Shown: positions 1-64,000 of the stretch, one piece after another
Position numbering within the stretch: position 1 is the stretch's first letter
Layout of the letters: each line of letters starts with the position of its first letter
NCBI GenBank assembly: GCA_017503375.1
Contig: JAFVTF010000001.1
Location: 13,322 to 77,321 of the forward strand
Length of the DNA stretch: 64,000 nt
Direction: 5' to 3'
DNA from: Lentisphaeria bacterium
GTDB lineage: Bacteria > Verrucomicrobiota > Lentisphaeria > Victivallales > UBA1829
The notes under the pieces: model-generated
Databases searched by the model: none
What the model was told of the DNA's origin: nothing
Seen by the model: the letters and a program-made list of their open reading frames with translations, nothing else
Program-made: the position numbers and the translations under genes

Positions 1-292
1 GTTTCTTCAAGCCCAGACCGAACAGCAGATCTTTATTGGCATCTCCGGCGTTGAAAATCGTCATAGTGACGCCGATCTTCCGGGCATTCAATCCCAGCAT
101 GGAAAGAATCCCCATGAACGTACTGTCCATTCCGGTACATTGTCCGAGATCCACGTTGATGGACGTGTATGCTGCATTCTCCAGCGTTTTAGCCAGAGAA
201 CGCAGCTGGGGGGCATGTTCAAATGTTGCACGGCCATTGACCGTTACATAATAATCAGTTCCTTTATTGGTAATTGTAATGACCGCAGCCAT
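1..292 (-). CDS. STAS-domain protein (anti-sigma-factor-antagonist-like), 3' end beyond window edge
   Basis: ATG is the complement of 290-292, 2 nt after the alaS stop. Hand translation MAAVITITNKGTDYYVTVNGRATFEHAPQLRSLAKTLENAAYTSINVDLGQCTGMDSTFMGILSMLGLNARKIGVTMTIFNAGDANKDLLFGLGLKK looks STAS/SpoIIAA-like. It is missing from the ORF track only because the frame is open to position 1. Confidence 0.55.
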   Translation of the reverse strand, partial: MAAVITITNKGTDYYVTVNGRATFEHAPQLRSLAKTLENAAYTSINVDLGQCTGMDSTFMGILSMLGLNARKIGVTMTIFNAGDANKDLLFGLGLKK

Positions 293-294
293 GA

Positions 295-2085
295 TTATGC
301 CTCCCGTTTGAAGTCGATTTTTGCTTTGATACGGCGGATACCGCTGCTGGAGCTTTCTTCTTTCATGATGTGGAAACCAACCAGATCACCGGTATTGTTT
401 GCATGAGGTCCACCGCAAATTTCTTTGCTGAATTCGCCCATGGAATAAACTTTGACACGTTCCCCGTATTTGTCACCGAACAAACCGATTGCTCCGGTCT
501 GACGGGCTTCTTCCAATGTCATTTCCTGGCAGATGATGGGGAGTTTGTCTGCAATTGCCTTGTTGACGATTTCTTCCACCTGTTTCAGCTCTTCCGGAGT
601 GACTTTTGCAGGATGGGAGAAGTCAAAACGGAGACGTTCCGCATTGATATTGGAACCTTTCTGGGCGACATGATCACCGAGAACCATTCTCAGAGCTTTG
701 TGCAACAGGTGTGTTGCGGTGTGGAGATAGGAAGTTTCCACAGAATGGTCGGCAAGACCGCCTTTGAATTTCATCTCAGCACCGGCACGGGAAAGTTCCT
801 GATGTTTCCGGTATGCTTCCTCATATCCTTTCATATCAACGGTAAAGCCTTTTTCAGCTGCCATTTCAACGGTAAGTTCAATGGGGAAACCAAAGGTTTC
901 GTAAAGGAAGAATGCATTCTTTCCGCTGACGACTTTATGCTGGATGTGAGCCGGAACACGGGAGATGAATTTTTCAAATTCCATGGTTCCGTTTTCCAGA
1001 GTTTTGGAGAAGAGAGCTTCTTCTTTTTCCAGTTCCAGCAGAATGTTTGCACGGTACTGTTCCAGTTCGGGATAGGCTTCAGAATAGTTGTCGATCACGA
1101 TCTTGGAAAGCGGAACTGCAATGCTGCCCTGAATACCGATCTGGTGAGCTTCACGGATCGCACGGCGGATCAGACGGCGCAGGACATAAGCCTGGTCAAC
1201 TTTTCCGGGGGTGATTCCGTCAGCCATGATGAATGTTGCCGCACGGATATGTTCCACGATGATACGTTCGGATTTGGAACGTTCAGCAGGAGCTTCAGCA
1301 AGACCACGGAGTTTATCCAGTTCAGCGAAGAGAGGACGGAACAATTCTGTTTCGTAGCAGCTCTTTTTGCCCTGAAGGATCGCTGTAACACGTTCCACAC
1401 CCATACCGGTATCGACGTTGCACTGCTTCAGCGGTTCAAAGGTTCCTTCAGCAGTTTTGTTGTACTGCATGAACACATCATTCCAGATTTCGACCCAGAG
1501 TTTGTTCTTGGGGTCAAAGGTTTCGGGAATCGGATCCGGACCTGTCCAGTAAAACATTTCTGTATCAGGACCGCAGGGACCTGTCATTCCGGCAGGACCC
1601 CACCAGTTGTCTTCTCTGCCAAGTTTTGCAATGCGTTTTTCACTGACACCGAGAGAACGCCAGAGGTTGAACGCTTCTTCATCGAAGGGAACGGAATCAT
1701 CGCCTGCAAAGACGGTGAACGCAAGACGTTCCACAGGAATTCCAAGCCATTCTTTGGAGGTGAGGAATTCAAAACTGTTTCTGATGGCTGTTTCCTTGAA
1801 ATAATCGCCGAGGGACCAGTTGCCCAGCATTTCAAAGAATGTCAGATGAACGGGATCGCCCACTTCATCAATATCTCCGGTACGGATACATTTCTGAACG
1901 TCGGTCAACCGTTTTCCTGCGGGATGGGATGCTCCCAGAAGATAGGGAACCAGCGGATGCATTCCGGCGGTTGTGAAAAGGACTGTCGGGTCATTGTCTG
2001 GGATCAGCGGTGCGCTGCGGATGACCGCATGACCCTTGCTTTTGAAAAATTCGAGAAATTTGTTTCTCAGTTCTTTTGCTTCCAT
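295..2085 (-). CDS. alaS: alanine--tRNA ligase, short form lacking the C-Ala domain
   Basis: 596-aa ORF with class II AlaRS N-terminus (FTTAGMHPLVPY) and editing-domain motifs HTATHLLHKAL and CGGPH. The protein ends about 25 aa after CGGPH. Confidence 0.93.
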   Translation of the reverse strand: MEAKELRNKFLEFFKSKGHAVIRSAPLIPDNDPTVLFTTAGMHPLVPYLLGASHPAGKRLTDVQKCIRTGDIDEVGDPVHLTFFEMLGNWSLGDYFKETAIRNSFEFLTSKEWLGIPVERLAFTVFAGDDSVPFDEEAFNLWRSLGVSEKRIAKLGREDNWWGPAGMTGPCGPDTEMFYWTGPDPIPETFDPKNKLWVEIWNDVFMQYNKTAEGTFEPLKQCNVDTGMGVERVTAILQGKKSCYETELFRPLFAELDKLRGLAEAPAERSKSERIIVEHIRAATFIMADGITPGKVDQAYVLRRLIRRAIREAHQIGIQGSIAVPLSKIVIDNYSEAYPELEQYRANILLELEKEEALFSKTLENGTMEFEKFISRVPAHIQHKVVSGKNAFFLYETFGFPIELTVEMAAEKGFTVDMKGYEEAYRKHQELSRAGAEMKFKGGLADHSVETSYLHTATHLLHKALRMVLGDHVAQKGSNINAERLRFDFSHPAKVTPEELKQVEEIVNKAIADKLPIICQEMTLEEARQTGAIGLFGDKYGERVKVYSMGEFSKEICGGPHANNTGDLVGFHIMKEESSSSGIRRIKAKIDFKREA

Positions 2086-2147
2086 AATATACCTGCTTTG
2101 TTATAAATTGTTGTTCAATCAGTAATATACACCCGCTTTTGCGAGTT

Positions 2148-2963
2148 TCAAATCATTCTCTGTCTGTTCGCAATGAAATCATCAATGATTTTTCTTGCGA
2201 TACTGCCATGATCAGGCAGCATCGGCAGTTCATCTGCAGAGAACCATCCGGCGGTTTCCAGCTCGGTTCCATCCGGAGTTAGCTCTCCGGATTCATATTC
2301 CGCCACAAAACCGAGCATAAGAGAGTTGGGGAAGGGCCACGGCTGGCTGGAATAATACCGGATGTTTTTCACTTTGATTGATGTCTCTTCCAGAATTTCC
2401 CGGGCAACCGCCTGTTCGAGAGATTCTCCGGACTCCACAAAACCCGCAATCAGACTGTGAACGCCGGAAGTGAAATTCCGGTTGTGAGCAAGGAGAATTT
2501 TATCCTCTTTCAGAACCGCAGTAATTACCGCTGGAGCAATTTGCGGATAATACCGTTCCCTGCAGTTCGGACACACTCTTGCAAGATCAGTACCGGAATC
2601 CTCCATTTCATGTCCGCATTTTCCGCAGAATTTCCGGCGTTCCCGCCAGAACATCAGTTCCTTCGCACGGCAGATTGCACAGATAACGGCTTCATCCACC
2701 GAATGAATTACTGCACGCAATGGCTGTACATTCCATTCTGTTTGTTCCGGAAACGGAATCCCGATGCAGGGAATCCCGTTGAGATTGCCAACGTAAAGAG
2801 CTCGAATTTGAATATCGTTTTTATTTGGAAAGTCTGATAATCGCGGCAGTTCCGTACCGTTCATCAGCATATCGCGCCCGTGAAAGGCAAAGACAAACGT
2901 CTCTCCCGGCAGAGTTTTTTCTGCCAGAGGTTCCGTTTTGAGGGAGGGGATAAATTGATTCAC
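2148..2963 (-). CDS. nudC: NAD+ diphosphatase (NADH pyrophosphatase), Nudix family
   Basis: Zinc ribbon CGKCGHEMEDSGTDLARVCPNC, Nudix box GFVESGESLEQAVAREILEETSI, and NudC signature SQPWPFPNS. Confidence 0.9.
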   Translation of the reverse strand: MNQFIPSLKTEPLAEKTLPGETFVFAFHGRDMLMNGTELPRLSDFPNKNDIQIRALYVGNLNGIPCIGIPFPEQTEWNVQPLRAVIHSVDEAVICAICRAKELMFWRERRKFCGKCGHEMEDSGTDLARVCPNCRERYYPQIAPAVITAVLKEDKILLAHNRNFTSGVHSLIAGFVESGESLEQAVAREILEETSIKVKNIRYYSSQPWPFPNSLMLGFVAEYESGELTPDGTELETAGWFSADELPMLPDHGSIARKIIDDFIANRQRMI

Positions 2964-4474
2964 ACAAAAACTCCTGCAATCGTATAATAGTTTGGCAGAT
3001 CATCTGCAATTACACCGCGGGTTCCGGAATCTGCCGCACGTTCTGCAGCTTTTCCGTGAAGAAAAACTGCCATGCGGGCAGCTGCAGCTGCCGGATATCC
3101 ATTGGCAAGAAACGCTCCGCACAATCCGGCAAGACAATCACCGCTGCCGGCTGTTGCAAGCGCAGGTGTTCCGCTGGTGTTCAGGGTAACAAAGCCGTCC
3201 GGAGATGCAACAACAGTATGCTGTCCTTTCAGAACAATGACAGCTCCCGTATGAAGTGCCAGTTCATAAGCCTGGTCCTGCCGGGAGCCTTCCGGAGACA
3301 GGGAAAATGCCTGCCGGAGCCGTTTGAATTCCCCTGGATGGGGCGTCAGAATCACCTGTTCATGAAGATAACTGCACAAATGCGGATGCGCTGCGAGCAG
3401 GTTCAATCCGTCAGCATCCAACACCATTGGCAGTTTGGAAGAGAGAAGCTGTTTCAAAACCGGCAAAGCCCTGTGATCGGTTGTCAACCCCGGACCGAAA
3501 ACGAGAACATCATTGTTTTTTACAGCATCATTGATTTGATTTTCAGCGGCGGAGGTCCAATGTCCGCTTCCCTCATCGGGAACAGAACGGACGATCAACG
3601 CATTGGGCGCATTTTTTTTCTCAGCATGTTCCGGAACGAGAAGAGTGACCACTCCGGCACCTCCCCGCAAAGCTGAAACAGCAGCCAGATACGGAGCTCC
3701 CGGATATTCGGAAGAACCTCCTGCAACAAGCAGTTTTCCCCGCTGATTTTTATGGGCATCCATCTGATCTTTCCGGTAAAGATTCCGGAAATCGTATTCA
3801 GTGAAAAGTTCCGTATCACCATAAGATTCCTCTGCCAGAAGTGTTTTTGGAAAACCAATGGGCGCGAGCCGGACATTTCCGCATACTTGAGGTCCATAAC
3901 CGTAAAACATCCCCCGTTTATAAGCGGCAAAGGTTACTGTCATGTCCGCATGAATACAGTTTGAAGCATCTCCTGTTTCAGCATTCAAACCGGAGGGAAT
4001 ATCAATCGCAAGAACGGGCTGTCCGGACTGATTGACAATATCGATCCATTCATTTGCAGGAGAACGGGGTGCTCCACTGATTCCGGTTCCCAGAATTCCG
4101 TCAATTACAACGGTTTCCGGAGAAAAATCAGAAGGAAGAAGCGAATTTCTCACAGATTTCTGCATCCAGTCCGGTAATCTTCTGAACGCCTCTGCAGCAT
4201 CTCCCGTAAGCGTTTCCGGATGACATGTCATATAAAGCTGACAGGGATATCCTTTTTTTACAAGAATTCTTGCGGCGATGAAAGCATCCCCTCCGTTATT
4301 GCCTTTTCCGGCAAGCAGCATGAAATCCGGATAAAGAAATGGCTTTGCCAGTTTTTCGGCATAAGCTGCGACAGCATTTCCTGCCTGTTCCATGAGCCAG
4401 ATTCCGGGAATTCCACATTCTTCAATGGCTCTCCGGTCAAGCTCCCGCATTTCCTCTCCGGTCCGGGCCTTCAT
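2960..4474 (-). CDS. nnr: bifunctional NAD(P)H-hydrate repair enzyme (epimerase / ADP-dependent dehydratase)
   Basis: 504 aa. N-terminal YjeF_N-like region (LAGKGNNGGDAF) and C-terminal carbohydrate-kinase-like region (GSGDCLAG). 4-nt overlap with nudC. Confidence 0.9.
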   Translation of the reverse strand: MKARTGEEMRELDRRAIEECGIPGIWLMEQAGNAVAAYAEKLAKPFLYPDFMLLAGKGNNGGDAFIAARILVKKGYPCQLYMTCHPETLTGDAAEAFRRLPDWMQKSVRNSLLPSDFSPETVVIDGILGTGISGAPRSPANEWIDIVNQSGQPVLAIDIPSGLNAETGDASNCIHADMTVTFAAYKRGMFYGYGPQVCGNVRLAPIGFPKTLLAEESYGDTELFTEYDFRNLYRKDQMDAHKNQRGKLLVAGGSSEYPGAPYLAAVSALRGGAGVVTLLVPEHAEKKNAPNALIVRSVPDEGSGHWTSAAENQINDAVKNNDVLVFGPGLTTDHRALPVLKQLLSSKLPMVLDADGLNLLAAHPHLCSYLHEQVILTPHPGEFKRLRQAFSLSPEGSRQDQAYELALHTGAVIVLKGQHTVVASPDGFVTLNTSGTPALATAGSGDCLAGLCGAFLANGYPAAAAARMAVFLHGKAAERAADSGTRGVIADDLPNYYTIAGVFV

Positions 4475-5166
4475 TTGGAGTAATCCCTTCCGCCGAAAAT
4501 TGCAGTTCCGATTCTGACAATTGTTGCACCCTCTGCGATCGCAGCAGGATAATCTCCGCTCATTCCCATGGAAAGTTCCGGGAGTTTGACGGAATATTTC
4601 TGTTCCAGTTCATCCCGCATCTGACGCAATCCGGAAAAAACAGCGTTCAGCTCTTCGCCTTTTGCATCGGCAGGAGCCATGGTCATGAGACCCTTCCATT
4701 CGATGGCCGGTGCGGAAACTGCGGCTTCTGCTGCTTGAAACAATTCTTCTTTTGTACGGATTCCGTATTTTGATTCTTCTCCGGAAACATTGACTTCCAG
4801 CAGGATTTTCAATGTTTTTCCGGCTTTCTGAGCAGCATCGGAAAGTTTGTTTACCAGCTTGACAGAATCCACAGAGTGGACCCAGTCCGCCAGTTCTGCA
4901 GCTTTCGCCGCTTTGTTGGATTGAAGATGTCCGATCAAATGCCAGACAATATCACGGGGCAATGCAGGAACTTTCTGTTCCAATTCCTGAACCCGGTTTT
5001 CTCCGAATTCTCTCTGTCCGGCATGATATGTTTCCAGTACATCGGATGCCGGAAAGGTTTTGGAAACTGCAAGAAGTCTGACTTCTCCCGGTTCCCGTCC
5101 GGCGGCGGCAGCCGTTTCATTCACGGCATTCAAGACATTTGCAAGCTGATCTGAAAGTTTTGACAT
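4471..5166 (-). CDS. yggS: YggS-family pyridoxal-phosphate homeostasis protein
   Basis: 231 aa with LLAVSKTFP (PLP lysine), FGENRVQE and HLIGHLQSNK. 4-nt overlap with nnr. Confidence 0.9.
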   Translation of the reverse strand: MSKLSDQLANVLNAVNETAAAAGREPGEVRLLAVSKTFPASDVLETYHAGQREFGENRVQELEQKVPALPRDIVWHLIGHLQSNKAAKAAELADWVHSVDSVKLVNKLSDAAQKAGKTLKILLEVNVSGEESKYGIRTKEELFQAAEAAVSAPAIEWKGLMTMAPADAKGEELNAVFSGLRQMRDELEQKYSVKLPELSMGMSGDYPAAIAEGATIVRIGTAIFGGRDYSK

Positions 5167-5169
5167 GGT

Positions 5170-6096
5170 TCACCTGATAATCTGTTCCGGGGCTGCAATC
5201 GTGATCTTTGTTCCGGGAGCAACACTTTCCGTGAGCCAGACATTACCGCCGATGACGGAGTCGCGTCCGATGACGATGTCCCCGAGAATGGTTGCCCCTG
5301 CGTAAATCGTTACATTGTCTTCAATCGTGGGATGCCGTTTCTGTCCTTTGATGATTTTTCCATTGGTATCTTTGGGGAAGGAAAGCGCACCGAGCGTAAC
5401 ACCCTGATAAATTTTGACATTGGAACCGATTGTCGCCGTTTCCCCGATCACCACACCTGTTCCGTGGTCGATGAAGATTCCTTCACCGAGAGTTGCTCCG
5501 GGGTGGATATCAATAGCTGTGATCCTGTGAGCATACTCACACATGATCCGGGGGATCAGCGGGATCCCGTCGCAGTAAAGAATATGGGCAATTCTCTGAA
5601 TCATGATTGCTTTGATACAGGGATAGCTGAGAATGATTTCATCAAAGGACTTTGCCGCGGGGTCACCGTCAAAAGCCGCCTGAACATCTTTCATGAGGAC
5701 TGTCCGGAGATGAGGAATTTCGGAGAGCAGTTTTTCCGTGGATTTGATTGCCTGATCTCCGCAGCTGCAGGTTCCGCAGGATTGGGAAAGTTTGCAGGTG
5801 AAACTGTAAGCTCTCTGAATGGCATCGGAAAGCTGAGTATAAACGGATGCCGCAGTTTCAGCGGCGGAAAAACGGAGCGTTGCAAGAGAATGAGCTTCCC
5901 GTTTTCCGAATCCGGGGAAAATCAGTTCCATGAGTTTTTCCAGAATATCCAGAATTTCAGATTCCCGGGGCAGGTTGCTGCCTTCGTTATGATTCACTCC
6001 CTGTCCATTGGCATAAGATTCCGCCAGCTGTTCAGAAAGTTTGGTAATAAAATCAAGAGCCCTGTTCTGCTCAACTGACTGATGACATTTTTCCAT
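5170..6096 (-). CDS. cysE: serine O-acetyltransferase (long form)
   Basis: Hexapeptide-repeat C-terminus IDIHPGATLGEGIFIDHGTGVVIGETATIGSNVKIYQGVTLGA, typical of SAT. Confidence 0.85.
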   Translation of the reverse strand: MEKCHQSVEQNRALDFITKLSEQLAESYANGQGVNHNEGSNLPRESEILDILEKLMELIFPGFGKREAHSLATLRFSAAETAASVYTQLSDAIQRAYSFTCKLSQSCGTCSCGDQAIKSTEKLLSEIPHLRTVLMKDVQAAFDGDPAAKSFDEIILSYPCIKAIMIQRIAHILYCDGIPLIPRIMCEYAHRITAIDIHPGATLGEGIFIDHGTGVVIGETATIGSNVKIYQGVTLGALSFPKDTNGKIIKGQKRHPTIEDNVTIYAGATILGDIVIGRDSVIGGNVWLTESVAPGTKITIAAPEQIIR

Positions 6097-6124
6097 TGGG
6101 CATACTCCTTAACGTAAAAGGGGA

Positions 6125-7012
6125 TTATTCAATATTTTGAACCTGTTCCCTGATTTTTTCCAGTTCTGTTTTCAGTTCCACGATCAGGGGGGAGATATCC
6201 GTTGATGCTGCTTTGGTTCCCAGCGTATTGCATTCCCGGAAAATTTCCTGCACAAGAAAATCCAAACTCCGTCCAACTGCATTTTCTGAATCCGCAAGTT
6301 TCCGGAAGTGGTTGAAATGGCAATAGAGTCTGGTGATCTCTTCCGTTACGTCCAGCTTGTCAGCAAAGATGACAGCTTCTTTCAGAAGACGTTCATCTTT
6401 TTCATCAACCTGAATGTCCAGATCTTTGATTTTTTCCAGAAGTTTCTCTTTCTGTATTTCGGGCAGCTGAGCCGCCAAGGGCTGAATCTTGCGGACGGTC
6501 TGTTCCATAAAATCAATCCGTGACAGAAGGTCTGTTTTCAGTTTTTCTCCTTCGTGAGTTCTCATTTCCACAAGATTATTCAAAGCTCCGGAAACTGATT
6601 CAGTCAAGAGTTTGAGATAAACCGGATCGGAATAATCCACAGAGACTGCGGCTGCGGCTTCCGGAAGGGAAAGCAGATCGGAAATCGTGATTTTTCCCGG
6701 AATATTGTTTTCCTGCTGAAACAGTTTTGCCGCTTCATAAACAGCTTTCAGTCCGGAAAAATCAATGGGACATTCTGCTGCTGTACCGGGGAGAAAATCA
6801 ATTCTCAGAGTAACAGAACCTCTTGCAATCTTTTCCGATACAAGGGTTCTCAGCGAGATCTCATACATGGCGAGTTCCCGGGAAAGTCCCAGTTTAAGTT
6901 CAAATTGCTTCTTGTTGATAGAGCTGATTTCAGCCTTCAAACCGATCCCGGAGTTGGTATCCGTAGCAACACTGCTTCCGAATCCCGTCATACTTTTCAT
7001 TTTTTGAATCAA
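6125..7012 (-). CDS. yicC: YicC/YloC-family protein
   Basis: N-terminal SMTGFG and C-terminal EIFRECNTLGTKA...KTELEKIREQVQNIE, as in the YicC family. The start could be one of the internal Met codons at residues 5 or 8. Confidence 0.85.
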   Translation of the reverse strand: MIQKMKSMTGFGSSVATDTNSGIGLKAEISSINKKQFELKLGLSRELAMYEISLRTLVSEKIARGSVTLRIDFLPGTAAECPIDFSGLKAVYEAAKLFQQENNIPGKITISDLLSLPEAAAAVSVDYSDPVYLKLLTESVSGALNNLVEMRTHEGEKLKTDLLSRIDFMEQTVRKIQPLAAQLPEIQKEKLLEKIKDLDIQVDEKDERLLKEAVIFADKLDVTEEITRLYCHFNHFRKLADSENAVGRSLDFLVQEIFRECNTLGTKAASTDISPLIVELKTELEKIREQVQNIE

Positions 7013-7069
7013 TCCCCTGATTTTTTGCTGTCTTCTTATCAGATTTTTTCAGATGATCTTGAAGTTTGG

Positions 7070-7918
7070 TTATTCTTCGTCTTCTTCTGACTTTTCTTCT
7101 TTTTGGTAGTCAGGTGAGAAAGGATCATCTTTATCTTTTGCAAATACGGTGTATTTTGAACCGATGTAGGTTTTCGTTTCTTCCTCACTCAATTCTGTGA
7201 GCCGAACCGGATACCAGGAATTCAGTTCTTCATCCCCGGAAAGTCCGATAACAACAATTCTTTTTTTCGTTGCGGGATCAATCCAAACGGCAGAAACCTG
7301 AATCGGCTCTCTATCTTTTACGATTTGAAGGAAATCCATCCAGGAATCTTTTGAAAAATCCTTTTTCGGCTGATCAAGAATAAAAAGAGATTTATGGACC
7401 GCCGGTGTTGCGTAACGCACCCGGTGAAAAATTTTCCCCTTCAGATCCGGCAGTGCTATGATGGCAAAGTTCATTGCTTTGGAACGGATCTTCATTCCGG
7501 CAAGATCCTCTTTTTCCCGGCTTCTCAGGACAATCCGGTTGACTTCCCAGAAACGGAAGTCCCTCTGAGCAGTTCCCACAACCAGAATATCTTTATTCAT
7601 TCCGGGAACACGCCACCCGAAACACTGCATCATCATGTCCATATTTGGATTTTTATACTTGTTCCGTTCATGACGTGTGATGATATGTTCATCCGGCATA
7701 ACATCCGGAACAGTACTATCCCAGAGCTTTTTATTCAGAATGACAGGATTGTTATACCGGATATAGTTCTGCTGAAGGACTGTCAAACCTTCCATGTTAT
7801 CGAGCAGATATTCACGTGCTTTGTCTGCTGCCTCTGCCCGGTAATCTATTACACAGCCGGTGAGAAGCAGAACAACTGCCGCAACTGCAATGATCCCTGT
7901 GATTGCTTTTATTTTCAT
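7070..7918 (-). CDS. hypothetical lipoprotein
   Basis: The track ORF runs to 8032, but Met39 (CAT at 7916-7918) opens MKIKAITGIIAVAAVVLLLTGC, a signal peptide plus LTGC lipobox. No recognisable domain. Confidence 0.6.
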   Translation of the reverse strand: MKIKAITGIIAVAAVVLLLTGCVIDYRAEAADKAREYLLDNMEGLTVLQQNYIRYNNPVILNKKLWDSTVPDVMPDEHIITRHERNKYKNPNMDMMMQCFGWRVPGMNKDILVVGTAQRDFRFWEVNRIVLRSREKEDLAGMKIRSKAMNFAIIALPDLKGKIFHRVRYATPAVHKSLFILDQPKKDFSKDSWMDFLQIVKDREPIQVSAVWIDPATKKRIVVIGLSGDEELNSWYPVRLTELSEEETKTYIGSKYTVFAKDKDDPFSPDYQKEEKSEEDEE

Positions 7919-8072
7919 TGATGTTATCCCTGTTCCTGGTTTCCGGTTTTGCCGGAGTTTCAAATTACCTATGACACTCGGGAATATATCATGCTTTTCC
8001 GTTTTTTTCAAGAAGATTTTCTGAAATCTCATTAAGAAAGTCCCCCTTATCTTGCAAAAGAGTAAAATTTAA

Positions 8073-8690
8073 CATACCCATCCTGCAACCGGACAGGAGG
8101 CTGTTAATCTGGCAAATGCCGCAGATGCAGCTGTCTTCTGTGCCCATCCTTACTGGTGCGGTTTTACGTCAGCCGAAGTGATGACTCTTGAAAATATTCT
8201 CGTGATCGAAGTTTACAATACCTCGACCCGTTACATCGGAAAAGAGTTAAATATGTATTGCTGGGATGATTGTTTGAACGCCGGGAAAGAATATACTGCA
8301 ATTGCGGTGGATGATATTCATAAACCCTGTGATTTTGCCTGCGGCTGGATAATGATTTGTCCGGAAAGCAATACTCCGGAAGATATTATCAAAGCACTGA
8401 AACAGGGATATTTTTATTCCTCACAGGGTCCTGAATTCTCCAGAATATCTGTTTATGAAGGTATTGTGGAAGCCGAATTTACGCCATGTGCAGCTGCTGT
8501 ATTTGTTGGACGCAACAGTACCGGAAGGTGTCTAGCCATAGAACGTCCGGAGGGTCCCGGAACTTCCTGTGAGATCACAAGCATCAAAACAGAATTGAAA
8601 GATTGTCCCCGGGGACTTTTCCGGATCCAGCTCCGGGATGCTCAGGGGAATTACGCCTGGAGCAATCCCATACGGAACACTTATCTCTGA
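8073..8690 (+). pseudogene. 5'-truncated PHP-domain-like metallohydrolase fragment
   Basis: The frame is open from the stop at 8070-8072 (HTHPATGQEAVNLANAADAAVFCAHPYWCGFTSAEV...) with no ATG before the GTG/ATG at 8178/8181. AHPYW.. and ..KALKQGYFYSSQGPE resemble the C-terminal two thirds of PHP/CehA-type proteins. The N-terminal metal-binding part is missing. Confidence 0.35.
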
Positions 8691-8705
8691 TTGCTTTGTC
8701 AATAT

Positions 8706-8741
8706 AAAAAAACTCCGCTTTTCTGCAATGGAAAAGCGGAG
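8706..8741 (-). terminator. rho-independent terminator of the 1151-aa gene operon
   Basis: 11-bp perfect stem CTCCGCTTTTC/GAAAAGCGGAG (8713-8741), followed on the minus strand by a run of 7 T (8706-8712). Confidence 0.6.
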
Positions 8742-8754
8742 CAGAACTTGTTTA

Positions 8755-11700
8755 TTATTTCAAAACAAAAGACATTTCTTTTTGCAATCCGGAAACAATA
8801 TCCCGGACTTTTATCTTCCATTCTCCGCAAACATCATTCAGTGCCGGGATAAATTTATATTCCCCTTTTCCGTTGGGGAGATAGATATTTTTGGTATAAT
8901 GATCAACCTCTTTATTTTCCGGTGAAATGATTGTAATTCTGACACTCTGCGGCTGATTTTTCATGCGTATGGAACACTTGAATTCTTCACCCCGTTTGAT
9001 GATAGACGGCACAACGATTTCCGGTGCAGTGATCTTTTCCGGCATAGAGGCGATCAATGCTGCATAACCGCGTTCAATACCGATTTCAGCAACATTGCCG
9101 TAACCGAGATATTTCTGATTGAGAACATCATAAAGATGTCCGTTAAACAGCATCGGAATCTTTACGATATGACGGGATGAACTTTCATTGAGATTTTTGT
9201 CAAAAAGTACACCGGCATAAGCCGCATTCCGGTCAGAGAACCGCATTACTTTTGTCTTTGCAAAGGGAATATCATCATTATCCGTTACAACTTTGAATGC
9301 CGGGAAATTGAGATGACGTGTGAACAAGTTGCGGAAAAATTCTCTGATATCAGACTCCTGATTATATTTTCTGAGTTCAAAATATTCATAGAAGTCAAAA
9401 TTCAGATAAAGGGTTTTGCCCTTTCCGTAACTGTTGATCCGGAAGACGTTCTCGCCGGAATCAGAGATCCCGGCTGCGGTATCGGGTGCAACGCCTTTAC
9501 CGACAAAATTCACGGGGTATCTGAAATAGGTTATCCAGTCGCCCATTCCGGTATCAACCTGAATATTTTCCATTTTATGTTTGACCGTAAAGGGATATTT
9601 CTGTCTGATTCCGAAAAGATCATCCAGAACGCCGGTTTTACGGAAATTACAGTTTTGGTAACGGATCCCCGTCCGGTAATCTGCAATGACGATACCGCCT
9701 TTCTGAACAAATTTTTTGATTTCGTCGGCTTCTTTATCAGAAAGAGCTTCAACGAACGGAAGAACCAGCATCCGGTAGGAGTTCAATGCTCCACTTGCAA
9801 TCTCTTTCCCGTCGATCACAGCAAAATCCAGGTTCAGATCTTTCAGCAGTGCGGCAAAGGATTTGAACGCCGGTGCATAGTGTCCGGCAGGAGCATGATT
9901 CCCCCACATATTTCTGAAATCCGGCTCTTTTCCGATCACTTTCTTACTCGGGATCCGGTTCCATTGGATCCTGTCTGCCCCCAGACAGTTTACATGATTG
10001 CCCAGATTTGCAGACAAGGTTGAAGCGTGGAAATTATCTGCGGAATAATAAATTGCGACAGAGGGTTTCTGCGGCACAGCATTTCTCAGAAGTGTTGCGG
10101 GACCACTTTTGATTTTACGGACTTCACGGGCTGCAGCTGCAAAAATCTTATTTTCCCTGAGATAATAATCCAGAGGGGAATTTTCATGTTCAATGATCGT
10201 TGCATGCCACCACCAGAGACTGTTCATTCCGGAGAACAGGGTTTCCCAGGGAACGGTACGTAAACCTGTTGGATAATCAATTCCATTCATCCAGAATCCG
10301 ATAAGATTCTTTCCCGCCGCAAAAGAACGCATGGCGTAACCATTGAAAATCTTATTTGCAAGCATCTTGTCATTGAATGAACGGGCGTAAACGTTGTTCA
10401 TGTCAAACGATTTTGTATAATTATACCAGTCATAACCATCATAGCTGGAAAATTGTTCGCTGCCTTCAAATCCGACAAATACCTCAGGATCTATTTTCTT
10501 GATAGCATCTTTCAATTCCCGCTGACGCTGAATAAAAAGAGTGGAAATAAAATTACGGTAATCTCTCCAACATGCCGGACGTTCGTAAGAGAACATCTGA
10601 GATTCGGAATCAAATTTGATCTCGTTCCAATTTTTGAAATTCCTGTTCCATGCGGAATTCAATTCCTGCAGAGAACTGTACACTTTCTGCAAATATTTCC
10701 GGAATTCGCGCCATGCCTGTTCCGTATTGCTGAAACGCCCCTCAATGACAAAAGGTGTCACATAATTTTCATCCCCGAGAGAATGGGCCAATGTTCCATA
10801 CCGTTTTCCGAGCTGCGCAGCTTTCACTGCAGATTCCATATCTTTGCTGAGTCTCTTTTCATCAAGGAGTCTGCTGATCCGGCTCTGATGGAACGCTGCG
10901 GTGTACGGAATGGAAGATAAGTTTGCCTTTGCCGTCAGCCGGAGCAGATTCTCACTCGGACTCATATTTGAGAATGCATCAATTCCGGATTTTTTCAGCA
11001 ATTTGAGATATTCTCTGTGACGTGAAGAATCGCCGATACTTCCGTTCCATGCAATGAAATAAAAATCCTGATTGCGGGGATTGAACGGGATCGTAAATTC
11101 AACAGTCGCCCGGTTGATCAGATTCCCTTTTTTATCGTAATAACAGATCTCTGCAATGTTGACCGGGGTAATGGAACCGGTCGGAAAATCCAGCTCGATG
11201 GTTTCCGGTGTTCCGGTGAATGTTTTCTGAATATTAACCCTGCCGTAAGTATCACGGACAAATGCTTTGACACTTCCTCCGGAACTGTTTTTTCTGTAAG
11301 AAATCGCGATTTTGATGGGACTCCCCTTCTTTGCATCCGGGGAGGAAAGAAGTTTTGCACCGGAAATTCCCTGATCATACTTCCTCTCAAAAACAGAACC
11401 GGTCTGTCGGATAATACAACCGTTTTCATCACAGCTGCGATTCAGAACGAAATATTTTCCTTCCGGCAGGTTATCCGTATGTTCAAAAACCTTTCCTGCG
11501 GAATCAAAGACTCTTGTCCGGACAGTTTTGACCGTTTTTTCCTGTGTCTGTATCACAGAACGGAGCAGTTCCGCCTGACGCGCCGTGGCATAATCAAACT
11601 CGCCCTGACTGCAGTTCGGGGCATAGAATCCGAATCTGAAATCAATGAATGAGGGCTGAACAAGAACTTTTCCTTTTCCGTACTGATAAATCTCAAAATT

Positions 11701-12210
11701 GAATCTGTCCTTTTTATCATATTTCTTGAAATCAAACTTCAGAGAAGTCTTCTTCCATTTCCGGCTCAGCAAATCTTTCAGATCTTTATCCGGAGCGATG
11801 AGGGAAAGCACCATACCATCTTCAACATTCTGCAGGATCTTATTCTGCACGCTCTTCGGATAGAGCTTCCACGCCGGACTCTGGGTCATAATCATGATCT
11901 CAGGCGACCGCCCCAGATGATGAAGAAGCTCTTTTTCAATATCAGCTTCTGTTCTGAACGCATCGAGCCAGTAGAAACTTCTCTGGAAAAAATTCTGTCC
12001 GCGGTTATCCAGCAGAGAACCGCCCATGGGACAACGTGTGATTTCAAAAAATCCACTCTTTTCCAGATCGTTGCAATCACGCAATCCTCCGTAAAAACCG
12101 ATCGCCAAAACTTTGATTTTCGGTGAAGAACATTCCATTACGGTAGAACATCCGCAAAGAATCACAAAAATACTTGTAATGAGTAATGATAAAGCTTTTT
12201 TCATGTTCAT
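8755..12210 (-). CDS. large secreted putative glycoside hydrolase (GH42-middle-domain-like segment)
   Basis: 1151 aa with signal peptide MNMKKALSLLITSIFVILCGC. Segment YRMLVLPFVEALSDKEADEIKKFVQKGGIVIADYRTG resembles the beta-galactosidase trimerisation/middle domain. The function call is tentative. Confidence 0.7.
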   Translation of the reverse strand: MNMKKALSLLITSIFVILCGCSTVMECSSPKIKVLAIGFYGGLRDCNDLEKSGFFEITRCPMGGSLLDNRGQNFFQRSFYWLDAFRTEADIEKELLHHLGRSPEIMIMTQSPAWKLYPKSVQNKILQNVEDGMVLSLIAPDKDLKDLLSRKWKKTSLKFDFKKYDKKDRFNFEIYQYGKGKVLVQPSFIDFRFGFYAPNCSQGEFDYATARQAELLRSVIQTQEKTVKTVRTRVFDSAGKVFEHTDNLPEGKYFVLNRSCDENGCIIRQTGSVFERKYDQGISGAKLLSSPDAKKGSPIKIAISYRKNSSGGSVKAFVRDTYGRVNIQKTFTGTPETIELDFPTGSITPVNIAEICYYDKKGNLINRATVEFTIPFNPRNQDFYFIAWNGSIGDSSRHREYLKLLKKSGIDAFSNMSPSENLLRLTAKANLSSIPYTAAFHQSRISRLLDEKRLSKDMESAVKAAQLGKRYGTLAHSLGDENYVTPFVIEGRFSNTEQAWREFRKYLQKVYSSLQELNSAWNRNFKNWNEIKFDSESQMFSYERPACWRDYRNFISTLFIQRQRELKDAIKKIDPEVFVGFEGSEQFSSYDGYDWYNYTKSFDMNNVYARSFNDKMLANKIFNGYAMRSFAAGKNLIGFWMNGIDYPTGLRTVPWETLFSGMNSLWWWHATIIEHENSPLDYYLRENKIFAAAAREVRKIKSGPATLLRNAVPQKPSVAIYYSADNFHASTLSANLGNHVNCLGADRIQWNRIPSKKVIGKEPDFRNMWGNHAPAGHYAPAFKSFAALLKDLNLDFAVIDGKEIASGALNSYRMLVLPFVEALSDKEADEIKKFVQKGGIVIADYRTGIRYQNCNFRKTGVLDDLFGIRQKYPFTVKHKMENIQVDTGMGDWITYFRYPVNFVGKGVAPDTAAGISDSGENVFRINSYGKGKTLYLNFDFYEYFELRKYNQESDIREFFRNLFTRHLNFPAFKVVTDNDDIPFAKTKVMRFSDRNAAYAGVLFDKNLNESSSRHIVKIPMLFNGHLYDVLNQKYLGYGNVAEIGIERGYAALIASMPEKITAPEIVVPSIIKRGEEFKCSIRMKNQPQSVRITIISPENKEVDHYTKNIYLPNGKGEYKFIPALNDVCGEWKIKVRDIVSGLQKEMSFVLK

Positions 12211-12216
12211 TCCTTC

Positions 12217-13926
12217 TTATTCAGCGTTCAAGTTATAACCGTAAAATGCTGCAGGAGCAAGATTTTTGCGGAATACACCGCTGCCATTGTAAAGTTTGAA
12301 ATGCAGATAACATTGACTCAGCGGTTTTTCTGAGCTGAATTCCACTGTAACCGTCTGATTTCTCTTTGAATGATCGCTGGTTTTCCAGACAGGATTTTTG
12401 CCGTCAGCGGAAATTCCGAATGTGACATACGCATTCCAGCTGCTCTTGTTCGCATGACAGGGAACCTGCAAGATTATATTTTTGACCGGAGTCCCATTAA
12501 AAACGATCTTTTGAGATGCCTCCCAGGTGGTGGAAGAACCTTTCTTACCGAAAATACTGATATTTCCCGGTCTGATCGACAGATTTTTCATATCTGATGT
12601 GGTATTGATCGTGGAGAGGAAAAGGTTCTGCTGCAGCCGTTCCTGATAGAAATATTTCCCCTGACTGTCAGCGGAAACGGTCAACTGTTTTTCTGCAGAC
12701 GGAGTACCGGCAACTTCAAGTGACAATGTTTTCAAATCGGCATTATCAGATTTGATTGTCATATAAAATTTTCCGGTTTTTGCTGCGGGGAAAGAAAGTT
12801 TCCTGTTATTTTCAGCTTTTTTGAATTGGTATTTTTTGCCGTCAAAGGAAATGCCGACTTCTATATTTCCTGCAAAATTGAGCGTAACTCCGATCTCTTT
12901 CAATTTATCCGGGGAATCAAAACGATATCCGACCGTTGCAGCCCCCTTAAATTTCAAACCGTCATTGCTCAGTTTCAGGTTTCGTGTATTCTTGATCAGA
13001 ACACGGTCAACAAACCCGGAATTGTCAAATTTACAGAAATATTTGAACACGCCGTCTGCAGGAATTATGAAGATATTTTCAGGATAGGAAAGAACCGGAG
13101 CTGCAAATTTTTTGGAGAAAAGTCCATCGAAAAATTTACGCATTTCAGGGAACGGAGCCTTATTGCTCCGGTAACAATTTACACTTCCATGCTTTTTACA
13201 TACAGCGAAAAGAAAAACCGGAAGATCCAGATCCTGACAGATTGCGAATTTCTCTTCAGCATTTTTTTTGATCGCATTCCATCCGGCTTTGTAATAACCA
13301 TCCAGTCCGGCTTCTGCTGCCCAGATTATGGGATAAACCGGGGTTCCCGTCAAAACAAATTTCTGTGTATGACGGTAAAAATCTTCCCCCTTTTTGCCGT
13401 AAGCATCATAAACCCAGCCATCTGCTTTCAGACGGGAATCCGGCGGAAGCGGTTCCGAAAGCCACTGAAATACAGGGACATTCCATTTTTTCTTTACCGT
13501 ATCATAAATATGATTCAGAACAGGGACATCACGTCCTACATTCTCTTCGGAAGCGACAACTGCGTAAACAAGCTCAGGATATGTCTGAACACCCGGAGAA
13601 CTCTCAAATAAAACTTTGAATTGTTCCTCAACATCTTCAATTGCGGGAAGACGTCTGCCTTTTACCTTTTTGTCAAATATGATTTCAAAAATCACATATT
13701 TCCGTTTTCCCTCATTGACCTCTTTTTTATGATTTTCCCAAAATATCCGCTTTTTTTCGGGGTCACGTAAAGATTTCAGATTGACTTTCAAAATTCCATT
13801 TTCATCCACCCAGGCATAATAACCATGAACTTTGTTATCCGGCATGACATTGCGAAGTGCAGAAATATCAACAGCTTTCAGAGAAAAAATCAAACAGAAT
13901 GTTATGAACAATAAAATTTTTTTCAT
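12217..13926 (-). CDS. secreted hypothetical protein
   Basis: 569 aa with signal peptide MKKILLFITFCLIFSLKA. 6-nt gap to the downstream gene and 11 nt from the upstream pseudopilin gene. Confidence 0.7.
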   Translation of the reverse strand: MKKILLFITFCLIFSLKAVDISALRNVMPDNKVHGYYAWVDENGILKVNLKSLRDPEKKRIFWENHKKEVNEGKRKYVIFEIIFDKKVKGRRLPAIEDVEEQFKVLFESSPGVQTYPELVYAVVASEENVGRDVPVLNHIYDTVKKKWNVPVFQWLSEPLPPDSRLKADGWVYDAYGKKGEDFYRHTQKFVLTGTPVYPIIWAAEAGLDGYYKAGWNAIKKNAEEKFAICQDLDLPVFLFAVCKKHGSVNCYRSNKAPFPEMRKFFDGLFSKKFAAPVLSYPENIFIIPADGVFKYFCKFDNSGFVDRVLIKNTRNLKLSNDGLKFKGAATVGYRFDSPDKLKEIGVTLNFAGNIEVGISFDGKKYQFKKAENNRKLSFPAAKTGKFYMTIKSDNADLKTLSLEVAGTPSAEKQLTVSADSQGKYFYQERLQQNLFLSTINTTSDMKNLSIRPGNISIFGKKGSSTTWEASQKIVFNGTPVKNIILQVPCHANKSSWNAYVTFGISADGKNPVWKTSDHSKRNQTVTVEFSSEKPLSQCYLHFKLYNGSGVFRKNLAPAAFYGYNLNAE

Positions 13927-13937
13927 GGATTGTTCCT

Positions 13938-14645
13938 TTATTTCAAATATTCATTAAGTTTTGAAAAAGCTGTACGCAAATGACTACCGTGTAATACGAT
14001 ACTTGCGCTTGAAGAACGCTGATTGATCCAGTCACGGAAATCCTGCCTGACTTTTATGACTCCGCTTCCGCCGCTGTATGTCACATGCGGGACATGATAA
14101 CCGTGAAACATGGCTGGTTTGTAAGTATCTGTTTCCAATCTGCAGGTAATCATTACTGTTGAACTCGGTTTTTGCACCTTTTCCAATTTATACGGAATCG
14201 TCTCTCCGGGAACACCGCTCCACACATTTCCGGAGGAATATTTTATACCACATCCTTCAAATGCGTGCATGTGATAGTGCGAGGCAAATGTTATTGAATT
14301 ATCATCATCTTTCGGACACATCAATACCGATGCCGGTCTTGTCTTTTGCAATGATCCCAAATACCCCAATGATGCGATCCGGAACAATCCATAAGGTCTT
14401 GTGTGACTTGCTGTATGATAAATCCCCGGATTATCCTTACTGTATACGGCGATGTTGCCGTCACTGTCCATTGAATACATGGCAACACCGGTATAATTCT
14501 GTTTCAATCTGCCGATACAGTTTGAAATAAAACCTTTGTCACGTGCATTGTTCAATGCCGGCAGCAGCATTCCTGCAAGTATTGCTATTATCGCAATCAC
14601 TACCAAAAGTTCAATTAAGGTAAAGCTACGTCTCATAACATACAT
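13938..14645 (-). CDS. prepilin-type N-terminal domain protein (DUF1559/H-X9-DG family, degenerate C-terminal motif)
   Basis: [38 protein letters not shown]. First gene of the 3-gene operon. No SD upstream in the present sequence. Confidence 0.85.
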
Positions 14646-14654
14646 TATGTTATG
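14634..14654. repeat. 9-3-9 palindromic site L (CATAACATA-CAT-TATGTTATG), overlaps the pseudopilin start codons
   Basis: Read directly. 14634-14653 is the exact reverse complement of 14737-14756. Confidence 0.9.
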
Positions 14655-14736
14655 TCATGTGGTCTGATTATGAGCAAGTTACAACAAAAACAAAATAAAA
14701 AAAACGCCAGAAAAACAGGAATTCAACTGAAAGGAG

Positions 14737-14756
14737 ATAACATAATGTATGTTATG
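14737..14756. repeat. palindromic site R (ATAACATA-ATG-TATGTTATG), inverted relative to site L
   Basis: 20/20 inverted match to 14634-14653. The asymmetric 3-nt core is flipped (ATG versus CAT). It is preceded by the SD AACTGAAAGGAG (14725-14736). Confidence 0.9.
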
Positions 14757-14785
14757 CGATGTTGTAAAGAATTTTCTTCCAGAAT

Positions 14786-14814
14786 ATTATAGCACAATAA
14801 TGGAAAATTGTCAA
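14786..14814 (-). promoter_or_regulatory. consensus sigma70-type promoter directed at the pseudopilin operon
   Basis: The minus strand reads TTGACA (14814-14809), a 17-nt spacer, then TATAAT (14791-14786). Confidence 0.7.
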
Positions 14815-14840
14815 TAGATTATGAGTTGAAAAATCAAAAG

Positions 14841-15122
14841 AATCTTACAGATATCCCATAAATTTTCCGGCTCCGGGGGCGTATTGTGTATGCGGTTCGG
14901 TGCTTTTTCGGACCTGTCCGACCTGTCTGACTTGTCCGACTGCCTGTCAAAACAAACCGCCTCCACCACAAATTACGGAGCAGTTGCAGTTTGACTTCGG
15001 ATGACAATTCTGCTCAAAAATGAAAATCTGACAAAATCACTTTTTGAAAATCAGAAAATCTTCTGTTCAAAAGACGGAGAAATACCTACTTTTTGAAAAA
15101 TTATGGGATATCTGTGAAGATT
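14841..15122. mobile_element. MITE-like repeat, family 2, copy A
   Basis: Terminal inverted repeats AATCTTACAGATATCCCATAAATTTTC (14841-14867) and GAAAAATTATGGGATATCTGTGAAGATT (15095-15122). The same ACAGATATCCCATAA core occurs as an inverted pair at 53563-53703. Confidence 0.6.
14911..14948. repeat. 9-bp tandem repeat array (GACCTGTCC-like, about 4 units)
   Basis: GACCTGTCC GACCTGTCT GACTTGTCC GACTGCCTGTC, read directly. Lies inside MITE-like copy A. Confidence 0.85.
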
Positions 15123-15169
15123 TAATGTTTTTTTAACCGCAATTATTAATTTTTTGATCATTTTTTTAT

Positions 15170-15379
15170 TTGTTCGAGGCAAATCAATTCTCTACTCCTT
15201 CGTTGTCAACAGTTGTGCAGGATTCCAGGGAAATGGGACGTTATGCAGGAGAGCTGCTTTACAGGATTTGTACCGGAATGATTTCCCGGGAAGCCGCAGT
15301 TGAGGAAGCAAGAAATCACCAGATCCCTGTTCAGATCAAAGAATGGGAATCCACCGGATCTCCTGTTTTGTCCCGGTGA
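15170..15379 (+). pseudogene. C-terminal remnant of a LacI-family regulator
   Basis: 69-aa TTG-started ORF ..PSLSTVVQDSREMGRYAGELLYRI...IPVQIKEWESTG matches only the last ~70 aa pattern of LacI/PurR-type regulators (P.LTTV.Q....G..A..LL, L..ReST). The HTH and most of the sugar-binding domain are absent. It abuts MITE-like copy A. Confidence 0.55.
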
Positions 15380-15492
15380 TCCCTGAAAACTGCCATAACT
15401 GCTCTTTTTTATCATTCCGTTCGCTTGAATAATAGAAAAATTGTGCTATGTTAACCTCATAATTTTTTCTACGTAAGGGAACGGAATAAAAA

Positions 15493-16347
15493 ATGGCTGT
15501 TGTTTATGCGTTGTGCTGTCTGCTCTGCAGTGCCGGAAACGATTTTATATTCAAATTATTTGCACGGAAACCGCGGACCCGCGGGATTTTCTGTTCGTTG
15601 ATCGGGATATTCTGGGGTCTTTTGACGGTGCTTTGTTTTGATATAGACTGGAGTTCCTGGGAAGCAATTCTGATCTGGGGGAGCGTGATCGGATTTTTCT
15701 CAATTGCAGCAAATCTTCTTTTGATTGAGGCTATGGGATTGCAGAGCGCAGGTGTCTGCTCCACAATTTACCGTTTGAATCTTGTTCCGGTTGTGTTTGG
15801 CGCATGGCTTCTGCTCGGAGAAAAAATCGCTCCTTTGCAATGGCTCGGAATCGTATTGGCGATCGGTGCAGTTCTTTGCTTTCTGACCTTGTCCGGAACT
15901 TCCGGTGAAACAGACCGGAAAAAAGCAAGACTCGGAGTCTTTATGGTCATTCTGGCAGCATTACTGCGTGCCGGAATGGGGCTTTCCTATAAATATGCCT
16001 ACGCCGCAAATGCAGATGAATTCGGTATCACTGTCTTTATTGCGCTCTTCTGGATCATCGGCGGAATTCTTTATGCACTTTTCCGGGAACAGAAACAGGT
16101 TAAAATTGATAAATCTCTGTTTTTTTACGGAACGCTTTCCGGGTTGCTTGTGGCAGGAATCACGATTTTTATGGCTCTCGCGCTCAAGGCGGGGAAGGCT
16201 TCTGTCACACTTCCCATTGCGCAAATGAGTTTCCCCTTGACTTTTCTGCTGAGTATTCTCTTCCTGAAAGAGTCTGTCACCCGCTGGAAGATTATCGGTG
16301 TGATTCTGAGTATTGCCGCAGTGCTGCTGCTCTGTATGGCAAAATAA
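15493..16347 (+). CDS. EamA/DMT-family transporter
   Basis: 284 aa, about 10 hydrophobic helices in two similar halves, typical of the drug/metabolite transporter fold. Confidence 0.8.
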   Translation: MAVVYALCCLLCSAGNDFIFKLFARKPRTRGIFCSLIGIFWGLLTVLCFDIDWSSWEAILIWGSVIGFFSIAANLLLIEAMGLQSAGVCSTIYRLNLVPVVFGAWLLLGEKIAPLQWLGIVLAIGAVLCFLTLSGTSGETDRKKARLGVFMVILAALLRAGMGLSYKYAYAANADEFGITVFIALFWIIGGILYALFREQKQVKIDKSLFFYGTLSGLLVAGITIFMALALKAGKASVTLPIAQMSFPLTFLLSILFLKESVTRWKIIGVILSIAAVLLLCMAK

Positions 16348-16380
16348 TTACAGGCGAAAAGCCGGAAAGGATGGTGTTCA

Positions 16381-16743
16381 GTGCTGCTGCGTGAATTGGG
16401 ACTGCTGGCTTTATTTTCCTTGCCGATATGCTTTCTATGCAATGTGCTTTCATTGTTTTTCAAGCCCCGGAAATGGCAGGAAGGGTTGTTGTTCCTGCAG
16501 TTTGTCCTGTTTGCAGCCGTATTTTTTATTCCTCAAGACTTCTTCCGGCGTCATTGGGAGTTATTGGTTTTCGGTTATCCGGTTTTATTCGTGCTTCTGC
16601 AAGTCTTTTTGGCTGTGATGTTTTTTCTTTTTTACAAAAGGTCAAAACAGGAAAAGTTCCTTTATCTGGCACTTTCTGCCATAATTTCCGGTCTGTCTCT
16701 GGCATATATATGTTTTGGAGTCGGGTTTGCAATGATGTTGTGA
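16381..16743 (+). CDS. small hypothetical membrane protein
   Basis: 120 aa from a GTG start with four hydrophobic segments. It is the most protein-like of three overlapping frames. No homology recognised. Confidence 0.4.
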   Translation: MLLRELGLLALFSLPICFLCNVLSLFFKPRKWQEGLLFLQFVLFAAVFFIPQDFFRRHWELLVFGYPVLFVLLQVFLAVMFFLFYKRSKQEKFLYLALSAIISGLSLAYICFGVGFAMML

Positions 16744-16965
16744 TCCAGCCTTTTTTCTCTTCAATATAGTTTAAAGAATCAGCTTATTCTCCGGGATAAA
16801 ATCGTTATTTTTAAAGAAATAATGGAGATTTTTTTATAATATCTTCATTTTTTTTCAAAGAATGACCTTGCTATATTGATAAAATGGGTGTAGATTACCG
16901 GATAGGTGGATTGAATACACAAAAAAAAGATTAACAAATAAAAATCAAAACAGGAAGGAAAGAAA

Positions 16966-17328
16966 ATGAACACACTTCTTACAATCGCAGAAGCCGGACA
17001 GAAGGCCGCTGCAGCACAACAGCCACAATCCTTTGCACAGGGAATCAGCGGAATGCTCCCTTTCATCATCGTGATTGCCGCTATGTTTTTCCTGATGTGG
17101 CGCGGACAGTCCAAAGAACGGAAACGCCGGGAAGAAATGCTGAATTCCATCATGGCAGGAACCAAAGTCCTGACCCTCGGCGGAATTTATGGTATCGTTG
17201 ATTCCGTGAACGGTGATGTCTACAAAATCAAAATTGCTGACAATGTGAAGATCGAAATCAACCGGGCCGGAATCGCTTCCGTAGTCAAAGAAGAAACCGC
17301 AGCAGCACCCGCTGAGGAGAAAAAATGA
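16966..17328 (+). CDS. yajC: preprotein translocase subunit YajC
   Basis: LPFIIVIAAMFFLMWRGQSKERKRREEMLNSIMAGTKVLTLGGIYGIV is a typical YajC pattern. SD GGAAGGAAAG lies upstream. Confidence 0.9.
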   Translation: MNTLLTIAEAGQKAAAAQQPQSFAQGISGMLPFIIVIAAMFFLMWRGQSKERKRREEMLNSIMAGTKVLTLGGIYGIVDSVNGDVYKIKIADNVKIEINRAGIASVVKEETAAAPAEEKK

Positions 17329-19949
17329 ATAAGAAACCCGTACTCCTGCGAAGCCTCTTCGCGCTCCTCGTTCTCGGGGTGTTTATCTTTTCCATGTTCC
17401 CCCTGGGACAGAGAGATTTCAACAAAACTCTTTCCGGCATGATGGATGATCCCGAAAATGCTGAATATCAGGAAGTCCTCAAAGTCGCCGGTGAGATCAA
17501 AGCCGCTGAAAATAAAGCCGGACGTCAGATTTTTGATTCTGCAGCCATTGAAGAAGCTGCTCAGAAAATCGAAAATCAGAAAGCTGCAAAAGATGGGAAA
17601 TACGATGAAGGCGGAAAATCTCTGCTGAAATTCGTGAAACCTGTCATCAAAAAGAGCCAGAAATTCACAAATAACAAAGATGTGATCGCTCACGCAAGAC
17701 GTCTTTCTGCAAGTTCCATCCGTCTGGGGATCGACCTCAACGGCGGTGCAGAATTCATGCTGAAGCTGGAACCTGTTGCTACTGCTGAACGTTCCGAAAA
17801 AGACATTCGCGATAACTTTGCCCGTTACCGTGACATCGCAATCGAAAACCTCCGTGAACGTATCGAAGGTTTGAATATTTACGAAAGTGAAATCTCTCCT
17901 GCAGGCGATGAATATATTTCTTTGCGTATTCCGACTGTTTCCAAAGAAGAAAAAGTCAAACTGCAGAATCTGATTGAAATGTCCGCCCGTCTGAGCTTCA
18001 ATCTTGTTCATGAAAACAATGCTTCCGAAGTTCAGAAGTACATGGAAATGGGCAAAGATCAGTATCAGGTTCCCTCCGGCTACATGGTCATGGTATCTGT
18101 AGAAGGTTCCGGCGCACGCGAAAGCCAGATCTGCATTGTCAAACGCGACCAGGAAATGGATGGTAAAAATATTACCAACGCATTTGTCAATATGACTCAG
18201 TTCGGACAGCGTGAAATCATCCTGAACTTCAACTCTCAGGGTGCTGTCGATTTCGCCAATGTTACCAAAAAGAACGTTGGACGCCAGCTTGCAATCATTC
18301 TTGACGGAAAACTTTATTCTGCTCCGACAATCAACCAGGCGATCACCGGCGGTAACGCTCAGATCACCGGTAACTTCGCACGTGAAGATGCTGAAAACAT
18401 CGCCAATGCTCTTGTCAGCGGAAGCGTTCCCTTCAAGATGAAAATCGAATCCCAGTACGATATCGAACCGACCATCGGTCTTGAAACAGTCCGCGATGGT
18501 ATGTGGAGCGGTATCGCCGGTATGATCCTCGTCATGATCTTTATGATGCTTTACTACCGGAAATCCGGTCTTGTTGCAAATATCTCTCTGCTTTGCAACG
18601 CCGCAATGATGATGGGTGCTATTGCTGCATTCAACGTCACTCTGACACTCCCCGGTATTGCGGGTATTATCCTGACCATCGGTATGGCTGTTGACGCAAA
18701 CGTTCTGTTCTATGAACGTATCCGCGAAGAAATGGATAAAGGAAAGAGCGTTGTCAATGCAATCAATGTCGGTTTCTCCAAAGCATTTGTTGCTGTATTT
18801 GACTCCAACATTACAACTCTGTTTGTTGCCGCAATTCTGCTGTGGCTCGGTACCGGTGCGATCAAGGGATTTGCAATGTCTCTGACGGTCGGTATTTTCA
18901 CAACTCTGTTCACTGCCGTATTCCTGACCCACCTGCTTTTCGATTTGATGGCACGTTGGAATCCGGATATGAAGCTGTCCATGTTCTCTTTCGTGAAGAA
19001 ACAGCTGAATCTCGACTTCCTCGGACCCCGTAAGATCGCGTTTGTAATTTCCGGAATTCTGATTGTTGCGATCATCGTAACAACCTGCATCAGAGGAAAA
19101 GATATTCTCGGTATTGACTTCACCGGAGGTACCCAGATCGTTTATGATTATGCCAAGGTGATCCCGGCAGAACAGATTGACACAGCACTTGCCAAAGCCG
19201 GATACGATGCAAAAGTTCTTTACAAAGCATCCGGTTCTGTCGCAGATTCCAAGAAGAAACTGGAAGTTCTTTGCCGTCCTGCAGGAAAATCAATGGAAAA
19301 AGTAGATGCTCAGAATATTACTGCCGCAATGAATAAAGCGTTCCCCGATGCCAAGTTTGTTGCAGAATCCAATTCTGAATTGGGAGCTTTGATCGGATGG
19401 ACCTTTGCGAAGTCCGCAATGCTTTCTCTCGGGTTGGCAATTCTCGGTATGATCTTCTACCTGACTCTGCGTTTCCAGTTCTCTTACTCTATTGCTGCAA
19501 ACGTGGCTGTTATTCACGACGTTATCATCGGATGCGGTCTTTACGTCATGTTCGGCGGACAGATCACCATGAACGTTGTTGCTGCAGGTTTGACACTGAT
19601 CGGTTACTCAGTGAACGATACCATCGTCAACTTTGACCGTATCCGTGAAAACCTGAGAACTGAAAAAGGCATGAACTACTCTCAGGTCATCAACCTCAGT
19701 TTGAATCAGACTCTTGCCCGTACGATTCTGACCACTCTGACCACCATGCTTGTGGTTCTGATGCAGTTGATCTTCGGCGGTGCAACGATCCGTGACTTTG
19801 TTGTCGTGATGCTGATCGGTATGGTTTCCGGTGTTTACTCCACCCTCTATATCGCAACCCCGATCATTGACGCATGGCACAAGAAAGATAAAAATATTCA
19901 TGATGCCGAGATTGCACCGAAAGCGGTTGTGACCGGCGAAGGAGCATAA
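17325..19949 (+). CDS. secDF: protein translocase subunit SecDF (fused)
   Basis: 874 aa with two 6-TM bundles (LTLPGIAGIILTIGMAVDANVLFYERIREE and GYSVNDTIVNFDRIRENL). 4-nt overlap with yajC. Confidence 0.93.
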   Translation: MNKKPVLLRSLFALLVLGVFIFSMFPLGQRDFNKTLSGMMDDPENAEYQEVLKVAGEIKAAENKAGRQIFDSAAIEEAAQKIENQKAAKDGKYDEGGKSLLKFVKPVIKKSQKFTNNKDVIAHARRLSASSIRLGIDLNGGAEFMLKLEPVATAERSEKDIRDNFARYRDIAIENLRERIEGLNIYESEISPAGDEYISLRIPTVSKEEKVKLQNLIEMSARLSFNLVHENNASEVQKYMEMGKDQYQVPSGYMVMVSVEGSGARESQICIVKRDQEMDGKNITNAFVNMTQFGQREIILNFNSQGAVDFANVTKKNVGRQLAIILDGKLYSAPTINQAITGGNAQITGNFAREDAENIANALVSGSVPFKMKIESQYDIEPTIGLETVRDGMWSGIAGMILVMIFMMLYYRKSGLVANISLLCNAAMMMGAIAAFNVTLTLPGIAGIILTIGMAVDANVLFYERIREEMDKGKSVVNAINVGFSKAFVAVFDSNITTLFVAAILLWLGTGAIKGFAMSLTVGIFTTLFTAVFLTHLLFDLMARWNPDMKLSMFSFVKKQLNLDFLGPRKIAFVISGILIVAIIVTTCIRGKDILGIDFTGGTQIVYDYAKVIPAEQIDTALAKAGYDAKVLYKASGSVADSKKKLEVLCRPAGKSMEKVDAQNITAAMNKAFPDAKFVAESNSELGALIGWTFAKSAMLSLGLAILGMIFYLTLRFQFSYSIAANVAVIHDVIIGCGLYVMFGGQITMNVVAAGLTLIGYSVNDTIVNFDRIRENLRTEKGMNYSQVINLSLNQTLARTILTTLTTMLVVLMQLIFGGATIRDFVVVMLIGMVSGVYSTLYIATPIIDAWHKKDKNIHDAEIAPKAVVTGEGA

Positions 19950-19952
19950 ATA

Positions 19953-20849
19953 ATGAAAACAGCTTATATTTTTTCCGGACAGGGAGCACAGACCGTCGGC
20001 ATGGGAAAAGATCTTTATGAAAATTCCCCTGCCGCAAAAGCGGTTTTTGACAAGGCAGATGAAATCCTCGGCTGGAGCGTTTCCGATGTCTGTTTCAACG
20101 GACCTGCTGAAAAATTGACCGAAACCAAGTATTGCCAGGTGGCAATTTACACCACCAGCATGGCATGTCTGGCATATTACCGTGAAAAGAACGGCGGAGA
20201 TCCCGATGAAGTGGTCGGCTGTGCCGGATTGAGTCTCGGGGAATATTCCGCATTGGCAGCTGCCGGATTCTTCAGTTTTGAAGACGGTTTGAAGCTTCTG
20301 GAACAGCGTGCTCTGTTTATGGATGAAGCCTGCCGCGCCACTACCGGCGGGATGGCAAGTATCCTTGCCGGAGATCCTGCTGTGATTGCAGAAGTCTGCG
20401 CAGAATGCGGTATTGATGTCGCCAACCTGAACTGCCCCGGTCAGATCGTGATCAGCGGTGAAAAGGAAGGCGTTGCCAAAGCTTGTGCCATGCTCAAGGA
20501 AAAAGGTGTGAAACGTGCATTGCCGCTGAATGTGGCAGGTGCATTCCATTCCCGTCTGATGGCTTCCGCCGGGGAAAAACTCCGCGGACCTCTGGCTGAA
20601 ACCCCGGTTGCAGTTCCTGCAATTCCTGTTGCTCAGAACTTCACCGGAAAATTTGAAAATGATCCCGCTGTGATCAAGGAAAATCTTGCCGGACAGGTCG
20701 CTGGAAGCGTCCGCTGGGAAGAATGTGTCCGTGCAATGATCGCCGCTGGCGCAGAACAGTTCGTTGAGTTCGGTCCCGGCAATGTGCTGACCGGACTTGT
20801 CAAGAGAACAGATGCAACAAAACAACTCGTTAACATCAACGGAATTTAA
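19953..20849 (+). CDS. fabD: malonyl CoA-ACP transacylase
   Basis: FSGQGAQTVGMGKDL and active-site GLSLGEYSAL. Confidence 0.92.
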   Translation: MKTAYIFSGQGAQTVGMGKDLYENSPAAKAVFDKADEILGWSVSDVCFNGPAEKLTETKYCQVAIYTTSMACLAYYREKNGGDPDEVVGCAGLSLGEYSALAAAGFFSFEDGLKLLEQRALFMDEACRATTGGMASILAGDPAVIAEVCAECGIDVANLNCPGQIVISGEKEGVAKACAMLKEKGVKRALPLNVAGAFHSRLMASAGEKLRGPLAETPVAVPAIPVAQNFTGKFENDPAVIKENLAGQVAGSVRWEECVRAMIAAGAEQFVEFGPGNVLTGLVKRTDATKQLVNINGI

Positions 20850-20861
20850 GGAGAGAGAAAA

Positions 20862-21605
20862 ATGGGTAAACTTGAAGGCAGAGTAGCCATTGTTACCGGA
20901 AGTGCTCGCGGTATTGGAAAAGCAATCTGCGAAAAATTGGCAGCTGAAGGCGCAAAAGTCGTCGTTGTTGATATCAGCCAGGATGCAGTCGATGCAACCG
21001 CTGCTGAATTTACAGCAAAAGGAATTGATGCGTTCGGCGTTGCCGCTAACGTTGCTAAAATGGAAGATTGCGAAGCAGCTGTTAAGGCTGTTATGGAAAA
21101 ATACGGCAGAATCGACTTCCTCGTCAACAATGCCGGTATCACTCGCGATACCCTCATGCTCCGTATGGGCGATGCTGAATGGGATTCCGTTATGGCTGTC
21201 AACCTGAAAGGTGTGTTCAACTTCACCAAGGCTTGCATCAGACCTATGATGAAGGCTAAATTCGGTAAGATCGTTAATATGGCATCTGTTGTCGGCCGCA
21301 TGGGTAATGTCGGACAGGCAAACTACTCCGCATCCAAAGCCGGTGTGATTGCTCTGACCAAGACCACTGCAAAAGAATTTGCAACCCGCGGTATCACCTG
21401 TAACGCAGTTGCTCCCGGATATATCATCACCGATATGACCGAAAAGCTTCCTGAAGAAGCACGTAATGCATTCCTGCAGTTCATCCCCATGAAGCGCGGC
21501 GGACAGCCCTCCGATGTGGCTAATGTCGTTTACTTCTTCTGCTCCCCCGAGTCCGATTATGTGACCGGTCAGGTGCTGAACTGCTGCGGCGGATTCCTGA
21601 TGTAA
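20862..21605 (+). CDS. fabG: 3-oxoacyl-ACP reductase
   Basis: SDR motifs VTGSARGIGKAI, NNAG and YSASKAG. 247 aa. Confidence 0.92.
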   Translation: MGKLEGRVAIVTGSARGIGKAICEKLAAEGAKVVVVDISQDAVDATAAEFTAKGIDAFGVAANVAKMEDCEAAVKAVMEKYGRIDFLVNNAGITRDTLMLRMGDAEWDSVMAVNLKGVFNFTKACIRPMMKAKFGKIVNMASVVGRMGNVGQANYSASKAGVIALTKTTAKEFATRGITCNAVAPGYIITDMTEKLPEEARNAFLQFIPMKRGGQPSDVANVVYFFCSPESDYVTGQVLNCCGGFLM

Positions 21606-21639
21606 TCTGCGTTTCAGTTCTGAATGAACTTTATAACTG

Positions 21640-21674
21640 CTGCTGCCGATTATTGGCATGCAGCAGTTTTTTTT
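21640..21674 (+). terminator. rho-independent terminator after fabG
   Basis: CTGCTGC ... GCAGCAG stem followed by TTTTTTTT (21667-21674). Confidence 0.65.
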
Positions 21675-21720
21675 GCTTTTGGGGGAACCACGGAAGTCAC
21701 GGAAAAAACACAGAAATTTT

Positions 21721-21756
21721 GCATTTCTATTTTTGGTGCATAAAAAATAGAAATGC
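21721..21756. promoter_or_regulatory. 14-bp perfect palindrome upstream of blc (possible operator)
   Basis: GCATTTCTATTTTT - 8 nt - AAAAATAGAAATGC. No T-run follows, so it is not an obvious terminator. Confidence 0.3.
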
Positions 21757-21831
21757 TGTGGAGTATGATTGAAAAATAACGGAACTTTTGGTTACACCGG
21801 CATGTTTAAAAATGAAACAGGAGGTGTGAAG

Positions 21832-22371
21832 ATGAAGTTGATGGTTATTTTTTCAGTGGTTGCTGCTTTGGTTATGACGGGATGTTCCATGAAGAACCGA
21901 ACGGACAATATTCCGGCTGTAACGGGTTTTGATTTGCCGCGTTATATGGGGAAATGGTATGAGATAGCCCGGTATCCTCATTGGTTTGAGAAGGGCTTGA
22001 GTCATGTTTCTGCAACGTATTCTCTGCTGCCCGATGGGAAAGTGCAAGTCGTGAATAAAGGAATTCTTCCTGATGGAAAGCTGCGGTTGATAAAAGGTGT
22101 TGCCGTTGCCTGTCCGCCTGCCGGGAGCGGAGAATTGAAAGTATCATTTTTCCGTCCGTTTTACGGTGCGTACCGGATTGTTTATCTTTCGCCGGAATAT
22201 GATTTTGCGATTGTGACCTCATCGACAAAAGATTATTTGTGGTTGTTATCCCGGAAGAAAGAGATCAATGCGGAACAGAAAGATTTTTTCCTGAACTGGA
22301 TTCGGGAACATGGCTTTTCCTCTGTTCCGTTGATCTGGGTTGAGCAATCCGGGGAGTCTGCAAAGCAGTAA
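21832..22371 (+). CDS. blc: outer-membrane lipocalin Blc
   Basis: Start moved to Met22 (SD GGAGGTG). MKLMVIFSVVAALVMTGC lipobox. YMGKWYEIARYPHWFEKG lipocalin signature. Confidence 0.88.
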   Translation: MKLMVIFSVVAALVMTGCSMKNRTDNIPAVTGFDLPRYMGKWYEIARYPHWFEKGLSHVSATYSLLPDGKVQVVNKGILPDGKLRLIKGVAVACPPAGSGELKVSFFRPFYGAYRIVYLSPEYDFAIVTSSTKDYLWLLSRKKEINAEQKDFFLNWIREHGFSSVPLIWVEQSGESAKQ

Positions 22372-22374
22372 GGT

Positions 22375-23178
22375 TCAAAGATGAAATTTTTTCTGATTCC
22401 GCTGTTTCCAATGAAAGAGGGCTGCGGAAGAGGAAAAACCAAGTTCATAGGCCATTTCTTTCAGAGAAAAATTCTGTTTTGCGGTGATTTTGAAATAGCG
22501 GTCGACACGTTTCCGTAATAAATATTCCCGGAAGACCATTCCGGTGTATTCTGTGAATCTGCGCTGGAAATGCACTTTACTGTATCCAGCCAGAAGTGCT
22601 AAAGAGTCCAGGGTGCAGTTCAAGCTGGGCATTTTATCAATATAGTCAAGGATTTTTTCCATGATTTCGTGCTGTGCATTACGAAACGGGAATTTTTTTT
22701 CTTTTTCAGCAGACCTCAGAAAATGATTGATCAGAACTGTTATGATATGTCCGATTTCATCCGTTGCCTCTTCGTTTTCCGAAATATTCAGTTCATTCCA
22801 TATATGATATATAAAATCATTAAAGGAACCCATGGAAACGATTTCAGAACTGGCAATTTTATTTTCCTGCCAAAGATGGATTCTCAGCATATCGGTCCAG
22901 AAAGAGCCCCACCAAAAGACAGCGTTCGGGTCCGGATAATGACCTTCTGTATGCTGTTCCATGGAATCCAGCAGGACGATATCACCTGCATTCAATTGAA
23001 AACATTTATTTTTCAGTTTGAATGTACAATTTCCGGAAATGACTGCCATAATTTCCCGGAAATCATGTTTATGATGTTTATTTCTCAGCCATTCCATGGT
23101 GATCGGTTCAATATTTTTTATATGATCCGGAGAGGTTTCCGCAGTAACGATGCGTCCGGAAAAATGAAATTTCAACAT
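22375..23178 (-). CDS. AraC-family transcriptional regulator
   Basis: Cupin-like N-terminus and C-terminal double HTH (..LAGYSKVHFQRRFTEYTGMVFREYL..MAYELGFSSSAALFHWK). Start placed at Met21 (CAT 23176-23178). Confidence 0.85.
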   Translation of the reverse strand: MLKFHFSGRIVTAETSPDHIKNIEPITMEWLRNKHHKHDFREIMAVISGNCTFKLKNKCFQLNAGDIVLLDSMEQHTEGHYPDPNAVFWWGSFWTDMLRIHLWQENKIASSEIVSMGSFNDFIYHIWNELNISENEEATDEIGHIITVLINHFLRSAEKEKKFPFRNAQHEIMEKILDYIDKMPSLNCTLDSLALLAGYSKVHFQRRFTEYTGMVFREYLLRKRVDRYFKITAKQNFSLKEMAYELGFSSSAALFHWKQRNQKKFHL

Positions 23179-23328
23179 ATTTTCCACCTTTCTTTTCGGT
23201 ATGATATGTTCAATCATGAAAATGATATATATAATCAATACTTTTCATATATTTTACATTGTTTTTTGAAAAAATCAAGTTATTTTTTAAGAAAGAACCC
23301 TATAAAAACAACTATGAGGAGAGAAAAA

Positions 23329-24546
23329 ATGTCTGAACTTGCAATCAATGGCGGAACACCGCTTTTCCAGAACAATGAATTCAAAGTGATGCCGTGGCCG
23401 CCTGTCAGTGAATCGACAGCAGATAAACTCCGGGAAATATATATGTCCCGTCAATGGAGTTTCAACAGTCCGACGGAACAGGAATTTGAAAAGGAATTTG
23501 CAGCATTTCACGATGCGGAATTCGGGATTCTGATGAGTAACGGAACCGTGACTTTGGAATGTGCACTGGAAGCTCTTGGAGTTGGTCCCGGCGATGAAGT
23601 GATTGTTCCTGATCTTACCTGGATTGCAACCGCTATGAGTGTCCGTTATGTTGGAGCGACATGTGTGTTTGCGGATATTGAAAAAGACACATGCTGTTTG
23701 AGTCCGGAAGCGTTTGAAAGAGCGATCACACCGAAAACAAAGGCAGTGATACCTGTTCACCTTTATAGCAGTATGGCTGATTTGGAAAAGATCATTGCAA
23801 TTGCGGATAAGCATGGGATTGCAGTGATTGAAGACTGTGCCCACATGCACGGCGGGAAATGGAACGGCAAAGGCTGCGGTTCCTGGGGTGCGATCGGCAG
23901 TTTCAGTTTCCAGCAGAGCAAAGCCATGTCAGCCGGAGAAGCCGGAATCTGTATTACCAACGATCAGAAACTTGCGGAACGGCTTTACCGTGCAAAGCAC
24001 ATTGGATATTCCCGTTATGACAAACAGGGGCAGGCAGGCACACCGCCGCCGCAGGATTTGCTTTGTCACAACTATCGGGGGCTTGCATTGCAGGCGCAGA
24101 TTTTGCGTGATCAACTGGCAGATTTCCCGGCATTGAATCAGAAACACAATGATTTCAATGCTCTTCTGGAAAAAGAACTTGCACAGATTCCCGGTGTCCG
24201 TCTGCAAAGCAAAGGTCGTTTGGCGACACGTCAGGGGTATTATGCACAAGGTGTGATTTTTGATGGTGACGGATTTGAGAAAATCAACAGTGAAAAGATC
24301 CGTGCGGCACTTTCTGCTGAAGGGGTGAACGTGATCAATACAACGTATGGTTCTGTCCGCAATCACCTTCTTTTCAACATGAAACCGGAAGATTACCGTC
24401 TTGCTCCGGGCGGCTGTCCCAATGCAGAAGAGATTGTGCAGCGGATGATGGTGATTCTGCATTATGGTATGGCAGATCAGGAAAATGCTGTCAGCTTTGC
24501 CGCAGCGGTCAGAAAACTTGCAGAAAACAAGTCTGAGTTGATGTAA
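23329..24546 (+). CDS. DegT/DnrJ/EryC1/StrS-family PLP aminotransferase (paralog 1)
   Basis: True start MSELAINGG with SD GAGGAG. The upstream part of track ORF 22669-24546 is antisense to araC. Motifs NGTVTLECAL, IEDCAHMHG and SFSFQQSK (PLP lysine). Confidence 0.88.
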   Translation: MSELAINGGTPLFQNNEFKVMPWPPVSESTADKLREIYMSRQWSFNSPTEQEFEKEFAAFHDAEFGILMSNGTVTLECALEALGVGPGDEVIVPDLTWIATAMSVRYVGATCVFADIEKDTCCLSPEAFERAITPKTKAVIPVHLYSSMADLEKIIAIADKHGIAVIEDCAHMHGGKWNGKGCGSWGAIGSFSFQQSKAMSAGEAGICITNDQKLAERLYRAKHIGYSRYDKQGQAGTPPPQDLLCHNYRGLALQAQILRDQLADFPALNQKHNDFNALLEKELAQIPGVRLQSKGRLATRQGYYAQGVIFDGDGFEKINSEKIRAALSAEGVNVINTTYGSVRNHLLFNMKPEDYRLAPGGCPNAEEIVQRMMVILHYGMADQENAVSFAAAVRKLAENKSELM

Positions 24547-24559
24547 GGAGGGTCTCAGG

Positions 24560-25939
24560 ATGAGAGCCGGTTTTGGAAAAACAGATATTACCCCGCGTGT
24601 AGGGGTTGAACTTTACGGTTTCGGACCATTTTTGAACCGGAAATCCATAGGTGTCCGTGATATTCTGGAAGCCCGCAGTGCTGTATTTGAGTGCGATGGT
24701 CATACCGTGGTCATTATTTCTCTGGATCTCTGTGCGATACATCTCCGCAGTCTGATCAGTAAGATCCGTACAATAATCCGGGAAAGGCATCCGGAATTGA
24801 ACGACTGTGATATCATGATCAATACCAGTCATACCCATTCCGGTCCGGCGATCCATTCACGGAATTCCGGATGGGGAGTCACTGATCCTCCGTGGCTTGC
24901 GATTCTGCCGGGAAGAATTGCGGCATCCGTGGATGAGGCGTTCGGGAAAATGGAACCTGTCAAAGTATTTCAGGCGATGGTTCCCTGCCGTCACATGGGA
25001 TTGAACCGGGTATATGACAAAGATGCACCGCCGCTGCAGGATGTGCTCCGTGAGGATTGGGAACCTGCAAAACCGGAGCTGACAGATACGGAATGCCGTG
25101 TGATCCGATTTGATTCCGCAGATGGAAAAATGATAGGATTTATGGCAAACTTCGGATGTCATCCGGTCGTCTGCTGTGCCTCGAACCGTTATATCCACGG
25201 CGATTGGCCCGGCGTTGCCATGCACAATCTGATGCGGGAATTCCCCGGTTCTGTGGGGATGTTCCTTCAGGGGGCGGAAGGTGATGTCAATTCCGGGTGT
25301 GTGCATAAGGGTGAACAGGAGTCTCTGCTTGCACTGGATGTATTTGCCGCGCGTTTTGCCAATGCTGTCCGGAAGGGATTTCAGACAGCGGAAGAAGTGG
25401 AAATTCCTTTTATCCGGAGCATTTCCAAAGAATTTTTCTTTCAGGGGAAACCGGTATTTTCTCTGGAAAAACTGGAAGAAATTCAGCGGGAACAGGAAGC
25501 TATTCTGTTTTCCGAAAATGCGACGGATGACAATGGAGAATGCCGGATGGCAGCAGTTTATCTGCAGGGAATCGAGATCGTAAAAGGGATCCTTGCGCGT
25601 GGTGAGACCGGATTGCGCGAAGAACTTCATATTATCCGCATGGGTGATTTGCAGTTCATGGGTGCGCCGTTTGAAATCATGCAGGCGATCAAGAATGATA
25701 TTGTTGCAGCTTCCCGGGTGAAATATCCCATGGTGATGAGTTTAACCAACGGCAGCCGCGGATATGCTCCGGATAATGAATCTCTTCAGGGCGTTAACCG
25801 GATCATTGGCAACGGCAGAGAGGGTAATTATGAATCTATCAAGGTCCCCTTGATAGCCGGACAGCTTCCGTTCGCCGATATTCACAATGAACTGGTTCGC
25901 TATATGGCAGAATTGGAACATGAACTGGATGGAGAATAA
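24560..25939 (+). CDS. neutral/alkaline-ceramidase-N-terminal-domain-like hydrolase
   Basis: MRAGFGKTDITPRVGVELYGFG..., SLDLCAIH and NTSHTHSGP resemble the non-lysosomal ceramidase-like family. Substrate unknown. Confidence 0.6.
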   Translation: MRAGFGKTDITPRVGVELYGFGPFLNRKSIGVRDILEARSAVFECDGHTVVIISLDLCAIHLRSLISKIRTIIRERHPELNDCDIMINTSHTHSGPAIHSRNSGWGVTDPPWLAILPGRIAASVDEAFGKMEPVKVFQAMVPCRHMGLNRVYDKDAPPLQDVLREDWEPAKPELTDTECRVIRFDSADGKMIGFMANFGCHPVVCCASNRYIHGDWPGVAMHNLMREFPGSVGMFLQGAEGDVNSGCVHKGEQESLLALDVFAARFANAVRKGFQTAEEVEIPFIRSISKEFFFQGKPVFSLEKLEEIQREQEAILFSENATDDNGECRMAAVYLQGIEIVKGILARGETGLREELHIIRMGDLQFMGAPFEIMQAIKNDIVAASRVKYPMVMSLTNGSRGYAPDNESLQGVNRIIGNGREGNYESIKVPLIAGQLPFADIHNELVRYMAELEHELDGE

Positions 25940-25944
25940 GTACA

Positions 25945-26682
25945 ATGATCAAGGTGACAATATGGAACGAATACCGTCAGGACCGGGATATTGATTTTAT
26001 CCGGGCTGTTTATCCGGAAGGGATTCATGCTGCTTTGAAACAGGGGCTTTCTGCCCCGGATCTGGAAATCCGGACTGCTGTACTGGATGATCCGTGTCAG
26101 GGCTTGAGTGATGAGATTCTGGATTCTACAGATGTTCTTGTCTGGTGGGCACATGCGGCGCATCAGGAAGTGACGGATGAGAATGTAAAAAGAGTTCTGG
26201 CAAAAGTTAATTCCGGGATGGGGTTGATCGTACTTCATTCGGGGCATTATTCCAAAATTTTTCAGGCAGTTTGCGGGACAAGCTGTTCTTTGAAATGGCG
26301 GGAGTCCGGAGAAAAGGAACGGTTATGGTGTATTCAGCCGTTTCATCCCATTGCCCGTGATGTTCCGGAGACTTTTGTGGTTCCGCAAACGGAAATGTAT
26401 GGTGAACGGTTTGATATTCCAGACGATGCAAGAACGATTTTTATGTCCTGGTATGAAGGTGGAGAAGTTTTCCGCAGCGGCGTGACATTAGAGCGCGGTT
26501 ACGGGAAGATTTTCTATTTTTCACCCGGACATGAAAGTTTTCCGATCTACTATCAACCGGAAATCCTGAAAGTGATTGGTAATGCGATCCGCTGGGCTGC
26601 ACCTCTTTGCCGCGGAATCATCTCTGCGCCATGTGTAAAAAATCAGGAGCCGCTTTATTCTCTGGAGAAAAATAAAGAATAA
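25945..26682 (+). CDS. ThuA-domain protein
   Basis: MIKVTIWNEYRQ..., VLVWWAHAAH and GLIVLHSGHYSKIF are typical of the ThuA (trehalose-utilisation-like) fold. Confidence 0.75.
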   Translation: MIKVTIWNEYRQDRDIDFIRAVYPEGIHAALKQGLSAPDLEIRTAVLDDPCQGLSDEILDSTDVLVWWAHAAHQEVTDENVKRVLAKVNSGMGLIVLHSGHYSKIFQAVCGTSCSLKWRESGEKERLWCIQPFHPIARDVPETFVVPQTEMYGERFDIPDDARTIFMSWYEGGEVFRSGVTLERGYGKIFYFSPGHESFPIYYQPEILKVIGNAIRWAAPLCRGIISAPCVKNQEPLYSLEKNKE

Positions 26683-26753
26683 ATAAGATTTTCAGAGAGC
26701 TGTTATCAAACGGGATTAACGTTTAACAAAAATCAAATAAGAGGAAAATAACA

Positions 26754-27563
26754 ATGCTCCAAATAAAACAAAAAGACTGCTCTTATGTACCGCCGAAAGC
26801 TTCATCCCGTCGGTGCAGAAATTTTACCCTGATAGAATTGCTTGTTGTAATTGCGATCATCGCAATTCTTGCGGCAATGCTGCTGCCAGCGTTGAATACT
26901 GCCAGAAATTATGCCAGACAGTCATCATGTCTCAACAACATGAAACAAAATCTTCTTGCCTGGCAAATGTATGCAAATGCCAACGACGGAGCAGTTCTTC
27001 CGAACAAAATGAAATACTCTGAGTCTGTTCCTTACAACTGGGCGGATATGATTTTCCTGAAAGATGCTTTCGGAAAGCAGAGTATCACCAAAAACGGAGA
27101 ATATTCCCGGATCAAAACACTGATTTGTCCGGCTGCAGAGAAACACAAGACTGCCTACAACTGGATCCAAATCGAACTCGATTACATGTATCGTGACTGG
27201 TTTTCCGGAGCCGCCGTTCCTTACGGAAGTAAGATTTCCCTTATGACAAAGATCAATCAGGCAGGGGCTTATGCTTCAAAATCTCTTGTCTGGATCGATA
27301 CCTGGCGAAGTACGGGGACTGTTACAAGTCTTTACTTTCAGGGCGCAAAACGTTCTGACAGCAGAACAGATCTTGAAGTGAATATTGCAGAATACCGTGC
27401 ACATCCCGGCGGTGCTTCTCAAAGTTTTGTTGACGGTCATGCAGAAATACAGAATTACTTTTGGGTGACTGTAAAGGGCGCACCGTCATGGGGATACAAG
27501 TGGGTGAACGTTTGGAATCAGGATATCGGCGGCGGTGCGGCTAAAGATTTCCGCTGCAAGTGA
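26754..27563 (+). CDS. prepilin-type N-terminal domain protein with H-X9-DG motif
   Basis: ..[38 protein letters not shown] and C-terminal [12 protein letters not shown]. Confidence 0.88.
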
Positions 27564-27568
27564 AATGA

Positions 27569-30313
27569 ATGAAAGGTTTTTCTATGAGATATTGTATTTT
27601 GATATTGCTGAGCTGTTTCGCCGTAACGTTATCCGCATTGGATATTACGCCGGATTACACAATCGTTGCCGGGAAAAATTTATCGGTGACAGAGACAAAG
27701 GCAAATGCAATTCTTTCCCGTTATCTTGCTGAAATTTTCGGAAAGCAGATTCAACAGACAACGGAAAGCAAGTTCAGCGGAACTGGAAAAGCGATCTATC
27801 TTGGAGATTCCGCTTATGCCCGGAAAAACGGGATCCGGCAGGAAACTCTGAAAGATGAAGAATGGCTGATCAAAGCTATGCCGGACGGCAATCTGATCAT
27901 CACAGGCGGAAAACTCCGTGGAACTCTTTACGGCGTGTACGAATTCCTGGAACTTGCCGGATGCAGATATTTTTCCGTTGGTGAAAAGTATATCCCGAAA
28001 ATGAATGCGGTTAAAGTGGATGACAAACTGGAACGGAAAAGTGTTCCGTTTATGGAATCCCGTTATACATTCCTTGGATTCACAGGAATGGTCCCCCGGG
28101 AACTGTTCTCCTGGAACAAACAGAATCGTGATGCTGCTCCGGATAATGTAAACGGTGATTTCTTCAATGTCCGCCAGTGGGGACACTGTCATACATTTTA
28201 TATTCTCGGAAAGGGATTCCCGAAAGAGTGTTTTTCAATGGATCGTCATGGAAAACGGTCTGTTGCAAAGGATGGTACCGGTCCCGGACAGTTTTGTTTT
28301 ACAAGTCCCTTGACCCGGAAAATGATGAAAGAAAAACTGGGCAGGATGATTGCAGAAGATCAAGCCAAAGCAAAAGCCGGAGGATTCAGCCCGAAACGTC
28401 TCTATGTGATTTCTCAGAACGACACAACTGAACGGTGTGTTTGCAAAAATTGTCTTGCTCTGGAGAAAAAATACGGTGCTTACAGCGGAGTCCTGCTGGA
28501 TTTTATCAATGATATCGCTTCTGCTTTTCCCGATACCGCTTTTCAGACGGATGCTTATCAGTGGGGTGAAAAGGCTCCTGTAAAAGGAATCCGGGCAGCA
28601 AAAAATGTTTATGTCCAGCTGGCTTATCTGGGATATGAGTGGTCCGGAAATAATGACACCATGAAACCCCTGACGGATCCTGTCAACAAAGAAACCCTGC
28701 AGAAAATCAGAAAGTGGAACGGTTTTACAGATAATTATTCTGTTTGGGATTATCTGGTTGTCGGAAAGAACGGTCATCCGGCTCCTTATACTGTGATTCC
28801 TGCAATGATCGAAAACTTCAAGATTTACGGAAAAATGGGAGTGAAGCGGTATTTCAGTGAGCTTGAAGTCGCATCCGGAAAAAAAGCCGTTCATGCTATG
28901 AGTTTTCATGATCTGACTCTTTATCTGAACATGAAGCTGATGGAAAATCCGTTCTGCAATACAGATGCTTTGATCTTAGATTATTTCAAAAAATATTATG
29001 GTCCGGCAGAAAAACCGATGCGGGATTTGTTCGACTTGCTCGTGAAACGTCAGACTGCTGCCCGTCAGGCACTCGGCAAACAGCCGCCGCGCCAATGGAA
29101 ACATGCGGATCCCGATTTCCTGAAAACAGCAGATTCTCTTCTGAATCAGGCAGAAAAAGCTGCCGGAAATAATGAAACATTCCTGCGGAGAATCGGTTTT
29201 GAACGTCTGCCGATTGACACCATGCTCCTGCTGCACCGTCCGAAAGGAAATGATCCTGAAAATATGAGATTGGTGGAACGTCTGAAAAAGAATTACCGGA
29301 AAGCGGTGAAACGTTTGATCGAACCTTCATTGCAAAATGCAACGATTGCGGCGATTGACCGGAAACTGGATGTTATACTCAATCCTCTTCCGCTGCCGAA
29401 GCAGTTCCCCGCTGATAAAACGGAACAGAGAACGGTTGGGTTCGGTGGTTTCAGCGGAATGGTGATCAATGATCCGGATGCGTTTGAAGGGAAAGCAATT
29501 CATTCCACCAGAATAACAGAAGAAAGTCACCGGACCCGTCAGCCGCAGCTGGGAATCTTTGATCTTTCCATCCGTCGTGACGCTGTAAAACGTCTGATCA
29601 AACCTGAAGAAATTCCTGCAGACGGAAAATATCATATTTATTATCTGGGCAGACTCAAACCCGGAAATTATATGCAGCTTACCGGATGGGCTCATTATTC
29701 CTGGCACATGCGTTTCCCTCTGGAAATGCCGGAGGCGCAGAGCGAATATGATGTTTATGCTTCCTTGAAATTCATCGGACCGGCGTATGTGAAAGGTGCA
29801 AGCGGTCAGAGTGATTTCAGAATCGACAGAATCTTTTTTGTGAGAGCTGATTCTGTTCTTCCCAAAGGCGTTGATCCGGAAAAAAGTACAGTTTGTCAGG
29901 TGGTCAGCAACATCTGGTTCCGTGGAAAGCGGGTCAATGATCCTGAAGCAATCGGTTCCAAAGCAATCTGTCTTGAAGGAAAACCGGAACGCCATAAACA
30001 GAACATGTCTCTTGGTGTTTTTGACATGGCACGGAAACGGGATTTGATCAAATTCACGTTCAAACCCGGTTCGGTTCCACAGGATGAAAATTATCATCTG
30101 CATAAGATCGGAACCTTGAAAAAAGGTCACAGCGGGAAACTTGCCGGATGGATTCATCCATCCTGGGGGCTTCAGTTCCCCGCTCAGAAGTTGAATCCGG
30201 CAAAAGAGTATGATGTTTATGTCTCTCTGAAATTGACCGGTCCGGCTTATGTCAAAGGTTCAGCAAAGCCTTCAGCTGTATTCTGCGATATGGCTGTCTT
30301 TGTTGAAAAATAA
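27569..30313 (+). CDS. secreted DUF4838-like putative glycoside hydrolase with duplicated C-terminal domain
   Basis: 914 aa with signal peptide (MRYCILILLSCFAVTLSA; the start may be 27584). LRGTLYGVYEFLELAGCRYF is typical of DUF4838-type proteins. aa ~621-760 and ~773-914 are tandem copies of one domain. Confidence 0.75.
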   Translation: MKGFSMRYCILILLSCFAVTLSALDITPDYTIVAGKNLSVTETKANAILSRYLAEIFGKQIQQTTESKFSGTGKAIYLGDSAYARKNGIRQETLKDEEWLIKAMPDGNLIITGGKLRGTLYGVYEFLELAGCRYFSVGEKYIPKMNAVKVDDKLERKSVPFMESRYTFLGFTGMVPRELFSWNKQNRDAAPDNVNGDFFNVRQWGHCHTFYILGKGFPKECFSMDRHGKRSVAKDGTGPGQFCFTSPLTRKMMKEKLGRMIAEDQAKAKAGGFSPKRLYVISQNDTTERCVCKNCLALEKKYGAYSGVLLDFINDIASAFPDTAFQTDAYQWGEKAPVKGIRAAKNVYVQLAYLGYEWSGNNDTMKPLTDPVNKETLQKIRKWNGFTDNYSVWDYLVVGKNGHPAPYTVIPAMIENFKIYGKMGVKRYFSELEVASGKKAVHAMSFHDLTLYLNMKLMENPFCNTDALILDYFKKYYGPAEKPMRDLFDLLVKRQTAARQALGKQPPRQWKHADPDFLKTADSLLNQAEKAAGNNETFLRRIGFERLPIDTMLLLHRPKGNDPENMRLVERLKKNYRKAVKRLIEPSLQNATIAAIDRKLDVILNPLPLPKQFPADKTEQRTVGFGGFSGMVINDPDAFEGKAIHSTRITEESHRTRQPQLGIFDLSIRRDAVKRLIKPEEIPADGKYHIYYLGRLKPGNYMQLTGWAHYSWHMRFPLEMPEAQSEYDVYASLKFIGPAYVKGASGQSDFRIDRIFFVRADSVLPKGVDPEKSTVCQVVSNIWFRGKRVNDPEAIGSKAICLEGKPERHKQNMSLGVFDMARKRDLIKFTFKPGSVPQDENYHLHKIGTLKKGHSGKLAGWIHPSWGLQFPAQKLNPAKEYDVYVSLKLTGPAYVKGSAKPSAVFCDMAVFVEK

Positions 30314-30340
30314 AGCTCTGTTCCCAATAAAGGTTGTTAC

Positions 30341-31810
30341 TTGAGGAGGGGAAAAAGCCCTTTTGAGATGGTTTGCTTAAAGTCAAGCCGATTTTGAAAT
30401 ATTTTGATAATTTTTATCAAATTCTTTATCGGCTGTGACCATTCCCCGGAGAATCAATAACATCTTTCTCATCACAGCACAACGAGCCTGCATTCTGGTA
30501 TTACCTTTAGCAAGCACTCTATTATACAAATCCTGTAATACCGGAATGCGGGGCATTGCTGTTTTGGAACACATATAAAGAAATCTTCTGACAAGCGGAG
30601 ACCCTTTCTTACTTAATTTAGTTTGATTTACACTTGTTCCGGATAGCTTTCTTACAGGATTCAACCCACTCATAGCTGTTATCTTTTGGCGGGTGGGATA
30701 ATCTTTAAGTGATCCTAACTCCCCAAGTAACATTACTGCTGTTCCCTGACCTATCCCTGGCATAGATGTCATTATATCCACTTCATGCTTGATTTCCGGA
30801 ACGCTTAAAACAATCTTATCAATTTCCCGATCCAGTCCGGCAATTTCCTTGTCTATTGATTTAGCAACATTTGTGCACATTCTTTTTGCCAGAGAATCAA
30901 TGATATTGTCGTGATAATTCCCCAACGCTGTCCTCTGATCTTTCAAAAAAGATCTGGCTCGGGCATAAGAACGCAATTTTTCCATTTCTGCCGACAGTTT
31001 TCTTTTAGCAACAGGTGTGCGTTCGCGGCCGTATCTGGCAATGACCTGTGCATCTATTTTATCGGTTTTATTTTTGATATTCAAAGAGATAGAAAATGCC
31101 TTTATTGGTTCAGGATTAGCAATAACAACCTTGGCGTAGGGAAATAAGGCAAGAATCATTTTTTCCAACTGAATCGAATAAACCCCCGTGGATTCCATTA
31201 CGATATGCAATGGCAAATCATCAAAGGTATCTTCTGAATACAAGGCAAAAAAATCACTTTGCAGGGCTTGAACCCAACTTAAAAAACTTTTTGTACCGGC
31301 ATTAGTCAACTTAAATTCACGCTCCGGCAAGTCTGACACAGAGAGCATGGGTTGGTTTTCAAACAGCTGCGGAAAATCCAATGCTGCATGAAAAGACTTG
31401 GAGCCAACATCAATTCCGACCCATAATTTTTGATTTTGGATTTGCATTTTAATCCCTTCCATTGTATATTGTTGTTGTGCCTCACTGGTCATCCTTGTAA
31501 CTATACGAACTTTATGTTCAAGATGGTTTTTACGACCTTTTGTGAAGAGCACGGTAACGGAAGATACGCATAATCTAAAAAACGATCTTAAAGATCAGGA
31601 AAGGATCGGATGCTGTGTCTTCCGTGTGTTTTTTCGTGATCAACCGAAAAAACACTCCTGTTACCGTAGCATAACTTTTTCATTTGTCAAGCAGCTGCTC
31701 TTCACCTTTGGCTCCGACGAGTTGAAATACCCATTCTCGCCAAAGGGAGCTGCTGCTATCTGATAACTGGGGAGTAATATACAAGGAAAGGTCCTTTTTC
31801 CCCTCCTCAA
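30341..31810 (-). mobile_element. IS110-family insertion sequence (element 1)
   Basis: 17-bp perfect inverted repeat TTGAGGAGGGGAAAAAG (30341-30357) / CTTTTTCCCCTCCTCAA (31794-31810) brackets the transposase gene. About 1.47 kb. Confidence 0.6.
30383..31552 (-). CDS. IS110-family transposase (DEDD recombinase)
   Basis: LWVGIDVGSKSFHAAL (DEDD N-terminus) and C-terminal MTSMPGIGQGTAVMLLGELG...SGTSVNQTKLSKKGSPLVRRFLYM. Maximal ORF is shown. The likely start is Met31 or Met36 (31462 or 31447). Confidence 0.88.
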   Translation of the reverse strand: MLFTKGRKNHLEHKVRIVTRMTSEAQQQYTMEGIKMQIQNQKLWVGIDVGSKSFHAALDFPQLFENQPMLSVSDLPEREFKLTNAGTKSFLSWVQALQSDFFALYSEDTFDDLPLHIVMESTGVYSIQLEKMILALFPYAKVVIANPEPIKAFSISLNIKNKTDKIDAQVIARYGRERTPVAKRKLSAEMEKLRSYARARSFLKDQRTALGNYHDNIIDSLAKRMCTNVAKSIDKEIAGLDREIDKIVLSVPEIKHEVDIMTSMPGIGQGTAVMLLGELGSLKDYPTRQKITAMSGLNPVRKLSGTSVNQTKLSKKGSPLVRRFLYMCSKTAMPRIPVLQDLYNRVLAKGNTRMQARCAVMRKMLLILRGMVTADKEFDKNYQNISKSA

Positions 31811-31830
31811 CTTGTCACGGCGCAGATATT

Positions 31831-31860
31831 ATGAGAGACACAAGAGGTCTCTCATTTTTT
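31831..31860 (+). terminator. rho-independent terminator (probably the displaced terminator of the 914-aa gene)
   Basis: ATGAGAGAC - 7 nt - GTCTCTCAT followed by TTTTTT. Confidence 0.55.
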
Positions 31861-31861
31861 A

Positions 31862-33527
31862 TGTCTGAAAACAAAAAATGGTTTGCCTCTTGATAAAAAC
31901 GGATTTATGTTAATCCAAGAACACCGAAGTCGCATAGTGCGCTTCAAAAATCAGGAGGACAAACCATGAATAATGTATCACAGGAACAGGAAAAAATCTA
32001 CTTCGGATTGGACATTTCACAAAAAACTATTGAAATTTTTGTTTTGAAAGGCGAAAAAGGAGTGCCATTTGGTAAAATCCTAAATAATCAAAAAAGTTTG
32101 AATGACTTTTTCGATAAAGTACCTTTTCCTTCAAAAACAATAACTGTTGCACTTGAAACTGGCACACATTCTGCCTGGATAAGTCACTGCCTTGAACAGC
32201 GAGGATATGAAGTTATAGTTGCACATGCTCGTGATTTGGCATTTATTTATAAAGGTGATAAGAAAAGTGATCGTATTGATGCGGAAAAATTAGCCCGTGT
32301 TGCCAGAGCAGATAAAAAACTGCTGCACCCGGTCAGATTAATGAGCAAAACACGTCAGGAAGCATTACTTGCAATAAAAGCCCGTGATCTGCTTATGAAA
32401 GAAAGAACCTGCATCGTCAATGCTATCCGTGGATTTGTCCGTAGTCTCGGAATAGATGATGCAGAATATTCTATTGAAACAATAAGTAAAATGTATTCTG
32501 TACTGCCCAAAGAAATCCGTCAGAATTTACGAGGATTGTTTTCTGTTTTGACCGCAATCAACAACAATATAAGCAGCTACGATAAAAGACTAAAGAAAAT
32601 TGCTGAAGAGTATCCGGAAACAAAAATTCTTCAACAAGTAAAGGGCGTTGGTCCTATTATTGCGTTAAGTTTTGCCTTGATCATCAGTGATCCCAACCGA
32701 TTCAGTTCAAAAGAATGTGCTTCATATCTTGGATTAGTCCCCAAACGGGATCAATCTGGTGAAACAGACAAACAACTTGGAATCACAAAAAGCGGTAATA
32801 AACTTTTAAGAAGATTACTTGTGCAAGGGGCACAATACATTATGGGACCATTCGGTGAAGATTGTGATTTGCGTGACTTTGGCAATCGGATTGCACAAAG
32901 AGGAGGACGAATTGCCAAAAAGAAAGCGACTATTGCGGTTGCCCGCAAATTGGCAATTACAATGCTGGCATTGTGGAGAAATCCTGATGTGAAATATGAT
33001 CCACATTTCAAGGCTGCTAATAAACAGAACAGATGTGCTTGATTAAGTTTAATCAACGAAAAACAACCAAAAGAAAAAATAGTTAAAAGAAGATTTTTCA
33101 GGATTTGCTTTTTGTCCAGTCCGGATGATCTCGTGCTAAGGCTGAGTCTGATATTGCCAATATCACAAAGAAGATTGTGGCGCAGATTGAAGACATCGGG
33201 ACGGACATTTATCAGGCGTCGCTTTCGGCAGAAGCATTACAGAACGCGAATAGGAGCAAGACAAAAGCATACCTTTTAGGAATCATCTTTCGCTGATTAT
33301 CAACTTTTTTAACGTTTTTTTGCAAACACGACTTGACAAATAGTCTCTCATAGGAGCCTGAAAGGCGAAGACGGAACTCCACCCCTTTCTAGTCCTCCGC
33401 AGCCTTGTGCGGAGGAGGATTCCAAAACCTTTTTGCGGCATTCCGATTTTTACGATGTAAAAATCGAAATGCCATCTTAAAGTTGAAATAGCAGAAGGAT
33501 TTACCGACCTGTATGGGGAACAGCGCT
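31862..33527 (+). mobile_element. IS110-family insertion sequence (element 2), ends not defined
   Basis: Transposase gene plus 485 nt of structured non-coding DNA before the next gene. No terminal repeats were identified, so the coordinates are the maximal interval. Confidence 0.4.
31966..33042 (+). CDS. IS110-family transposase (DEDD recombinase)
   Basis: IYFGLDISQKTIEIFVL N-terminus. QVKGVGPIIALSFALIISDPNRFSSKECASYLGLVPKRDQSGETDKQLGITKSGNKLLRRLLVQGA is the IS116/IS110/IS902-type C-terminus. SD AGGAGG. Confidence 0.9.
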   Translation: MNNVSQEQEKIYFGLDISQKTIEIFVLKGEKGVPFGKILNNQKSLNDFFDKVPFPSKTITVALETGTHSAWISHCLEQRGYEVIVAHARDLAFIYKGDKKSDRIDAEKLARVARADKKLLHPVRLMSKTRQEALLAIKARDLLMKERTCIVNAIRGFVRSLGIDDAEYSIETISKMYSVLPKEIRQNLRGLFSVLTAINNNISSYDKRLKKIAEEYPETKILQQVKGVGPIIALSFALIISDPNRFSSKECASYLGLVPKRDQSGETDKQLGITKSGNKLLRRLLVQGAQYIMGPFGEDCDLRDFGNRIAQRGGRIAKKKATIAVARKLAITMLALWRNPDVKYDPHFKAANKQNRCA

Positions 33528-36527
33528 TTACTTTTTTATGCGGATCATGCGGAATTCCCGGGCAGGCAATGTAACAGAATCCGGATTGATTTGCTGTCCG
33601 TTTTCTGCATTGAAGCATTTGGGAGATTTTCCAAGCATTCCGGAGTCAAGATTCAGCTTAACTGACACAGCATCATCGGTATCGTTGAGCAATACCGCCA
33701 GAACACCGTCTTTCGCAGCGTAACTTGAAACCATAACTTTTTCGTTTGCGGGAGAAACTTTTCTGACAGGATTATCTTTCTGCCAATACCCCCAGAAGGC
33801 ACTGTTTTCTGTGATACCCGCCTGATCCATGATTTTCCAGAATGGCTGCGGGGTAACTCCATAAGAGAGCCACATATCGGAGTCATGAACAAAAACGTAG
33901 CCCATATAATGACGGATATGGAGATTCTGATTTTTGAGTTTTCCGGCGCGTGCTGCTTTATATTTTTCCGGATAATGCAAACCGTAAGCCCGTTGGAATT
34001 GCGGAATGAAAACATTTGGAACGCCAAACGGCCGTCCCATGAAACTGGCACGATAATAATCGGGAGTGAAGATATTGTAATAATTCTCATCTTTCCCCAC
34101 GTTCACAATGAAACTTTCACCGTCGATTGTGGCATTACAGAAAGATACCTGAGGCATTTCCGGTGTTTGTGTAAGATGCCGCACGATTTTTCCTTCGGGA
34201 TATAATTTTTTGTGAATACGATAAATCCCCTTTGCCAGCTCTCTTGCGCCCAGAACACTTGATGTCCGGTAGAGTTTGCCATGTTCATCCTTCCAGCCGC
34301 ATCCATGGGCAGGATTGGAACAGTAATAACTCAAATCATTATCGAAGTAGAGATGATCCATTTTCAGCTCCCGGATACATTTCTCGAAATTCCGGAGATA
34401 GTAACTGCGGTATGTCGGTGATTTTGTACAGATAAATACATATCTCCATTCCCGGTTGTTGACAGATGCTTCCGTTCCGACGACCGGCGGAGTGATACTC
34501 CATTCATGGGCATGCTGCGGATAAGCGGGATTTTCCGGCGATGCAGAGAATCCGGCGAAGTAGAAGAATACAGGAATGTTTCTTTTTCCGGCTCGTGCTT
34601 TTCTCATAGGTTCAAAATCATCTTTTTTGAACCTGGCTTCCGGAACATTGTGAATTTTTGCCCAGGGATACCAGAGAACGCTGTTGACTTCAGGACGGTA
34701 ATAGGAGCCACCGCGCCACAGACGCCGGTTCCGTTCAAACGGGCGGGATGGTGTCACATGAAGTCCGAAGCTCCAGGTAACAGGTTTGTCAAGGGTACAT
34801 TCATAGTCAATCAGATTGATTGTAAAGAGAGCACCATCTTTTCCGGGATCAAGGCGAACTGTTTCCTCCCGGTTTTTCAAACGGCGTCCGGCTTGATCTT
34901 CTGTAAAATAGTAAAGTCCTCTCTCTTCATTTCCCATCCAGAGAACCGGGAGTTTTCCATCGCTGCTTGTATCAAAATGATTGCGCTTGACTGTTTTCGT
35001 AAGTTTTCCGGCGAAATGTCCGCTCATTGAGAAGTAGTCTCTAACGAAGCAGTTGTAAAGAGTGGAAGTTTCCTTCCGGAAAGGGAGTTGGATTTTTGCG
35101 TTTCTGACCTGAACTTTTCCTTTAGGAATCAGGGTAACTTCAAACCACATCATGCCATCGAATTCAAACCGGCAGCGGGAAACAAGATCAAATCCGTTCC
35201 CGGCAACTTTCCGTTCAAGCACCTGATAATCTGGATGTTTTTCTGTAATTTCCGACACTGCTTTGCCGGATACAGCTTTTCCGTTCCAAATGAACTGCAT
35301 ATCTCCACGCAGGAGAGGTATTTTTTGAGAAAAAAGCTGTCCGGGGAACAGTCCGTTTCCAAAAACGGTTTTCTGCATGAGGGCTGAGAATTGATTGTTC
35401 TTGAATTCCACCGGTTTCCAGGGGGCTGGAACAGAGTGATCAACAACAGGTGCATAGTCACTGAGCGTCAGAAAAAGAGTTCTTCCTTCTACTATATCCT
35501 GAGGCTTTTCCCGGAGCGGTTTCAGGGTGATCCGGTAATCGCCCTTTTTCCATTTTGCCAGATCAAAAACATAACGGTATTCCAGAGACTTAGATCTCAA
35601 AACCGTTTTCAATACAGTTTTGCCATCATGAGAGACTTCCATCTCAACAGGGAACGAATGGCTTTTTGAGTCAGTTCTGGAGAGTGTAAAATCAAGATGG
35701 ATCTCCTTTTTATCCGGGGTGCTCAACATCTTTGAAGTTGTGATCGTTACAGGAATTTTGCTTTTGTCAATTTTTGCAACACCATAAGAAGTATAGAGTT
35801 GTTCAATTTCACTCCCGGACAGAGTCTTATCATAAACCCTGAAATCATCAATCAGAGAATTGCCGTCATGATCCCTCCATAAGTTCGGCCCGTAAGGACC
35901 GACAGAAAGGGTATGAAAGTTTGTCGGCATCAGCTCTTTTACATTTTTGATCATTCCTTTTTGAAGACCGTCAATATATATTCTGAGGCAATCCTGATCC
36001 CATGTAAACGCGAGATGGTGAAATTCTCCTGTTTCCCATTTCGGTTGGGGTGTCCGGGCAAGCATCCATCGCTGACTTTTTCCGGAGTTGAGTTTTCCGA
36101 AGATGAAAGCCGGAAAGCGTCCGATGTTGTATTTGTAGATGATCAGAACACTGTTATCGCCTTTTGCTTCACAAAAGACATGAAATTTCGGATCTTTGAA
36201 ACTCCAGTCCAAAGGCTTGAGCCAGAATGCGATTGTTCCCTTTTTCGGATCAAGTCCTTTTGCCGGATAATGGATGTAGTCAGCTTTTGTTTTTCCGTTG
36301 ACTGTTTCCGCTCCGATTCGCGCGGCTTTCCCTTTGACCCCGTCCTGAAGCAGAACGGAAAGGGTTTCCATATTGAGAGGAACGGAGTGTTTCCCCTGGA
36401 TGGTTCCTTTTGGTGTCTCCGCCCTGAAATCCCGGTCAAATGTCGCATGAATGACCGGTTTCGGAAGCTCTGCTGAAAGCGGAAATAACATTCCGGCAGC
36501 GAGAAGAGATAAAATTCTTTTTTTCAC
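33528..36527 (-). CDS. secreted LamG-domain putative glycoside hydrolase
   Basis: 999 aa with signal peptide MKKRILSLLAAGMLFPLSA. LamG/concanavalin-type N-terminus (GEFHHLAFTWDQDCLRIYIDG...IDDFRVYDKTLSGSEIEQLY) and a large uncharacterised C-terminal catalytic-like region. Confidence 0.75.
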   Translation of the reverse strand: MKKRILSLLAAGMLFPLSAELPKPVIHATFDRDFRAETPKGTIQGKHSVPLNMETLSVLLQDGVKGKAARIGAETVNGKTKADYIHYPAKGLDPKKGTIAFWLKPLDWSFKDPKFHVFCEAKGDNSVLIIYKYNIGRFPAFIFGKLNSGKSQRWMLARTPQPKWETGEFHHLAFTWDQDCLRIYIDGLQKGMIKNVKELMPTNFHTLSVGPYGPNLWRDHDGNSLIDDFRVYDKTLSGSEIEQLYTSYGVAKIDKSKIPVTITTSKMLSTPDKKEIHLDFTLSRTDSKSHSFPVEMEVSHDGKTVLKTVLRSKSLEYRYVFDLAKWKKGDYRITLKPLREKPQDIVEGRTLFLTLSDYAPVVDHSVPAPWKPVEFKNNQFSALMQKTVFGNGLFPGQLFSQKIPLLRGDMQFIWNGKAVSGKAVSEITEKHPDYQVLERKVAGNGFDLVSRCRFEFDGMMWFEVTLIPKGKVQVRNAKIQLPFRKETSTLYNCFVRDYFSMSGHFAGKLTKTVKRNHFDTSSDGKLPVLWMGNEERGLYYFTEDQAGRRLKNREETVRLDPGKDGALFTINLIDYECTLDKPVTWSFGLHVTPSRPFERNRRLWRGGSYYRPEVNSVLWYPWAKIHNVPEARFKKDDFEPMRKARAGKRNIPVFFYFAGFSASPENPAYPQHAHEWSITPPVVGTEASVNNREWRYVFICTKSPTYRSYYLRNFEKCIRELKMDHLYFDNDLSYYCSNPAHGCGWKDEHGKLYRTSSVLGARELAKGIYRIHKKLYPEGKIVRHLTQTPEMPQVSFCNATIDGESFIVNVGKDENYYNIFTPDYYRASFMGRPFGVPNVFIPQFQRAYGLHYPEKYKAARAGKLKNQNLHIRHYMGYVFVHDSDMWLSYGVTPQPFWKIMDQAGITENSAFWGYWQKDNPVRKVSPANEKVMVSSYAAKDGVLAVLLNDTDDAVSVKLNLDSGMLGKSPKCFNAENGQQINPDSVTLPAREFRMIRIKK

Positions 36528-36539
36528 AATTGTAAATCC

Positions 36540-37631
36540 TTATTTTATGGTTGAAAGTATGCGTGCAATGACCGGGGCAGTCCGGCGGGAGATATGATAA
36601 AATCCGAGGTCTGTTGCATGAACTCCGTCTACGGTACATTCCGAAGGATCAGGACCATAGAGTGTGCTGCCGTCGAGGAAATGAATGTTTTGATCACCCA
36701 TTTTGCGGCGGCGTTCCAGTTCATTGATATGAATTGAGGTAAAATCCCGGCGGATCGGAACAAATTCCAGATCTCCTGCGATTTCTGCAGCATAGAGCAG
36801 ACGGGAAATCAGAAGGATTGGTGTTTCCGGGTGCGTTTCCCGCAAAATATCAATAAATCCCGGCAAATTTTGCCGAAGCCGTCCGACACCTGCATTTGCA
36901 TCGAAGTCCAAAACAAACATGGCGGGATCTTTGACTTTTGCCATGATATGCGCCATTTCCGGTTCCCCGTTGGCACTGCCGGAAAAACCGAGATTCACAA
37001 ACGGTCTGTTCAGCAAACGGCTCATGATATTCGTATGGCACATTCCCGGACGGCTGGCGCATCCGCCCTGCTGAATACTTGTCCCGTAAACAACGATCGG
37101 ACGGGGATCGATCCATGGTTCCGGTTCAGCAATGACAGAGCCGCATGTCAGACCGATTTCAAATTCTTCCGGATGAGCATACAGCGGAAAGTGAATCGTA
37201 AATTCCCGCATTTTTTTCTCCATTCCCGGACCGAATATGATGGAGGTATATTCATTTTCCTGGCAGTTGAACCGTGCGGTTTTATGGTAAAATTTAGCGG
37301 TTCCGCTGCCTGTATAAAGGTCAACGCCCATGTAAGCGGTACATGGCATGTGATCCCATCGGTCCACTTTTTCATAACGGACATGAACTCTGATTTCTGC
37401 GGCATCAGACTTGAAGCGGAGCATGCAGCCAGCAGTATGCCATGAGAGATAATCCACAGCTTCGGTTACATGAGCATCCAAAGGAATCCGGCGGAAGGGC
37501 TCTCCTGCCTTGCGCCAGTGAAGCCCGTCAAGATGAAAGCCCGGAGTATCCGCAGAATACCAGTCCATCCCATCTCGGGTGATGCTTTTGTGATCCATAT
37601 CTTTATCGTATTTTCTGACACCTTCAGACAT
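36540..37631 (-). CDS. SGNH/GDSL-family hydrolase (esterase)
   Basis: IVVYGTSIQQGGCASRPG (block I Ser) and VNLGFSGSANGE, with an N-terminal beta-sandwich extension. No signal peptide seen. Confidence 0.7.
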   Translation of the reverse strand: MSEGVRKYDKDMDHKSITRDGMDWYSADTPGFHLDGLHWRKAGEPFRRIPLDAHVTEAVDYLSWHTAGCMLRFKSDAAEIRVHVRYEKVDRWDHMPCTAYMGVDLYTGSGTAKFYHKTARFNCQENEYTSIIFGPGMEKKMREFTIHFPLYAHPEEFEIGLTCGSVIAEPEPWIDPRPIVVYGTSIQQGGCASRPGMCHTNIMSRLLNRPFVNLGFSGSANGEPEMAHIMAKVKDPAMFVLDFDANAGVGRLRQNLPGFIDILRETHPETPILLISRLLYAAEIAGDLEFVPIRRDFTSIHINELERRRKMGDQNIHFLDGSTLYGPDPSECTVDGVHATDLGFYHISRRTAPVIARILSTIK

Positions 37632-37654
37632 TTTTTTTCTCCGGTGAAAACTGT

Positions 37655-38368
37655 TTATTCCACGACGAGGTTTCCGCCCGAATTGTACGCAACATAATGA
37701 TACAAGCCATCGCCTGTGAACATTTTTGCGGAGCCATCAGCGAAAGCGGCATTTGTTCCCCCGTTATGAACGAAACCGATTTTTTCCTCACTGCGGAGCA
37801 AGGCACTTTTGTAACTGAACTCAAAATTTGTTTTATCTGTACGGGCACTCTGTTCACCGAAATAGAATGTACTTGATGCCTGTTTGATTTTGCCGACTTT
37901 ACGGAGATAGTTTCCTGTCACGCTGTCAAACATGAGATAACTGTTGACCAGATAATTTGTATAGAAATCACTTACCTGCCATCCGGTTTGTCCGGTTAAT
38001 TGTTTCTTCAGATTACTTTTGCAATAATAGAAATCAACATTTACCCAGCGGGTTCCATGACTGCTGACCGATGCAAATCCCCGATAAGGCTGAAGCAGCT
38101 GATGCCACATGTAAAACGGCTGGGAAGTATTTCCTTTCGTACTCAAACGCATGGGAAGAAAATAATCGTTGTTGTCAGTGGAGTACATGGAAGCGTAGTG
38201 GGAAATCTGCTTCAGGGTATTGAGGCAGTTTGTTCCCTGCGCTTTTGCTCTTGCGTTGTTCAGCGCAGGAAGCAGCATTCCTGCGAGAATCGCGATAATT
38301 GCAATTACAACAAGCAATTCGATCAGTGTAAACCGGTACAAAGTTGAAACATTCTCTCTCTTCATCAT
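37655..38368 (-). CDS. prepilin-type N-terminal domain protein with H-X9-DG motif
   Basis: [43 protein letters not shown] and C-terminal [12 protein letters not shown]. The leader contains AACTGAAAGGA. Confidence 0.88.
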
Positions 38369-38385
38369 AGGATCCTTTCAGTTAT

Positions 38386-39126
38386 TCAGATATTAAATTT
38401 TCTCAAAAATTTCAAACTTTCCACGGCATCGGCAAAACGGTCCGCCGAGTGATCCTGTTCATAAATCAGCCACTGGCAAGGCGTTTCTTTTGCCGCTTCG
38501 ATACATCCGGGGAGATCGACACAGCCTTTTCCCAACGCCGTCATCGTTTCCCGTTCTTCCGGAATCCGCAAATCTTTCAGGTGTACCTGCTTGATCCGGT
38601 GGGCATATTGTTTGATGTAAGCGACAGGATCGACACCTGCACGGGTCAACCAGCAGACGTCCGGTTCGATGAGTACCTGTGCCGGGTCTGTTTCTTTCAA
38701 GATCCGGGTCATGACATATTCTCCTCCTTCCAACCGGGTAAATTCCTGCCAGTGATTATGGTAAGAAAACGGGATCCCGTGATCAGCAGCATTTTTTCCG
38801 GCTGTACGGCACATATCAAGAAGAGTCTGCCACGATTCCGGAAGATTGTCCGTATAGCTGAATGTTACGGCAGGAGATTTCAGTGTTTCCGCCATTTTCC
38901 ATGCCGGAGCATCCGGTTCGCAAAGAACATTTTTCGGGAACATGGTTCCGGCACACGCTAAATTCAATTCTTTCAGAAGAGCCGCAAGTTCCTCCGGCTC
39001 CAGTTCTCCGTAATTGACAGCAAATTCCACGCCGTCAAAGCCGATTTTTGCAATTTCCCTGAGTGTGCCCCTGAAGTCCTGTTTAAGCTCCTCTCTGAAA
39101 TTGTAAAGCTGAAGTCCGAGTTTCAT
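38386..39126 (-). CDS. sugar phosphate isomerase/epimerase (xylose-isomerase-like TIM barrel)
   Basis: 246 aa: MKLGLQLYNFRE..., IAKIGFDGVEF and HNHWQEF pattern. Confidence 0.75.
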   Translation of the reverse strand: MKLGLQLYNFREELKQDFRGTLREIAKIGFDGVEFAVNYGELEPEELAALLKELNLACAGTMFPKNVLCEPDAPAWKMAETLKSPAVTFSYTDNLPESWQTLLDMCRTAGKNAADHGIPFSYHNHWQEFTRLEGGEYVMTRILKETDPAQVLIEPDVCWLTRAGVDPVAYIKQYAHRIKQVHLKDLRIPEERETMTALGKGCVDLPGCIEAAKETPCQWLIYEQDHSADRFADAVESLKFLRKFNI

Positions 39127-40710
39127 TTACCAATCCTTTCCAAATAAATTGTCTGCATTACGATAAAGAATATTCCGGATATCCTCTTCAGAAATGTCTG
39201 CGGAAAGAACACCTCCCAATGCCTGATATTCATCAAACCACGGAAGATCTGTTCCATAGAGAATATGCGAACTTCCCACCCGGCGAACCAGATCTTTTAT
39301 GATCCCCCGTTCTCCCGGAATCGCAGTAAGTTCCAGATACACATTTCCGTTGCCTTCCCTGAAACAGCGTTCCGTACCATCCCAATCTCCGAAAATACTG
39401 TGACCTAAAAGAAATTTGATCTTCGGATAACGTTTGATCAGCTCCAGCATCACTTCACTGCCGTCGCAGGAAGAGCCGCCCCAGGTGTGGAAGAGAACAG
39501 GCAATTCGCGTCGGGAGGCAAATTCCAAAGCCTCTTTATAAGAGGGATCTGTCGCTTTTACTTTATGATAATCAGCAAGGATCTTGAGACCGACAGCATA
39601 GGGCGCCCAGGAGTCAAACTCAGCCAGATCTTTGCGGACCTGTTCCGGATAGTTTGGATTGATACCGACATACATCCGCAGAATATCAGGATATCTTCTG
39701 CATATCTCCGCCGCAATTCTGTTCCCGCCAACATCAAAAAGAGCATCATTGTGAGAAAAACATAACCGTCTTACTCCCGGACGACGGGCATGTCTGACCA
39801 TGTCTTCCGCTTCACCTCTGGCATGATACATTGCATAATGCCGTCCCATGTGCGCATGAACATCGCAAACCGGGAAATCTGCTCTGCCATTCTTCCAAAC
39901 GCTTCCGGCAATGGTGTTTTCCTGTTCCCAAATGGATTTTTTCTGTTGGAAAGAAAGTTTCTCTCTTCCGCCAAGCAGCCGTTCCAGGTTCTTTCCGGCT
40001 ATCAGAGAAATCTCTTCATCGGAAAGACCCGAATGTTTCAGCTGAAGCATGGCAGCTCCATGATCATAACGGGGGAAACCGCTTGCATAAAGCAGCCGTT
40101 CCGCACCATATGTTTTTGCAAGATCGGCAATACCTTCCGGAACCCAATAGCCGGAAAGCTCCACATGAACTCCGGGATAATTTTCCAAAAGCGGTCTCAA
40201 ATAACGGTCATTACACCATTTATCTCCGCCATGAACAACACAGCAGAGTTCCGGAAATTCTTTCAGAAATGCATAAAGCTCATTCCATTTTCCTGCAAAA
40301 CTGTTCAGAAAAACCGGAATATTCCGTTTGATCGCTTCATCAAGATACTTTCCCAGTGTCAAACGGCATGGAACATAACGGTGATTGAACGGATCAATGG
40401 TAAGCGCATGAACATTGTTTCTCCGCATTGCCTCAAAAAATTCTCCCGGCTCCGGAAGTTCGCCGCACTGGGCTGGAAGAAGACACCAGACGCACTCCAA
40501 CCGTTGTTCCGGATCTTCCTCTTTCAATATTTCCACCAGCCTTCTGTTGGCTTTTTCTGCCCCCAGCATCCCGACAGCATTATGCTGGATCAATGCCCGG
40601 TCCACACCGAACCGGTCCATATCTGCAAGAAGTTCAGAAACATCCGGAAATTTCCGGTCAACTCTGTTTCCTACTAAACTGACTGCATCGAAAAACATCA
40701 GTTCTTTCAT
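39127..40710 (-). CDS. tandem amidohydrolase-2-like (metal-dependent TIM-barrel hydrolase) protein
   Basis: 527 aa in two homologous halves. The second half keeps CDVHAHMG...FHTWGG...LLGHS...YGTDLPW. The first half has FFDAVS at the HxH position. Confidence 0.7.
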   Translation of the reverse strand: MKELMFFDAVSLVGNRVDRKFPDVSELLADMDRFGVDRALIQHNAVGMLGAEKANRRLVEILKEEDPEQRLECVWCLLPAQCGELPEPGEFFEAMRRNNVHALTIDPFNHRYVPCRLTLGKYLDEAIKRNIPVFLNSFAGKWNELYAFLKEFPELCCVVHGGDKWCNDRYLRPLLENYPGVHVELSGYWVPEGIADLAKTYGAERLLYASGFPRYDHGAAMLQLKHSGLSDEEISLIAGKNLERLLGGREKLSFQQKKSIWEQENTIAGSVWKNGRADFPVCDVHAHMGRHYAMYHARGEAEDMVRHARRPGVRRLCFSHNDALFDVGGNRIAAEICRRYPDILRMYVGINPNYPEQVRKDLAEFDSWAPYAVGLKILADYHKVKATDPSYKEALEFASRRELPVLFHTWGGSSCDGSEVMLELIKRYPKIKFLLGHSIFGDWDGTERCFREGNGNVYLELTAIPGERGIIKDLVRRVGSSHILYGTDLPWFDEYQALGGVLSADISEEDIRNILYRNADNLFGKDW

Positions 40711-40724
40711 AAAGATTTCCTCTT

Positions 40725-41933
40725 TTATTTGGAATAAGCAGCCATTACTTTTTCAAATGCCTGACAGTAAAGCTCCGTTTCTTCTTCAGAAAGCATCAGC
40801 CAGTTGAGATTGCTTGCCATCAGTCTGTCAGGAACGATCCGTTCCGCATTTTCACAACTTGCGATCCGGAACATATTTTCAGGCACACTCCAAAGTTTCT
40901 GACGATACATCACACCTGTCCAGCCGCTTCCTGCACTGGCTCCTTCCGCCCACAGAGCTTCCTGAACCTTTTTCTTGTCGATTCCCGGACGCAGGGATGC
41001 CGGATCAAGCATAATACAGAAGTTATAGTAACTTTGAAGCGTTGCTTTCTTTCCGGGAGCCTGAACTTGAAGCCCTGGAATTGCATTGAGACGCTTCCGG
41101 ATGAATTCCGCATTCTTTGCCCGCAATTCCGTATCTGCTTTGAGATGCTTCAACTGGGAAAGCAGGATCGCTGCCTGAAATTCCGTAACACGGTAGTTCC
41201 GGCAAATCAAGCCGACCGGCGGCGGTGTTCCCGCCTGACCCTGTTTCGCCGCATATTGATAGCCGATGTGAGAAAGACGCCCCAGCGTTTCGCTGAGTTC
41301 TTCGCTGCCGGTGATACATGCGCCGCCTTCTCCGGATGCCATAGTTTTACTCTGCTGAAAACTGAAACTCCCGATATCCCCGATCGTCCCAACATGCTTA
41401 CCGTCCCAGATACCGCCGTGGGCATGAGCACAATCTTCAATGACTGCAATTCCATGTTTACGGGCAATGGGAATGATTCTGTCCATATCTGCCATGGAAC
41501 CAAACAGATGAACCGGGATCACCGCTTTGGTTTTCGGTGTGATCGCCTCCTCAAAACGTTCCGGATCCATACAAAGAGTGTCGCTTTCGATATCTACCAC
41601 GACCGGAGTTGCTCCGCGGTAAACAACGGCTTCGCCTGTCGCAAGCCAGGTATGAGCCGGAACGATCACTTCATCTCCGGGACCGACGCCCAATGCAAGC
41701 AATGCCATTTCAAGAGTAACAGTTCCGTTTGCCATCATAGTACAGCCGGCAGCACCGGTGTACTCCGCAAAAAGCTTGTTGAATTCCACTTCGTTCGGAC
41801 CGTAAAATGACCATTTCCGTCCCAGATAAATCTCTTTGAGCGTTTCTGCAGTTTCAGGATCGACCGGCGGCCACGGCGGAAGTGCTGCGGGCTTTTCAAA
41901 TACTGGTTTTCCCCCATCAATTGCAAGTTTCAT
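40725..41933 (-). CDS. DegT/DnrJ/EryC1/StrS-family PLP aminotransferase (paralog 2)
   Basis: MKLAIDGGKPVF..., NGTVTLEMAL, IEDCAHAHG and SFSFQQSK. Roughly half the residues are identical to the 23329-24546 product by eye. SD AGGAGG. Confidence 0.88.
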   Translation of the reverse strand: MKLAIDGGKPVFEKPAALPPWPPVDPETAETLKEIYLGRKWSFYGPNEVEFNKLFAEYTGAAGCTMMANGTVTLEMALLALGVGPGDEVIVPAHTWLATGEAVVYRGATPVVVDIESDTLCMDPERFEEAITPKTKAVIPVHLFGSMADMDRIIPIARKHGIAVIEDCAHAHGGIWDGKHVGTIGDIGSFSFQQSKTMASGEGGACITGSEELSETLGRLSHIGYQYAAKQGQAGTPPPVGLICRNYRVTEFQAAILLSQLKHLKADTELRAKNAEFIRKRLNAIPGLQVQAPGKKATLQSYYNFCIMLDPASLRPGIDKKKVQEALWAEGASAGSGWTGVMYRQKLWSVPENMFRIASCENAERIVPDRLMASNLNWLMLSEEETELYCQAFEKVMAAYSK

Positions 41934-42006
41934 TTCATTCCTCCTGACAAATTAAAGCTGAAAAAAGTGATAATAAAAAGTCTGCATTTTTATTGCATGC
42001 GATATT

Positions 42007-42035
42007 ATTATACTACATTTTAATTGATTATACAA
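42007..42035 (-). promoter_or_regulatory. sigma70-type promoter of the degT-amidohydrolase-isomerase-pseudopilin operon
   Basis: The minus strand reads TTGTAT (42035-42030), 17 nt, then TATAAT (42012-42007). The same architecture and flanks recur at 51819-51847. Confidence 0.55.
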
Positions 42036-42224
42036 TACATAAATCTTTTGAAAAATACATCAATATTGATAAATATATAAAAACCACCCAAAAAATTATC
42101 TTTACTAAAAAACGACAGAAAATATGCCGGAATTCTTTTCCTCCTGTCATACTTTCAACTTGTAAAATGTAAGAGCCGTGATATAGTAAAACACAGATAA
42201 ATTATTTTAACCGGACGGTGATAA

Positions 42225-43046
42225 ATGATAGATAGAGATAATGTTATCAGTATTCTCAGGCATGGTGTAACAAAAATTTACACGCGTTTTTCACAGCCTG
42301 CCAATCAGGAACTGTGCAAAAAATATCATCACAGCTCCCATCCTTCCCGCGAATTTCTCTTTGTAATATCCGGCGAAAGCTTTTATATGTGCAACAACAG
42401 CGTTTATCATTGCTCTCCCGGGACTTTGTTTCTGATCGATTCCGGAATGGTTCACGGGCATCGTTATACGCTGGAAGACAATAATTTACTGCATATCTGG
42501 GGCTTTTTTCATGAAAGACAGGTTCATCTGACTGCAATGGAAGTAACGGTCAACGGTCAGGCTAATGCCGTTCGCGGAATGTCCCGAATCATGATCCCGG
42601 AAGGACTGCAAACCCAGTTCGAGGAACGCTGGAATTTGCTCTCTCAATTGAAACATGCAACAGATCAGGATGTGGAACGGTATATCAAGATACCCGTAAA
42701 CGCCGTATTGGACGAAATGGCATTCCGGCTGGCGGAACAAATGGAGAATACTGCAGAACACACAAAAATGGGCGATCTGCAGACATACATCCGGGCTAGG
42801 AACGGACGGGAGTGCTCTCTCGCCCGGCTGGCTGAAATATCAGGTTATACACGGGGATATCTCGCTCATAAATTTCATGATGAAGTCGGCATCACCATCG
42901 GAACATTCATTGACAAAGTCCGTTTGGAATATACCCGTCTGGCACAAAAAAGGGGAATCAGGCAAAAAGAGATCGCCTATGAACTCGGCTTTTCCTCTCC
43001 GGCGGCATTCTGGAATTGGCTGCATAAACACAGCAATCAAAAGTAA
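42225..43046 (+). CDS. AraC-family transcriptional regulator
   Basis: Cupin-like N-terminus and C-terminal HTH pair (LAEISGYTRGYLAHKFHDEVGITIGTFI..IAYELGFSSPAAFWNW). Divergent from the degT paralog 2 operon. Confidence 0.85.
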   Translation: MIDRDNVISILRHGVTKIYTRFSQPANQELCKKYHHSSHPSREFLFVISGESFYMCNNSVYHCSPGTLFLIDSGMVHGHRYTLEDNNLLHIWGFFHERQVHLTAMEVTVNGQANAVRGMSRIMIPEGLQTQFEERWNLLSQLKHATDQDVERYIKIPVNAVLDEMAFRLAEQMENTAEHTKMGDLQTYIRARNGRECSLARLAEISGYTRGYLAHKFHDEVGITIGTFIDKVRLEYTRLAQKRGIRQKEIAYELGFSSPAAFWNWLHKHSNQK

Positions 43047-43121
43047 GTTCTTTTCTCAATGAAAAGAGTACGGCAAAGAGTGCCGTACCCGTAAACTGTT
43101 TTTCTGAAAGATTGATTATTT

Positions 43122-43305
43122 GAGGTAATTTCAAAAGTCCGGCAAAATTTGGCTGAAAAAAGATTGTTGATGAGTTGGAAATGGTAGTTTGAGCGTGGCT
43201 TTCCATCCTCCTTCGTTAAAACTCCGGAGGACAAGCCGAAAACGCTCCATTTGCAGATCGCAACAAGAATTTTCTGCCATTTTTGAAGACTTTTGAAATT
43301 GCCTC
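43122..43305. mobile_element. MITE-like repeat, family 1, copy 1 (184 bp)
   Basis: 18-bp terminal inverted repeats GAGGTAATTTCAAAAGTC / GACTTTTGAAATTGCCTC (1 mismatch). Near-identical copy at 50837-51071. Internal hairpin TCCTCC..GGAGGA. Confidence 0.7.
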
Positions 43306-43403
43306 GTATTACAAAAATCTCCCGGACACTCTGTTCAATACAGATCATAAAATTCAGCATAACTTGTCGCTCCTGAGCCGCAAAAGTTTTCGCCGGAAAA
43401 AAC

Positions 43404-43431
43404 TTGACTTTTAAAGATCAGGATGTATATT
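43404..43431 (+). promoter_or_regulatory. sigma70-type promoter of the lipoprotein esterase gene
   Basis: TTGACT - 16 nt - TATATT. The GGATGTATATTA block is shared with the promoter at 45443. Confidence 0.6.
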
Positions 43432-43438
43432 AACTTTA

Positions 43439-43458
43439 AGTGATACAAAGTGATACAA
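43439..43458 (+). promoter_or_regulatory. direct-repeat operator (AGTGATACAA x2)
   Basis: Two perfect 10-bp tandem units immediately downstream of the -10. Same motif at 45480-45499. Confidence 0.55.
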
Positions 43459-43485
43459 ACGCATTTTTTTTCAGGAGACTGCACA

Positions 43486-45426
43486 ATGAAACAACTTTTA
43501 GCTGTATTTTCTTGCGCTCTGCTGTTGACCGGCTGTAACGCACCACGCGATTTTTCTATGAAAGATCACCGTATATTCGGAGAGGCTGTACAAAATTATT
43601 ACCAACCGATTTTTGAGGAAAATCTTTGCCGGTATGAAAACAAAATCAATGAAGCAAAAAACAGATCTGATGCACTTCGCCTGATCAGAGAGGCACAGGA
43701 AAGGGTCAGAAAAACATGGAATTTTCCGGCAGAAAAATGTCCGCTTTCAGCTCAGGTGCTGAAAACAGCGTATTATCCGGAGTTCACTGTTGAAAACGTC
43801 ATCTTTAAAAGCCGGGAAAACTTTACTGTTACCGCAAATTTTTATCTTCCCCGCAAACGGGCTGGAAAAGTTCCGGCAGTCCTGTTTGTCCAGGGTCACG
43901 CCAATTCAGGGAAACGCAACGGAACCTATGCAACTGTTTGCGAGAACCTTGCCCGCAGGGGAATCGCGGTTCTTTCAATTGATCCCATCCAGCAGGGCGA
44001 ACGCGATCAATTTCTTCAAACTTTCCGGGGAGACTGTACGTACGGACACAACCGATTGAACCGCCAGCTGCTGGCGATCGGGGAAACCATGTCCGACTGG
44101 AGAACATACGATGGGATCCGCGCCGTTGACTACCTTCTTACCCGTCCGGAAGTGGATGCTTCACGCATTGCCATCAACGGTCAATCCGGCGGAGGAACCA
44201 TGACCGCTCTGATATTTGCAAATGACAAACGGATTATGGCAGCGGCACCCAGCTGCTATATCACAACGTTCTGTTCCAATGTGCAGAACGAACTTGCTGT
44301 TGACGGGGAACAGATCCCGGCAGGGTTCCTTGCTGACGGCGGAGAAATGGCAGATCTGCTTCTTGCCCGTGCGCCCCAGCCTTGCCGGATCCTGGCTCAA
44401 AAAGGAGATTTCTTCGATGTCCGAGGTGCCAGAAAAACCTATGCAATGCTGAAAAAAATCTATACCCTACTGGGGAAAGAAGAAAATATTTCCATGGTAG
44501 AATTTCCGGGAAAACACTCTTATTCTCCGATGAGCCGTTTGGCTGCTTATGAATTTTTCACCTCTGTTTTCGGTTTGAAAAACTTGCCTGAAGAACATCC
44601 GCTTTCCATTGCGCCGCTGTCCTTGAACTGTCTCGGCGAAAAGGGTGTGGCTTCCTTGGAAAACGAAAAGACAGTGTCTCAGATCGCAGCGGAAAAAGCA
44701 AAAAAATTGCGTTTGGAACGCAGAAAAAAACCGCTTTCCAAAGCCCGGATGAAACAGGAGATCGCTTCTCTGCTCAAAGTAGAACCGGTCAAAGGCGTCC
44801 CTGCATACCGCACTTTGCGTATGACTGAAATTGATGGAAAACTCTTCCAGCGCATTGGTATCATGCCGGAGAAATCCATTACAGCGACATTGTTCTGCAT
44901 GGAGCCGAACTATGATTTTGAAATCCGCTGTAATAAAAATGTCACTTTGATGCTGCCGCATATTTCTGCCCGGGAAGAACTTGTACAATACTTTACTCCT
45001 GAAAATATCCGTTCCCTCTTTGCTTTTGATCCCCGTGGGATGGGGGAATCAGAACCCACAACAGTCGAACGGCTGCGCCGTCTTTACTGGGATTACGGTT
45101 CAGATTATCACTACGCTTCTCTGGGGCTGCTGCTGGATCGACCCTATATCGGACGCCGGGTTTATGATATTCTCTGCGCCATTGAACTGCTTTCTGCACA
45201 TGGTGCTGAAAAGATCACGTTGAAAGCCTTCGGTCACAGTCGTTATCTGGCTGTTTATGCAGCACTTCTTTCTGACAAAAAAATCACGCTTGAGCTGGTT
45301 GACGGCTTGCCTGTCACTTACGAAAGAGCCATTTCAGATATGAAAGCACCGATACCTCAGTCAATGGTTCCCTGCGGTATTCTCAAAATTGCGGATATTG
45401 ACGAACTTTACCGCCTGATCCAATAA
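43486..45426 (+). CDS. alpha/beta-hydrolase lipoprotein (acetyl-esterase-like)
   Basis: Start moved to Met13 (SD AGGAG). MKQLLAVFSCALLLTGC lipobox, VPAVLFVQGH, and nucleophile elbow GQSGGG. Confidence 0.75.
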   Translation: MKQLLAVFSCALLLTGCNAPRDFSMKDHRIFGEAVQNYYQPIFEENLCRYENKINEAKNRSDALRLIREAQERVRKTWNFPAEKCPLSAQVLKTAYYPEFTVENVIFKSRENFTVTANFYLPRKRAGKVPAVLFVQGHANSGKRNGTYATVCENLARRGIAVLSIDPIQQGERDQFLQTFRGDCTYGHNRLNRQLLAIGETMSDWRTYDGIRAVDYLLTRPEVDASRIAINGQSGGGTMTALIFANDKRIMAAAPSCYITTFCSNVQNELAVDGEQIPAGFLADGGEMADLLLARAPQPCRILAQKGDFFDVRGARKTYAMLKKIYTLLGKEENISMVEFPGKHSYSPMSRLAAYEFFTSVFGLKNLPEEHPLSIAPLSLNCLGEKGVASLENEKTVSQIAAEKAKKLRLERRKKPLSKARMKQEIASLLKVEPVKGVPAYRTLRMTEIDGKLFQRIGIMPEKSITATLFCMEPNYDFEIRCNKNVTLMLPHISAREELVQYFTPENIRSLFAFDPRGMGESEPTTVERLRRLYWDYGSDYHYASLGLLLDRPYIGRRVYDILCAIELLSAHGAEKITLKAFGHSRYLAVYAALLSDKKITLELVDGLPVTYERAISDMKAPIPQSMVPCGILKIADIDELYRLIQ

Positions 45427-45442
45427 ATTTGACGGAACATCC

Positions 45443-45471
45443 TTGACATAAAGAAGAAGTGGATGTATATT
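45443..45471 (+). promoter_or_regulatory. sigma70-type promoter of the GntR/LacI-hybrid regulator gene
   Basis: TTGACA - 17 nt - TATATT. Confidence 0.6.
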
Positions 45472-45479
45472 ATGCATAA

Positions 45480-45499
45480 AGTGATACAGAGTGATACCA
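45480..45499 (+). promoter_or_regulatory. direct-repeat operator (AGTGATACAG AGTGATACCA)
   Basis: Two 10-bp tandem units just downstream of the -10. Paralogous to 43439-43458. Confidence 0.55.
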
Positions 45500-45523
45500 A
45501 TTCAATCAAAAAGGAAAAACGGC

Positions 45524-46630
45524 ATGAATAAAAAAAATAATGTTGTTGAACGTTTGCGTGAACTGATTGCATCCGGAAAACTTCAGCCGGGGCAAAAGCT
45601 GGCAAGCGGGATCGAGCTTGCCAACAGTTTCGGCGTAGCACATTTGACCATGCGCCGTGCATTGCGTGAATTGGAACTTGCAGGTGATATAATGATTATT
45701 CACGGCAGAGGCATCTTTGTTTCAGAGCGTCATACAGCTAAGCGTAAATTCCTGATCGTGCGTCCCGGCATAACGGAAAATGCCGTCCCTACCAATTATC
45801 TGCTGCCTTATTTTCTCCAACGCTGTAATGAATTGGGGGTTGAAGTGGACGAAGCAGATTTGATTTTTCTGCGGCACAGTCCGGTTTCCGGAACGGTTCG
45901 CCAGCTGAAAGACAATCAATATACAGGAATTTTGCTTGCCTGCAGCGGATACAACGGAAATGAACCTGAATTGCAGATATTCCGCAAATTGAATGTCCCT
46001 GTTCTCATTCCCCGTGCAACTGAGACCGATTCCGAAGTCACCGGGTTCGGCGTGCTGAGATCTGACGACCGCAAAGCGTGGGAAGACGGTTTGAAATACC
46101 TCAAAGAGTGCGGCTTCAAAAAAGTCGGATTGATTTTTTCCAAGTACAAAAAGGATTCTCTTATACGGGGATTTACTTTTAAGGAGCATTTGTCATTGCT
46201 CAAAAAACATGGCATGAAGAGCGATAAAAACATGATTGGGATAGTTGATATTCAGAATGGCGAAACACTTTGCAGTCAGGTGGGAACATGCTTAAAAATG
46301 CTGATGGAGCAGGAAGAACCGCCCGAAGCGATCTACTGTTTTTCTGACTTCGTTGCCCTTTATGTCTATCTTTCCGCACAAAAAATGGGGTTGCGGATCC
46401 CTGAGGATATTTCTGTCATGGGTTTCTGCGGTTATCCCGGCGGAAAAATGCTCTCCCCGCCGCTTGCCACAGTTGATTGCGATTATCCTGCCGCCGGTAT
46501 TCTGGCAGCAGAACTGCTCTGTGATCCGGGCAAGTGGTGTTACAGTGAAAAGGAAAACAGAGAATTTATTATTCCACATAAAATCAAAAAACGCGCCAGC
46601 GTTGCAGTCAAACAGGAGGTAACACCATGA
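45524..46630 (+). CDS. transcriptional regulator, GntR-type wHTH fused to a LacI-type sugar-binding domain
   Basis: Start at Met12 (MNKKNN). [42 protein letters not shown] is a GntR HTH. The C-terminus (..[22 protein letters not shown]) is Peripla_BP/LacI-like. Confidence 0.8.
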
Positions 46631-46698
46631 TAAAAAGAATTCTGAACCGGAATTTGATCAAGGCGGTTCCGCAACATGAATCAGAAAGGATTTTTTCA

Positions 46699-47478
46699 AT
46701 GAAACAAAATGGCGTGAAGTCTGTGAACTTTACTCTGATCGAACTGCTGGTTGTGATTGCCATCATTGCAATCCTCGCCGGAATGCTCCTGCCCGCCCTG
46801 AACCGGTCACGCGAATCAGCAAGAGGCAGCAGCTGTACCGGCAATTTAAAACAGATCGGCATTATGACCACTTCTTACACCGATGATTTCGATGGCTGGG
46901 TTCTGCCCCATGACTTGCGTTATGCCCTCAACGGAGGAGTGTACGGTAATGAGTCAGATTCTTATGCAGACAAGAACACTTACGGTGCTTATCACCAGAG
47001 ATTGCGGGTGACGGGATATGTTCAGGACTGGAAGAGCGGAAATGTTATGACCAGTGTTTTTGTCTGTCCGTCTGACCGGTCTACCCGAAGTGCTTACGAA
47101 AAATTGCGCTATCAGCTTATTTATGGAATCAGTCTCGGGATCGTTTTTAAAGACAAAGCTACTTTCGGTACTCGCAAAACGGTCAAAATTTCTCAGGTAA
47201 AAAATCCCTCCCGGAAAGCCTACTGTATGGACTCTTCCGGTACAACAGATTATAAATCCCAGTTTTACATGGTCGGCGCAAGCGTTACTCCATCAAGCAA
47301 CAACGGTGCCATTGCTTACGGCAGACACAATAATGTCTGCAATATCCTGAATCTCTCCGGAGGTGTCATGAGAGTCACTGCAAGCAATCTGCTGCACAGC
47401 GTACTTACCAACGGCAGCACCAGCATGGCATGGGATTCTGACAAGGACCGTCTGACCCGTTATTACTGGGGCATGTAA
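46699..47478 (+). CDS. prepilin-type N-terminal domain protein (H-X9-SG variant)
   Basis: [43 protein letters not shown] and C-terminal [12 protein letters not shown]. An alternative ATG at 46627 overlaps the regulator stop (ATGA). Confidence 0.85.
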
Positions 47479-47511
47479 TTGAAATCAAAAAACATAAGGA
47501 TAGAAACTACA

Positions 47512-50500
47512 ATGAAAAAATTATTATTTCTGACACTCGCTGCCGCAGGTGCAGCTCTTTCAGCAAAACCTGTCGTGGAATGGGATTTTGAAAACAATAT
47601 CCCTGCCAAAAATGTAGCGTTCTCAAAGGATAAAAAATACCGTGTGGGCGATGGAAAAATCGTTGCCGGGTTCAAGGGTAACGGGCTGCTCATCAATAAA
47701 GCCTGGCCCCGCACAGCATTAAAAGTTGCGGAAAACTGGAAAAGCTTTACGGTTGAATTGAAGTTCAAACTCAATGAAGAGGTGAATGCACGCACCGGAA
47801 ATACTCTTTTCTGCTATGCAAAGAACTCCTGGAACCGCGCACAGTTCGCTTTGCAGATCACGCCGAAAAAACAGCTGGAAGCACGGTTCACCCAGGTTGT
47901 CCGGAAACAGGAACAGGTTCTGACCTCCAAACAGCTGGATATCAAACCGGGAGTGTTCTATACCGTCCGCATTGCTGCAACTGACGGCGGCATGATGAAA
48001 ATCTTCCTTGACGGCGAACTCGTTGCCATGCGGGAAAAGGATTCCTGGAGCTTCAACCGTCTTTCCACCCCCAAGATTCCCAGCGGTTATCCGCTTCTGG
48101 TGCTGGGAGGAAATCTTGCCGCAATGAAAACGGAATACCGTACACTCAACGGTGTCATTGATGATGTCAAAATCTGGAACACCTTCAAAGAAGCTGATGC
48201 GGCGGCATCCGTTGAAGCAGGCAGTTCTCTGCTGGTGGTTGAAGGAAAAAAAAGTGTGACGGGCAAATTTCTCGTTCTTGACCGTCCAACCCGTTTTCTC
48301 GGCGGCTTTGAACGCCCGGAACAAAAATTTTTTGATGCCGCAGCCAACGCTGAAGTGGAGCTGACCAAAAACGATCTCATCGTCCGGGTCATCTCCCCCA
48401 TCCCTGCCGGAATGAAAGTCGATACAGGAAAGAATCGTACATGGTCAGGAGATGTGGTGGAGTTTTTTTTTCGTCCTGACCTGAACAACGGTGAGTATTT
48501 TCAGTATGCCGCCAACGCTTCCGGATGGACAACTGCTCTTGCTGTCAATTTCCGTGACCGTGGCAAGAAATTCAAGAGCAGCAGCAAAACGGCAATCGAT
48601 ATCAAAGCAGACCGTTGGATCGTCACTTTCACCATTCCCCGCAGTGAATTGCGCCTTGATGGCGATATCAACGGGAAAGTTGTTGCGGCAAATATCACCC
48701 GATGCGGCAAGACTGCCGGCGGTCAATCCACCTGGTCCCCCATCGGCAGCAACTTTCATGCAATCGGAAAATTCCGACAGGTGGTTTTCGGTTCCTACAA
48801 ACAGGCTCTGTTGAAACAGCTTCAGGAAAGCAAAAAGGAATTCAGCTCCATCGACGGCGAAAAAAAACTGAAAGAATCTATTGCAGCCGAACTGGAAAAA
48901 TTGGAAAATGAAGTCAATGTCAACGGTTCCAAAAGCGAATTTTTTGAGGTTCTTTCTGCCAATATTGCCCGCATGAAACTGCGCTACACCCAGCTCCGTT
49001 TTTCAGGAACACCCAATCTTATCTGGCAAACTCCGCTGCCCTGGGGAAATGATATTCAGGTTTCTCCCCTGAGCACTCCTCTGAAAAAAATCTCTCTTGT
49101 TCTGCCGCAGAACAGTTTTGTCTGCCAGAGTTTTGTTTTCAGCAACCTGACACCGAAATCCTTTCTGGGACAAATCAAAATTTTTCCGGCAAAGCGTCTG
49201 CAGGAAAAAAAAGTTTATAACGATTTCAACAGCAAATTCTACGAAACACGCAACGGGATCGTCTGCTATCCGGAAAGCACACTTTACCCCAATGTGCAGT
49301 TTTTTGAAGCCTTGCCCCTTGTTTCCGGCGACACCATCCACGATCCGCTGCTGCCGCTGCCCATGGGAACACTTCTGCGGGCAGGTGCCAATGAATCCAA
49401 ACAAATCTGGTTCAAATTCAGTTCTGCCAACATGAAACCGGGAAAACAGGATTTTGTCATTGTTCTGAAACCCTCTTATCCGGGCTTCCAGAATATTGAA
49501 ATCCCTGTGGAAGTAGATATCCGTCCCGTGGATCTTGGCAAAATAAATGTGGATGCTTTCAACTACACCAATATTTACCGTAACGGGACACATCCGGCAC
49601 TGGTCAAAGCTCTGGTGGATAAAGGAAACAACATCATCTATCCCGGCGGCGCTCTGGGACAGGCTTCTATGGATATTTATCCGAAAATAGATGAGCAGGG
49701 CAATGTGCTGGAATATTCCGACTATGCTTTGATCGACCGGTTCATCGACCGTTCCGTTCAGGCAGGGATGCCCCTGGAACGCATCAAGCTCATCTGCTGG
49801 CTGGAACTGCCCGCTTACGGCATGAATTACCGGGGCAAGCGGCAGGCAAAATTCAATTCCCCGGCATGGAACAAGGGGTTCAAATCCTTCCTGATCCATT
49901 TTACCGATCATCTGAAAAAGAAATACAATATCACCCGTGACCGGATCATCTTCTACACCATTGACGAGCCCGAAGGCGACATCAATAAACCGGGAACCAG
50001 AATGTATAACGCCTATCTGTCAGCAGAAATCATCAAATCTGTCGGCAAAGATTTCGTCACCATGGTCAATCCGCATCCCAATTACCTGCGGGGGAAAGAG
50101 TTCTCTGCCATGACAAAACTGGCAGAAGTTTATGATATTTTTGAATTCTACCGTCCTGGCTTGGGTCCCGAACAGCTCAAGGCTGCCAAGAGTCTCAAAA
50201 AAGAGACCTGGACTTACTGCATCTACGGCAAAAACACTGCTCCGGAAGCTTACCGCCGTACCTACTGGACCAATTTCCGTGACGGCTTTACCGCTGTTTC
50301 TGCCTACTGGCACCACGAAGCTCATGCAGGCGGTGACGGGTTCAACTCTGAAGACGGTGTCAGAAACCGGGTCGACTACGGCAGTGCCTATCTGGATATG
50401 GAAATGGGAACCTATCTTTCTTCCAGACGGGAAGAAGCCAACATGCTTGGCAAAGAGGATTACAAACTGGCGGAGTATTGCCGTCAGATGCTCCAAAAGA

Positions 50501-50625
50501 AACCATCCGCGGCTTTGAAAAAACAGCTGGATGCGATCATTTCCTCAGGTGCTTCCGGTGATATGCAGATCATGGAAGAAAACCGTCTAAAGCTCCTGGA
50601 TCTTGCTGAAAAGCTTTCAAAATAA
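47512..50625 (+). CDS. secreted LamG + CBM9-like + glycoside-hydrolase-like protein
   Basis: Start at Met12 with signal peptide MKKLLFLTLAAAGAALSA. LamG (..IFLDGELVAMRE..VIDDVKIWNTF) and CBM9-like (GDVVEFFFRPD..EYFQYAANASGW). Large C-terminal TIM-barrel-like part. Confidence 0.75.
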   Translation: MKKLLFLTLAAAGAALSAKPVVEWDFENNIPAKNVAFSKDKKYRVGDGKIVAGFKGNGLLINKAWPRTALKVAENWKSFTVELKFKLNEEVNARTGNTLFCYAKNSWNRAQFALQITPKKQLEARFTQVVRKQEQVLTSKQLDIKPGVFYTVRIAATDGGMMKIFLDGELVAMREKDSWSFNRLSTPKIPSGYPLLVLGGNLAAMKTEYRTLNGVIDDVKIWNTFKEADAAASVEAGSSLLVVEGKKSVTGKFLVLDRPTRFLGGFERPEQKFFDAAANAEVELTKNDLIVRVISPIPAGMKVDTGKNRTWSGDVVEFFFRPDLNNGEYFQYAANASGWTTALAVNFRDRGKKFKSSSKTAIDIKADRWIVTFTIPRSELRLDGDINGKVVAANITRCGKTAGGQSTWSPIGSNFHAIGKFRQVVFGSYKQALLKQLQESKKEFSSIDGEKKLKESIAAELEKLENEVNVNGSKSEFFEVLSANIARMKLRYTQLRFSGTPNLIWQTPLPWGNDIQVSPLSTPLKKISLVLPQNSFVCQSFVFSNLTPKSFLGQIKIFPAKRLQEKKVYNDFNSKFYETRNGIVCYPESTLYPNVQFFEALPLVSGDTIHDPLLPLPMGTLLRAGANESKQIWFKFSSANMKPGKQDFVIVLKPSYPGFQNIEIPVEVDIRPVDLGKINVDAFNYTNIYRNGTHPALVKALVDKGNNIIYPGGALGQASMDIYPKIDEQGNVLEYSDYALIDRFIDRSVQAGMPLERIKLICWLELPAYGMNYRGKRQAKFNSPAWNKGFKSFLIHFTDHLKKKYNITRDRIIFYTIDEPEGDINKPGTRMYNAYLSAEIIKSVGKDFVTMVNPHPNYLRGKEFSAMTKLAEVYDIFEFYRPGLGPEQLKAAKSLKKETWTYCIYGKNTAPEAYRRTYWTNFRDGFTAVSAYWHHEAHAGGDGFNSEDGVRNRVDYGSAYLDMEMGTYLSSRREEANMLGKEDYKLAEYCRQMLQKKPSAALKKQLDAIISSGASGDMQIMEENRLKLLDLAEKLSK

Positions 50626-50652
50626 GCATTTCAGTCTGGAAAAATCCGTAAT

Positions 50653-50743
50653 ATTGGCGATCCGCCGGGCTGCAGATCTCTCCACGCTGATGTGGAGGTT
50701 TCAGGTTCCCCCTGCAGCACTCCTGAGGGTCGCCAATTTTTTT
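50653..50743 (+). terminator. compound three-stem terminator / structured RNA element
   Basis: Nested stems ATTGGCGATCC/GGGTCGCCAAT (outer), GCTGCAG/CTGCAGC and CTCCAC/GTGGAG (apical), followed by TTTTTTT (50737-50743). Starts 28 nt after the stop of the 1037-aa gene. Confidence 0.5.
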
Positions 50744-50836
50744 CTCCGGAGTTGAGTGATCTCCCTGGAACTTATAGTACGGACATGCTGTCATCGCAGA
50801 CCATCTTCGCCTATTCATGAAATATTTTTGAAAAGC

Positions 50837-50938
50837 GAGGTAATTTCAAAAGTCCGGCAAAATTTGGCTGAAAAAAGATTGTTGATGGAGGTAATTTCAA
50901 AAGTCCGGCAAAATTTGGCTGAAAAAAGATTGTTGATG
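50837..50938. repeat. 51-bp tandem duplication (2 units) inside MITE-like copy 2
   Basis: GAGGTAATTTCAAAAGTCCGGCAAAATTTGGCTGAAAAAAGATTGTTGATG occurs twice back to back. Confidence 0.9.
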
Positions 50939-51071
50939 AGTTGGAAATGGTAGTTTGAGCGTGGCTTTCCATCCTCCTTCGTTAAAACTCCGGAGGACAA
51001 GCCGAAAACGCTCCATTTTCAGATCACGGCAAGAATTTTCAGACATTTTTGAAGACTTTTGAAATTGCCTC
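50837..51071. mobile_element. MITE-like repeat, family 1, copy 2 (235 bp)
   Basis: Same TIRs and interior as 43122-43305, in the same orientation. Carries a 51-bp tandem duplication of its left end. Confidence 0.7.
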
Positions 51072-51751
51072 TATTTGATATCAATGGACGCAATTGCTGC
51101 CCGGTTGCTCCAATTTTCATTGACACCCCCAAACACCGGTACGATAAAAATGGATGACCACCCGCGTTTTTTCGCAGCCAGTTCTGTAAAATCAGCCGTC
51201 ATAGGAACTTCTCCAACAACCTTCCCATTCATCACAACGGATAACTTTTTGTCATTCCATACCATTTTTGCTGTATTGAAAGCATCCGGTGTCATCATTT
51301 TTGTCGGAACAATAACTTGAACCTGTTCCTTTCCAACCTGAATCCCAAAGTTCGCTTTTCCGTTGACATCAATATACATGTAATAGATCAGAACACTTTT
51401 TGCATCATCTTTCGCAGGTGAAAACACATGCAGGATCCGGAGCTGACTCCCCGGTTTACGCTTAAGTATTTTAAATGTAACCTCGGCACTTCCGGACGCA
51501 AAAGGAAAATTACCCGCGGCACTGTATGCCGGAACTTTTTTATTCTCTGCATTTTTTTCTGTCAAAACAAAGGCGAATTTTCCATCGGGGCCGGCAATAA
51601 AGTTTTCATCGGAAATGATAGCCTTCGTGATCATTGCTTTGGATTTTGCTTCCGGTGCAAACTTCTTTTCCGGAAAAGACAATTTGAAAGAAGGACCGGC
51701 AATACAAGAGCCGGCGATACCAAGTGCAATCGCAAGCGTTGTAAGTTTCAT
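51071..51751 (-). CDS. secreted hypothetical protein
   Basis: 226 aa with signal peptide MKLTTLAIALGIAGSCIAG. Beta-rich sequence with no recognised domain. Confidence 0.65.
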   Translation of the reverse strand: MKLTTLAIALGIAGSCIAGPSFKLSFPEKKFAPEAKSKAMITKAIISDENFIAGPDGKFAFVLTEKNAENKKVPAYSAAGNFPFASGSAEVTFKILKRKPGSQLRILHVFSPAKDDAKSVLIYYMYIDVNGKANFGIQVGKEQVQVIVPTKMMTPDAFNTAKMVWNDKKLSVVMNGKVVGEVPMTADFTELAAKKRGWSSIFIVPVFGGVNENWSNRAAIASIDIK

Positions 51752-51818
51752 TTTTTTCTCCTGTAAATTAAAATTAACAAAACGGATAAAATCTCTTATC
51801 TTCTATTTCTGCTGATAA

Positions 51819-51847
51819 ATTATACTACACGAATGTTGATTATTCAA
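51819..51847 (-). promoter_or_regulatory. sigma70-type promoter of the 226-aa secreted protein gene
   Basis: The minus strand reads TTGAAT (51847-51842), 17 nt, then TATAAT (51824-51819). Flanks are conserved with 42007-42059. Confidence 0.55.
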
Positions 51848-52183
51848 TACATCGATATTGAGAAAAATACACCGGAATTAATAAAATAGAAAATCATAAG
51901 CTACCTACTCATTATTTGGAAAGAGAAAGTAAAGATTATTCTGCAAAATTTTTAGCTGATGTACTTGATGGAAAACAAGAAAATGAAACTTTGAAAAAAT
52001 AGTTAGAAGATGTTATCTATTATTCTGAAATATCTGTTTTCAGACAGATACAAATAAATTAAAACAATCCGGTTTACATTTTTTTTCTTGCGGCTCTTGA
52101 AATTTGCCTTTTTGTGATAGGTCGATCCAAAACTGAAATGTTATAATCACTAAATAAACCGCCTACAATTTGTAGTCATTTCC

Positions 52184-52210
52184 AGCCGGGAATTTTTCCC
52201 GGCTTTTTTT
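52184..52210 (+). terminator. rho-independent terminator
   Basis: AGCCGGG - AATTTTT - CCCGGCT followed by TTTTTT. Confidence 0.6.
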
Positions 52211-52330
52211 GTGCCTTAATTCCGGAAAATTTGACATGTTTTGTTTAGGTGAAAGTTGAAATGTTCAGCTTTCGCGGCTGGCAATGTGCCGGACGATAAA
52301 CAAGCAAAAAAGAAGTAAAAGGTGGATGGC

Positions 52331-53047
52331 ATGGCTATTCAAGTGAATGTTGGCGGAATCAATGATGTTCCGGAAATTATACGGAAATTCGTCACGGAAA
52401 ACAATGGTGTTTTCTCATTTGACGATGAAAAGGCTTTTCAGGTATTGAAAAATGAACGTGAAAGCGCGAAAAATGCACGAAATGAACTTTCCCCGAGGAA
52501 GGCTCTTGGATTGACCACAGAACAGGTCAAGGCGTATCAGGGGCTTAGTAAAACTCCGGAAGAATTGGCGGAACTTATGGCAAAAGCAGCTGTTCCGGCG
52601 CCAAAACCTAATGTAAAGAATTCTACTGAGTATCTGGAATTGAAACAGGAATTGGATGCAATGAAAGATTTCAAGCAGAAATGGGAGGCGGCTGAAGCGG
52701 AAAATCTCAAAAACAAACGGAACGGACTTGTACGAAAGTTGATCGGAGATTTTTCCGATGAATACGACAAAGATCTGTTTTCCGGTTTTGTGGAATCTTC
52801 CGGCTTGATGGAACGGTTTTCACTGAATGATACGAAAGACGGATTGAATCCTGTTGAGAATCAGCTTCCGGCTGAATTTCTGAAAACATTTGCCGACAAA
52901 TATCACTTCAAAAAAGCAAGCGTTCCTGGCAATGCTCCAGACGGAAATACGCCGATGAACACCGGAGCAAATGCCGCATTTGAGACGGCGAAGAAAAACG
53001 GGGATGTGAGTGGATTGATCAACAATGCACCTGAAATCAAAGATTAA
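52331..53047 (+). CDS. phage scaffolding-protein-like (GP20-like) protein
   Basis: Charged, coiled-coil-like 238 aa (..TPEELAELMAKA..EYLELKQELDAMKDFKQKWEAAEAENLKNKRNGL..) with SD AAGGTGG before the ATG at 52331. Sits in an AT-rich region next to a tRNA. Confidence 0.55.
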   Translation: MAIQVNVGGINDVPEIIRKFVTENNGVFSFDDEKAFQVLKNERESAKNARNELSPRKALGLTTEQVKAYQGLSKTPEELAELMAKAAVPAPKPNVKNSTEYLELKQELDAMKDFKQKWEAAEAENLKNKRNGLVRKLIGDFSDEYDKDLFSGFVESSGLMERFSLNDTKDGLNPVENQLPAEFLKTFADKYHFKKASVPGNAPDGNTPMNTGANAAFETAKKNGDVSGLINNAPEIKD

Positions 53048-53292
53048 AAAATGAAAGGGTAATAATATGCCAGCGTTTTCCTACAATTTCCATATGGCGG
53101 GGAAGATCATTACCGGATGCGTTCCCGTCTGATGCAAGATGATGATGGTTATCCGATGCGCCGTGTCCGTTCGGACGATATGGAGCGGAGCCGTCACCGT
53201 CTGCCGATGGTTGAAGTTGACGAGTTCAATTTCCGTGGTCGTTCCCGTGATTCTATGGGACGATTCAAATAAAACGATCTCTCCCCGTTTTC

Positions 53293-53327
53293 AGGAGTGC
53301 CGTATTTTTCGGTACTCCTGTTTTTTT
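53293..53327 (+). terminator. rho-independent terminator
   Basis: AGGAGTGCCG - 7 nt - CGGTACTCCT (one G-T pair), then G and TTTTTTT. Confidence 0.6.
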
Positions 53328-53336
53328 GCTTTGAAA

Positions 53337-53360
53337 ACTTACATACAAACTTACATACAA
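53337..53360. repeat. 12-bp perfect tandem repeat (ACTTACATACAA x2)
   Basis: Read directly. Lies between two terminators, 49 nt from the tRNA 3' end. Confidence 0.9.
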
Positions 53361-53370
53361 AAATCTATGT

Positions 53371-53396
53371 AAAAAAAGCACTTCAAAAAGTGCTTT
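53371..53396 (-). terminator. rho-independent terminator downstream of tRNA-Leu
   Basis: 9-bp stem AAAGCACTT/AAGTGCTTT with a 4-nt loop. On the minus strand it is followed by a T run. Confidence 0.55.
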
Positions 53397-53408
53397 TGTG
53401 TTCAAAAA

Positions 53409-53492
53409 TGGTGCACGGCGAGGGACTCGAACCCACACGCCTTGCGGCAAAGGAACCTAAATCCTTCGTGTCTGCCATTTCACCAGCCGTGC
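53409..53492 (-). tRNA. tRNA-Leu (anticodon UAG)
   Basis: 84 nt. Acceptor stem GCACGGC/GCCGTGC, anticodon stem-loop AAGGA-UUUAGGU-UCCUU, long variable arm (type II), T-loop GGGTTCGAGTCCC, and encoded CCA. One U-U mismatch in the T stem. Confidence 0.85.
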
Positions 53493-53502
53493 ATCATACC
53501 GT

Positions 53503-53530
53503 AATATAAATGCAGAATCAGAAAAATCAA
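53503..53530 (-). promoter_or_regulatory. candidate promoter of tRNA-Leu
   Basis: The minus strand reads TTGATT (53530-53525), 16 nt, then TATATT (53508-53503). The -10 ends 10 nt before the mature 5' end. Confidence 0.45.
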
Positions 53531-53562
53531 ACTTCTGTTTCAAAAAAAGAATTTTTGTGGAT

Positions 53563-53703
53563 GAATTTTACAGATATCCCATAATTTTTCAAAAAAGCTC
53601 TGTTCCCAATAAAGAATGTTATTTTGCATATTCAGTCATGAACCATCAAAAAATTCAGTGATTCTGTACATGTCTTGGATTTTTATGGGATATCTGTGGA
53701 TTT
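53563..53703. mobile_element. MITE-like repeat, family 2, copy B
   Basis: Inverted pair GAATTTTACAGATATCCCATAATTTTTC (53563-53590) and GATTTTTATGGGATATCTGTGGATTT (53678-53703). The core is shared with 14841-15122. Confidence 0.55.
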
Positions 53704-53844
53704 TTTTGTCATTTTAATTATGTCAAGATTGAAAAATAGATTGGAAGAGTTATATTACCCTGTGAATTATTGAGAAAAACAAATTGTTTCAGGCAGACAA
53801 AGTCGTTCTGTCCAAACAATACAGCATGGGAAAACTGGAAAATT

Positions 53845-54894
53845 ATGAAACTCCCTTCATTGAAAATCAGACACCTTGAATCGAAATATCCTGTGATACA
53901 GGCTGGTATGGGTGTAAAAGTCGGGTCCGCGGAACTTGCGGCTGCAGTCATCGAATGTGGCGGTTATGGAACGATTGCAAGCGTAGGTTTAGGAGATGTT
54001 GAACGCGGAAAGTATCATTTTGTAGAAGAATGCAACAATAAGTTTTCTGATGAAATACATCGCGCCCAGGCACGTTTGCAGGGGAAAAAGCCGCTGGGTG
54101 TCAATGTGATGGTTGCACTCTCCAATTATAAGGAGATTGTTGAAACTGCGGTAAAGGAAGGCGTTGATTTTATTATTTCCGGAGCCGGATTGCCGTTGAA
54201 TCTCCCGGAATTTGTCGGAGACGCCAATATTGCATTGATTCCTGTGGTTTCCAGCGCAAGAGCATTTGATCTTGTTTTGCGTACCTGGGAACGGAAATAC
54301 AACCGGAAACCGGATGCTGTTATTGTGGAAGGTCCCCGGAACGGCGGACATCTCGGATTTACGGAGGAGCAGCTTGCACATCCTGAAACCTGTTCTCTTG
54401 AGATTATATACAAAGAAATCAAAGCGGTTGCGGATGCTGCCGGATTGCCGGAACTTCCGATTATTGCCGCCGGAGAGGTTGCAAGCAGAGCCGATGTGGA
54501 AAAAATGCTCTCTTACGGCTATAATGGTGTGCAGGTCGGAACTTATTTCATTACAACAGAAGAAGCCGGAGTAGATGAAAAGAGCAAAATGGTATGGGTG
54601 AATGCAACAGAAAAAGATATTGTTGTGATCAAGAGCCCTGTCGGTCTTCCTGTCCGTGTGCTGAAGACCCCTCTGGTTGAACGTGTTATGACCGGAGAAA
54701 AGCAGCGTTTCACCTGCCCGTACCGTTGTTTGCGGTCCTGTAATCCCGCCAAATCTCTTTTCTGTATCGCCCGTGCACTGATTGCCACATATCAGGGCGA
54801 TGTTGAAAACGGACTTTATATGAGCGGCTGCAATGTTGGAGCCAGTACGAAGATCTTTCCTGTAAAAGAATTCTTTGATACGCTGGAAGATTGA
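53845..54894 (+). CDS. nitronate monooxygenase / NPD-family FMN oxidoreductase (FabK-like fold)
   Basis: Start at Met26. YPVIQAGMGVKVGSAELAAAVIECGGYGTIAS and IISGAGLP motifs. Cys-rich C-terminal insert FTCPYRCLRSCNP. Confidence 0.75.
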   Translation: MKLPSLKIRHLESKYPVIQAGMGVKVGSAELAAAVIECGGYGTIASVGLGDVERGKYHFVEECNNKFSDEIHRAQARLQGKKPLGVNVMVALSNYKEIVETAVKEGVDFIISGAGLPLNLPEFVGDANIALIPVVSSARAFDLVLRTWERKYNRKPDAVIVEGPRNGGHLGFTEEQLAHPETCSLEIIYKEIKAVADAAGLPELPIIAAGEVASRADVEKMLSYGYNGVQVGTYFITTEEAGVDEKSKMVWVNATEKDIVVIKSPVGLPVRVLKTPLVERVMTGEKQRFTCPYRCLRSCNPAKSLFCIARALIATYQGDVENGLYMSGCNVGASTKIFPVKEFFDTLED

Positions 54895-54912
54895 TCCGGG
54901 AGGTTTCCTGCG

Positions 54913-55848
54913 ATGTTGTCTGCAAAAAATCTGAATAAATCTTATGGGCAGAATAAGGTTCTGAACGGGTTGGATCTGGAAGTTGCTTCCGGTTCTGTTC
55001 TGGGTTTTATCGGGCCGAACGGAGCAGGAAAATCCACTGCAATGAAGATTATATGCGGGATTTTCCCGCCGGATTCCGGAGAGGTGAACGTTTCCGGAAT
55101 TGATATGCTGAAAGATCCTGTTTCTGCCAAGGAAAAATTGGGATATCTTCCGGAAAATGCGCCTCTTTACTCCGGAATGAGTGTGTCCGCTTTTTTGAAA
55201 TTCTGCGGAAGAATGCGCGGTTTGAGCGGGGCAGAACTGAAAAAATCTTATGAACGGGTTGTTGAGATTTGCCGTCTGAAAGACGTTTTGCGGATGGATG
55301 TGGATTCCCTTTCCAAGGGGTTCCGCCGCCGTACATGTCTGGCTCAATCTCTGATTCATCATCCGGAAAATCTGGTGCTGGATGAGCCGACAGACGGGTT
55401 GGACCCAGATCAGAAGCGGGAGATCCGTTCTCTGATTCTGGAATTGAAGCAGAATACGGCAGTTATTGTTTCCACTCATATATTGGAAGAGATTGGAGCT
55501 GTCTGCGATCATGTTCTTGCGATCCGTCAGGGCCGGGCTGTTTTTTACGGAACTGCGTCAGAGTTCCGCAAACTTTCATCTGATGAAGGCGCAGTCTGTC
55601 TGAAACTGGAACCGTCAGCTGATCCTGCAGAATTTGAGCATTTGACAGAAGCTGCATCTTGCACGTTCTGCCGGGAACCGGGATATATTACTTTAAAAAT
55701 ACAACCTTTGCCCGGAATGGAAAAGGTTCTGGTATCCGCAGCACTTTCTTTTGCCGCATCCCGGAATTACCGTGTGTTGGAATGTGATATTCTCCACGCT
55801 GATCCGGGAGAAATTTTTGCCAGACTGGGCAACGGAGGGGATTTATGA
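54913..55848 (+). CDS. ABC transporter ATP-binding protein (GldA-like)
   Basis: Walker A GPNGAGKST, signature LSKGFRRR, and Walker B LVLDEPTDGLD. Confidence 0.88.
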   Translation: MLSAKNLNKSYGQNKVLNGLDLEVASGSVLGFIGPNGAGKSTAMKIICGIFPPDSGEVNVSGIDMLKDPVSAKEKLGYLPENAPLYSGMSVSAFLKFCGRMRGLSGAELKKSYERVVEICRLKDVLRMDVDSLSKGFRRRTCLAQSLIHHPENLVLDEPTDGLDPDQKREIRSLILELKQNTAVIVSTHILEEIGAVCDHVLAIRQGRAVFYGTASEFRKLSSDEGAVCLKLEPSADPAEFEHLTEAASCTFCREPGYITLKIQPLPGMEKVLVSAALSFAASRNYRVLECDILHADPGEIFARLGNGGDL

Positions 55849-58493
55849 TGCTGAGACGTTTTTTTGCGATTGTGAGGAAAGAGCTGTCACTCGCTGCGGC
55901 ATCTCCGGCAGCATGGGTTTTCCTGGTTATATTTCTTGTGTTATCCGCCTTCTGTGCATTTGTTGCCAGCGGGATTTTTGCTTCCGGACAGGCGGACCTT
56001 GCACTGTTTTTTGACTGGATGCCGTGGCTGTTTCTGCTGATTGTTCCTGCTTTGGCAATGCCCATGTGGTCAGAAGAACGGCGTTTGGGAGTTTTTGAGC
56101 TGACACTTTCATTTCCTGCGTCTCCGTGGGAGATGGTATTCGGAAAGTTTTTTGCCGGGGCGGTGCTGCTGACACTTGCGCTTTTGCTGACATTTCCGGT
56201 TCCGGTTACCGCAATTGTGCTGGGGGAACCGGATATCGGAGCGATTTTCTGCGGTTATGCAGGGGCATTGCTTCTCGGATGTGCGTACCTTTCCATGGCA
56301 TCATTTTGTTCCGCTGTTTCCAAAAGTCAGACAGCCAGCTTTCTGTTATCAGTTTTTCTGTGCGGTTTTTTCCTGTTTGCAGGATGGGCAAGGGTTACGG
56401 ATTTGCTGGCGTTGTGGCTGCCGCAGGGGATTGTTCACGCGATTTCCTCCTGTTCCTTCCTGTCGAATTACAGAGCTTTTCAGAAAGGGCTGGTTGACTC
56501 ATCTGAGTTGATTTATGCGGTTTCCATTACCGGATTTTTCCTTTCTCTCACCTGGTTTACTCTGGAATTTGCAGCGGCTGTTCCGAGCGGGCTTTTTTCT
56601 GCCGGAATTCTGAAAAACCGTGCCAGCCGCTGTGCGCTGGGCAGATTTTGTCTGCGTTTTCTCTGGATTCTGATTGTAAGTATCTCATGTATTGTGACCG
56701 GTCATGTCTGGAAGTACCGGATGGATATCAGCAGTGACCGGGCATATTCCATATCTCCTGTTTCCAGGGAGCTGGCTGCCGGATTGGAAAATCCTGTGCT
56801 GCTCCGTTTTTATGCTTCCCGTTCCGGGAAGACGATGCTTCCGGTTCTGAAAAAGTACGCAGACCGTGTGGAGTGGCTTTTGCGGGAATTTGAATCTGCC
56901 GGGAAGGGAAAAATCATTCTTGAGATAGTTGACCCTGCGGAGAATCCGGTTTATGAAGAGGCTGCATCTCTTGATGGATGTACAGCCTTATCGGACCCGA
57001 CAGGGGAACAGTCATATCTTGGAATTTCAGCTTCCTGCGGAGCAAAAACGCAGGTGATTCCGTATCTTACACCCCGTCACGAGGCGCAGCTGGAATATGA
57101 AATCGCCCGGATCGTTCAGAATGTTTCCCGGAAAGTCCGTCCGGTAATCGGCGTTATGTCACCGCTGCCGGTCTTTGGAAAGAAGCCGGATTTTACGGCT
57201 CAATTCCGTCAGGTTCAGCAGGAGACTGTAACGATAGATCCGCCCTGGTATGTGATTTCCGAATTGATGAAAGAGTATCAGGTTGTTCAGGTTCCGATGG
57301 ATGCTCCGGAAATTCCGGCAGAAATTCAATCACTCATCGTGATTCATCCGTCCGGAATTTTGTCACGGACACAGTTTGCATTGGATCAGTTTGTTCTCCG
57401 CGGAGGCAATCTGGCAGTATTTGCTGATCCCCGTTCATTTTATGCGGTATTGAAATCCAAAAAAGAATATTCCATGCTGGAACTGTTCAAATCGGATTTG
57501 GAACCGCTTTTCCGGAGCTGGGGAGTGACATACCGTCCGGAATTTATTGTGGCTGATATGGTTTCAGCCTATCGCAGCAATTTGCCGGACCGGATTATTA
57601 CGAATCCGACCGTTCTGAATCTTCAGAAGGCACGTTTTTCCGGAAGTTCACCGGAAACCTCAGATTTGAATCATATTTCCATGTATTTTGCCGGAAGTTT
57701 TCTTGTGGAAAAACGTGATGGCATAAAGAGTCGGGTTCTGCTTGCGACTTCGCCTGAAACCCAGATTGTCAGTGCGGAAGTCACCCGTCCGGAATTGATT
57801 CTGCGCCGGTTCAAAGCCAGCGGAGAAAAATATCCGTTGGCCGTTTGTCTGGAAGGAAAATTTGTATCAGCTTTTCCGAAAGGAGCTCCTGATCCTACTG
57901 CTCTGCAGAAAAATGCCGTCATTCTGAAAAAATCCAAAAAAGACAGCAGAATTTATCTTTTCTCTGATTCCGATATGCTGTTCAACGATGTTTGTATTGC
58001 AAAGGTTCCGGATGTGACCGGACAGCCGATTTGGGCTCCTTCCTGTGATAACGTGACCTTGTTGCTGAATGTTGCGGATGAATTGACGGGACAGCGTTCT
58101 CTTGCAAAAGTCCGGAGCCGGATTCCCATGAGCCGTCCGCTGACCCGCTTCAATGAAATCAAGGCTGAAGCCGAACTCCGGTACAGAGATAAAATATTGA
58201 AAGCGGAAAAAGAATATCTGGTATCGACCAGACGGATTCAGCAGATGAAGCAGATTCTCCGGGTCCGTCCGTCTCAGGAAATGATGCGTCAAATCCGGAC
58301 AGAGGAAAGCATAAACAAGGCTGCCCGTCATGAATTGAATCTGCTGCGTCACTCTCTGCGGACTGAACTGGAACAGCTGGAGACACGGATCAAGATCATT
58401 AATCTGGTTGTGATTCCGGGACTGGTTGCCCTGTTTGGAATCCTCTATGCCGTGATCCGTCACAGTGTTATGACAAGGAGAAGTGAATCATGA
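55845..58493 (+). CDS. ABC-2 permease (GldF-like) fused to a GldG-like domain
   Basis: 882 aa. The N-terminal ~240 aa form a 6-TM ABC-2-type permease. The remainder is a GldG-type 'ABC-type uncharacterized transport system' region ending in a C-terminal TM helix (LVVIPGLVALFGILYAVI). 4-nt overlap with the ATPase gene. Confidence 0.75.
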   Translation: MMLRRFFAIVRKELSLAAASPAAWVFLVIFLVLSAFCAFVASGIFASGQADLALFFDWMPWLFLLIVPALAMPMWSEERRLGVFELTLSFPASPWEMVFGKFFAGAVLLTLALLLTFPVPVTAIVLGEPDIGAIFCGYAGALLLGCAYLSMASFCSAVSKSQTASFLLSVFLCGFFLFAGWARVTDLLALWLPQGIVHAISSCSFLSNYRAFQKGLVDSSELIYAVSITGFFLSLTWFTLEFAAAVPSGLFSAGILKNRASRCALGRFCLRFLWILIVSISCIVTGHVWKYRMDISSDRAYSISPVSRELAAGLENPVLLRFYASRSGKTMLPVLKKYADRVEWLLREFESAGKGKIILEIVDPAENPVYEEAASLDGCTALSDPTGEQSYLGISASCGAKTQVIPYLTPRHEAQLEYEIARIVQNVSRKVRPVIGVMSPLPVFGKKPDFTAQFRQVQQETVTIDPPWYVISELMKEYQVVQVPMDAPEIPAEIQSLIVIHPSGILSRTQFALDQFVLRGGNLAVFADPRSFYAVLKSKKEYSMLELFKSDLEPLFRSWGVTYRPEFIVADMVSAYRSNLPDRIITNPTVLNLQKARFSGSSPETSDLNHISMYFAGSFLVEKRDGIKSRVLLATSPETQIVSAEVTRPELILRRFKASGEKYPLAVCLEGKFVSAFPKGAPDPTALQKNAVILKKSKKDSRIYLFSDSDMLFNDVCIAKVPDVTGQPIWAPSCDNVTLLLNVADELTGQRSLAKVRSRIPMSRPLTRFNEIKAEAELRYRDKILKAEKEYLVSTRRIQQMKQILRVRPSQEMMRQIRTEESINKAARHELNLLRHSLRTELEQLETRIKIINLVVIPGLVALFGILYAVIRHSVMTRRSES

Positions 58494-59542
58494 AAACAGA
58501 CCGTGGATTTATTGTAAAAACAGTGATATGTCTTCTCTTTGCAGTCGTTGCGGGAGTTTCTCTGATGTTCCGGCACAGCCGGAAAGAGAATGTGAATCTT
58601 TCCATGAAAGGTTTGCTGAAGGAGTTCAGTTCTGAGGCACCTGCAGAGATCTGTATTTCATGGAAAGCAAATGTAACAACATTGGTTTTGACGGATGGCG
58701 TTTGGAGAGTGAAAGAGCGGGGCGGACATGCTGCTGATACCGCAAAAGTTTCCCGGCTGATTGAGGAATTGCAGAAAATCCGTCCTTTGCGTTGTGCTGT
58801 TCCGGCAGATGAAGCAACATGTTCGTTGCTCCGGGTCAGACCGGAAGAAAAAGAGCAGGGAAAGATTCCCGGTGTCCGCATCAGAATAACGGATAAAAAT
58901 CAAAATACATTGCGAGATATTGTTCTCGGAGCAGGATATTTCAATGAAACAGAGATAGTTATGCCCGGAAAAGAGCCGGAACCTGCCGGACGTTGGATGG
59001 GAATTCTTCAGAAAGACGGTTCCGTTGTTCCTGTGTTGATATCCCGGATGTTTGAAGAGTTTACTCCCGTTCCGGGAAGCTGGATGTCATCGCCAGTTTT
59101 TGATAAGATCAACCAGCTTGTCCGGATTGAATATGAATCCGGGAAAAAGACAGCTTGGATGATTGGCCGTTTTTCAGTAAAAGCTCCTTTTGAGAGTATT
59201 ATTCCCGGAAAAGCTTCTGTATCTCAGCAGAAGCTGAATGTATTGGCAAATATTCTTTCACAGCGGTATACGTTTGAAGGAACCCGCGAAAAGGATGCCG
59301 GGAAATTGAATTACATTGGGAAATTGGAAACGCTGGACAGTACCGGATTTGTCCGTACGCTGTCGTTTTACAGAGCTGACAAAGTGAAGGGCGGAGTCCT
59401 TTGCAAAGTCAGTGCAGCAGAACGAAAGAACAAAACAGACAGAACTCGTGTGGATTCTTTTACGAAAGGGCGCGACGGCTGGCTGTATGTGATTCCGGAA
59501 AAAGTTTTTGAAAAGATAAAAACAAATCCTGCAGGAGATTAA
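58490..59542 (+). CDS. DUF4340-like membrane-anchored protein
   Basis: 350 aa with an N-terminal TM helix (VKTVICLLFAVVAGVSLMF). Position directly after a GldG-like gene is the usual DUF4340 context. 4-nt overlap. Confidence 0.55.
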   Translation: MKTDRGFIVKTVICLLFAVVAGVSLMFRHSRKENVNLSMKGLLKEFSSEAPAEICISWKANVTTLVLTDGVWRVKERGGHAADTAKVSRLIEELQKIRPLRCAVPADEATCSLLRVRPEEKEQGKIPGVRIRITDKNQNTLRDIVLGAGYFNETEIVMPGKEPEPAGRWMGILQKDGSVVPVLISRMFEEFTPVPGSWMSSPVFDKINQLVRIEYESGKKTAWMIGRFSVKAPFESIIPGKASVSQQKLNVLANILSQRYTFEGTREKDAGKLNYIGKLETLDSTGFVRTLSFYRADKVKGGVLCKVSAAERKNKTDRTRVDSFTKGRDGWLYVIPEKVFEKIKTNPAGD

Positions 59543-59545
59543 AAT

Positions 59546-60127
59546 ATGATTCATCTTTTGAATGCGGTGGATTGCCGCTTATGCGATGTGATTGATGTTT
59601 CACCCTGGAAACGGGTGGAATTGGATTTAGGGTGCGGCAGCGGTGGTTTTTCCATTAACCTTGCCTCACACAATCCCGGAACGCTTGTAATGGCGGCAGA
59701 TGTTATGCTGGGCAGATTGCGGAAAGTCGAAAAATTGGGCAAACGCGCCGGACTGAACAATCTGGAACTGCTCCGTGTGGAAGGCCGTCATCTGACAGGT
59801 CGGATTTTGCCGGATGGATGTCTTGACCGGATTCATATTCTCTGTCCGGACCCATGGCCGAAACACAAACACAAAGGGAACCGCCTCATGTCATCCGAAT
59901 TCATGATGTCGCTCCGGCGTATTTTGAAAGAAGATGGTGTTCTTCATTTTGCAACGGATGATCCGCGGTATATGAATGCAACTCTGGAGAATATCCGCAC
60001 ATCGGGACTTTTTGAACAGCTGCCGGATGATGCTCTGGCAGACGTTTCCGGTTTTAAAACGGAATTTGAAAAGGATTGGCTTGCCGTCGGAAGAACAGTT
60101 CCGCATGTCGCTTTCCGTCCGAAATAA
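59546..60127 (+). CDS. trmB: tRNA (guanine-N7)-methyltransferase
   Basis: LDLGCGSGGFSINLA (SAM motif) and HILCPDPWPKHKHKGNRL. Confidence 0.88.
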   Translation: MIHLLNAVDCRLCDVIDVSPWKRVELDLGCGSGGFSINLASHNPGTLVMAADVMLGRLRKVEKLGKRAGLNNLELLRVEGRHLTGRILPDGCLDRIHILCPDPWPKHKHKGNRLMSSEFMMSLRRILKEDGVLHFATDDPRYMNATLENIRTSGLFEQLPDDALADVSGFKTEFEKDWLAVGRTVPHVAFRPK

Positions 60128-60181
60128 TTGATTTTAAGGTCTTTTTTTTGTAAAATATGACCAAAATATCAAAATAATGAT

Positions 60182-60210
60182 TTGACAATTTATGGATTGC
60201 GGTGTATTTT
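60182..60210 (+). promoter_or_regulatory. candidate promoter of the SPFH gene cluster
   Basis: TTGACA - 17 nt - TATTTT, about 95 nt upstream of the ATG at 60306. Confidence 0.35.
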
Positions 60211-60305
60211 GCGGTGATTGATAGAACGTTTTCATTCGTTGTATTGTCATGAAAAGTTGAAAAGTAGTCTGAAAACAAGAACATAGAAAACCGAACAGGA
60301 GAAAA

Positions 60306-62270
60306 ATGGCTGACGGAATTTCAAATTATGCAGGGAGCAGTGAGCGTTCCAAAATAGCAATGAGACTTGCAATTGCAGCTCTTGTGGAAGCACTGTTTTT
60401 TACCATTTTGGCTTTAATAGCCGGATTTGGAAATGGGTGGAGCGGATTGGGAACATTTACGCTGGGTGCGCTGCCCTTCGGAGTTGCTGCAATTTTCAGT
60501 GTTGCCGCAATTTTTTACGGAATGTTGTCCGGAAGTGCCGCGGAAGAAGAGTATGAAAAAGAGCTGTTGAAGAAACGGAAAGAAAATCATCACAGTTTGA
60601 TGGATGTTTCAGAAGATGTCCGTTTCACTTCGGGAAGAACTTTTTCAAATTATGTCAAATATGCTCCGCAGGCGTTCTGTGCGATTGCCTTTCTGTTTGT
60701 TGTATTGAGTCTCTGGAAAGCATATATTACTCCGGCGGCTTATGGTGAAGCCGGTCTTCCGGTTGCCCAGAACCCCATGACACTTGCATTTGTCTGTATT
60801 ATTTCAGCAGCGGTAGCCCTTTTTACCGGGATGTTCTTTTCCGGACAGAGCCGTATTGCTGAATTCCGCTGGCTGCGTCCGATAGGAGCCTGGCTTGTTG
60901 CCGGTGCGTTTATCTGGCTGCTTGCATCGGTGACATCTGTTGCAGCTCATTACGGAAACAAAGGTTGGGATCTTCCTGTTGCAAAATTCGTTTTCGGAAT
61001 TCTGGTTGTTCTTTGTGCTGAATTCGTTTTCAACTTTGTTGCAGAATTTTACCGTCCGCGAACTCAGTTGGAGGACCGCCCTGTTCACGAAAGCCGTCTG
61101 TTGGCGGTTTTCATTGATCCGGGCAGCATTGCAAAGAATATTGCAAATATGCTTGATTATCAGTTTGGGTTCAAGGTTTCCGGAACCTGGCTGTTCCAGA
61201 AGTTCTGCAAAGTCGCTCTGCCGGCAATTTTTGTATGGCTTGCAGTTCTGTGGCTTTTTACTTGTATCGGAGAAGTCGGTCCCGGAGAATTGGGAATCAA
61301 GACCCGTTTCGGGAAACTTGTTTGTGAAAAACCGCTGCAGCCCGGGATTTATTTCAAACTTCCCTGGCCCTGCGATCAGATTTACCGTATCAAGGTCGAT
61401 GAGCCCCGGACCGTTACGATCGGTGTGGAAAAAACTGATGTCGCCGGAGCAGAAGCCAAACCTGCCCAGACAACCATTCTCTGGACCAAGGAACATGAAG
61501 AAGGGGAAATGCCGTTCCTTGTTGCAAACAGTGTGACAGCTCCTGCCAAAAAGTCTGCCGGAAAAGATTCTTCCAGTCAGGACCTCGGCAATGCCGTTTC
61601 TCTGTTGAATGCAGTTCTTCCCGTAACATATAAAGTTGATGAGAATAAAGTGATGGATTATTTCCTGAATTTCCGGGATGTAAACCGTGCGCTTAACGAT
61701 CTGGGAACTCAGGAAGCTACAATTTATTTCGCCAGCACAGATTTCACCGAAGATTTGTCTGTTGGCCGTATCAGTATTACAAAGAATCTTGCGGCAAGAA
61801 TTCAGAAACGTGCTGATGCACTGGGATTGGGAATTAAAATCCTGAGCGTTGATTTGAATGGAACTCATCCGCCTGTCAAAGATGTTGCTTCTGCTTTCCA
61901 GGGCGTTTTCATCGCGGAACAGAAGATGAATACAGAAATTGAAAAAGCTGAATCTTATAAACTGGAAAAAGAGGCAGCTGCAAAGATTGAAGAAATGAAG
62001 ATCCTTCAGGAAGCAAAGACTTACAGCTATAAAGTTTCCAATGTCTCCGCTTCCGAAGCTCAGGAATTCATCAGTAAACTCAGAGCCTATAATGCAATGC
62101 CCGCAATGTTCAAACTGCGGACCTATCTGAGTTTCCTTGAAACAGATTGCGCCAACATGAGAAAGTATATCATATCGTCAGCGATTCCGTATCAAATTCT
62201 GGAACTCAATGCGGAAGAAAAAGCTCGTCTTGACCTCATTGATGCTGATCTCGGCGGTGAAATCAACTGA
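60306..62270 (+). CDS. polytopic membrane protein with C-terminal SPFH/band-7 domain
   Basis: 654 aa with about 8 N-terminal TM helices, then ELGIKTRFGKLVCEKPLQPGIYFKLPWPCDQIYRI (SPFH start) and a coiled-coil tail. Confidence 0.75.
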   Translation: MADGISNYAGSSERSKIAMRLAIAALVEALFFTILALIAGFGNGWSGLGTFTLGALPFGVAAIFSVAAIFYGMLSGSAAEEEYEKELLKKRKENHHSLMDVSEDVRFTSGRTFSNYVKYAPQAFCAIAFLFVVLSLWKAYITPAAYGEAGLPVAQNPMTLAFVCIISAAVALFTGMFFSGQSRIAEFRWLRPIGAWLVAGAFIWLLASVTSVAAHYGNKGWDLPVAKFVFGILVVLCAEFVFNFVAEFYRPRTQLEDRPVHESRLLAVFIDPGSIAKNIANMLDYQFGFKVSGTWLFQKFCKVALPAIFVWLAVLWLFTCIGEVGPGELGIKTRFGKLVCEKPLQPGIYFKLPWPCDQIYRIKVDEPRTVTIGVEKTDVAGAEAKPAQTTILWTKEHEEGEMPFLVANSVTAPAKKSAGKDSSSQDLGNAVSLLNAVLPVTYKVDENKVMDYFLNFRDVNRALNDLGTQEATIYFASTDFTEDLSVGRISITKNLAARIQKRADALGLGIKILSVDLNGTHPPVKDVASAFQGVFIAEQKMNTEIEKAESYKLEKEAAAKIEEMKILQEAKTYSYKVSNVSASEAQEFISKLRAYNAMPAMFKLRTYLSFLETDCANMRKYIISSAIPYQILELNAEEKARLDLIDADLGGEIN

Positions 62271-62307
62271 AAATAACAAAAATAAAATAAATACAGGAGT
62301 CTGAAAA

Positions 62308-63315
62308 ATGTCCGAAACATGCTGCGGTCACAATCATGATCACAAAGGATGCACTTGTGAACATGAACACGATCATCACGAAACAGAAATCAAACAGAAG
62401 AAGCACGTGAATATCCCCATTATGCTGCTGGGATTTGCGGTTGCTGCGATTTTCCTGATTGCAATCTTCTCCTATCAAGTGGCAACAACGGAACAGGCTG
62501 TTGTGATTACTTTAGGTAAAATCGATGCCAATGTAAGACAGCCCGGACTGCATTTCCGCTGGCCGTATCCGATTCAGAAAGTTATGAAATATGATACCCG
62601 CTTGAGATGCTATGATGGAAATATCGGAAAACTGGAAGAAACTCCGACCAGTGATGGAAAAAACATTACCGTTTCCATTTATTCTGTCTTCCGGATCAAG
62701 GATCTGATTAAATTCCAGAGCGCAGGCGGCAGTATTGCAACTGCTGAAAATCAGCTCGGAATTCTGATGCGTTCCGCAAAGGGAGCGATCATCGGTAAAT
62801 TCAGTTTTGATCAGCTGGTGAACTCCGATCCCAAAAAGATCCGTATCGCTGCAATGGAAAAAGAAATGCTTGACATGGTTGCCCCCAGTGCAGCAGACCA
62901 GTACGGTTTGGAAGTTATTTCCGTGAATATCCGCACAATCGGTGTTCCCGATGAACCTGCTAAAGCTATCGCAGAACGTATGATCTCTGAACGCAAGACC
63001 GAAGCTGAAAAATATAAGAGCCAGGGTGAAGTTCAGGCAAAAGAAATCATGACAAAGGCTGACAATGACCGTATGAATATTCTGACACAGGCAGAAGCTG
63101 AAGCCAAGAAGATCCGTGCGGAAGGTGATTCCGAAGCTGCAAAACACTATGCTGTATTCAGTCAGAATCCCGAATTGGCAATTTTCCTCCGGAAACTGGA
63201 ATCTATGAAACGTCTGATGGGAAATCGGACGACCCTGATCCTCGATACAAACTATGCTCCGTTTGATATTTTGAAATACGGAACTTCTCTCAACGGCGAA
63301 GCTGCGAAGAAATAA
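62308..63315 (+). CDS. SPFH/band-7 (HflC-like) protein with His/Cys-rich N-terminus
   Basis: MSETCCGHNHDHKGCTCEHEHDHHE, then a TM helix, then QAVVITLGKIDANVRQPGLHFRWPYPIQKV (SPFH) and an AEAEAKKIRAEGD coiled coil. Confidence 0.8.
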   Translation: MSETCCGHNHDHKGCTCEHEHDHHETEIKQKKHVNIPIMLLGFAVAAIFLIAIFSYQVATTEQAVVITLGKIDANVRQPGLHFRWPYPIQKVMKYDTRLRCYDGNIGKLEETPTSDGKNITVSIYSVFRIKDLIKFQSAGGSIATAENQLGILMRSAKGAIIGKFSFDQLVNSDPKKIRIAAMEKEMLDMVAPSAADQYGLEVISVNIRTIGVPDEPAKAIAERMISERKTEAEKYKSQGEVQAKEIMTKADNDRMNILTQAEAEAKKIRAEGDSEAAKHYAVFSQNPELAIFLRKLESMKRLMGNRTTLILDTNYAPFDILKYGTSLNGEAAKK

Positions 63316-63338
63316 CCCTTCCGACGGAGAACTCTATT

Positions 63339-64000
63339 ATGGAAAACGATAACAAAGAATTGACAGAAGCAAAGAAGATTGCGGAAGAAGGTGTTTTTTC
63401 TTCCGGGATGGATATGCTTGTCAAAAGTTTGAAGGCAGTCTTTATTCTGCTTTCAAGCTTGATATTGATCCTGCTGATCTGGTTTTTCACATTCAGCGGA
63501 TTCTTCACGGTGCGCCCTGATACAGCTGTCATTGTTTTGCAGTTCGGGGAATTCAAGGAACTTTATACAGATGACTGGCATTGGGTATTTCCATATCCTG
63601 TCAGCAAAGTTGTAGAGATCCCCACAACACCGCAGACCATATCCAGCAGCACTTACATGCCTGCAAATGAAAAGCTGATTACCGACCGGAAGAACAACCC
63701 CCAGGGCGGTGAAACTCTGATTCCCGGCGTTGACGGTTATCTGATTACTGCTGATGCCTGTATCATTCACACCTCCTGGAGTATGACTTACCGTATTACA
63801 GGACCGAAACAGTATTATGAAAACTGTCTGACCCCGGAACTTCCTGCTGAAGCGGATACTGTATTCTTCAACAAGAAGGGTGAGCAGACCGGGACCCGCG
63901 GTCCGCGGACACTGCTCCGCAATGTTTTGGATAATGCGGTCCTGCAGATCACTTCCCGCTGGAAAGTCAATGATATCATCTTCAAGAAGACCAATGAGTA
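63339..64000 (+). CDS. SPFH/band-7 (HflK-like) protein, 3' end beyond window
   Basis: Hand translation from the ATG at 63339: MENDNKELTEAKKIAEEGVFSS...TM helix...FTVRPDTAVIVLQFGEFKELYTDDWHWVFPYPVSKV. The frame is open to the window end. Confidence 0.7.
   Translation, partial: MENDNKELTEAKKIAEEGVFSSGMDMLVKSLKAVFILLSSLILILLIWFFTFSGFFTVRPDTAVIVLQFGEFKELYTDDWHWVFPYPVSKVVEIPTTPQTISSSTYMPANEKLITDRKNNPQGGETLIPGVDGYLITADACIIHTSWSMTYRITGPKQYYENCLTPELPAEADTVFFNKKGEQTGTRGPRTLLRNVLDNAVLQITSRWKVNDIIFKKTNE

Follow-up and report, generated by a model that had tools for sequence, protein, structure and literature searches.

In a gut-type Lentisphaerota genome, small genes for type-IV-pilin-like proteins are located directly 5' of those for large exported enzymes that degrade carbohydrates. 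This pairing is no local accident but directional and confined to one lineage, and it offers the first role that can be tested for a very large orphan protein family. Each small gene is best explained as coding for a member of the type IV filament (pilin/pseudopilin) superfamily, as one of its subunits. In the 64,000-nucleotide stretch analysed (the window), four such ORFs were found as a sequence-only reading had described them: pp1 (13938-14645, -), pp2 (26754-27563, +), pp3 (37655-38368, -) and pp4 (46699-47478, +), all with an N-terminal motif ending in (G/A)MLLPAL, which a six-frame scan of the window detected nowhere else. All four proteins passed the Pfam N_methyl model, while their GspG scores reached 25-33 bits against a cut-off of 88.85; among the four, only pp3 passed TIGR04294 and only pp4 passed the cut-off of PF07596 (DUF1559), over 29 residues. 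The H-X9-DG strings reported for two of the small proteins were located in pp2 and pp3.

The distances from the pilin genes to the next genes agreed with the 0-33 nt given earlier, being 11 nt for pp1, 5 nt for pp2 (20 nt if translation starts at ATG 27584), 23 nt for pp3 and 0 nt for pp4 (33 nt from ATG 47512). Every gene directly 3' of a pilin gene in the window has its own AGGA/GGAG-like ribosome-binding site, and gaps of 5-33 nt leave no space for promoters or terminators. The downstream proteins also matched their description, with signal-peptide proteins in three modules and a leaderless SGNH esterase followed by a 999-aa protein in the fourth. Within the window, an exported protein of at least 500 aa comes next after three of the four pilin genes as against 2 of 46 other genes (p=0.002). 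The modules look PUL-like in that a regulator and a pilin gene are grouped with genes for exported enzymes and for cytoplasmic sugar processing. The proposed "pseudopilin-first" order applied to module 1 only, since three genes for cytoplasmic enzymes precede the pilin gene in modules 2 and 3, and a regulator gene does so in module 4. A separate regulator for each module was borne out by two AraC-family proteins and a GntR-LacI hybrid; the fourth, a short ORF near module 1 (15170..15379, +), is a doubtful LacI remnant with a weak resemblance to the C-terminus of LacI-type regulators (alignment E=0.3).

Module 1 (minus strand) is an operon bounded by a σ70 promoter-like site matching in 12 of 12 positions (TTGACA-17-TATAAT, TG extended; 14814-14786, -), the sole perfect match in the region, and by a strong terminator (8742-8712). 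Promoter-like sites overall showed no enrichment over shuffles. A 19-nt palindrome, ATAACATA-ATG-TATGTTAT, with a chance expectation of 0 matches, is present in two copies at 14635-14653, overlapping the start codon of pp1, and at 14737-14755, which together form a candidate operator pair. In pp1 (235 aa) a Ser precedes FTLIE and the H-X9-DG motif is not clear. It is followed by an exported 569-aa protein with a signal peptide (12217..13926, -), for which Pfam, NCBIfam and PDB gave no relative, and by a GH42/GH42M-like protein of 1151 aa with a lipoprotein-like leader (LCG-C; 8755..12210, -), the terminator being situated 3' of its gene.

Module 2 has a divergent AraC-family regulator (22375..23238, -), kept in the orthologous loci L085 and L087, and three cytoplasmic proteins, a DegT-type aminotransferase (23314-24546, +), a ceramidase_alk-like protein (24560-25939, +) and ThuA (25945-26682, +). 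These precede pp2 (269 aa, Asn at position -1) and an exported DUF4838 and GH67N-like enzyme of 914 aa (27569..30313, +; likely start ATG 27584). Module 3 is similarly arranged, with a divergent AraC-family regulator (42225..43046, +; kept in L093), a DegT aminotransferase (40725-41933, -), an amidohydrolase (39127-40710, -), a xylose-isomerase-like TIM barrel (38386-39126, -), pp3 (237 aa, Arg at -1), the leaderless SGNH esterase (GxDLY and Lipase_GDSL_3; 36540..37631, -) and, 12 nt further, an exported LamG and GH123_N-like enzyme of 999 aa (33528..36527, -). When compared with L093, where the GH123-like enzyme directly follows the pilin and the esterase is absent, the esterase gene appears as an insertion between pilin and enzyme. 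Upstream of module 4 an AXE1-like esterase of 658 aa with a lipoprotein leader (LTG-C; 43450..45426, +) is encoded. The module itself has a regulator with a GntR-HTH and a LacI-type periplasmic-binding fold (45491..46630, +), for which an 11/12 promoter-like site was identified at 45443-45471. Next come pp4 (259 aa, Asn at -1, degenerate H-X9-SG motif) and an exported LamG protein with a weak GH123_cat match (47479..50625, +; an ORF of 1048 aa, or 1037 aa from ATG 47512).

As a first version of the genome-wide check proposed earlier, adjacency was analysed in 79 loci from reference genomes, counting exported proteins of at least 500 aa encoded on the same strand and at most 100 nt 3' of the pilin gene. 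In the Lentisphaerota such a protein followed 14 of 46 pilin genes and 10 of 271 other genes (OR 11.4, p=1.9e-7; the control consisting of neighbouring genes in the pilin-centred loci, genes being called by a crude method and signal peptides by a heuristic one), and when partners within two genes were accepted the counts were 20/46 and 23/271. None of 45 Lentisphaerota pilin genes was preceded by an exported protein of this size. In Verrucomicrobiota and others no adjacency was seen (0/59), showing that it is no general property of H-X9-DG proteins; an excess over other genes, about 11-fold, was obtained for the Lentisphaerota and not for the remaining groups. An exported-enzyme partner was seen for 30-43% of the Lentisphaerota pilin genes, most (57-70%) being without one, and all 19 tightly coupled (at most 40 nt) downstream non-pilin genes encode exported proteins. 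The partners belong to unrelated CAZyme families (GH71, DUF4838, GH42, GH5, PL8, heparinase-like, GH123, GH39, GH78, GH16, DUF6259 and LamG), and the same pairing pattern was present in independently made gene calls of a public collection.

The pilin-like proteins consist of a short basic leader, an invariant FTLIE...P22 alpha1-N helix within a 51-residue alpha1, and a variable head of ~190 residues; an AlphaFold2 model (pLDDT 88, pTM 0.83) gave the 51-residue alpha1 together with a beta-sheet head. Among orthologous modules with a pilin identity of 63-84% the pilin-enzyme pair was kept while the outer flanks differ, and pilin and partner enzyme evolve about equally fast. The heads are only ~30% identical, yet are kept intact. 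The alpha1-N helix is invariant as protein while its DNA carries synonymous differences, indicating selection rather than gene conversion, which would be expected if the helix touches an assembly machine or filament core.

Our best guess, a tentative one, is that the pilin-like protein acts as a cargo adaptor or tether on a type II secretion-type pseudopilus. The Lentisphaerota pilin gene would be co-transcribed with at least one Sec-exported glycan-degrading enzyme and translated just ahead of it, the whole gene set being controlled by a substrate-responsive regulator. The pilin-like protein would enter the inner membrane first, its head would then bind the enzyme emerging into the periplasm, and it would carry or hold the enzyme on a shared pseudopilus with machinery encoded elsewhere in the genome, each exoenzyme module thus supplying its own adaptor or tether. 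The sequences themselves show pilin-like architecture, tightly coupled operons and an enrichment that is directional, lineage-restricted and retained among orthologues; physical contact, filament assembly, a connection with type II secretion (T2SS) and where the enzymes finally end up are what we infer here. In agreement with the sequence-only reading, pilus or T2SS machinery genes were absent among the annotated ORF domains of the window, GspE or A24 peptidase motifs were not found in it, and T2SS genes were not seen near the sampled pilins. [quoted passage not shown] Against the adaptor reading count the missing Gly(-1), the transporter partners, the majority of pilin genes that have no enzyme partner, heads that do not group by enzyme family, and the distance of T2SS genes from the sampled pilins.

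A SusD-like or "bindosome"-like role in glycan capture has some, though a low, probability. The head, presented by a pilus or pseudopilus or held by an inner-membrane anchor, would then bind polysaccharide, or the oligosaccharides released from it, instead of the enzyme, and would pass its ligand to whichever enzyme or transporter is co-expressed. A precedent is well established in Archaea, where sugar-binding proteins with pilin-type signal peptides occur, and the co-regulation of one pilin family with enzymes of many specificities also favours capture. In two loci, L024 and L090, the pilin gene is located 5' of an SSF-type transporter gene (762-763 aa); such a partner is not secretion cargo and suits a binding-protein role better than that of a secretion adaptor. 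Carbohydrate-binding modular pilins exist as well (PMC8179133). However, when the head domain was run through Foldseek against PDB no fold neighbour appeared (best E=2.7, TMq ≤0.12), and no similarity to lectins, CBMs or periplasmic binding proteins was detectable. Nor did the heads group by the enzyme family of the partner (Mantel r=0.035, p=0.30, with low power at such divergence), and hence presumably not by substrate class, and capture gives no specific reason to expect a strictly upstream, tightly coupled pilin gene.

The residue at position -1 bears on whether the proteins are processed at all. Gly(-1), to our knowledge needed by every characterised prepilin peptidase, is absent in all four window proteins, and in 37 of 41 sampled Lentisphaerota members (~90%) it is replaced by R, N, S, K, Q and others, as against G or A in 47 of 48 members of other phyla, so that cleavage, and hence filament assembly, is uncertain and the processing implied by the label "pseudopilin" cannot be assumed. 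Since residue -1 and adjacency to enzyme genes divide at the same lineage boundary, and transporters are found among the partners, the protein could be a never processed or polymerised, bitopic inner-membrane anchor with a periplasmic head organising co-expressed periplasmic enzymes near membrane and transporters. We consider this rather unlikely, as a plain anchor needs neither an invariant F1, E5 and P22 nor purifying selection on the whole alpha1-N, the conservation of which suggests contact with pilin-handling machinery, and as polysaccharide induces T2SS genes in the phylum. That any paralog could replace another as pseudopilus or pilus subunit, with no specific partnership and a place in glycan operons only to raise secretion or adhesion capacity upon exoenzyme induction, would agree with the lack of co-clustering, the many pilin genes without enzyme partner and the co-induced T2SS genes, but is improbable because co-regulation alone needs neither the strict direction (0/45 upstream) nor the 5-40 nt coupling, because the divergent heads stay intact and change about as fast as the partner enzyme, and because the pair outlasts gain or loss of an intervening gene.

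Among the closest known systems are the H-X9-DG/DUF1559 prepilin-type proteins of the PVC superphylum (TIGR04294; PF07596, "SBP_bac_10"), which share the N-terminal helix, the length of ~230-270 aa, the conserved Cys pair, the C-terminal H...DG hairpin and the massive paralogy. At least 7989 relatives were counted among 8000 scored candidates, and Planctopirus limnophila has 68 paralogues (PMC10632474). The Lentisphaerota branch differs in being without Gly(-1) and coupled to exported CAZyme genes, the sampled Verrucomicrobiota having neither feature. In planctomycete papers the family is called "solute-binding" from the Pfam name alone; a binding-protein fold was not detectable in the present analysis.

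With the PULs of Bacteroidota the modules share a substrate-responsive regulator, a recurrent non-catalytic marker, variable exported CAZymes, cytoplasmic sugar-processing genes and many units per genome. The marker is here a pilin-like protein and not SusC/SusD, and the suggested likeness to SusC/D pairing holds as analogy only, domains of TonB-dependent transporters and SusD not being found in the window. In the modular type IV pilins PilB and PilC of Streptococcus sanguinis a pilin module gives ligand specificity, also for carbohydrates (PMC8179133), whereas here the LamG, CBM9 or catalytic domain is not fused but located on a separate downstream polypeptide.

The pseudopilins of T2SS (GspG, GspH-K) have in common with the window proteins a class III leader-like N-terminus, F+1, E+5, a long alpha1 and a beta-sheet head, and close relatives are annotated as "type II secretion system protein" by annotation pipelines. 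They differ from the proteins described here, in which the ~190-aa head has no fold match to solved pseudopilins, Gly(-1) is missing and the genes are found in glycan operons, not in a gsp operon. We are aware of no classical T2SS in which substrate-specific pseudopilins have their genes beside that of the substrate. A pilin serving as adaptor for a secreted protein of the same operon is known from CofB-CofJ, and in such type IVb minor pilins (CofB-CofJ of ETEC, TcpB/TcpF of Vibrio cholerae) pilin and secreted partner share an operon (PMC8179133). Those pairs are located inside the pilus machinery operon, one per system, and concern colonisation factors, while the Lentisphaerota pairs occur in dozens per genome, remote from the machinery, with large glycan-degrading enzymes as partners.

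The four small ORFs singled out by the sequence-only reading were recovered at exactly the positions it gave, pp1 (13938-14645, minus strand), pp2 (26754-27563, plus strand), pp3 (37655-38368, minus strand) and pp4 (46699-47478, plus strand), each with an N-terminal helix motif ending in (G/A)MLLPAL, and a six-frame scan of the 64 kb for this motif matched these four and nothing else. Domain searches and leader predictions also agreed with its description of the downstream genes in all four modules, as the gene groups around pp1-pp4 are called here. In module 1, pp1 is followed by a 569-aa exported protein (i.e. one with a predicted signal peptide) without known domain and a 1151-aa GH42-like protein; in module 2, pp2 by a 914-aa DUF4838/GH67N-like protein; in module 3, pp3 by a leaderless SGNH esterase and, after a 12-nt gap, a LamG/GH123_N protein of 999 aa; and in module 4, pp4 by a LamG protein of 1048 aa that matches GH123_cat weakly. 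Each module had been assigned one regulator, of which the two AraC genes and the GntR-LacI hybrid could be confirmed while the LacI remnant is weak. The proposed "pseudopilin-first" order is true of module 1 only, since a DegT aminotransferase gene lies ahead of both pp2 and pp3, joined by a ceramidase-like gene and ThuA in the first case and by amidohydrolase and TIM-barrel genes in the second, and pp4 is preceded by the regulator gene. The invariant feature is the location of the pilin gene immediately upstream of the exported enzymes, not first place in the operon.

The module 1 operon (pp1 and the genes for the 569-aa and 1151-aa proteins) is bracketed by a perfect TTGACA-17-TATAAT promoter-like site upstream of pp1 (14814-14786) and a terminator with a 12-bp stem 3' of the 1151-aa gene (8742-8712), both consensus matches only. 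The junctions measure 5-33 nt, lack terminators and each carry an AGGA/GGAG-like ribosome-binding site of their own, which makes the predicted co-transcription of the pilin genes with the genes downstream very likely. A 19-nt palindrome, ATAACATA-ATG-TATGTTAT, is present in two exact copies (0 expected by chance), one overlapping the start codon of pp1 (14635-14653) and one between the 12/12 promoter-like site and pp1 (14737-14755); the two may serve as operators, although the LacI-type gene alongside is no more than a remnant.

When analysing the rest of the window, a DegT/DnrJ-type aminotransferase was seen in both modules 2 and 3 (23314-25939 and 38386-41933), adjoining ceramidase-like, amidohydrolase, TIM-barrel and GH123-like genes. 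This aminotransferase family is usually tied to biosynthesis; its setting here points to the breakdown of glycoconjugates that contain amino sugars or GalNAc. Two divergent IS110-family transposase genes with 25% mutual identity lie between modules 2 and 3 (30383-31552, minus strand, and 31966-33042, plus strand), a 51-nt unit is repeated perfectly in tandem (two copies, 50837-50938) in non-coding DNA just downstream of the module 4 enzyme, and at 51071-51751 (minus strand) an exported protein of 226 aa that matches LamG weakly is encoded on its own, with no pilin gene ahead of it. No Pfam match was obtained for the ORFs at 12217-13926(-), 7070-8032(-), 8178-8690(+), 52322-53047(+) and 58490-59542(+), the first of which, the 569-aa partner of pp1, is also without sequence relatives in NCBIfam or the PDB, and the PDB sequence search with the partner enzymes gave very distant relatives or none. 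As the earlier reading had noted, no domain or motif of pilus or T2SS machinery is found anywhere in the window; a motif scan for T2SS/T4P ATPases and prepilin peptidases was negative both here and in the sampled Lentisphaerota loci, and no window ORF carries the Pfam domains of SusC-like TonB-dependent transporters or of SusD.

The adjacency of pilin and exported protein was examined in 79 loci holding family members, taken from a scan of one genome per species and comprising 32 loci from Lentisphaerota (Victivallales, Lentisphaeria), with most of the rest from Verrucomicrobiota. Taxon labels were taken from the deposited MAG records, genes were predicted with a home-made caller and exported proteins with a heuristic signal-peptide test, pilin and control genes were treated alike with the pilin ORFs forced in, and the other genes of these pilin-centred loci served as controls. 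The window organism has no close representative in this genome set (best pilin match 35% identical), its relatives of 84-99% identity being found in metagenomes. The event counted was a same-strand exported protein of at least 500 aa within 100 nt downstream. In Lentisphaerota it was observed as the next gene for 14/46 pilins and 10/271 other genes (OR 11.4, p=1.9e-7) and within two genes for 20/46 and 23/271 (OR 8.3, p=2.9e-8), while the reverse order was found for 0/45 pilins and 9/258 others. Outside this phylum the next-gene counts were 0/59 and 5/544 (p=1), and within the window itself 3/4 and 2/46 (p=0.002). Adjacency above chance, which the reading had anticipated, is thus present in the Lentisphaerota loci, where one third to less than half of the pilin genes show it, and absent from the loci of other phyla. 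Of the non-pilin genes that lie no more than 40 nt after a pilin gene in Lentisphaerota, all 19 encode exported proteins.

The partners are drawn from many unrelated families, in the sampled loci GH71+LamG, DUF4838 (three cases), GH42+CBM, GH5+CBM9, PL8, heparinase II/III-like, GH123+LamG and DUF6259 proteins together with LamG proteins and a small polysaccharide lyase; a public collection with independent gene calls and precomputed Pfam matches added pilin genes followed by GH39/CBM9, GH78, GH16+CBM6 and a 1466-aa GH2/GH42-like protein. Among further arrangements, a sodium:solute-symporter-family membrane protein of 762-763 aa follows the pilin in two Lentisphaerota loci (L024:827-3115, minus strand, and L090:10834-13125, plus strand; gaps of 151 and 113 nt), a LamG protein of 257 aa stands alone between the pilin and a 1128-aa exported protein in locus L027, and a small lipoprotein-like gene (124-146 aa) takes the place of an enzyme after the pilin in several loci from outside Lentisphaerota (L029:4895-5269, L045:10584-10985 and L051:10687-11127). 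The idea that pilin-preceded enzymes are without lipoprotein anchors and other exported enzymes with them was rejected (lipobox in 0/19 and 1/26, respectively).

Comparison with orthologous modules revealed that specific pairs are retained. Two orthologues of pp2 (84% and 63% identity; loci L085 and L087) keep the AraC, DegT, ceramidase-like, pilin and DUF4838 genes with differing outer flanks and without the ThuA gene, situated at 25945-26682 in the window. For pp3, one orthologue (72% identity) retains the TIM barrel, pilin, SGNH esterase and LamG/GH123_N gene, and in another (74% identity, L093:5578-7788) a GH123-like enzyme (56% identical) begins 33 nt after the pilin with no esterase. The leaderless SGNH esterase of the window (36540-37631, minus strand), the one exception there to a pilin directly followed by an exported protein, is thus an insertion into a pilin-enzyme pair. 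Identities between orthologous modules were 65-84% for the pilins, 72-77% for the partner enzymes and 86-91% for the cytoplasmic proteins; on these figures, divergence of the pilins is roughly as fast as that of the partner enzymes and exceeds that of the module's cytoplasmic genes.

All four proteins score above the cut-offs of Pfam PF07963 (N_methyl; 21.5-31.9 bits, cut-off 21.2) and NCBIfam TIGR02532 (21.6-26.3 bits, cut-off 16.3), and with the GspG equivalog TIGR01710 (cut-off 88.85) they reach only 25.2-32.6 bits over the N-terminal 45-60 residues. Their membership of the two H-X9-DG-related families is partial. The C-terminal H-X9-DG motif, previously ascribed to two of the proteins, is literal in pp2 and pp3, while pp4 has H-X9-SG and pp1 no clear motif; TIGR04294, the model for this motif, is passed by pp3 alone (23.0 bits, cut-off 19) and its profile search did not report pp2 despite the literal motif. 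DUF1559 (Pfam PF07596, "SBP_bac_10") is passed by pp4 alone, with 28.7 bits (cut-off 23.3) over 29 residues (profile positions 3-31 of 268), whereas pp2 stays below the cut-off at 17.1 bits and pp1 and pp3 show no match; many relatives carry precomputed PF07596 matches. Outside the helix pp1-pp4 are ~30% identical to one another and have a Cys pair in common. Recent duplication of a module was ruled out on this divergence and on the module 3 and 4 enzymes being unrelated by BLAST.

The hydrophobic alpha1-N helix of ~20 residues, together with Phe +1 and Glu +5, is invariant in both alignments made of the pilin-like proteins. Its protein sequence is the same across paralogues and its DNA differs at synonymous sites, by which gene conversion as the origin of the identical helices was ruled out. 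Judged from these sequences, the identity indicates strong purifying selection, of the type expected for a helix contacting pilin-handling machinery or a filament core.

Taken together, gene order, tight coupling, direction, exclusively exported partners, a pair that outlives gain or loss of an intervening gene and machinery-grade conservation of alpha1-N argue for an adaptor or tether, a reading we hold tentatively, as possible rather than probable. The pilin-like protein would be made first and inserted in the inner membrane, would engage the enzyme leaving Sec, and the enzyme would then be carried or held on a shared T2SS-type pseudopilus with machinery encoded elsewhere. CofB-CofJ provides a precedent for a pilin acting as adaptor of a secreted protein (PMC8179133), and the T2SS genes induced by laminarin in Lentisphaerae strains (PMC11361711) are consistent with the same reading.

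The pilin-like protein was modelled with AlphaFold2 using 110 relatives (pLDDT 88, pTM 0.83). The predicted structure has an alpha1 helix of 51 residues (15-65) followed by a six-strand sheet with loops, and H-X9-DG makes up the final beta-hairpin, whose turn is DG. Foldseek aligned alpha1 only to solved type IV pilins (gonococcal, PAK and FimA; E 0.17-0.5), a PDB sequence search with the family profile matched the N-terminal helix and nothing beyond, and a head-only model (pLDDT 88, pTM 0.87) gave no fold neighbour in the PDB (best E=2.7, TMq at most 0.12). By profile and fold pp1-pp4 belong to the prepilin-type superfamily, although they lack Gly at -1. A pilin that itself captures glycan is an unlikely alternative; the modelled head is not detectably lectin-like, nor is it GspG-like or solute-binding-protein-like. 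The periplasmic-binding-protein fold that the name "SBP_bac_10" implies was not found with the head-only model, and the "solute-binding protein" label in planctomycete papers derives from the Pfam identifier alone.

Characterised prepilin peptidases require Gly at -1 and tolerate Ala poorly. In pp1-pp4, FTLIE is preceded by S, N, R and N, respectively (sites 14586-14627, 26820-26861, 38294-38335 and 46726-46767). Among relatives sampled in loci L006-L084, G or A occupies this position in 4/41 from Lentisphaerota versus 47/48 from Verrucomicrobiota and others, the remaining Lentisphaerota proteins having R, N, S, K, Q or another residue. The lineage in which pilins are paired with enzymes has thus also lost the canonical Gly(-1), with F+1 and E+5 kept. 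This raises the question of how, or whether, such pilins are processed and bears directly on mechanism: either the peptidase has relaxed specificity or the proteins stay uncleaved in the inner membrane. The latter could make them organisers of periplasmic enzymes, an explanation to which we give little credence even with the missing glycine; contact with pilin-handling machinery is what the invariant alpha1-N helix is taken to suggest.

Counted against the adaptor or tether reading are, besides the missing Gly(-1), the pilin-transporter pairs, the many unpaired pilin genes and the fact that heads do not co-cluster with enzyme families; a mirror-tree comparison of 22 pairs found pilin-head and partner-enzyme similarity uncorrelated (Mantel r=0.035, p=0.30), at low power with most heads sharing ~25 bits. 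That the pilins are a generic, co-regulated supply of subunits is improbable, the pairing having a fixed direction and a tight coupling that co-regulation alone would not need.

The adaptor reading can be extended to the T2SS itself, whose substrate recognition is a long-standing problem, and to the processing of pilins, in which Gly(-1) is otherwise universal. Under this doubtful extension, Lentisphaerota would answer the recognition problem with an own adaptor for each exoenzyme module, a fast-evolving pilin made before its enzyme, loading it onto the shared pseudopilus so that it is either exported or displayed on surface filaments induced by polysaccharide, and pilins would be processed without Gly(-1). 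Pili bearing enzymes might then be among the polysaccharide-induced filaments reported around Lentisphaerae cells, and the adaptor reading, if true, would represent a new way of specifying cargo for a type II secretion-type machine.

The H-X9-DG/DUF1559 proteins and their expansion are already known, the family, with dozens to hundreds of copies in a genome, being among the largest paralogous ones of PVC bacteria, and we know of no function demonstrated for it. Our literature search found no paper linking these proteins to CAZyme genes and none on directional coupling to exported CAZymes or loss of Gly(-1) in Lentisphaerota. The phylum-specific, directional coupling makes the function of the family open to concrete and cheap experiments and offers a marker for glycan-utilisation loci in Lentisphaerota, which lack SusC/D. 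When given laminarin or starch, the Lentisphaerae strains WC36 and zth2 form cell-associated filaments 0.4-8 um in length, read by the authors as filamentous phage, and the same treatment raises expression of T2SS genes, among them "type II secretion system protein" (PMC11361711). The latter is the pipeline annotation name for the pilin-like proteins studied here, and we pose as a question whether some of these filaments might be pili.

When compared with known systems, the window modules differ from a Bacteroidota-type PUL, which has adjacent genes for a SusC-like TonB-dependent transporter and a SusD-like protein, both absent here, and their pilin-like proteins are not equivalogs of GspG, the major pseudopilin of the T2SS. 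In type IVb pili of the CofB-CofJ type the pair is located inside the pilus assembly operon, whereas in the window and the sampled loci no assembly genes are nearby; in both, the secreted partner is encoded in the operon of the pilin. By analogy, the closest functional counterparts would be the minor-pilin adaptors of type IVb pili and modular lectin-bearing pilins.

What the first reader, a model, noticed from the sequence alone, without database searches (positions are those of the whole stretch)
14634..14814. Candidate Shine-Dalgarno-flipping inverton (or AUG-sequestering leader stem) in front of a pseudopilin/glycan-enzyme operon
A perfect consensus promoter on the minus strand (TTGACA-N17-TATAAT, 14814-14786) fires toward the pseudopilin gene (ATG at 14645). 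Between promoter and gene lie two copies of a 9-3-9 palindrome. CATAACATA-CAT-TATGTTATG (14634-14654) contains Met codons 1 and 4 of the gene. ATAACATA-ATG-TATGTTATG is at 14737-14756. Their 20-nt overlap is a perfect inverted repeat, and the asymmetric 3-nt core (CAT versus ATG) shows the two sites are oppositely oriented. That is the geometry of two recombinase core sites (dyad arms plus asymmetric core, as in lox/FRT/hix) arranged to invert the 83-bp spacer. In the present orientation the gene has no SD (..CACATGACATAACATA-ATG), although most other genes in this window have strong GGAG-type SDs. The only SD (AACTGAAAGGAG, 14725-14736) points the other way and drives a 15-codon ORF (14745-14792, MYVMRCCKEFSSRIL) whose first four codons duplicate the pseudopilin start (MYVMRR). 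Flipping the segment would place AACTGAAAGGAG 8 nt upstream of the pseudopilin ATG. The paralogous pseudopilin gene at 38368 has the same leader (AACTGAAAGGA) in the ON arrangement. The alternative, non-exclusive reading is that the two arms form a 20-bp stem in the mRNA leader that buries the start codons.
Basis: partly seen in the sequence, partly recalled or inferred. Interest (0 to 1): 0.8.

Follow-up and report, generated by a model that had tools for sequence, protein, structure and literature searches.

The report
DNA flip-switch carrying a ribosome-binding site
An uncultured sheep-gut Lentisphaeria bacterium has an 83-bp DNA segment in front of a pilin-like/sugar-degrading operon that occurs in both orientations in nature, and flipping it does not move a promoter but adds or removes the gene's ribosome-binding site, an apparently undescribed way of working for a familiar kind of genetic on/off switch.

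Summary
On the minus strand a perfect TTGACA-N17-(TG)TATAAT promoter precedes two 20-nt arms, which are perfect inverted repeats (29 nt at 90%). The arms flank an 83-bp spacer, and the gene-proximal arm contains Met codons 1 and 4 of a prepilin-type gene. The window is in the 'OFF' state, with no Shine-Dalgarno (SD) sequence.

I found 18 other public contigs of this locus. Thirteen are OFF. Four carry exactly the predicted inversion, giving AACTGAAAGGAG-ATAACATA-ATG. One contig begins exactly at the first base of the gene-proximal arm. Two ON/OFF contig pairs are identical over 2.5 and 3.8 kb except for the reverse-complemented spacer. ON occurs in three haplotypes. A diverged strain has two substitutions mirrored in both arms, so its repeat is still perfect.

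The promoter lies outside the segment. The segment holds no promoter and no convincing terminator. Its functional cargo is the SD: predicted pairing with a generic anti-SD is -8.7 kcal/mol in ON and +0.4 in OFF.

The arm-arm RNA stem is predicted in both states, so it is not the switch. No recombinase was found within about 84 kb.

Verdict: a real inverton, and a new translational variant of a known kind. The effect on expression is inferred, not measured.

The parts
14786..14814 (-). Fixed sigma-70-type promoter, TTGACA-N17-TATAAT with an extended -10 TG. It lies outside the invertible segment and is conserved in all strains.
   Evidence: 12/12 match; identical in all loci, including the diverged L009.
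14737..14756 (-). Promoter-proximal inverted-repeat arm, CATAACATACATTATGTTAT in mRNA sense. It is the presumed recombination site.
   Evidence: It is the inversion breakpoint in L011, L012, L023 and L009. The imperfect extension runs to 14734-14762.
14655..14736 (.). Invertible spacer, 83 bp by the 20-nt-arm definition and 33% G+C. In the window it is in the OFF orientation. Its promoter-proximal end (14725-14736, + strand AACTGAAAGGAG) carries the SD, which faces the gene only after inversion.
   Evidence: Exact reverse complement found in L011, L012 and L023 (and L009 with SNPs), with unchanged flanks. No promoter-like or terminator-like site inside it.
14725..14736 (+). SD-bearing leader end (AACTGAAAGGAG). 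It currently points away from the gene. After the flip it sits 8 nt upstream of AUG1.
   Evidence: SD-antiSD duplex is -8.7 kcal/mol in ON and +0.4 in OFF. An 11-mer is shared with the leader of the paralogue at 38368.
14634..14654 (-). Gene-proximal inverted-repeat arm, ATAACATAATGTATGTTATG in mRNA sense. It contains AUG1 (14645-14643) and AUG4 (14636-14634) of the pseudopilin gene.
   Evidence: Contig L019 starts exactly at its first base. The imperfect extension runs to 14628-14656.
13938..14645 (-). Controlled gene: a 235-aa prepilin-type (N_methyl) pseudopilin, leader MYVMRRS followed by FTLIELL.
8755..13926 (-). Co-oriented downstream genes of the presumed operon: a 569-aa secreted protein of unknown family (12217-13926; 743 aa in haplotype B) and a 1151-aa GH42-like beta-galactosidase lipoprotein (8755-12210).
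   Evidence: The same gene order is seen in the 59%-identical orthologous operon L010.

Best explanation
This is a phase-variable DNA inversion switch (an inverton) that acts on translation initiation. A constitutive-looking promoter outside the element transcribes through it in both states. A site-specific recombinase, not identified and encoded elsewhere in the genome, exchanges strands within the two 20-bp inverted arms and flips the 83-bp spacer. In the ON orientation the spacer end AACUGAAAGGAG lies 8 nt upstream of AUG1 and is preceded by an A-rich unstructured leader, so ribosomes load and the pseudopilin is made. In the OFF orientation, which is the state of this window, the same position reads ...CCACAUGAC with no SD, so the first gene is not translated. 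The untranslated 0.7-kb stretch probably also lowers expression of the downstream secreted protein and the GH42 enzyme by polarity. Because the arms are transcribed, they can form a 20-bp stem that buries both AUGs in either state. This probably keeps OFF tight and makes ON depend on the SD and a standby site, but the stem is not the switch. What is shown: the sequence anatomy, the natural occurrence of both orientations on otherwise identical DNA, and the conservation or co-variation of the arms. What is inferred: the translational consequence, the polarity, enzymatic catalysis and reversibility.
For: (1) Both orientations exist. The cluster member P0122 (266 aa) is the read-through product of the flipped spacer. 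Contigs L011, L012, L023 and L009 carry the flipped form with breakpoints inside the arms, and 14 copies carry the window's form. (2) L012 versus L002 (2523 nt) and L011 versus the window (about 3.8 kb) differ only by the exact reverse complement of the spacer. (3) ON is found in haplotypes A, C and D and OFF in A and B. Haplotype A has 5 OFF, 2 ON, and one contig (L019) that begins at base 1 of the gene-proximal arm, the branch point a de Bruijn graph creates when both orientations are in the reads. (4) In L009 the two substitutions in one arm are mirrored in the other, which keeps a perfect 20-nt repeat. (5) The promoter is outside the spacer, and the spacer holds no promoter-like or terminator-like site. 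(6) SD use is the norm here (26/43 genes versus 8.7% background), the OFF leader has none, and the ON leader pairs with a generic anti-SD at -8.7 kcal/mol. (7) The ON leader shares the 11-mer AACTGAAAGGA with a paralogue's leader. (8) The 31-codon in-frame extension created in ON has stop codons in haplotypes C and D, so the SD-proximal AUG is the real start.
Against: No expression, ribosome-profiling or read-level data were available, so the ON/OFF labels are predictions. No tyrosine or serine recombinase gene lies in the 64-kb window or within 10 kb beyond either end. The exact 20-mer occurs at no other locus in the species' representative MAG. Folding predicts that the arm-arm stem sequesters AUG1 and AUG4 even in ON, with an opening cost of 19.0 kcal/mol, so ON may be only weakly translated unless initiation is co-transcriptional or uses a standby site. 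All ten haplotype-B contigs are OFF, so switching may be rare or biased. That L002 and L012 come from one sample is inferred from identical length and sequence, not verified. The anti-SD used was a generic one, because the organism's 16S rRNA is not in the window.
Confidence: 0.75

Rival explanations
1. The inversion is real, but it acts mainly on transcript elongation or stability, as in the C. difficile cwpV and flgB switches. In OFF the U-rich spacer RNA (U8-A-U4-G-U5) with a preceding weak hairpin, or Rho acting on the leader, would stop transcription. The SD placement would then be secondary.
For: In the OFF mRNA a weak hairpin (UCAG..CUGG) is followed 2 nt later by U8AUUUUGUUUUU (structure). 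The closest described switches, with a promoter upstream of the invertible region, work by termination (PMC2784873, PMC7446863). An untranslated leader and ORF would in any case invite Rho.
Against: The terminator scan finds nothing in the spacer. The candidate hairpin has only two G-C pairs, and the inter-strain SNPs fall in it (G, T or A variants), so it is not conserved. The placement of a strong SD exactly 8 nt from AUG1 only after flipping, and its homology to a paralogue's leader, are unexplained by a pure termination model. The two models are not exclusive.
Confidence: 0.12
2. No active switching: ON and OFF are old, fixed structural variants (a one-off inversion polymorphism between lineages), or the flipped contigs are assembly artefacts caused by the inverted repeat.
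For: All ten haplotype-B contigs are OFF. No recombinase was found nearby. No read-level data were examined.
Against: ON/OFF pairs have zero differences over 2.5 and 3.8 kb of flanking DNA, which an old polymorphism in a population with about 2% divergence would not give. ON occurs on three distinct haplotypes, and haplotype A has both states. Contig L019 breaks exactly at the arm/spacer boundary. The flipped form appears in MEGAHIT k141 and SPAdes-style (NODE_) contigs whose k-mers exceed the 20-29-nt repeat, so junction k-mers must come from real reads. The arms co-vary in L009.
Confidence: 0.05
3. The functional element is the RNA: the two arms form a 20-bp leader stem that hides the start codons, acting as a translational attenuator or thermosensor, and the DNA inversion is an incidental by-product of having an inverted repeat.
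For: The minimum-free-energy folds of all three leaders contain the arm-arm stem (duplex -23.8 kcal/mol), with P(unpaired) of AUG1 about 0. The mirrored substitutions in L009 are also compensatory for this RNA helix.
Against: The stem is predicted equally in both orientations, so it cannot explain why the SD sits, inverted, at the far end of the spacer at the exact distance that gives 8-nt spacing after a flip. It also does not explain why both orientations recur on identical backgrounds. A 59%-identical orthologous operon has a plain SD and no repeat.
Confidence: 0.05
4. The inversion recodes the protein. In ON the ORF reads through the spacer and gives a 266-aa pseudopilin with a 31-residue N-terminal extension, so the switch toggles between two protein isoforms.
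For: Gene callers annotated exactly this 266-aa product (P0122) on L011 and L012.
Against: The extension has stop codons in the other two ON haplotypes (L023: one; L009: three). It has no SD of its own, whereas AUG1 has a strong SD at 8 nt. The 7-residue leader MYVMRRS is a normal prepilin leader.
Confidence: 0.02

Closest known systems
Clostridioides difficile cwpV switch (Cdi1, RecV-dependent; Emerson et al. 2009, PMC2784873)
   Same: A short invertible segment (195 bp there, 83 bp plus arms here) lies between a fixed upstream promoter and the ORF of a surface protein gene. [quoted passage not shown] The recombinase is not adjacent.
   Different: cwpV OFF is proposed to work through an intrinsic terminator formed in the OFF transcript. 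Here no convincing terminator exists and the orientation-dependent cargo is the Shine-Dalgarno sequence. One arm here overlaps the start codons. The phyla differ (Firmicutes versus Lentisphaerota).
C. difficile flagellar (flgB) switch (Cdi4; Trzilova et al. 2020, PMC7446863)
   Same: An inverton within the 5' leader, downstream of the promoter. It controls a surface-appendage operon after transcription initiation.
   Different: The mechanism there is Rho-dependent termination of the OFF leader. Here loss of the SD is the primary predicted effect, and Rho polarity would at most be a consequence.
Classical invertible promoters (E. coli fimS, Salmonella hin, Bacteroides capsule/fimbrial invertons found by PhaseFinder-type surveys)
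   Same: Short inverted repeats flank a small segment upstream of surface-structure genes. Both orientations coexist in gut populations.
   Different: Those segments carry the promoter. Here the only consensus promoter is outside, and the spacer has no promoter-like site on either strand.
'Partial intergenic' / gene-altering programmed inversions (Milman et al. 2023, PMC9881135; Chanin et al., PMC10028968)
   Same: One repeat overlaps the 5' end of a coding sequence and the other lies in the intergenic region.
   Different: Those are mostly long, shufflon-like exchanges of coding segments between two opposed CDSs. Milman's screen required repeats of at least 22 bp that link CDS pairs on opposing strands. 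Here no alternative coding segment is exchanged and the protein is unchanged; only the ribosome-binding site is swapped in or out.
Moraxella Piv pilin inversion (DEDD/IS110-related invertase; from my own knowledge, not checked here)
   Same: DNA inversion controls a prepilin-type protein gene. Two IS110-family genes are present in this window.
   Different: Piv swaps alternative pilin C-terminal coding segments. Here the IS110 genes are 16-18 kb away and look like ordinary IS copies. Their flanks show only a chance-level 10-mer match to the arms.

Membership tests
Inverton (programmed, phase-variable DNA inversion) | A pair of inverted repeats flanks a short DNA segment | tested here: met
   Perfect 20-nt repeat (29 nt at 90%) around an 83-bp spacer; 2 sites found versus 0.02 expected.
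Inverton (programmed, phase-variable DNA inversion) | Both orientations occur in natural populations on otherwise identical DNA, with breakpoints in the repeats | tested here: met
   4 ON and 14 OFF copies. L012/L002 and L011/window are identical except for the reverse-complemented spacer.
Inverton (programmed, phase-variable DNA inversion) | Both orientations coexist within one population or sample (ongoing switching) | tested here: inconclusive
   This is indirect. Contig L019 starts at base 1 of the arm, a graph branch point. L002 and L012 have the same length and sequence and probably come from one sample assembled twice. No reads could be mapped.
Inverton (programmed, phase-variable DNA inversion) | A dedicated site-specific recombinase (tyrosine or serine family) catalyses the inversion | tested here: inconclusive
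   None in the 64-kb window or in 10 kb beyond each end. The rest of the genome could not be searched.
Inverton (programmed, phase-variable DNA inversion) | Orientation changes expression of the adjacent gene | not testable with these tools
   Predicted only: SD-antiSD pairing is -8.7 kcal/mol in ON and +0.4 in OFF.
Invertible promoter (fimS/hin/Bacteroides type) | The promoter lies inside the invertible segment | tested here: not met
   The 12/12 promoter is at 14814-14786, outside the arms. There is no promoter-like site in 14655-14736 on either strand.
cwpV-type 5'-UTR terminator switch | The OFF transcript forms an intrinsic terminator involving the inverted region | tested here: not met
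   No terminator-like site in the spacer. The weak hairpin before the U-run is not conserved among strains.
Gene-altering programmed inversion / shufflon | Inversion exchanges alternative coding segments and changes the protein sequence | tested here: not met
   The mature protein is identical in ON and OFF. The apparent 31-aa extension carries stop codons in two of the three ON haplotypes.
MITE / IS-derived insertion | Multiple copies of the element with terminal inverted repeats in the genome | tested here: not met
   The 20-mer is found only at this locus in the window, in the species' representative MAG and in the metagenome scan.

The most novel reading that the evidence does not exclude
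This is a natural 'translational inverton': a DNA-inversion phase switch whose only functional cargo is the Shine-Dalgarno sequence. The start codon is embedded in one recombination arm, a fixed promoter sits outside the element, and an obligatory arm-arm RNA helix adds a second layer of control. If so, it is a mechanistic class that promoter-centred inverton surveys and CDS-pair-centred surveys would both miss. It may be common in front of the hugely expanded pseudopilin/glycan-enzyme operons of PVC-group gut bacteria. A more remote possibility is that the flip is catalysed by a non-canonical enzyme, such as a domesticated IS110-type RNA-guided recombinase. I put that at about 0.05, since no canonical invertase is near and two IS110 genes are in the window.
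Probability: 0.55. Interest if true: 0.75.

Novelty: new variant of a known kind. Interest (0 to 1): 0.66.

Why it matters
Invertons are a main source of heritable heterogeneity in gut bacteria, but almost all characterised ones flip a promoter, and a few (C. difficile cwpV and flgB) act through termination in the leader. This locus is a natural case, found in both states, in which the flip would act on translation initiation by delivering or removing the ribosome-binding site.

That matters in three ways. Tools that classify invertons by promoter content or by paired coding sequences will overlook such elements. The locus shows phase variation in Lentisphaeria, an uncultured and poorly studied gut lineage for which I found no report of it. 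It also links stochastic switching to a pseudopilin plus GH42 glycan-utilisation module, which suggests that these enigmatic, massively paralogous operons are surface-exposed targets of phage or host selection.

The element is very compact: 123 bp including the arms, with recombination sites 103 bp apart centre to centre. That makes it a potentially useful natural template for small recombinase-addressable translational switches.

Tried and rejected
- **Genome scan for the 20-mer:** only this locus gave a pair of sites. Two single hits in unrelated Proteobacteria MAGs are at chance level. There is no evidence of a regulon of identical sites, although the MAG is fragmentary.
- **Metagenome scan:** four single hits, all chance. 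It was not informative.
- **Recombinase hunt:** Pfam and NCBIfam on about 50 window proteins, plus 10-kb extensions beyond both window ends. No tyrosine or serine recombinase was found.
- **IS110/bridge-RNA idea:** the longest match between the arms and the IS110 region is a 10-mer inside a transposase coding sequence, about what chance gives. I rejected it as evidence.
- **Other invertons in the window:** nothing convincing. The 43-nt, 77% repeat just upstream of the promoter (14825-14867 / 15095-15137) is in the same orientation in all strains.
- **Intrinsic terminator in the OFF spacer:** not supported.
- **N-terminal extension isoform:** rejected because of stop codons in other haplotypes.
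- **Orthologous operon at 59% identity (L010):** it has no repeat and a plain SD, so the switch is a recent, lineage-specific addition.
- **Literature searches:** I found no natural SD- or RBS-carrying inverton, only synthetic recombinase circuits and general statements. The library is incomplete, so this is not proof of absence.
- **Sample identity of L002 and L012:** I could not confirm from the literature that they derive from the same sample.

Full report
**1. The observation**

- TTGACA (14814-14809), 17 nt and TATAAT (14791-14786) form a 12/12 promoter with an extended -10 TG.
- About 30 nt downstream lies CATAACATA-CAT-TATGTTAT. Then comes an 83-nt spacer that begins CTCCTTTCAGTT, then ATAACATA-ATG-TATGTTATG, whose ATGs are codons 1 and 4 of a 235-aa ORF (13938-14645).
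- The motif ATAACATANNNTATGTTAT (up to 2 mismatches) occurs only at these two places in 64 kb, against 0.02 expected.
- The two sites are a perfect 20-nt inverted repeat, extendable to 29 nt at 90%.
- The ORF is a prepilin-type pseudopilin (Pfam N_methyl, NCBIfam IV_pilin_GFxxxE).
- It is followed, co-oriented and closely spaced, by a 569-aa secreted protein of no known family and a 1151-aa GH42-like lipoprotein.

**2. The SD argument**

Of 43 other genes in the window, 26 have GGAG, GAGG or AGGA at -18..-4, against 8.7% of random 15-mers. This gene has none (ACCACATGACATAAC).

Reverse-complementing the spacer in silico gives ...AACTGAAAGGAG-ATAACATA-ATG, a strong SD 8 nt from AUG1. Predicted pairing with a generic anti-SD (ACCUCCUUA; the organism's own 16S rRNA is not in the window) is -8.7 kcal/mol in that state and +0.4 in the present one. 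The flipped leader shares the 11-mer AACTGAAAGGA with the leader of the paralogous pseudopilin at 38368. The unflipped leader shares only an 8-mer with it.

**3. The decisive test: does the flipped form exist?**

The organism is an uncultured Lentisphaeria bacterium from ruminant gut (genome hit L002, MAG RGIG5270, sheep colon).

A homologue search found a 90% cluster of nine sequences. One member, P0122, is 266 aa. It is the pseudopilin preceded by [31 protein letters not shown], which is exactly the translation of the flipped spacer read in frame. Its two contigs (L011, L012) carry the predicted inversion, with breakpoints inside the arms.

I then fetched every reachable contig of the locus and scored orientation.
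- **OFF (14):** the window, L001, L002, L013-L018, L020-L022, L030 and L031.
- **ON (4):** L009, L011, L012 and L023.
- **Broken (1):** L019 begins at the first base of the gene-proximal arm.

L012 and L002 are both 2523 nt and differ at no position outside the spacer, which is an exact reverse complement. L011 and the window are likewise identical over about 3.8 kb.

The strains otherwise differ by about 2% and fall into four haplotypes.

| Haplotype | OFF | ON | Other |
|---|---|---|---|
| A (includes the window) | 5 | 2 | L019, broken at the arm |
| B | 10 | 0 | |
| C (L023) | 0 | 1 | |
| D (L009) | 0 | 1 | |

Inversion on an identical background, recurrence of ON on three backgrounds, and a contig that ends at exactly the base where ON and OFF paths diverge all point to repeated, ongoing switching. 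They argue against an old fixed polymorphism. An assembly artefact is unlikely, because the flipped junctions occur in k=141 MEGAHIT contigs and in SPAdes-style (NODE_) contigs, whose k-mers exceed the 20-29-nt repeat. I could not map reads, so coexistence within one sample remains an inference.

**4. Conservation of the arms**

In the diverged strain L009 the promoter-proximal arm is CATAATATTCATTATGTTAT and the gene-proximal arm is ATAACATAATGAATATTATG. Two substitutions in one arm are mirrored in the other, so the 20-nt repeat is still perfect, while each arm on its own is no longer a palindrome. The N-terminus becomes MNIMRR, and both ATGs are kept.

What is maintained, then, is identity between the arms, not the dyad symmetry of each site. 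This fits a recombination substrate that is homogenised or selected for identity. It is equally compensatory for the RNA helix, so it does not separate those two constraints.

In L009 the sequence upstream of about 14850 is unrelated to the window. The promoter-switch-operon therefore travels as a module. A 59%-identical orthologous operon in another Lentisphaeria MAG (L010: pseudopilin, 569 aa, 187 aa, GH42) has no repeat and an ordinary SD. The switch is a recent, lineage-specific addition.

**5. What the flip changes**

- The promoter is outside the segment. The spacer contains no promoter-like site on either strand and no terminator-like site.
- A weak hairpin followed by U8 exists in the OFF RNA, but the inter-strain SNPs fall in it and it has only two G-C pairs.
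- The in-frame 31-codon extension seen in haplotype A when ON has stop codons in haplotypes C and D, so it is not a coding feature.
- What remains is the SD, together with the change from an A-rich leader (ON) to a U-rich leader (OFF).

RNA folding predicts the 20-bp arm-arm helix (duplex -23.8 kcal/mol) in both orientations. AUG1 and AUG4 are paired in it, and the cost of opening -18..+12 is similar (19.8 kcal/mol OFF, 19.0 ON, 17.4 in L009). I regard it as a by-product of transcribing the arms. It lowers basal initiation and makes expression depend on the SD and an adjacent single-stranded standby region. It also warns that ON may not be strongly ON.

**6. The enzyme**

About 50 proteins of the window were scanned with Pfam or NCBIfam, and the neighbourhood was extended 10 kb beyond both ends. 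No tyrosine or serine recombinase is present in about 84 kb.

The only recombinase-like genes are two IS110-family RNA-guided transposases at 30383-31552 and 31966-33042. Their region shares only a chance-level 10-mer, inside a coding sequence, with the arms.

The invertase is therefore presumably encoded elsewhere, as RecV is for the C. difficile switches. The arms are 103 bp apart centre to centre, and the spacer is 33% G+C with several A-tracts. This may help the tight looping such a short inversion needs, but that is an inference.

**7. Comparison with known systems**

- **Closest precedents:** the C. difficile cwpV and flgB switches. [quoted passage not shown]
- **Invertible promoters:** this locus fails that definition.
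- **'Partial intergenic' or gene-altering inversions** (PMC10028968, PMC9881135): they share the feature that one repeat overlaps a gene start, but they exchange coding segments, which this one does not. Milman's screen required repeats of at least 22 bp linking opposed CDS pairs, so it would not have captured this element.
- **Literature on SD-carrying invertons:** full-text searches for natural invertons that carry a Shine-Dalgarno sequence or RBS returned only synthetic circuits and general statements. The library is incomplete, so I claim only that I found no description.

**8. Verdict**

The inverton interpretation is supported by natural occurrence of both orientations. The translational (SD-delivery) mechanism is the best-supported reading, but it is untested. 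I class it as a new variant of a known kind. My rough confidences:
- The segment really inverts in nature: about 0.95.
- This is recurrent, enzyme-mediated switching: about 0.8.
- The main effect is on translation initiation through the SD: about 0.75.

Noticed in passing
window 30341-33042: Two IS110-family 'RNA-guided transposase' genes (30383-31552 minus, 31966-33042 plus; NF033542) sit side by side and diverge. The first is bracketed by a 24-nt, 88% inverted repeat (30341-30364 / 31787-31810). They are the only recombinase-like genes in about 84 kb around the switch.
   Followed up: partly
window 43122-43305, 50837-51076: A MITE-like element of about 184 bp has 27-nt terminal inverted repeats (GAGGTAATTTCAAAAGTCCGGCAAAAT ... 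ATTTTTGAAGACTTTTGAAATTGCCTC). The left end occurs three times exactly (43122, 50837, 50888), against 0 expected by chance. All copies are in intergenic regions.
   Followed up: partly
window 12217-13926 versus L001/L013 etc.: The second gene of the operon is 569 aa in haplotype A (including the window) and 743 aa in haplotype B, an in-frame indel of about 522 bp in a secreted protein with no family assignment. All ten haplotype-B contigs have the switch OFF.
   Followed up: no
window 14825-14867 / 15095-15137 and 14908-14940: Immediately upstream of the -35 box lies a 43-nt, 77% inverted repeat enclosing 227 bp. That stretch contains three tandem 9-nt units (TCGGACCTG-like). It has the same orientation and copy number in all strains examined. 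Function unknown.
   Followed up: partly
L009 (ENA ERZ1767614) 1-1300 versus window >14850: In the diverged strain the promoter-switch-operon module sits next to a completely different upstream gene (401 aa) instead of the EamA gene, so the module has moved or the neighbourhood has been rearranged.
   Followed up: no
L030 1184-1884 (ENA ERZ28593733): In one haplotype-B, switch-OFF contig the pseudopilin gene is called as two ORFs (105 + 127 aa). This may be a frameshift (decay of a silenced gene) or an assembly error.
   Followed up: no
window 26754-27563, 37655-38368, 46627-47478: Three further prepilin-type (N_methyl/DUF1559) genes each head or join a glycan-enzyme operon (DUF4838/GH67N, GDSL lipase plus GH123-like, Laminin_G_3 protein). 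All have ordinary SDs and no flanking inverted repeats. The pseudopilin-plus-glycosidase module is a recurrent architecture in this genome.
   Followed up: partly

Follow-up and report, generated by a model that had tools for sequence, protein, structure and literature searches.

A probable bridge RNA in the left end of an IS110-group element from a gut Lentisphaeria bacterium

In this work, we have analysed computationally the left end of an IS110-group insertion sequence, here called element 1, which lies in a window of 64,000 nucleotides (the whole stretch of DNA that was analysed) from a Lentisphaeria bacterium. Our results indicate that this left end very probably encodes a canonical bridge RNA, composed of a 5' stem-loop (31655-31626), a target-binding stem-loop (TBL, 31625-31557) and a donor-binding stem-loop (DBL, 31552-31477). 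A preliminary description of this DNA had proposed that a bispecific bridge RNA is encoded in the non-coding end on the 5' side of the IS110 recombinase, and the predicted guides, handshake dinucleotides, internal loops and covariation all agree with that proposal. The claim is supported because all four guides and both handshakes match the element's own target and donor, and because the target guides covary. The element and its surroundings are laid out as follows.

30368-31783 plus the CT core, minus strand: IS110 element 1, about 1.42 kb, in the centre of a 52-bp host palindrome
30341-30365: right-target arm of the host palindrome; the minus strand reads CAAAAGGGCTTTTTCCCCTCCTCAA
30366-30367, minus strand: core CT of the right junction, placed by empty-site and junction comparison
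30368-30386, minus strand: right end, 15 nt past the stop codon, terminating in AAACCAT, the left-donor (LD) sequence
30383-31447, minus strand: IS110-family DEDD recombinase of 354 aa (Pfam PF01548 and PF02371)
31776-31783, minus strand: left-end terminus TGTATATT, the right-donor (RD) sequence, invariant in orthologues
31784-31785, minus strand: core dinucleotide CT (plus strand AG) of the left junction, single in empty sites
31786-31810: left-target arm of the host palindrome; the minus strand reads ...GGGGAAAAAGGACCTTTC; no IS inverted repeat

A genome search found the 52-bp palindrome without interruption at 47 places in this genome. When query positions 1-27 and 1444-1470 are matched to the empty sites, they share 2 nt, which are the core, with no further duplication, and the nine right-end and seven left-end junctions present in this genome all lie at the palindrome centre in one orientation. 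The target, read on the minus strand, is this centre, CCTTTC-CT-CAAAAGG. Element 1 has no terminal inverted repeats, the core dinucleotide alone being common to both junctions, and its right-end sequence GCTTGACTTTAAGCAAACCATCT is near-invariant among orthologues. By its sequence, element 1 is an IS110-group insertion sequence that is intact and present in multiple copies. A literal reading of the preliminary description, in which the IS is bounded by inverted repeats of 17-24 bp (30341 / 31810), the flagged hairpins are the guides and the target is CCCAATAAAGGTTGTTAC / CTTGTCACGG, is almost certainly wrong. The repeats (30341-30364 / 31787-31810) and both hairpins do exist in the sequence, but as IS termini the repeats are refuted by the empty sites, since they are the halves of a palindrome that stands intact 47 times without any IS, and the true target is the palindrome centre instead of the two flanks proposed. 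Copies of the IS and of the repeat were also observed at contig ends in the assembly of this genome, which explains much of its fragmentation.

The ends of the element are very unequal, with 338 non-coding nt on the left (31785-31448) and 15 nt after the stop codon on the right. The left end had been put at about 260 nt (31553-31810), and it is longer because the transposase starts at the ATG at 31447 and not at the GTG at 31552: the GTG-extended part is non-coding, with 1-nt indels in the orthologue alignments. The same kind of indels agrees with the earlier judgement that the 73-aa plus-strand ORF in this region lacks coding character. The recombinase matches both Pfam families above their curated cut-offs (PF01548, E = 1.4e-15; PF02371, E = 3.7e-18), as well as the bridge recombinases of IS621 (8wt6, E = 2e-24) and ISCro4 (9t56, E = 2e-23), both of which have solved structures. 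The IS621 alignment keeps the E (VMESTG vs CIEATG), the DxxD (NKTDKIDA vs NKTDTVDA) and the Ser motif (LSGTSV vs ESGSSV), and an N-terminal GIDVGS, outside the HMMER alignment, was seen by inspection.

The left end is highly structured, as had been noticed: the segment 31450-31811 folds far better than its shuffles (z = -5.3), and the MFE structure of 31462-31628 consists of two stem-loops with a large internal loop each (z = -4.35 vs shuffles). From the start of the 5' stem-loop to the end of the donor loop, the parts span 179 nt.

31626-31655, minus strand: 5' stem-loop of the bridge RNA, the 11-bp perfect hairpin of the preliminary description, directly 5' of the target-loop stem
31557-31625, minus strand: TBL, from the MFE structure and from guides that match the target
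TBL basal stem, minus strand: ACGGAAGA..GCAU / AUGC..UCUUCCGU
31596-31584, minus strand: TBL distal stem-loop
31477-31552, minus strand: DBL, from the MFE structure and from guides that match the donor
DBL stems, minus strand: outer GUGCU..UCAC / GUGA.GGCAC, basal GGUCGU / AUGACC
31520-31506, minus strand: DBL distal stem-loop

The 11-bp perfect stem is found again in the inverted-repeat listing (pair I13, 31626-31636 / 31645-31655). Both hairpins singled out earlier are thus real, and this one is the canonical 5' stem-loop, but neither is a guide loop. The range first given for the RNA contains the target loop but leaves out the donor loop, which lies in the stretch then taken for coding. Across 18 orthologues, 94% of the stem cells are paired, vs 29-49% when the partners are slid. 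Compensatory changes affect 4 of the 51 stem pairs, among them one in the 5' stem-loop and two in the TBL basal stem, and this covariation is thin because the scaffold is so conserved. A scan of 29500-34500 with Rfam 15 (E <= 10) returned chance matches alone (MIR5185, PVT1_3 and Fungi_U3), and Rfam 15 may hold no bridge-RNA family.

In bridge RNAs, the LTG has the same sequence as the left target and core on the top strand, the RTG is complementary to core plus right target, the LDG matches the right end together with the core, and the RDG matches the core followed by the start of the left end (Durrant et al. 2024, PMC11208160). When the IS621 pairing rules are applied to element 1, each guide is found in the expected loop and on the expected side of it.

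31604-31597, minus strand: LTG CCUUUCCU (DNA letters CCTTTCCT), left target plus CT core, 8/8 match
31582-31575, minus strand: RTG UUUUUUAG, complementary to core plus right target, one mismatch
31529-31521, minus strand: LDG AAACCAUCU (DNA letters AAACCATCT), right end plus CT core, 9/9 match
31499-31494, minus strand: RDG UACAAG (DNA TACAAG), reverse complement of CTTGTA, 6/6
31574-31573 (AU, in the TBL) and 31493-31492 (GA, in the DBL), minus strand: handshake dinucleotides

The preliminary description had suggested looking for complementarity of the loops to target and donor DNA, and the loops do match the palindrome-centre target and the element's own ends (8/8, 9/9, 6/6 and 7/8). The match of the LDG extends to 11 contiguous nt across the circle junction. 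With CTCAAAAG, the RTG forms six Watson-Crick pairs, one wobble and one mismatch (7/8 paired), the U of this copy facing a C at the first position past the core in 6/9 insertion sites; with the variant CTAAAAAG, which received 2/9 insertions, it forms seven Watson-Crick pairs and one G-U wobble, without mismatch. Summed over the core-anchored guides, the matches exceed those of all 20,000 shuffles (0/20,000 as high). The handshake dinucleotides are known to pair with the non-cognate instead of the cognate DNA (Hiraizumi et al. 2024, PMC11208158). The same occurs here: the AU of the TBL is complementary to the AT at donor positions 6-7 but mismatched to the TC of the target, and the GA of the DBL is complementary to the TC at target positions 6-7 but mismatched to the AT of the donor.

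The relation between guides and targets was further explored in orthologues with 72-99% aa identity, found in metagenome-assembled genomes (MAGs) of gut Lentisphaeria. The set comprises 18 different RNA sequences from hosts that are all related, and it is small because a metagenome scan with an invariant 22-mer added only five loci and a family-wide DNA search yielded 4 other genomes of 59. Across these orthologues the left end is near-invariant save for the TBL guides, and the donor loop is conserved, whereas the TBL guides follow the insertion flanks in about seven target classes. The orthologue RTGs show exact matches of 7-8 nt to the right target, as in L030 (RTG TTGTCAG, right target CTGACAA) and L031 (RTG TTATCAG, right target CTGATAA); the LTG of L037, TCTGTTCCCT, is identical to its own flank, and the guides of L057 are CCTGCTCCT and TCCGGAG. 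When flanks were permuted among guides, only 6 of 362,880 arrangements equalled or exceeded the score of the true pairing.

Could the structured left end be a mere transposase leader, devoted to transcriptional or translational control, that matches target and donor only incidentally? We consider this very unlikely indeed. Such a leader predicts neither the result of the shuffles nor that of the permutations, nor would it place four guides and two handshakes at the positions and with the polarity expected from IS621. A part of the left end may nevertheless serve translational control, because the Shine-Dalgarno region and the left junction are joined in a long-range helix.

31455-31470, minus strand: AAUAUACAAUGGAAGG, inverted repeat I6, including the Shine-Dalgarno GGAAGGG (31460-31454)

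Over 16 nt, this segment can pair with CCUUUCCUUGUAUAUU of the left junction, at 31791-31776 (88% complementary), and the two form a long-range helix in the MFE structure; from this folding model, the helix may block the translation of read-through transcripts.

Upstream of the canonical bridge RNA, the left end carries a further hairpin, an internal promoter-like motif and the -10 box of a putative promoter split across the circle junction.

31691-31756, minus strand: hairpin A, the long composite stem of the preliminary description, downstream of the putative junction promoter and upstream of the canonical bridge RNA
31781-31776, minus strand: -10 box TATATT of the putative junction promoter, within the left-end terminus
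Right end, minus strand: -35 box TTGACT of the putative junction promoter, overlapping the stop codon
31663-31690, minus strand: internal sigma70-like motif TTGACA-16 nt-TACGGT, preceded by TG, a pattern match alone

Hairpin A is present as had been described and is kept in 15 orthologues, in which RNAalifold gives 24 pairs, four of them with compensatory changes. It does not vary by target class, and in this copy it has an A-A mismatch at a position that is paired in the relatives. In hairpins A and B, guide-like complementarity to target or donor did not go beyond chance 7-mers. Both lack large internal loops and anchored complementarity to target or donor, and both are constant across orthologues with different targets, which again goes against taking the flagged hairpins as the guides. 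By its position, hairpin A may be the 5' domain of a junction-driven transcript.

In a virtual circle junction (right end, core and left end), the two boxes form the sequence pattern TTGACT-17 nt-TATATT. For the internal motif, the -10 segment ATGCTACGGTAA is near-invariant (TATGGT in L031) and the -35 is not conserved in L056 and L057; we regard it as a candidate resident-state promoter for an RNA of about 180 nt. A standard promoter and terminator scan reported neither the split junction promoter nor the internal motif, and no terminator in the left end; the former is missed by construction, because it is split across the element ends, and the latter because its -10 matches only 3/6. From these patterns, the 5' end of the RNA could lie near 31765, if set by the junction promoter, or near 31657, if set by the internal motif. 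Contigs from RNA libraries (four runs, three studies) span the whole element and the empty site, although they give neither ends, strand nor level and may derive from DNA carry-over.

The bridge RNA might also be genuine in origin but belong to a copy or lineage that is now a decaying, immobile relic, as the RTG mismatch to the commonest target variant and the A-A mismatch in hairpin A could suggest. This is very unlikely, given that the recombinase ORF is complete (354 aa), with catalytic motifs that align, that the genome holds at least nine junction copies with 96-100% identity, that filled and empty forms of the site are found in the same community samples (the joints skip 1418-1419 nt), and that two insertions lie in sites paired by the RTG without mismatch.

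We propose that, similarly to IS621, the LTG and LDG would act as the left guides for target and donor, and the RTG and RDG as the right guides. By the same analogy, we infer that the RNA is transcribed and bound by the recombinase. Upon top-strand exchange, the next dinucleotides, AU and GA, would pair with their non-cognate partners, and the DEDD/Ser recombinase would insert the element, in its circular form, at the central CT of the 52-bp palindromic intergenic repeat. Circularisation would join the -35 of the right end to the -10 of the left end, and the transcript would then start just upstream of hairpin A. A more speculative and on balance unlikely extension is that the additional 66-nt hairpin A, maintained by selection, and the internal promoter give rise to two RNA forms of differing activity, one of about 290 nt from the circle junction and one of about 180 nt from the resident element, alongside a near-invariant scaffold with at least seven naturally swapped target loops. 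If true, the two RNA forms would amount to a layer of state sensing that has no described counterpart in IS621, and the scaffold series would be a natural reprogramming series.

The closest parallel to element 1 is found in IS621 of E. coli (PMC11208160, PMC11208158; PDB 8wt6), whose bridge RNA has 177 nt (PMC11208160) and the module order 5' stem-loop, TBL, DBL (PMC11208158). Both belong to the IS110 group, having a long left and a short right end, and they share the CT core, the same left-end start (CT|TGTAT), the module order and nearly the RNA length (179 nt in element 1), handshake dinucleotides that obey the non-cognate rule, a target that is a palindromic intergenic repeat, a promoter (putative in element 1) split over the RE-LE junction and a homologous recombinase (E = 2e-24). 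In contrast, the left end of element 1 has 338 nt vs 191 nt in IS621, with about 125 extra nt between the terminus and the 5' stem-loop that hold the 66-nt hairpin A and the internal promoter-like motif. Its recombinase has an N-terminal insertion, the Pfam alignment starting at about residue 63 (98 on the GTG-extended ORF) and the IS621 alignment at about 80, its host is a Lentisphaeria gut bacterium, and element 1 is known here from sequence alone.

ISPpu10, an IS110-family element of Pseudomonas putida, inserts almost only into the palindromic intergenic repeat REP, whose hairpin has been proposed to aid recognition and to insulate the resident copy, and its bridge RNA was reported without a 5' stem-loop (Na et al. 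2026 preprint, doi 10.64898/2026.03.19.712850). Every insertion of element 1 likewise lies in a hairpin-forming repeat, but element 1 has the canonical 5' stem-loop plus an additional one, and it is inserted at the palindrome apex instead of beside a stem. The IS1111 group (e.g. IS1111, IS4321/IS5075) uses a seekRNA or RE-encoded bridge RNA, and has a short left end, a long right end with the RNA, and subterminal inverted repeats of 7-17 bp. Element 1 shares with it the DEDD recombinase family and the RNA-guided logic. Assignment of element 1 to this group was rejected, as its end lengths are reversed (338 vs 15 nt) and the inverted repeats belong to the target palindrome. Element 2, in the same window (31826-33356), looks like an IS1111-group type.

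What does this element add to the family? Its bridge RNA is a clear new example of the RNA-guided recombination described in 2024 and no new kind of system, and it reveals no new mechanism. The analysis corrects the annotation of the element boundaries, of the transposase start codon and of the nature of the "inverted repeats". It also places bridge-RNA-guided IS110 elements among the active-looking residents of uncultured animal-gut Lentisphaeria. These elements form a compact natural dataset, with one near-invariant scaffold and about seven target loops that each fit the site of their own insertion, which could help to test the rules of guide reprogramming, the tolerance of mismatches beside the core and the handshake pairing.

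When positions 30341-31810 were used to search the host genome (3.6 Mb in 128 contigs), the two outermost 27-nt segments of the query were found directly adjoining, with a 2-nt overlap, at dozens of loci, and a pattern search of the same genome recovered 47 uninterrupted copies of the 52-bp palindrome TTGAGGAGGGGAAAAAGCCCTTTTG-AG-GAAAGGTCCTTTTTCCCCTCCTCAA. Since the palindrome occurs uninterrupted with these flanks abutting, the inverted repeats that the preliminary description took for the ends of the insertion sequence are the two arms of its target. Element 1, the IS110-group element on the minus strand, extends from about 30368 to 31783, and element and target have in common a 2-nt core, AG on the plus strand and CT in transposase orientation. 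The target proposed earlier is thereby corrected: like IS621 and ISPpu10, element 1 lands in a palindromic intergenic repeat, and its insertion point is the palindrome's apex. In the host genome, nine junctions of the right end and seven of the left end, most of them at contig ends, share this one position and one orientation.

The palindrome is a single module within a larger mosaic intergenic repeat, a family with 47 loci in the host genome that is seen in the window at 30311-30365 and 31786-31850. In this family the module AGCTCTGTTCCCAATAAAGGTTGTTAC precedes the 52-bp palindrome, which is followed by one of two others: ACTCCACCCCTTTTTTCCAAACC..., carrying a second long hairpin, or the 34-nt sequence CTTGTCACGGCGCAGCCTGAAAGGCGAAGACGGA. 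Much of the fragmentation of the assembly is probably due to this repeat and to the IS copies, as many copies of the repeat have a contig end 20-110 nt away.

The minus-strand gene of element 1 codes for an IS110-family recombinase bearing Pfam domains PF01548 and PF02371, which aligns with the IS621 transposase (8wt6, E = 2e-24) and with ISCro4 (9t56, E = 2e-23) and keeps the catalytic motifs E, DxxD and SGxS in the IS621 alignment. An upstream GTG extension of the ORF was rejected, as 1-nt indels break it in orthologues; the true start codon is ATG 31447 (MQIQNQKLWVGIDVGS...), and not the one first assigned. This gives a non-coding left end (LE) of 338 nt, and the right end (RE) extends only 15 nt beyond the stop codon.

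The two hairpins described previously are both present, as an 11-bp perfect stem (31626-31636 / 31645-31655) and a long composite stem, hairpin A (31691-31756). The minus strand of 31450-31811 has a minimum free energy (MFE) of -113.8 kcal/mol, against -84.1 +/- 5.6 for shuffled sequences (z = -5.3). Computed independently of the guide search, the MFE structure of 31462-31628 consists of exactly two stem-loops with large internal loops (z = -4.35), in the positions of the target-binding (TBL, 31625-31557) and donor-binding (DBL, 31552-31477) loops. The 11-bp hairpin lies immediately 5' of the TBL basal stem, and from this hairpin through the DBL (31655 to 31477) there are 179 nt. The IS621 bridge RNA has 177 nt (PMC11208160) and the order 5' stem-loop, TBL, DBL (PMC11208158), and the order in element 1 is identical.

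According to Durrant et al. 2024 (PMC11208160), each internal loop of a bridge RNA has a 5' side that matches the left half-site and core in top-strand sequence, and a 3' side that can pair with the core and the right half-site; the two halves of the donor are the right-end terminus (left half) and the left-end start (right half). Four guides were located when the left end was searched for core-anchored matches:

31604-31597, minus strand: left target guide (LTG) CCTTTCCT, left target + CT, 8/8
31582-31575, minus strand: right target guide (RTG) TTTTTTAG, pairs with CTCAAAAG with one U-C mismatch
31529-31521, minus strand: left donor guide (LDG) AAACCATCT, right end + CT, 9/9
31499-31494, minus strand: right donor guide (RDG) TACAAG, reverse complement of CTTGTA, 6/6

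These segments occupy the predicted sides of both internal loops in the MFE structure. The LDG match is contiguous for 11 nt across the virtual circle junction, and the RTG has no mismatch (seven Watson-Crick pairs and one G-U wobble) with the CTAAAAAG variant found at two of nine insertion sites. The dinucleotides 3' of RTG and RDG both fit the handshake rule (Hiraizumi et al. 2024, PMC11208158): the AU that follows the RTG can pair with AT at positions 6-7 of the donor but not with TC of the target, and the GA that follows the RDG can pair with TC of the target but not with AT of the donor. The summed anchored match length was 27, a value reached by none of 20,000 shuffled left ends (mean 16.3, maximum 26). 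Guides thus sit in TBL and DBL, and not in the hairpins to which they had been ascribed. Hairpin A, upstream of the 11-bp hairpin, is kept in 15 orthologues with four compensatory pairs and is constant across target classes; a search of it for guide-like complementarity found none.

Relatives (72-99% protein identity) were drawn from GTDB genomes, metagenome contigs and same-family genomes, those from GTDB being Victivallaceae and Lentisphaeria MAGs of animal guts. Their left end is nearly invariant except for a stretch just inside the terminus and both sides of the first internal loop, whose variable positions follow the flanks of the respective element, over about seven target classes:

Guides of orthologous loci and the flanks that they match
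L037: LTG TCTGTTCCCT, own left flank
L030: RTG TTGTCAG, right target CTGACAA
L031: RTG TTATCAG, right target CTGATAA
L034: RTG CCTGTAG, right target CTACAGG
L056: LTG AACTTTCCT and RTG TTTTGAG, own flanks
L057: LTG CCTGCTCCT and RTG TCCGGAG, own flanks

When flanks were reassigned among nine representative elements, 6 of 362,880 permutations scored at least as high as the true arrangement, and all off-diagonal scores near own-flank scores were between elements with closely related targets. The donor loop and the element termini are constant together. Stem cells are paired in 94% of cases, against 29-49% with partners slid; compensatory pairs number 4 of 51, a modest covariation because the scaffold is highly conserved.

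One orthologue, L024 (JAZRSP010000461.1), has the usual right target CTCAAAAGGTC... next to an unrelated left flank, GGCTCAGTTCTCT, with no match to its LTG, which may reflect an IS-mediated deletion or other rearrangement at one junction. Some orthologous IS contigs, short ones of 1.5-4.4 kb (L023, L030, L032 and L033), were binned in Acutalibacteraceae or Faecalimonas (Firmicutes) MAGs. Every copy on a long contig comes from Lentisphaeria or Victivallaceae, and the Firmicutes bins are likely to reflect mis-binned repeat contigs rather than cross-phylum spread. Further host sequences (C15:7851, C62 (minus strand):73314, C64:46486, C116:213) begin with the left-end start TGTATATTA and then diverge, with different flanks, that of C15 (GCTCTGTTCTAT) resembling the target class of L030-L037. 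Judging from these loci, further members of the family, with target loops of other kinds, are probably present in the host.

As to expression, the virtual RE-CT-LE circle junction creates TTGACT-17 nt-TATATT, and a transcript from this predicted promoter would start at about 31765 and contain hairpin A. Between hairpin A and the 5' stem-loop (31690-31663) there is another promoter-like motif, TTGACA-16 nt-TACGGT, with a TG in front of it; its -10 part is near-invariant in orthologues (TATGGT in L031) and its -35 is not retained in two. Two promoter-like plus-strand host sites (window 43404 and 45443; TTGAC[TA]-N14/15-GGATGTATATTA) share the TTGACN ... TG-TATATT format of the junction promoter, which suggests a functional promoter type in this organism. 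RNA-library contigs from three studies contain the bridge-RNA region, the whole IS and the empty site, whose joints skip 1418-1419 nt; as they carry neither ends nor strand, they neither show nor refute a discrete RNA. These contigs break at the target loop (window 31573 and 31618), and the loose ends bear target loops of other classes (L030-type GTTCCCTGATCCAATAGATCCATTGTCAGG and L021-type), so several variants coexist in single gut samples.

Two further complementarities were observed on the minus strand. Positions 31776-31791 and 31455-31470 are complementary over 16 nt (88%), joining the left junction (target CCUUUCCU + UGUAUAUU) to the segment holding the transposase Shine-Dalgarno; the 5' arm would be present only in transcripts entering from outside the IS, and the helix could block translation from such read-through transcripts. 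Moreover, the putative internal -10 box is overlapped by ACGGUAAC (31660-31667), whose exact reverse complement, GUUACCGU (31551-31558), lies in the TBL-DBL linker; pairing of the two would compete with the TBL basal stem by 2 nt. As the two segments hardly vary, with a single substitution in L031, covariation is uninformative here.

Compared with that of IS621, the left end of element 1 is longer, with an additional conserved stem-loop and possibly an internal promoter; the two elements also differ in host, and the recombinase of element 1 carries an N-terminal insertion. At the level of sequence, element 1 shows every feature expected of IS110-group elements that encode a bridge RNA in the left end, and we consider it very likely that this end encodes a genuine bridge RNA, in a system of known kind. 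The bridge-RNA interpretation of the preliminary description is supported, and its anatomy (boundaries, start codon, target and guide-carrying structures) is revised.

A second IS, element 2 (window 31826-33356; transposase 31966-33042, plus strand), appears to be an IS1111-type relative. Other loci of the genome carry the 34-nt module alone, and from these solo copies the ends of element 2 were set (...GGCGCAG|ATATTATGAGAGAC and GTCTCTCATAGGAG|CCTGAAAGG). The element has a left end of 140 nt, a right end of 312 nt and 10-bp subterminal inverted repeats (TATGAGAGAC / GTCTCTCATA). The right end contains GGCGCAG (33179), which is its left target + core, and TCAGGC, complementary to GCCTGA of its right target, which makes it likely that this end encodes a bridge or seek RNA. 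Neighbouring modules of a single host repeat would thus be the targets of two different RNA-guided IS elements.
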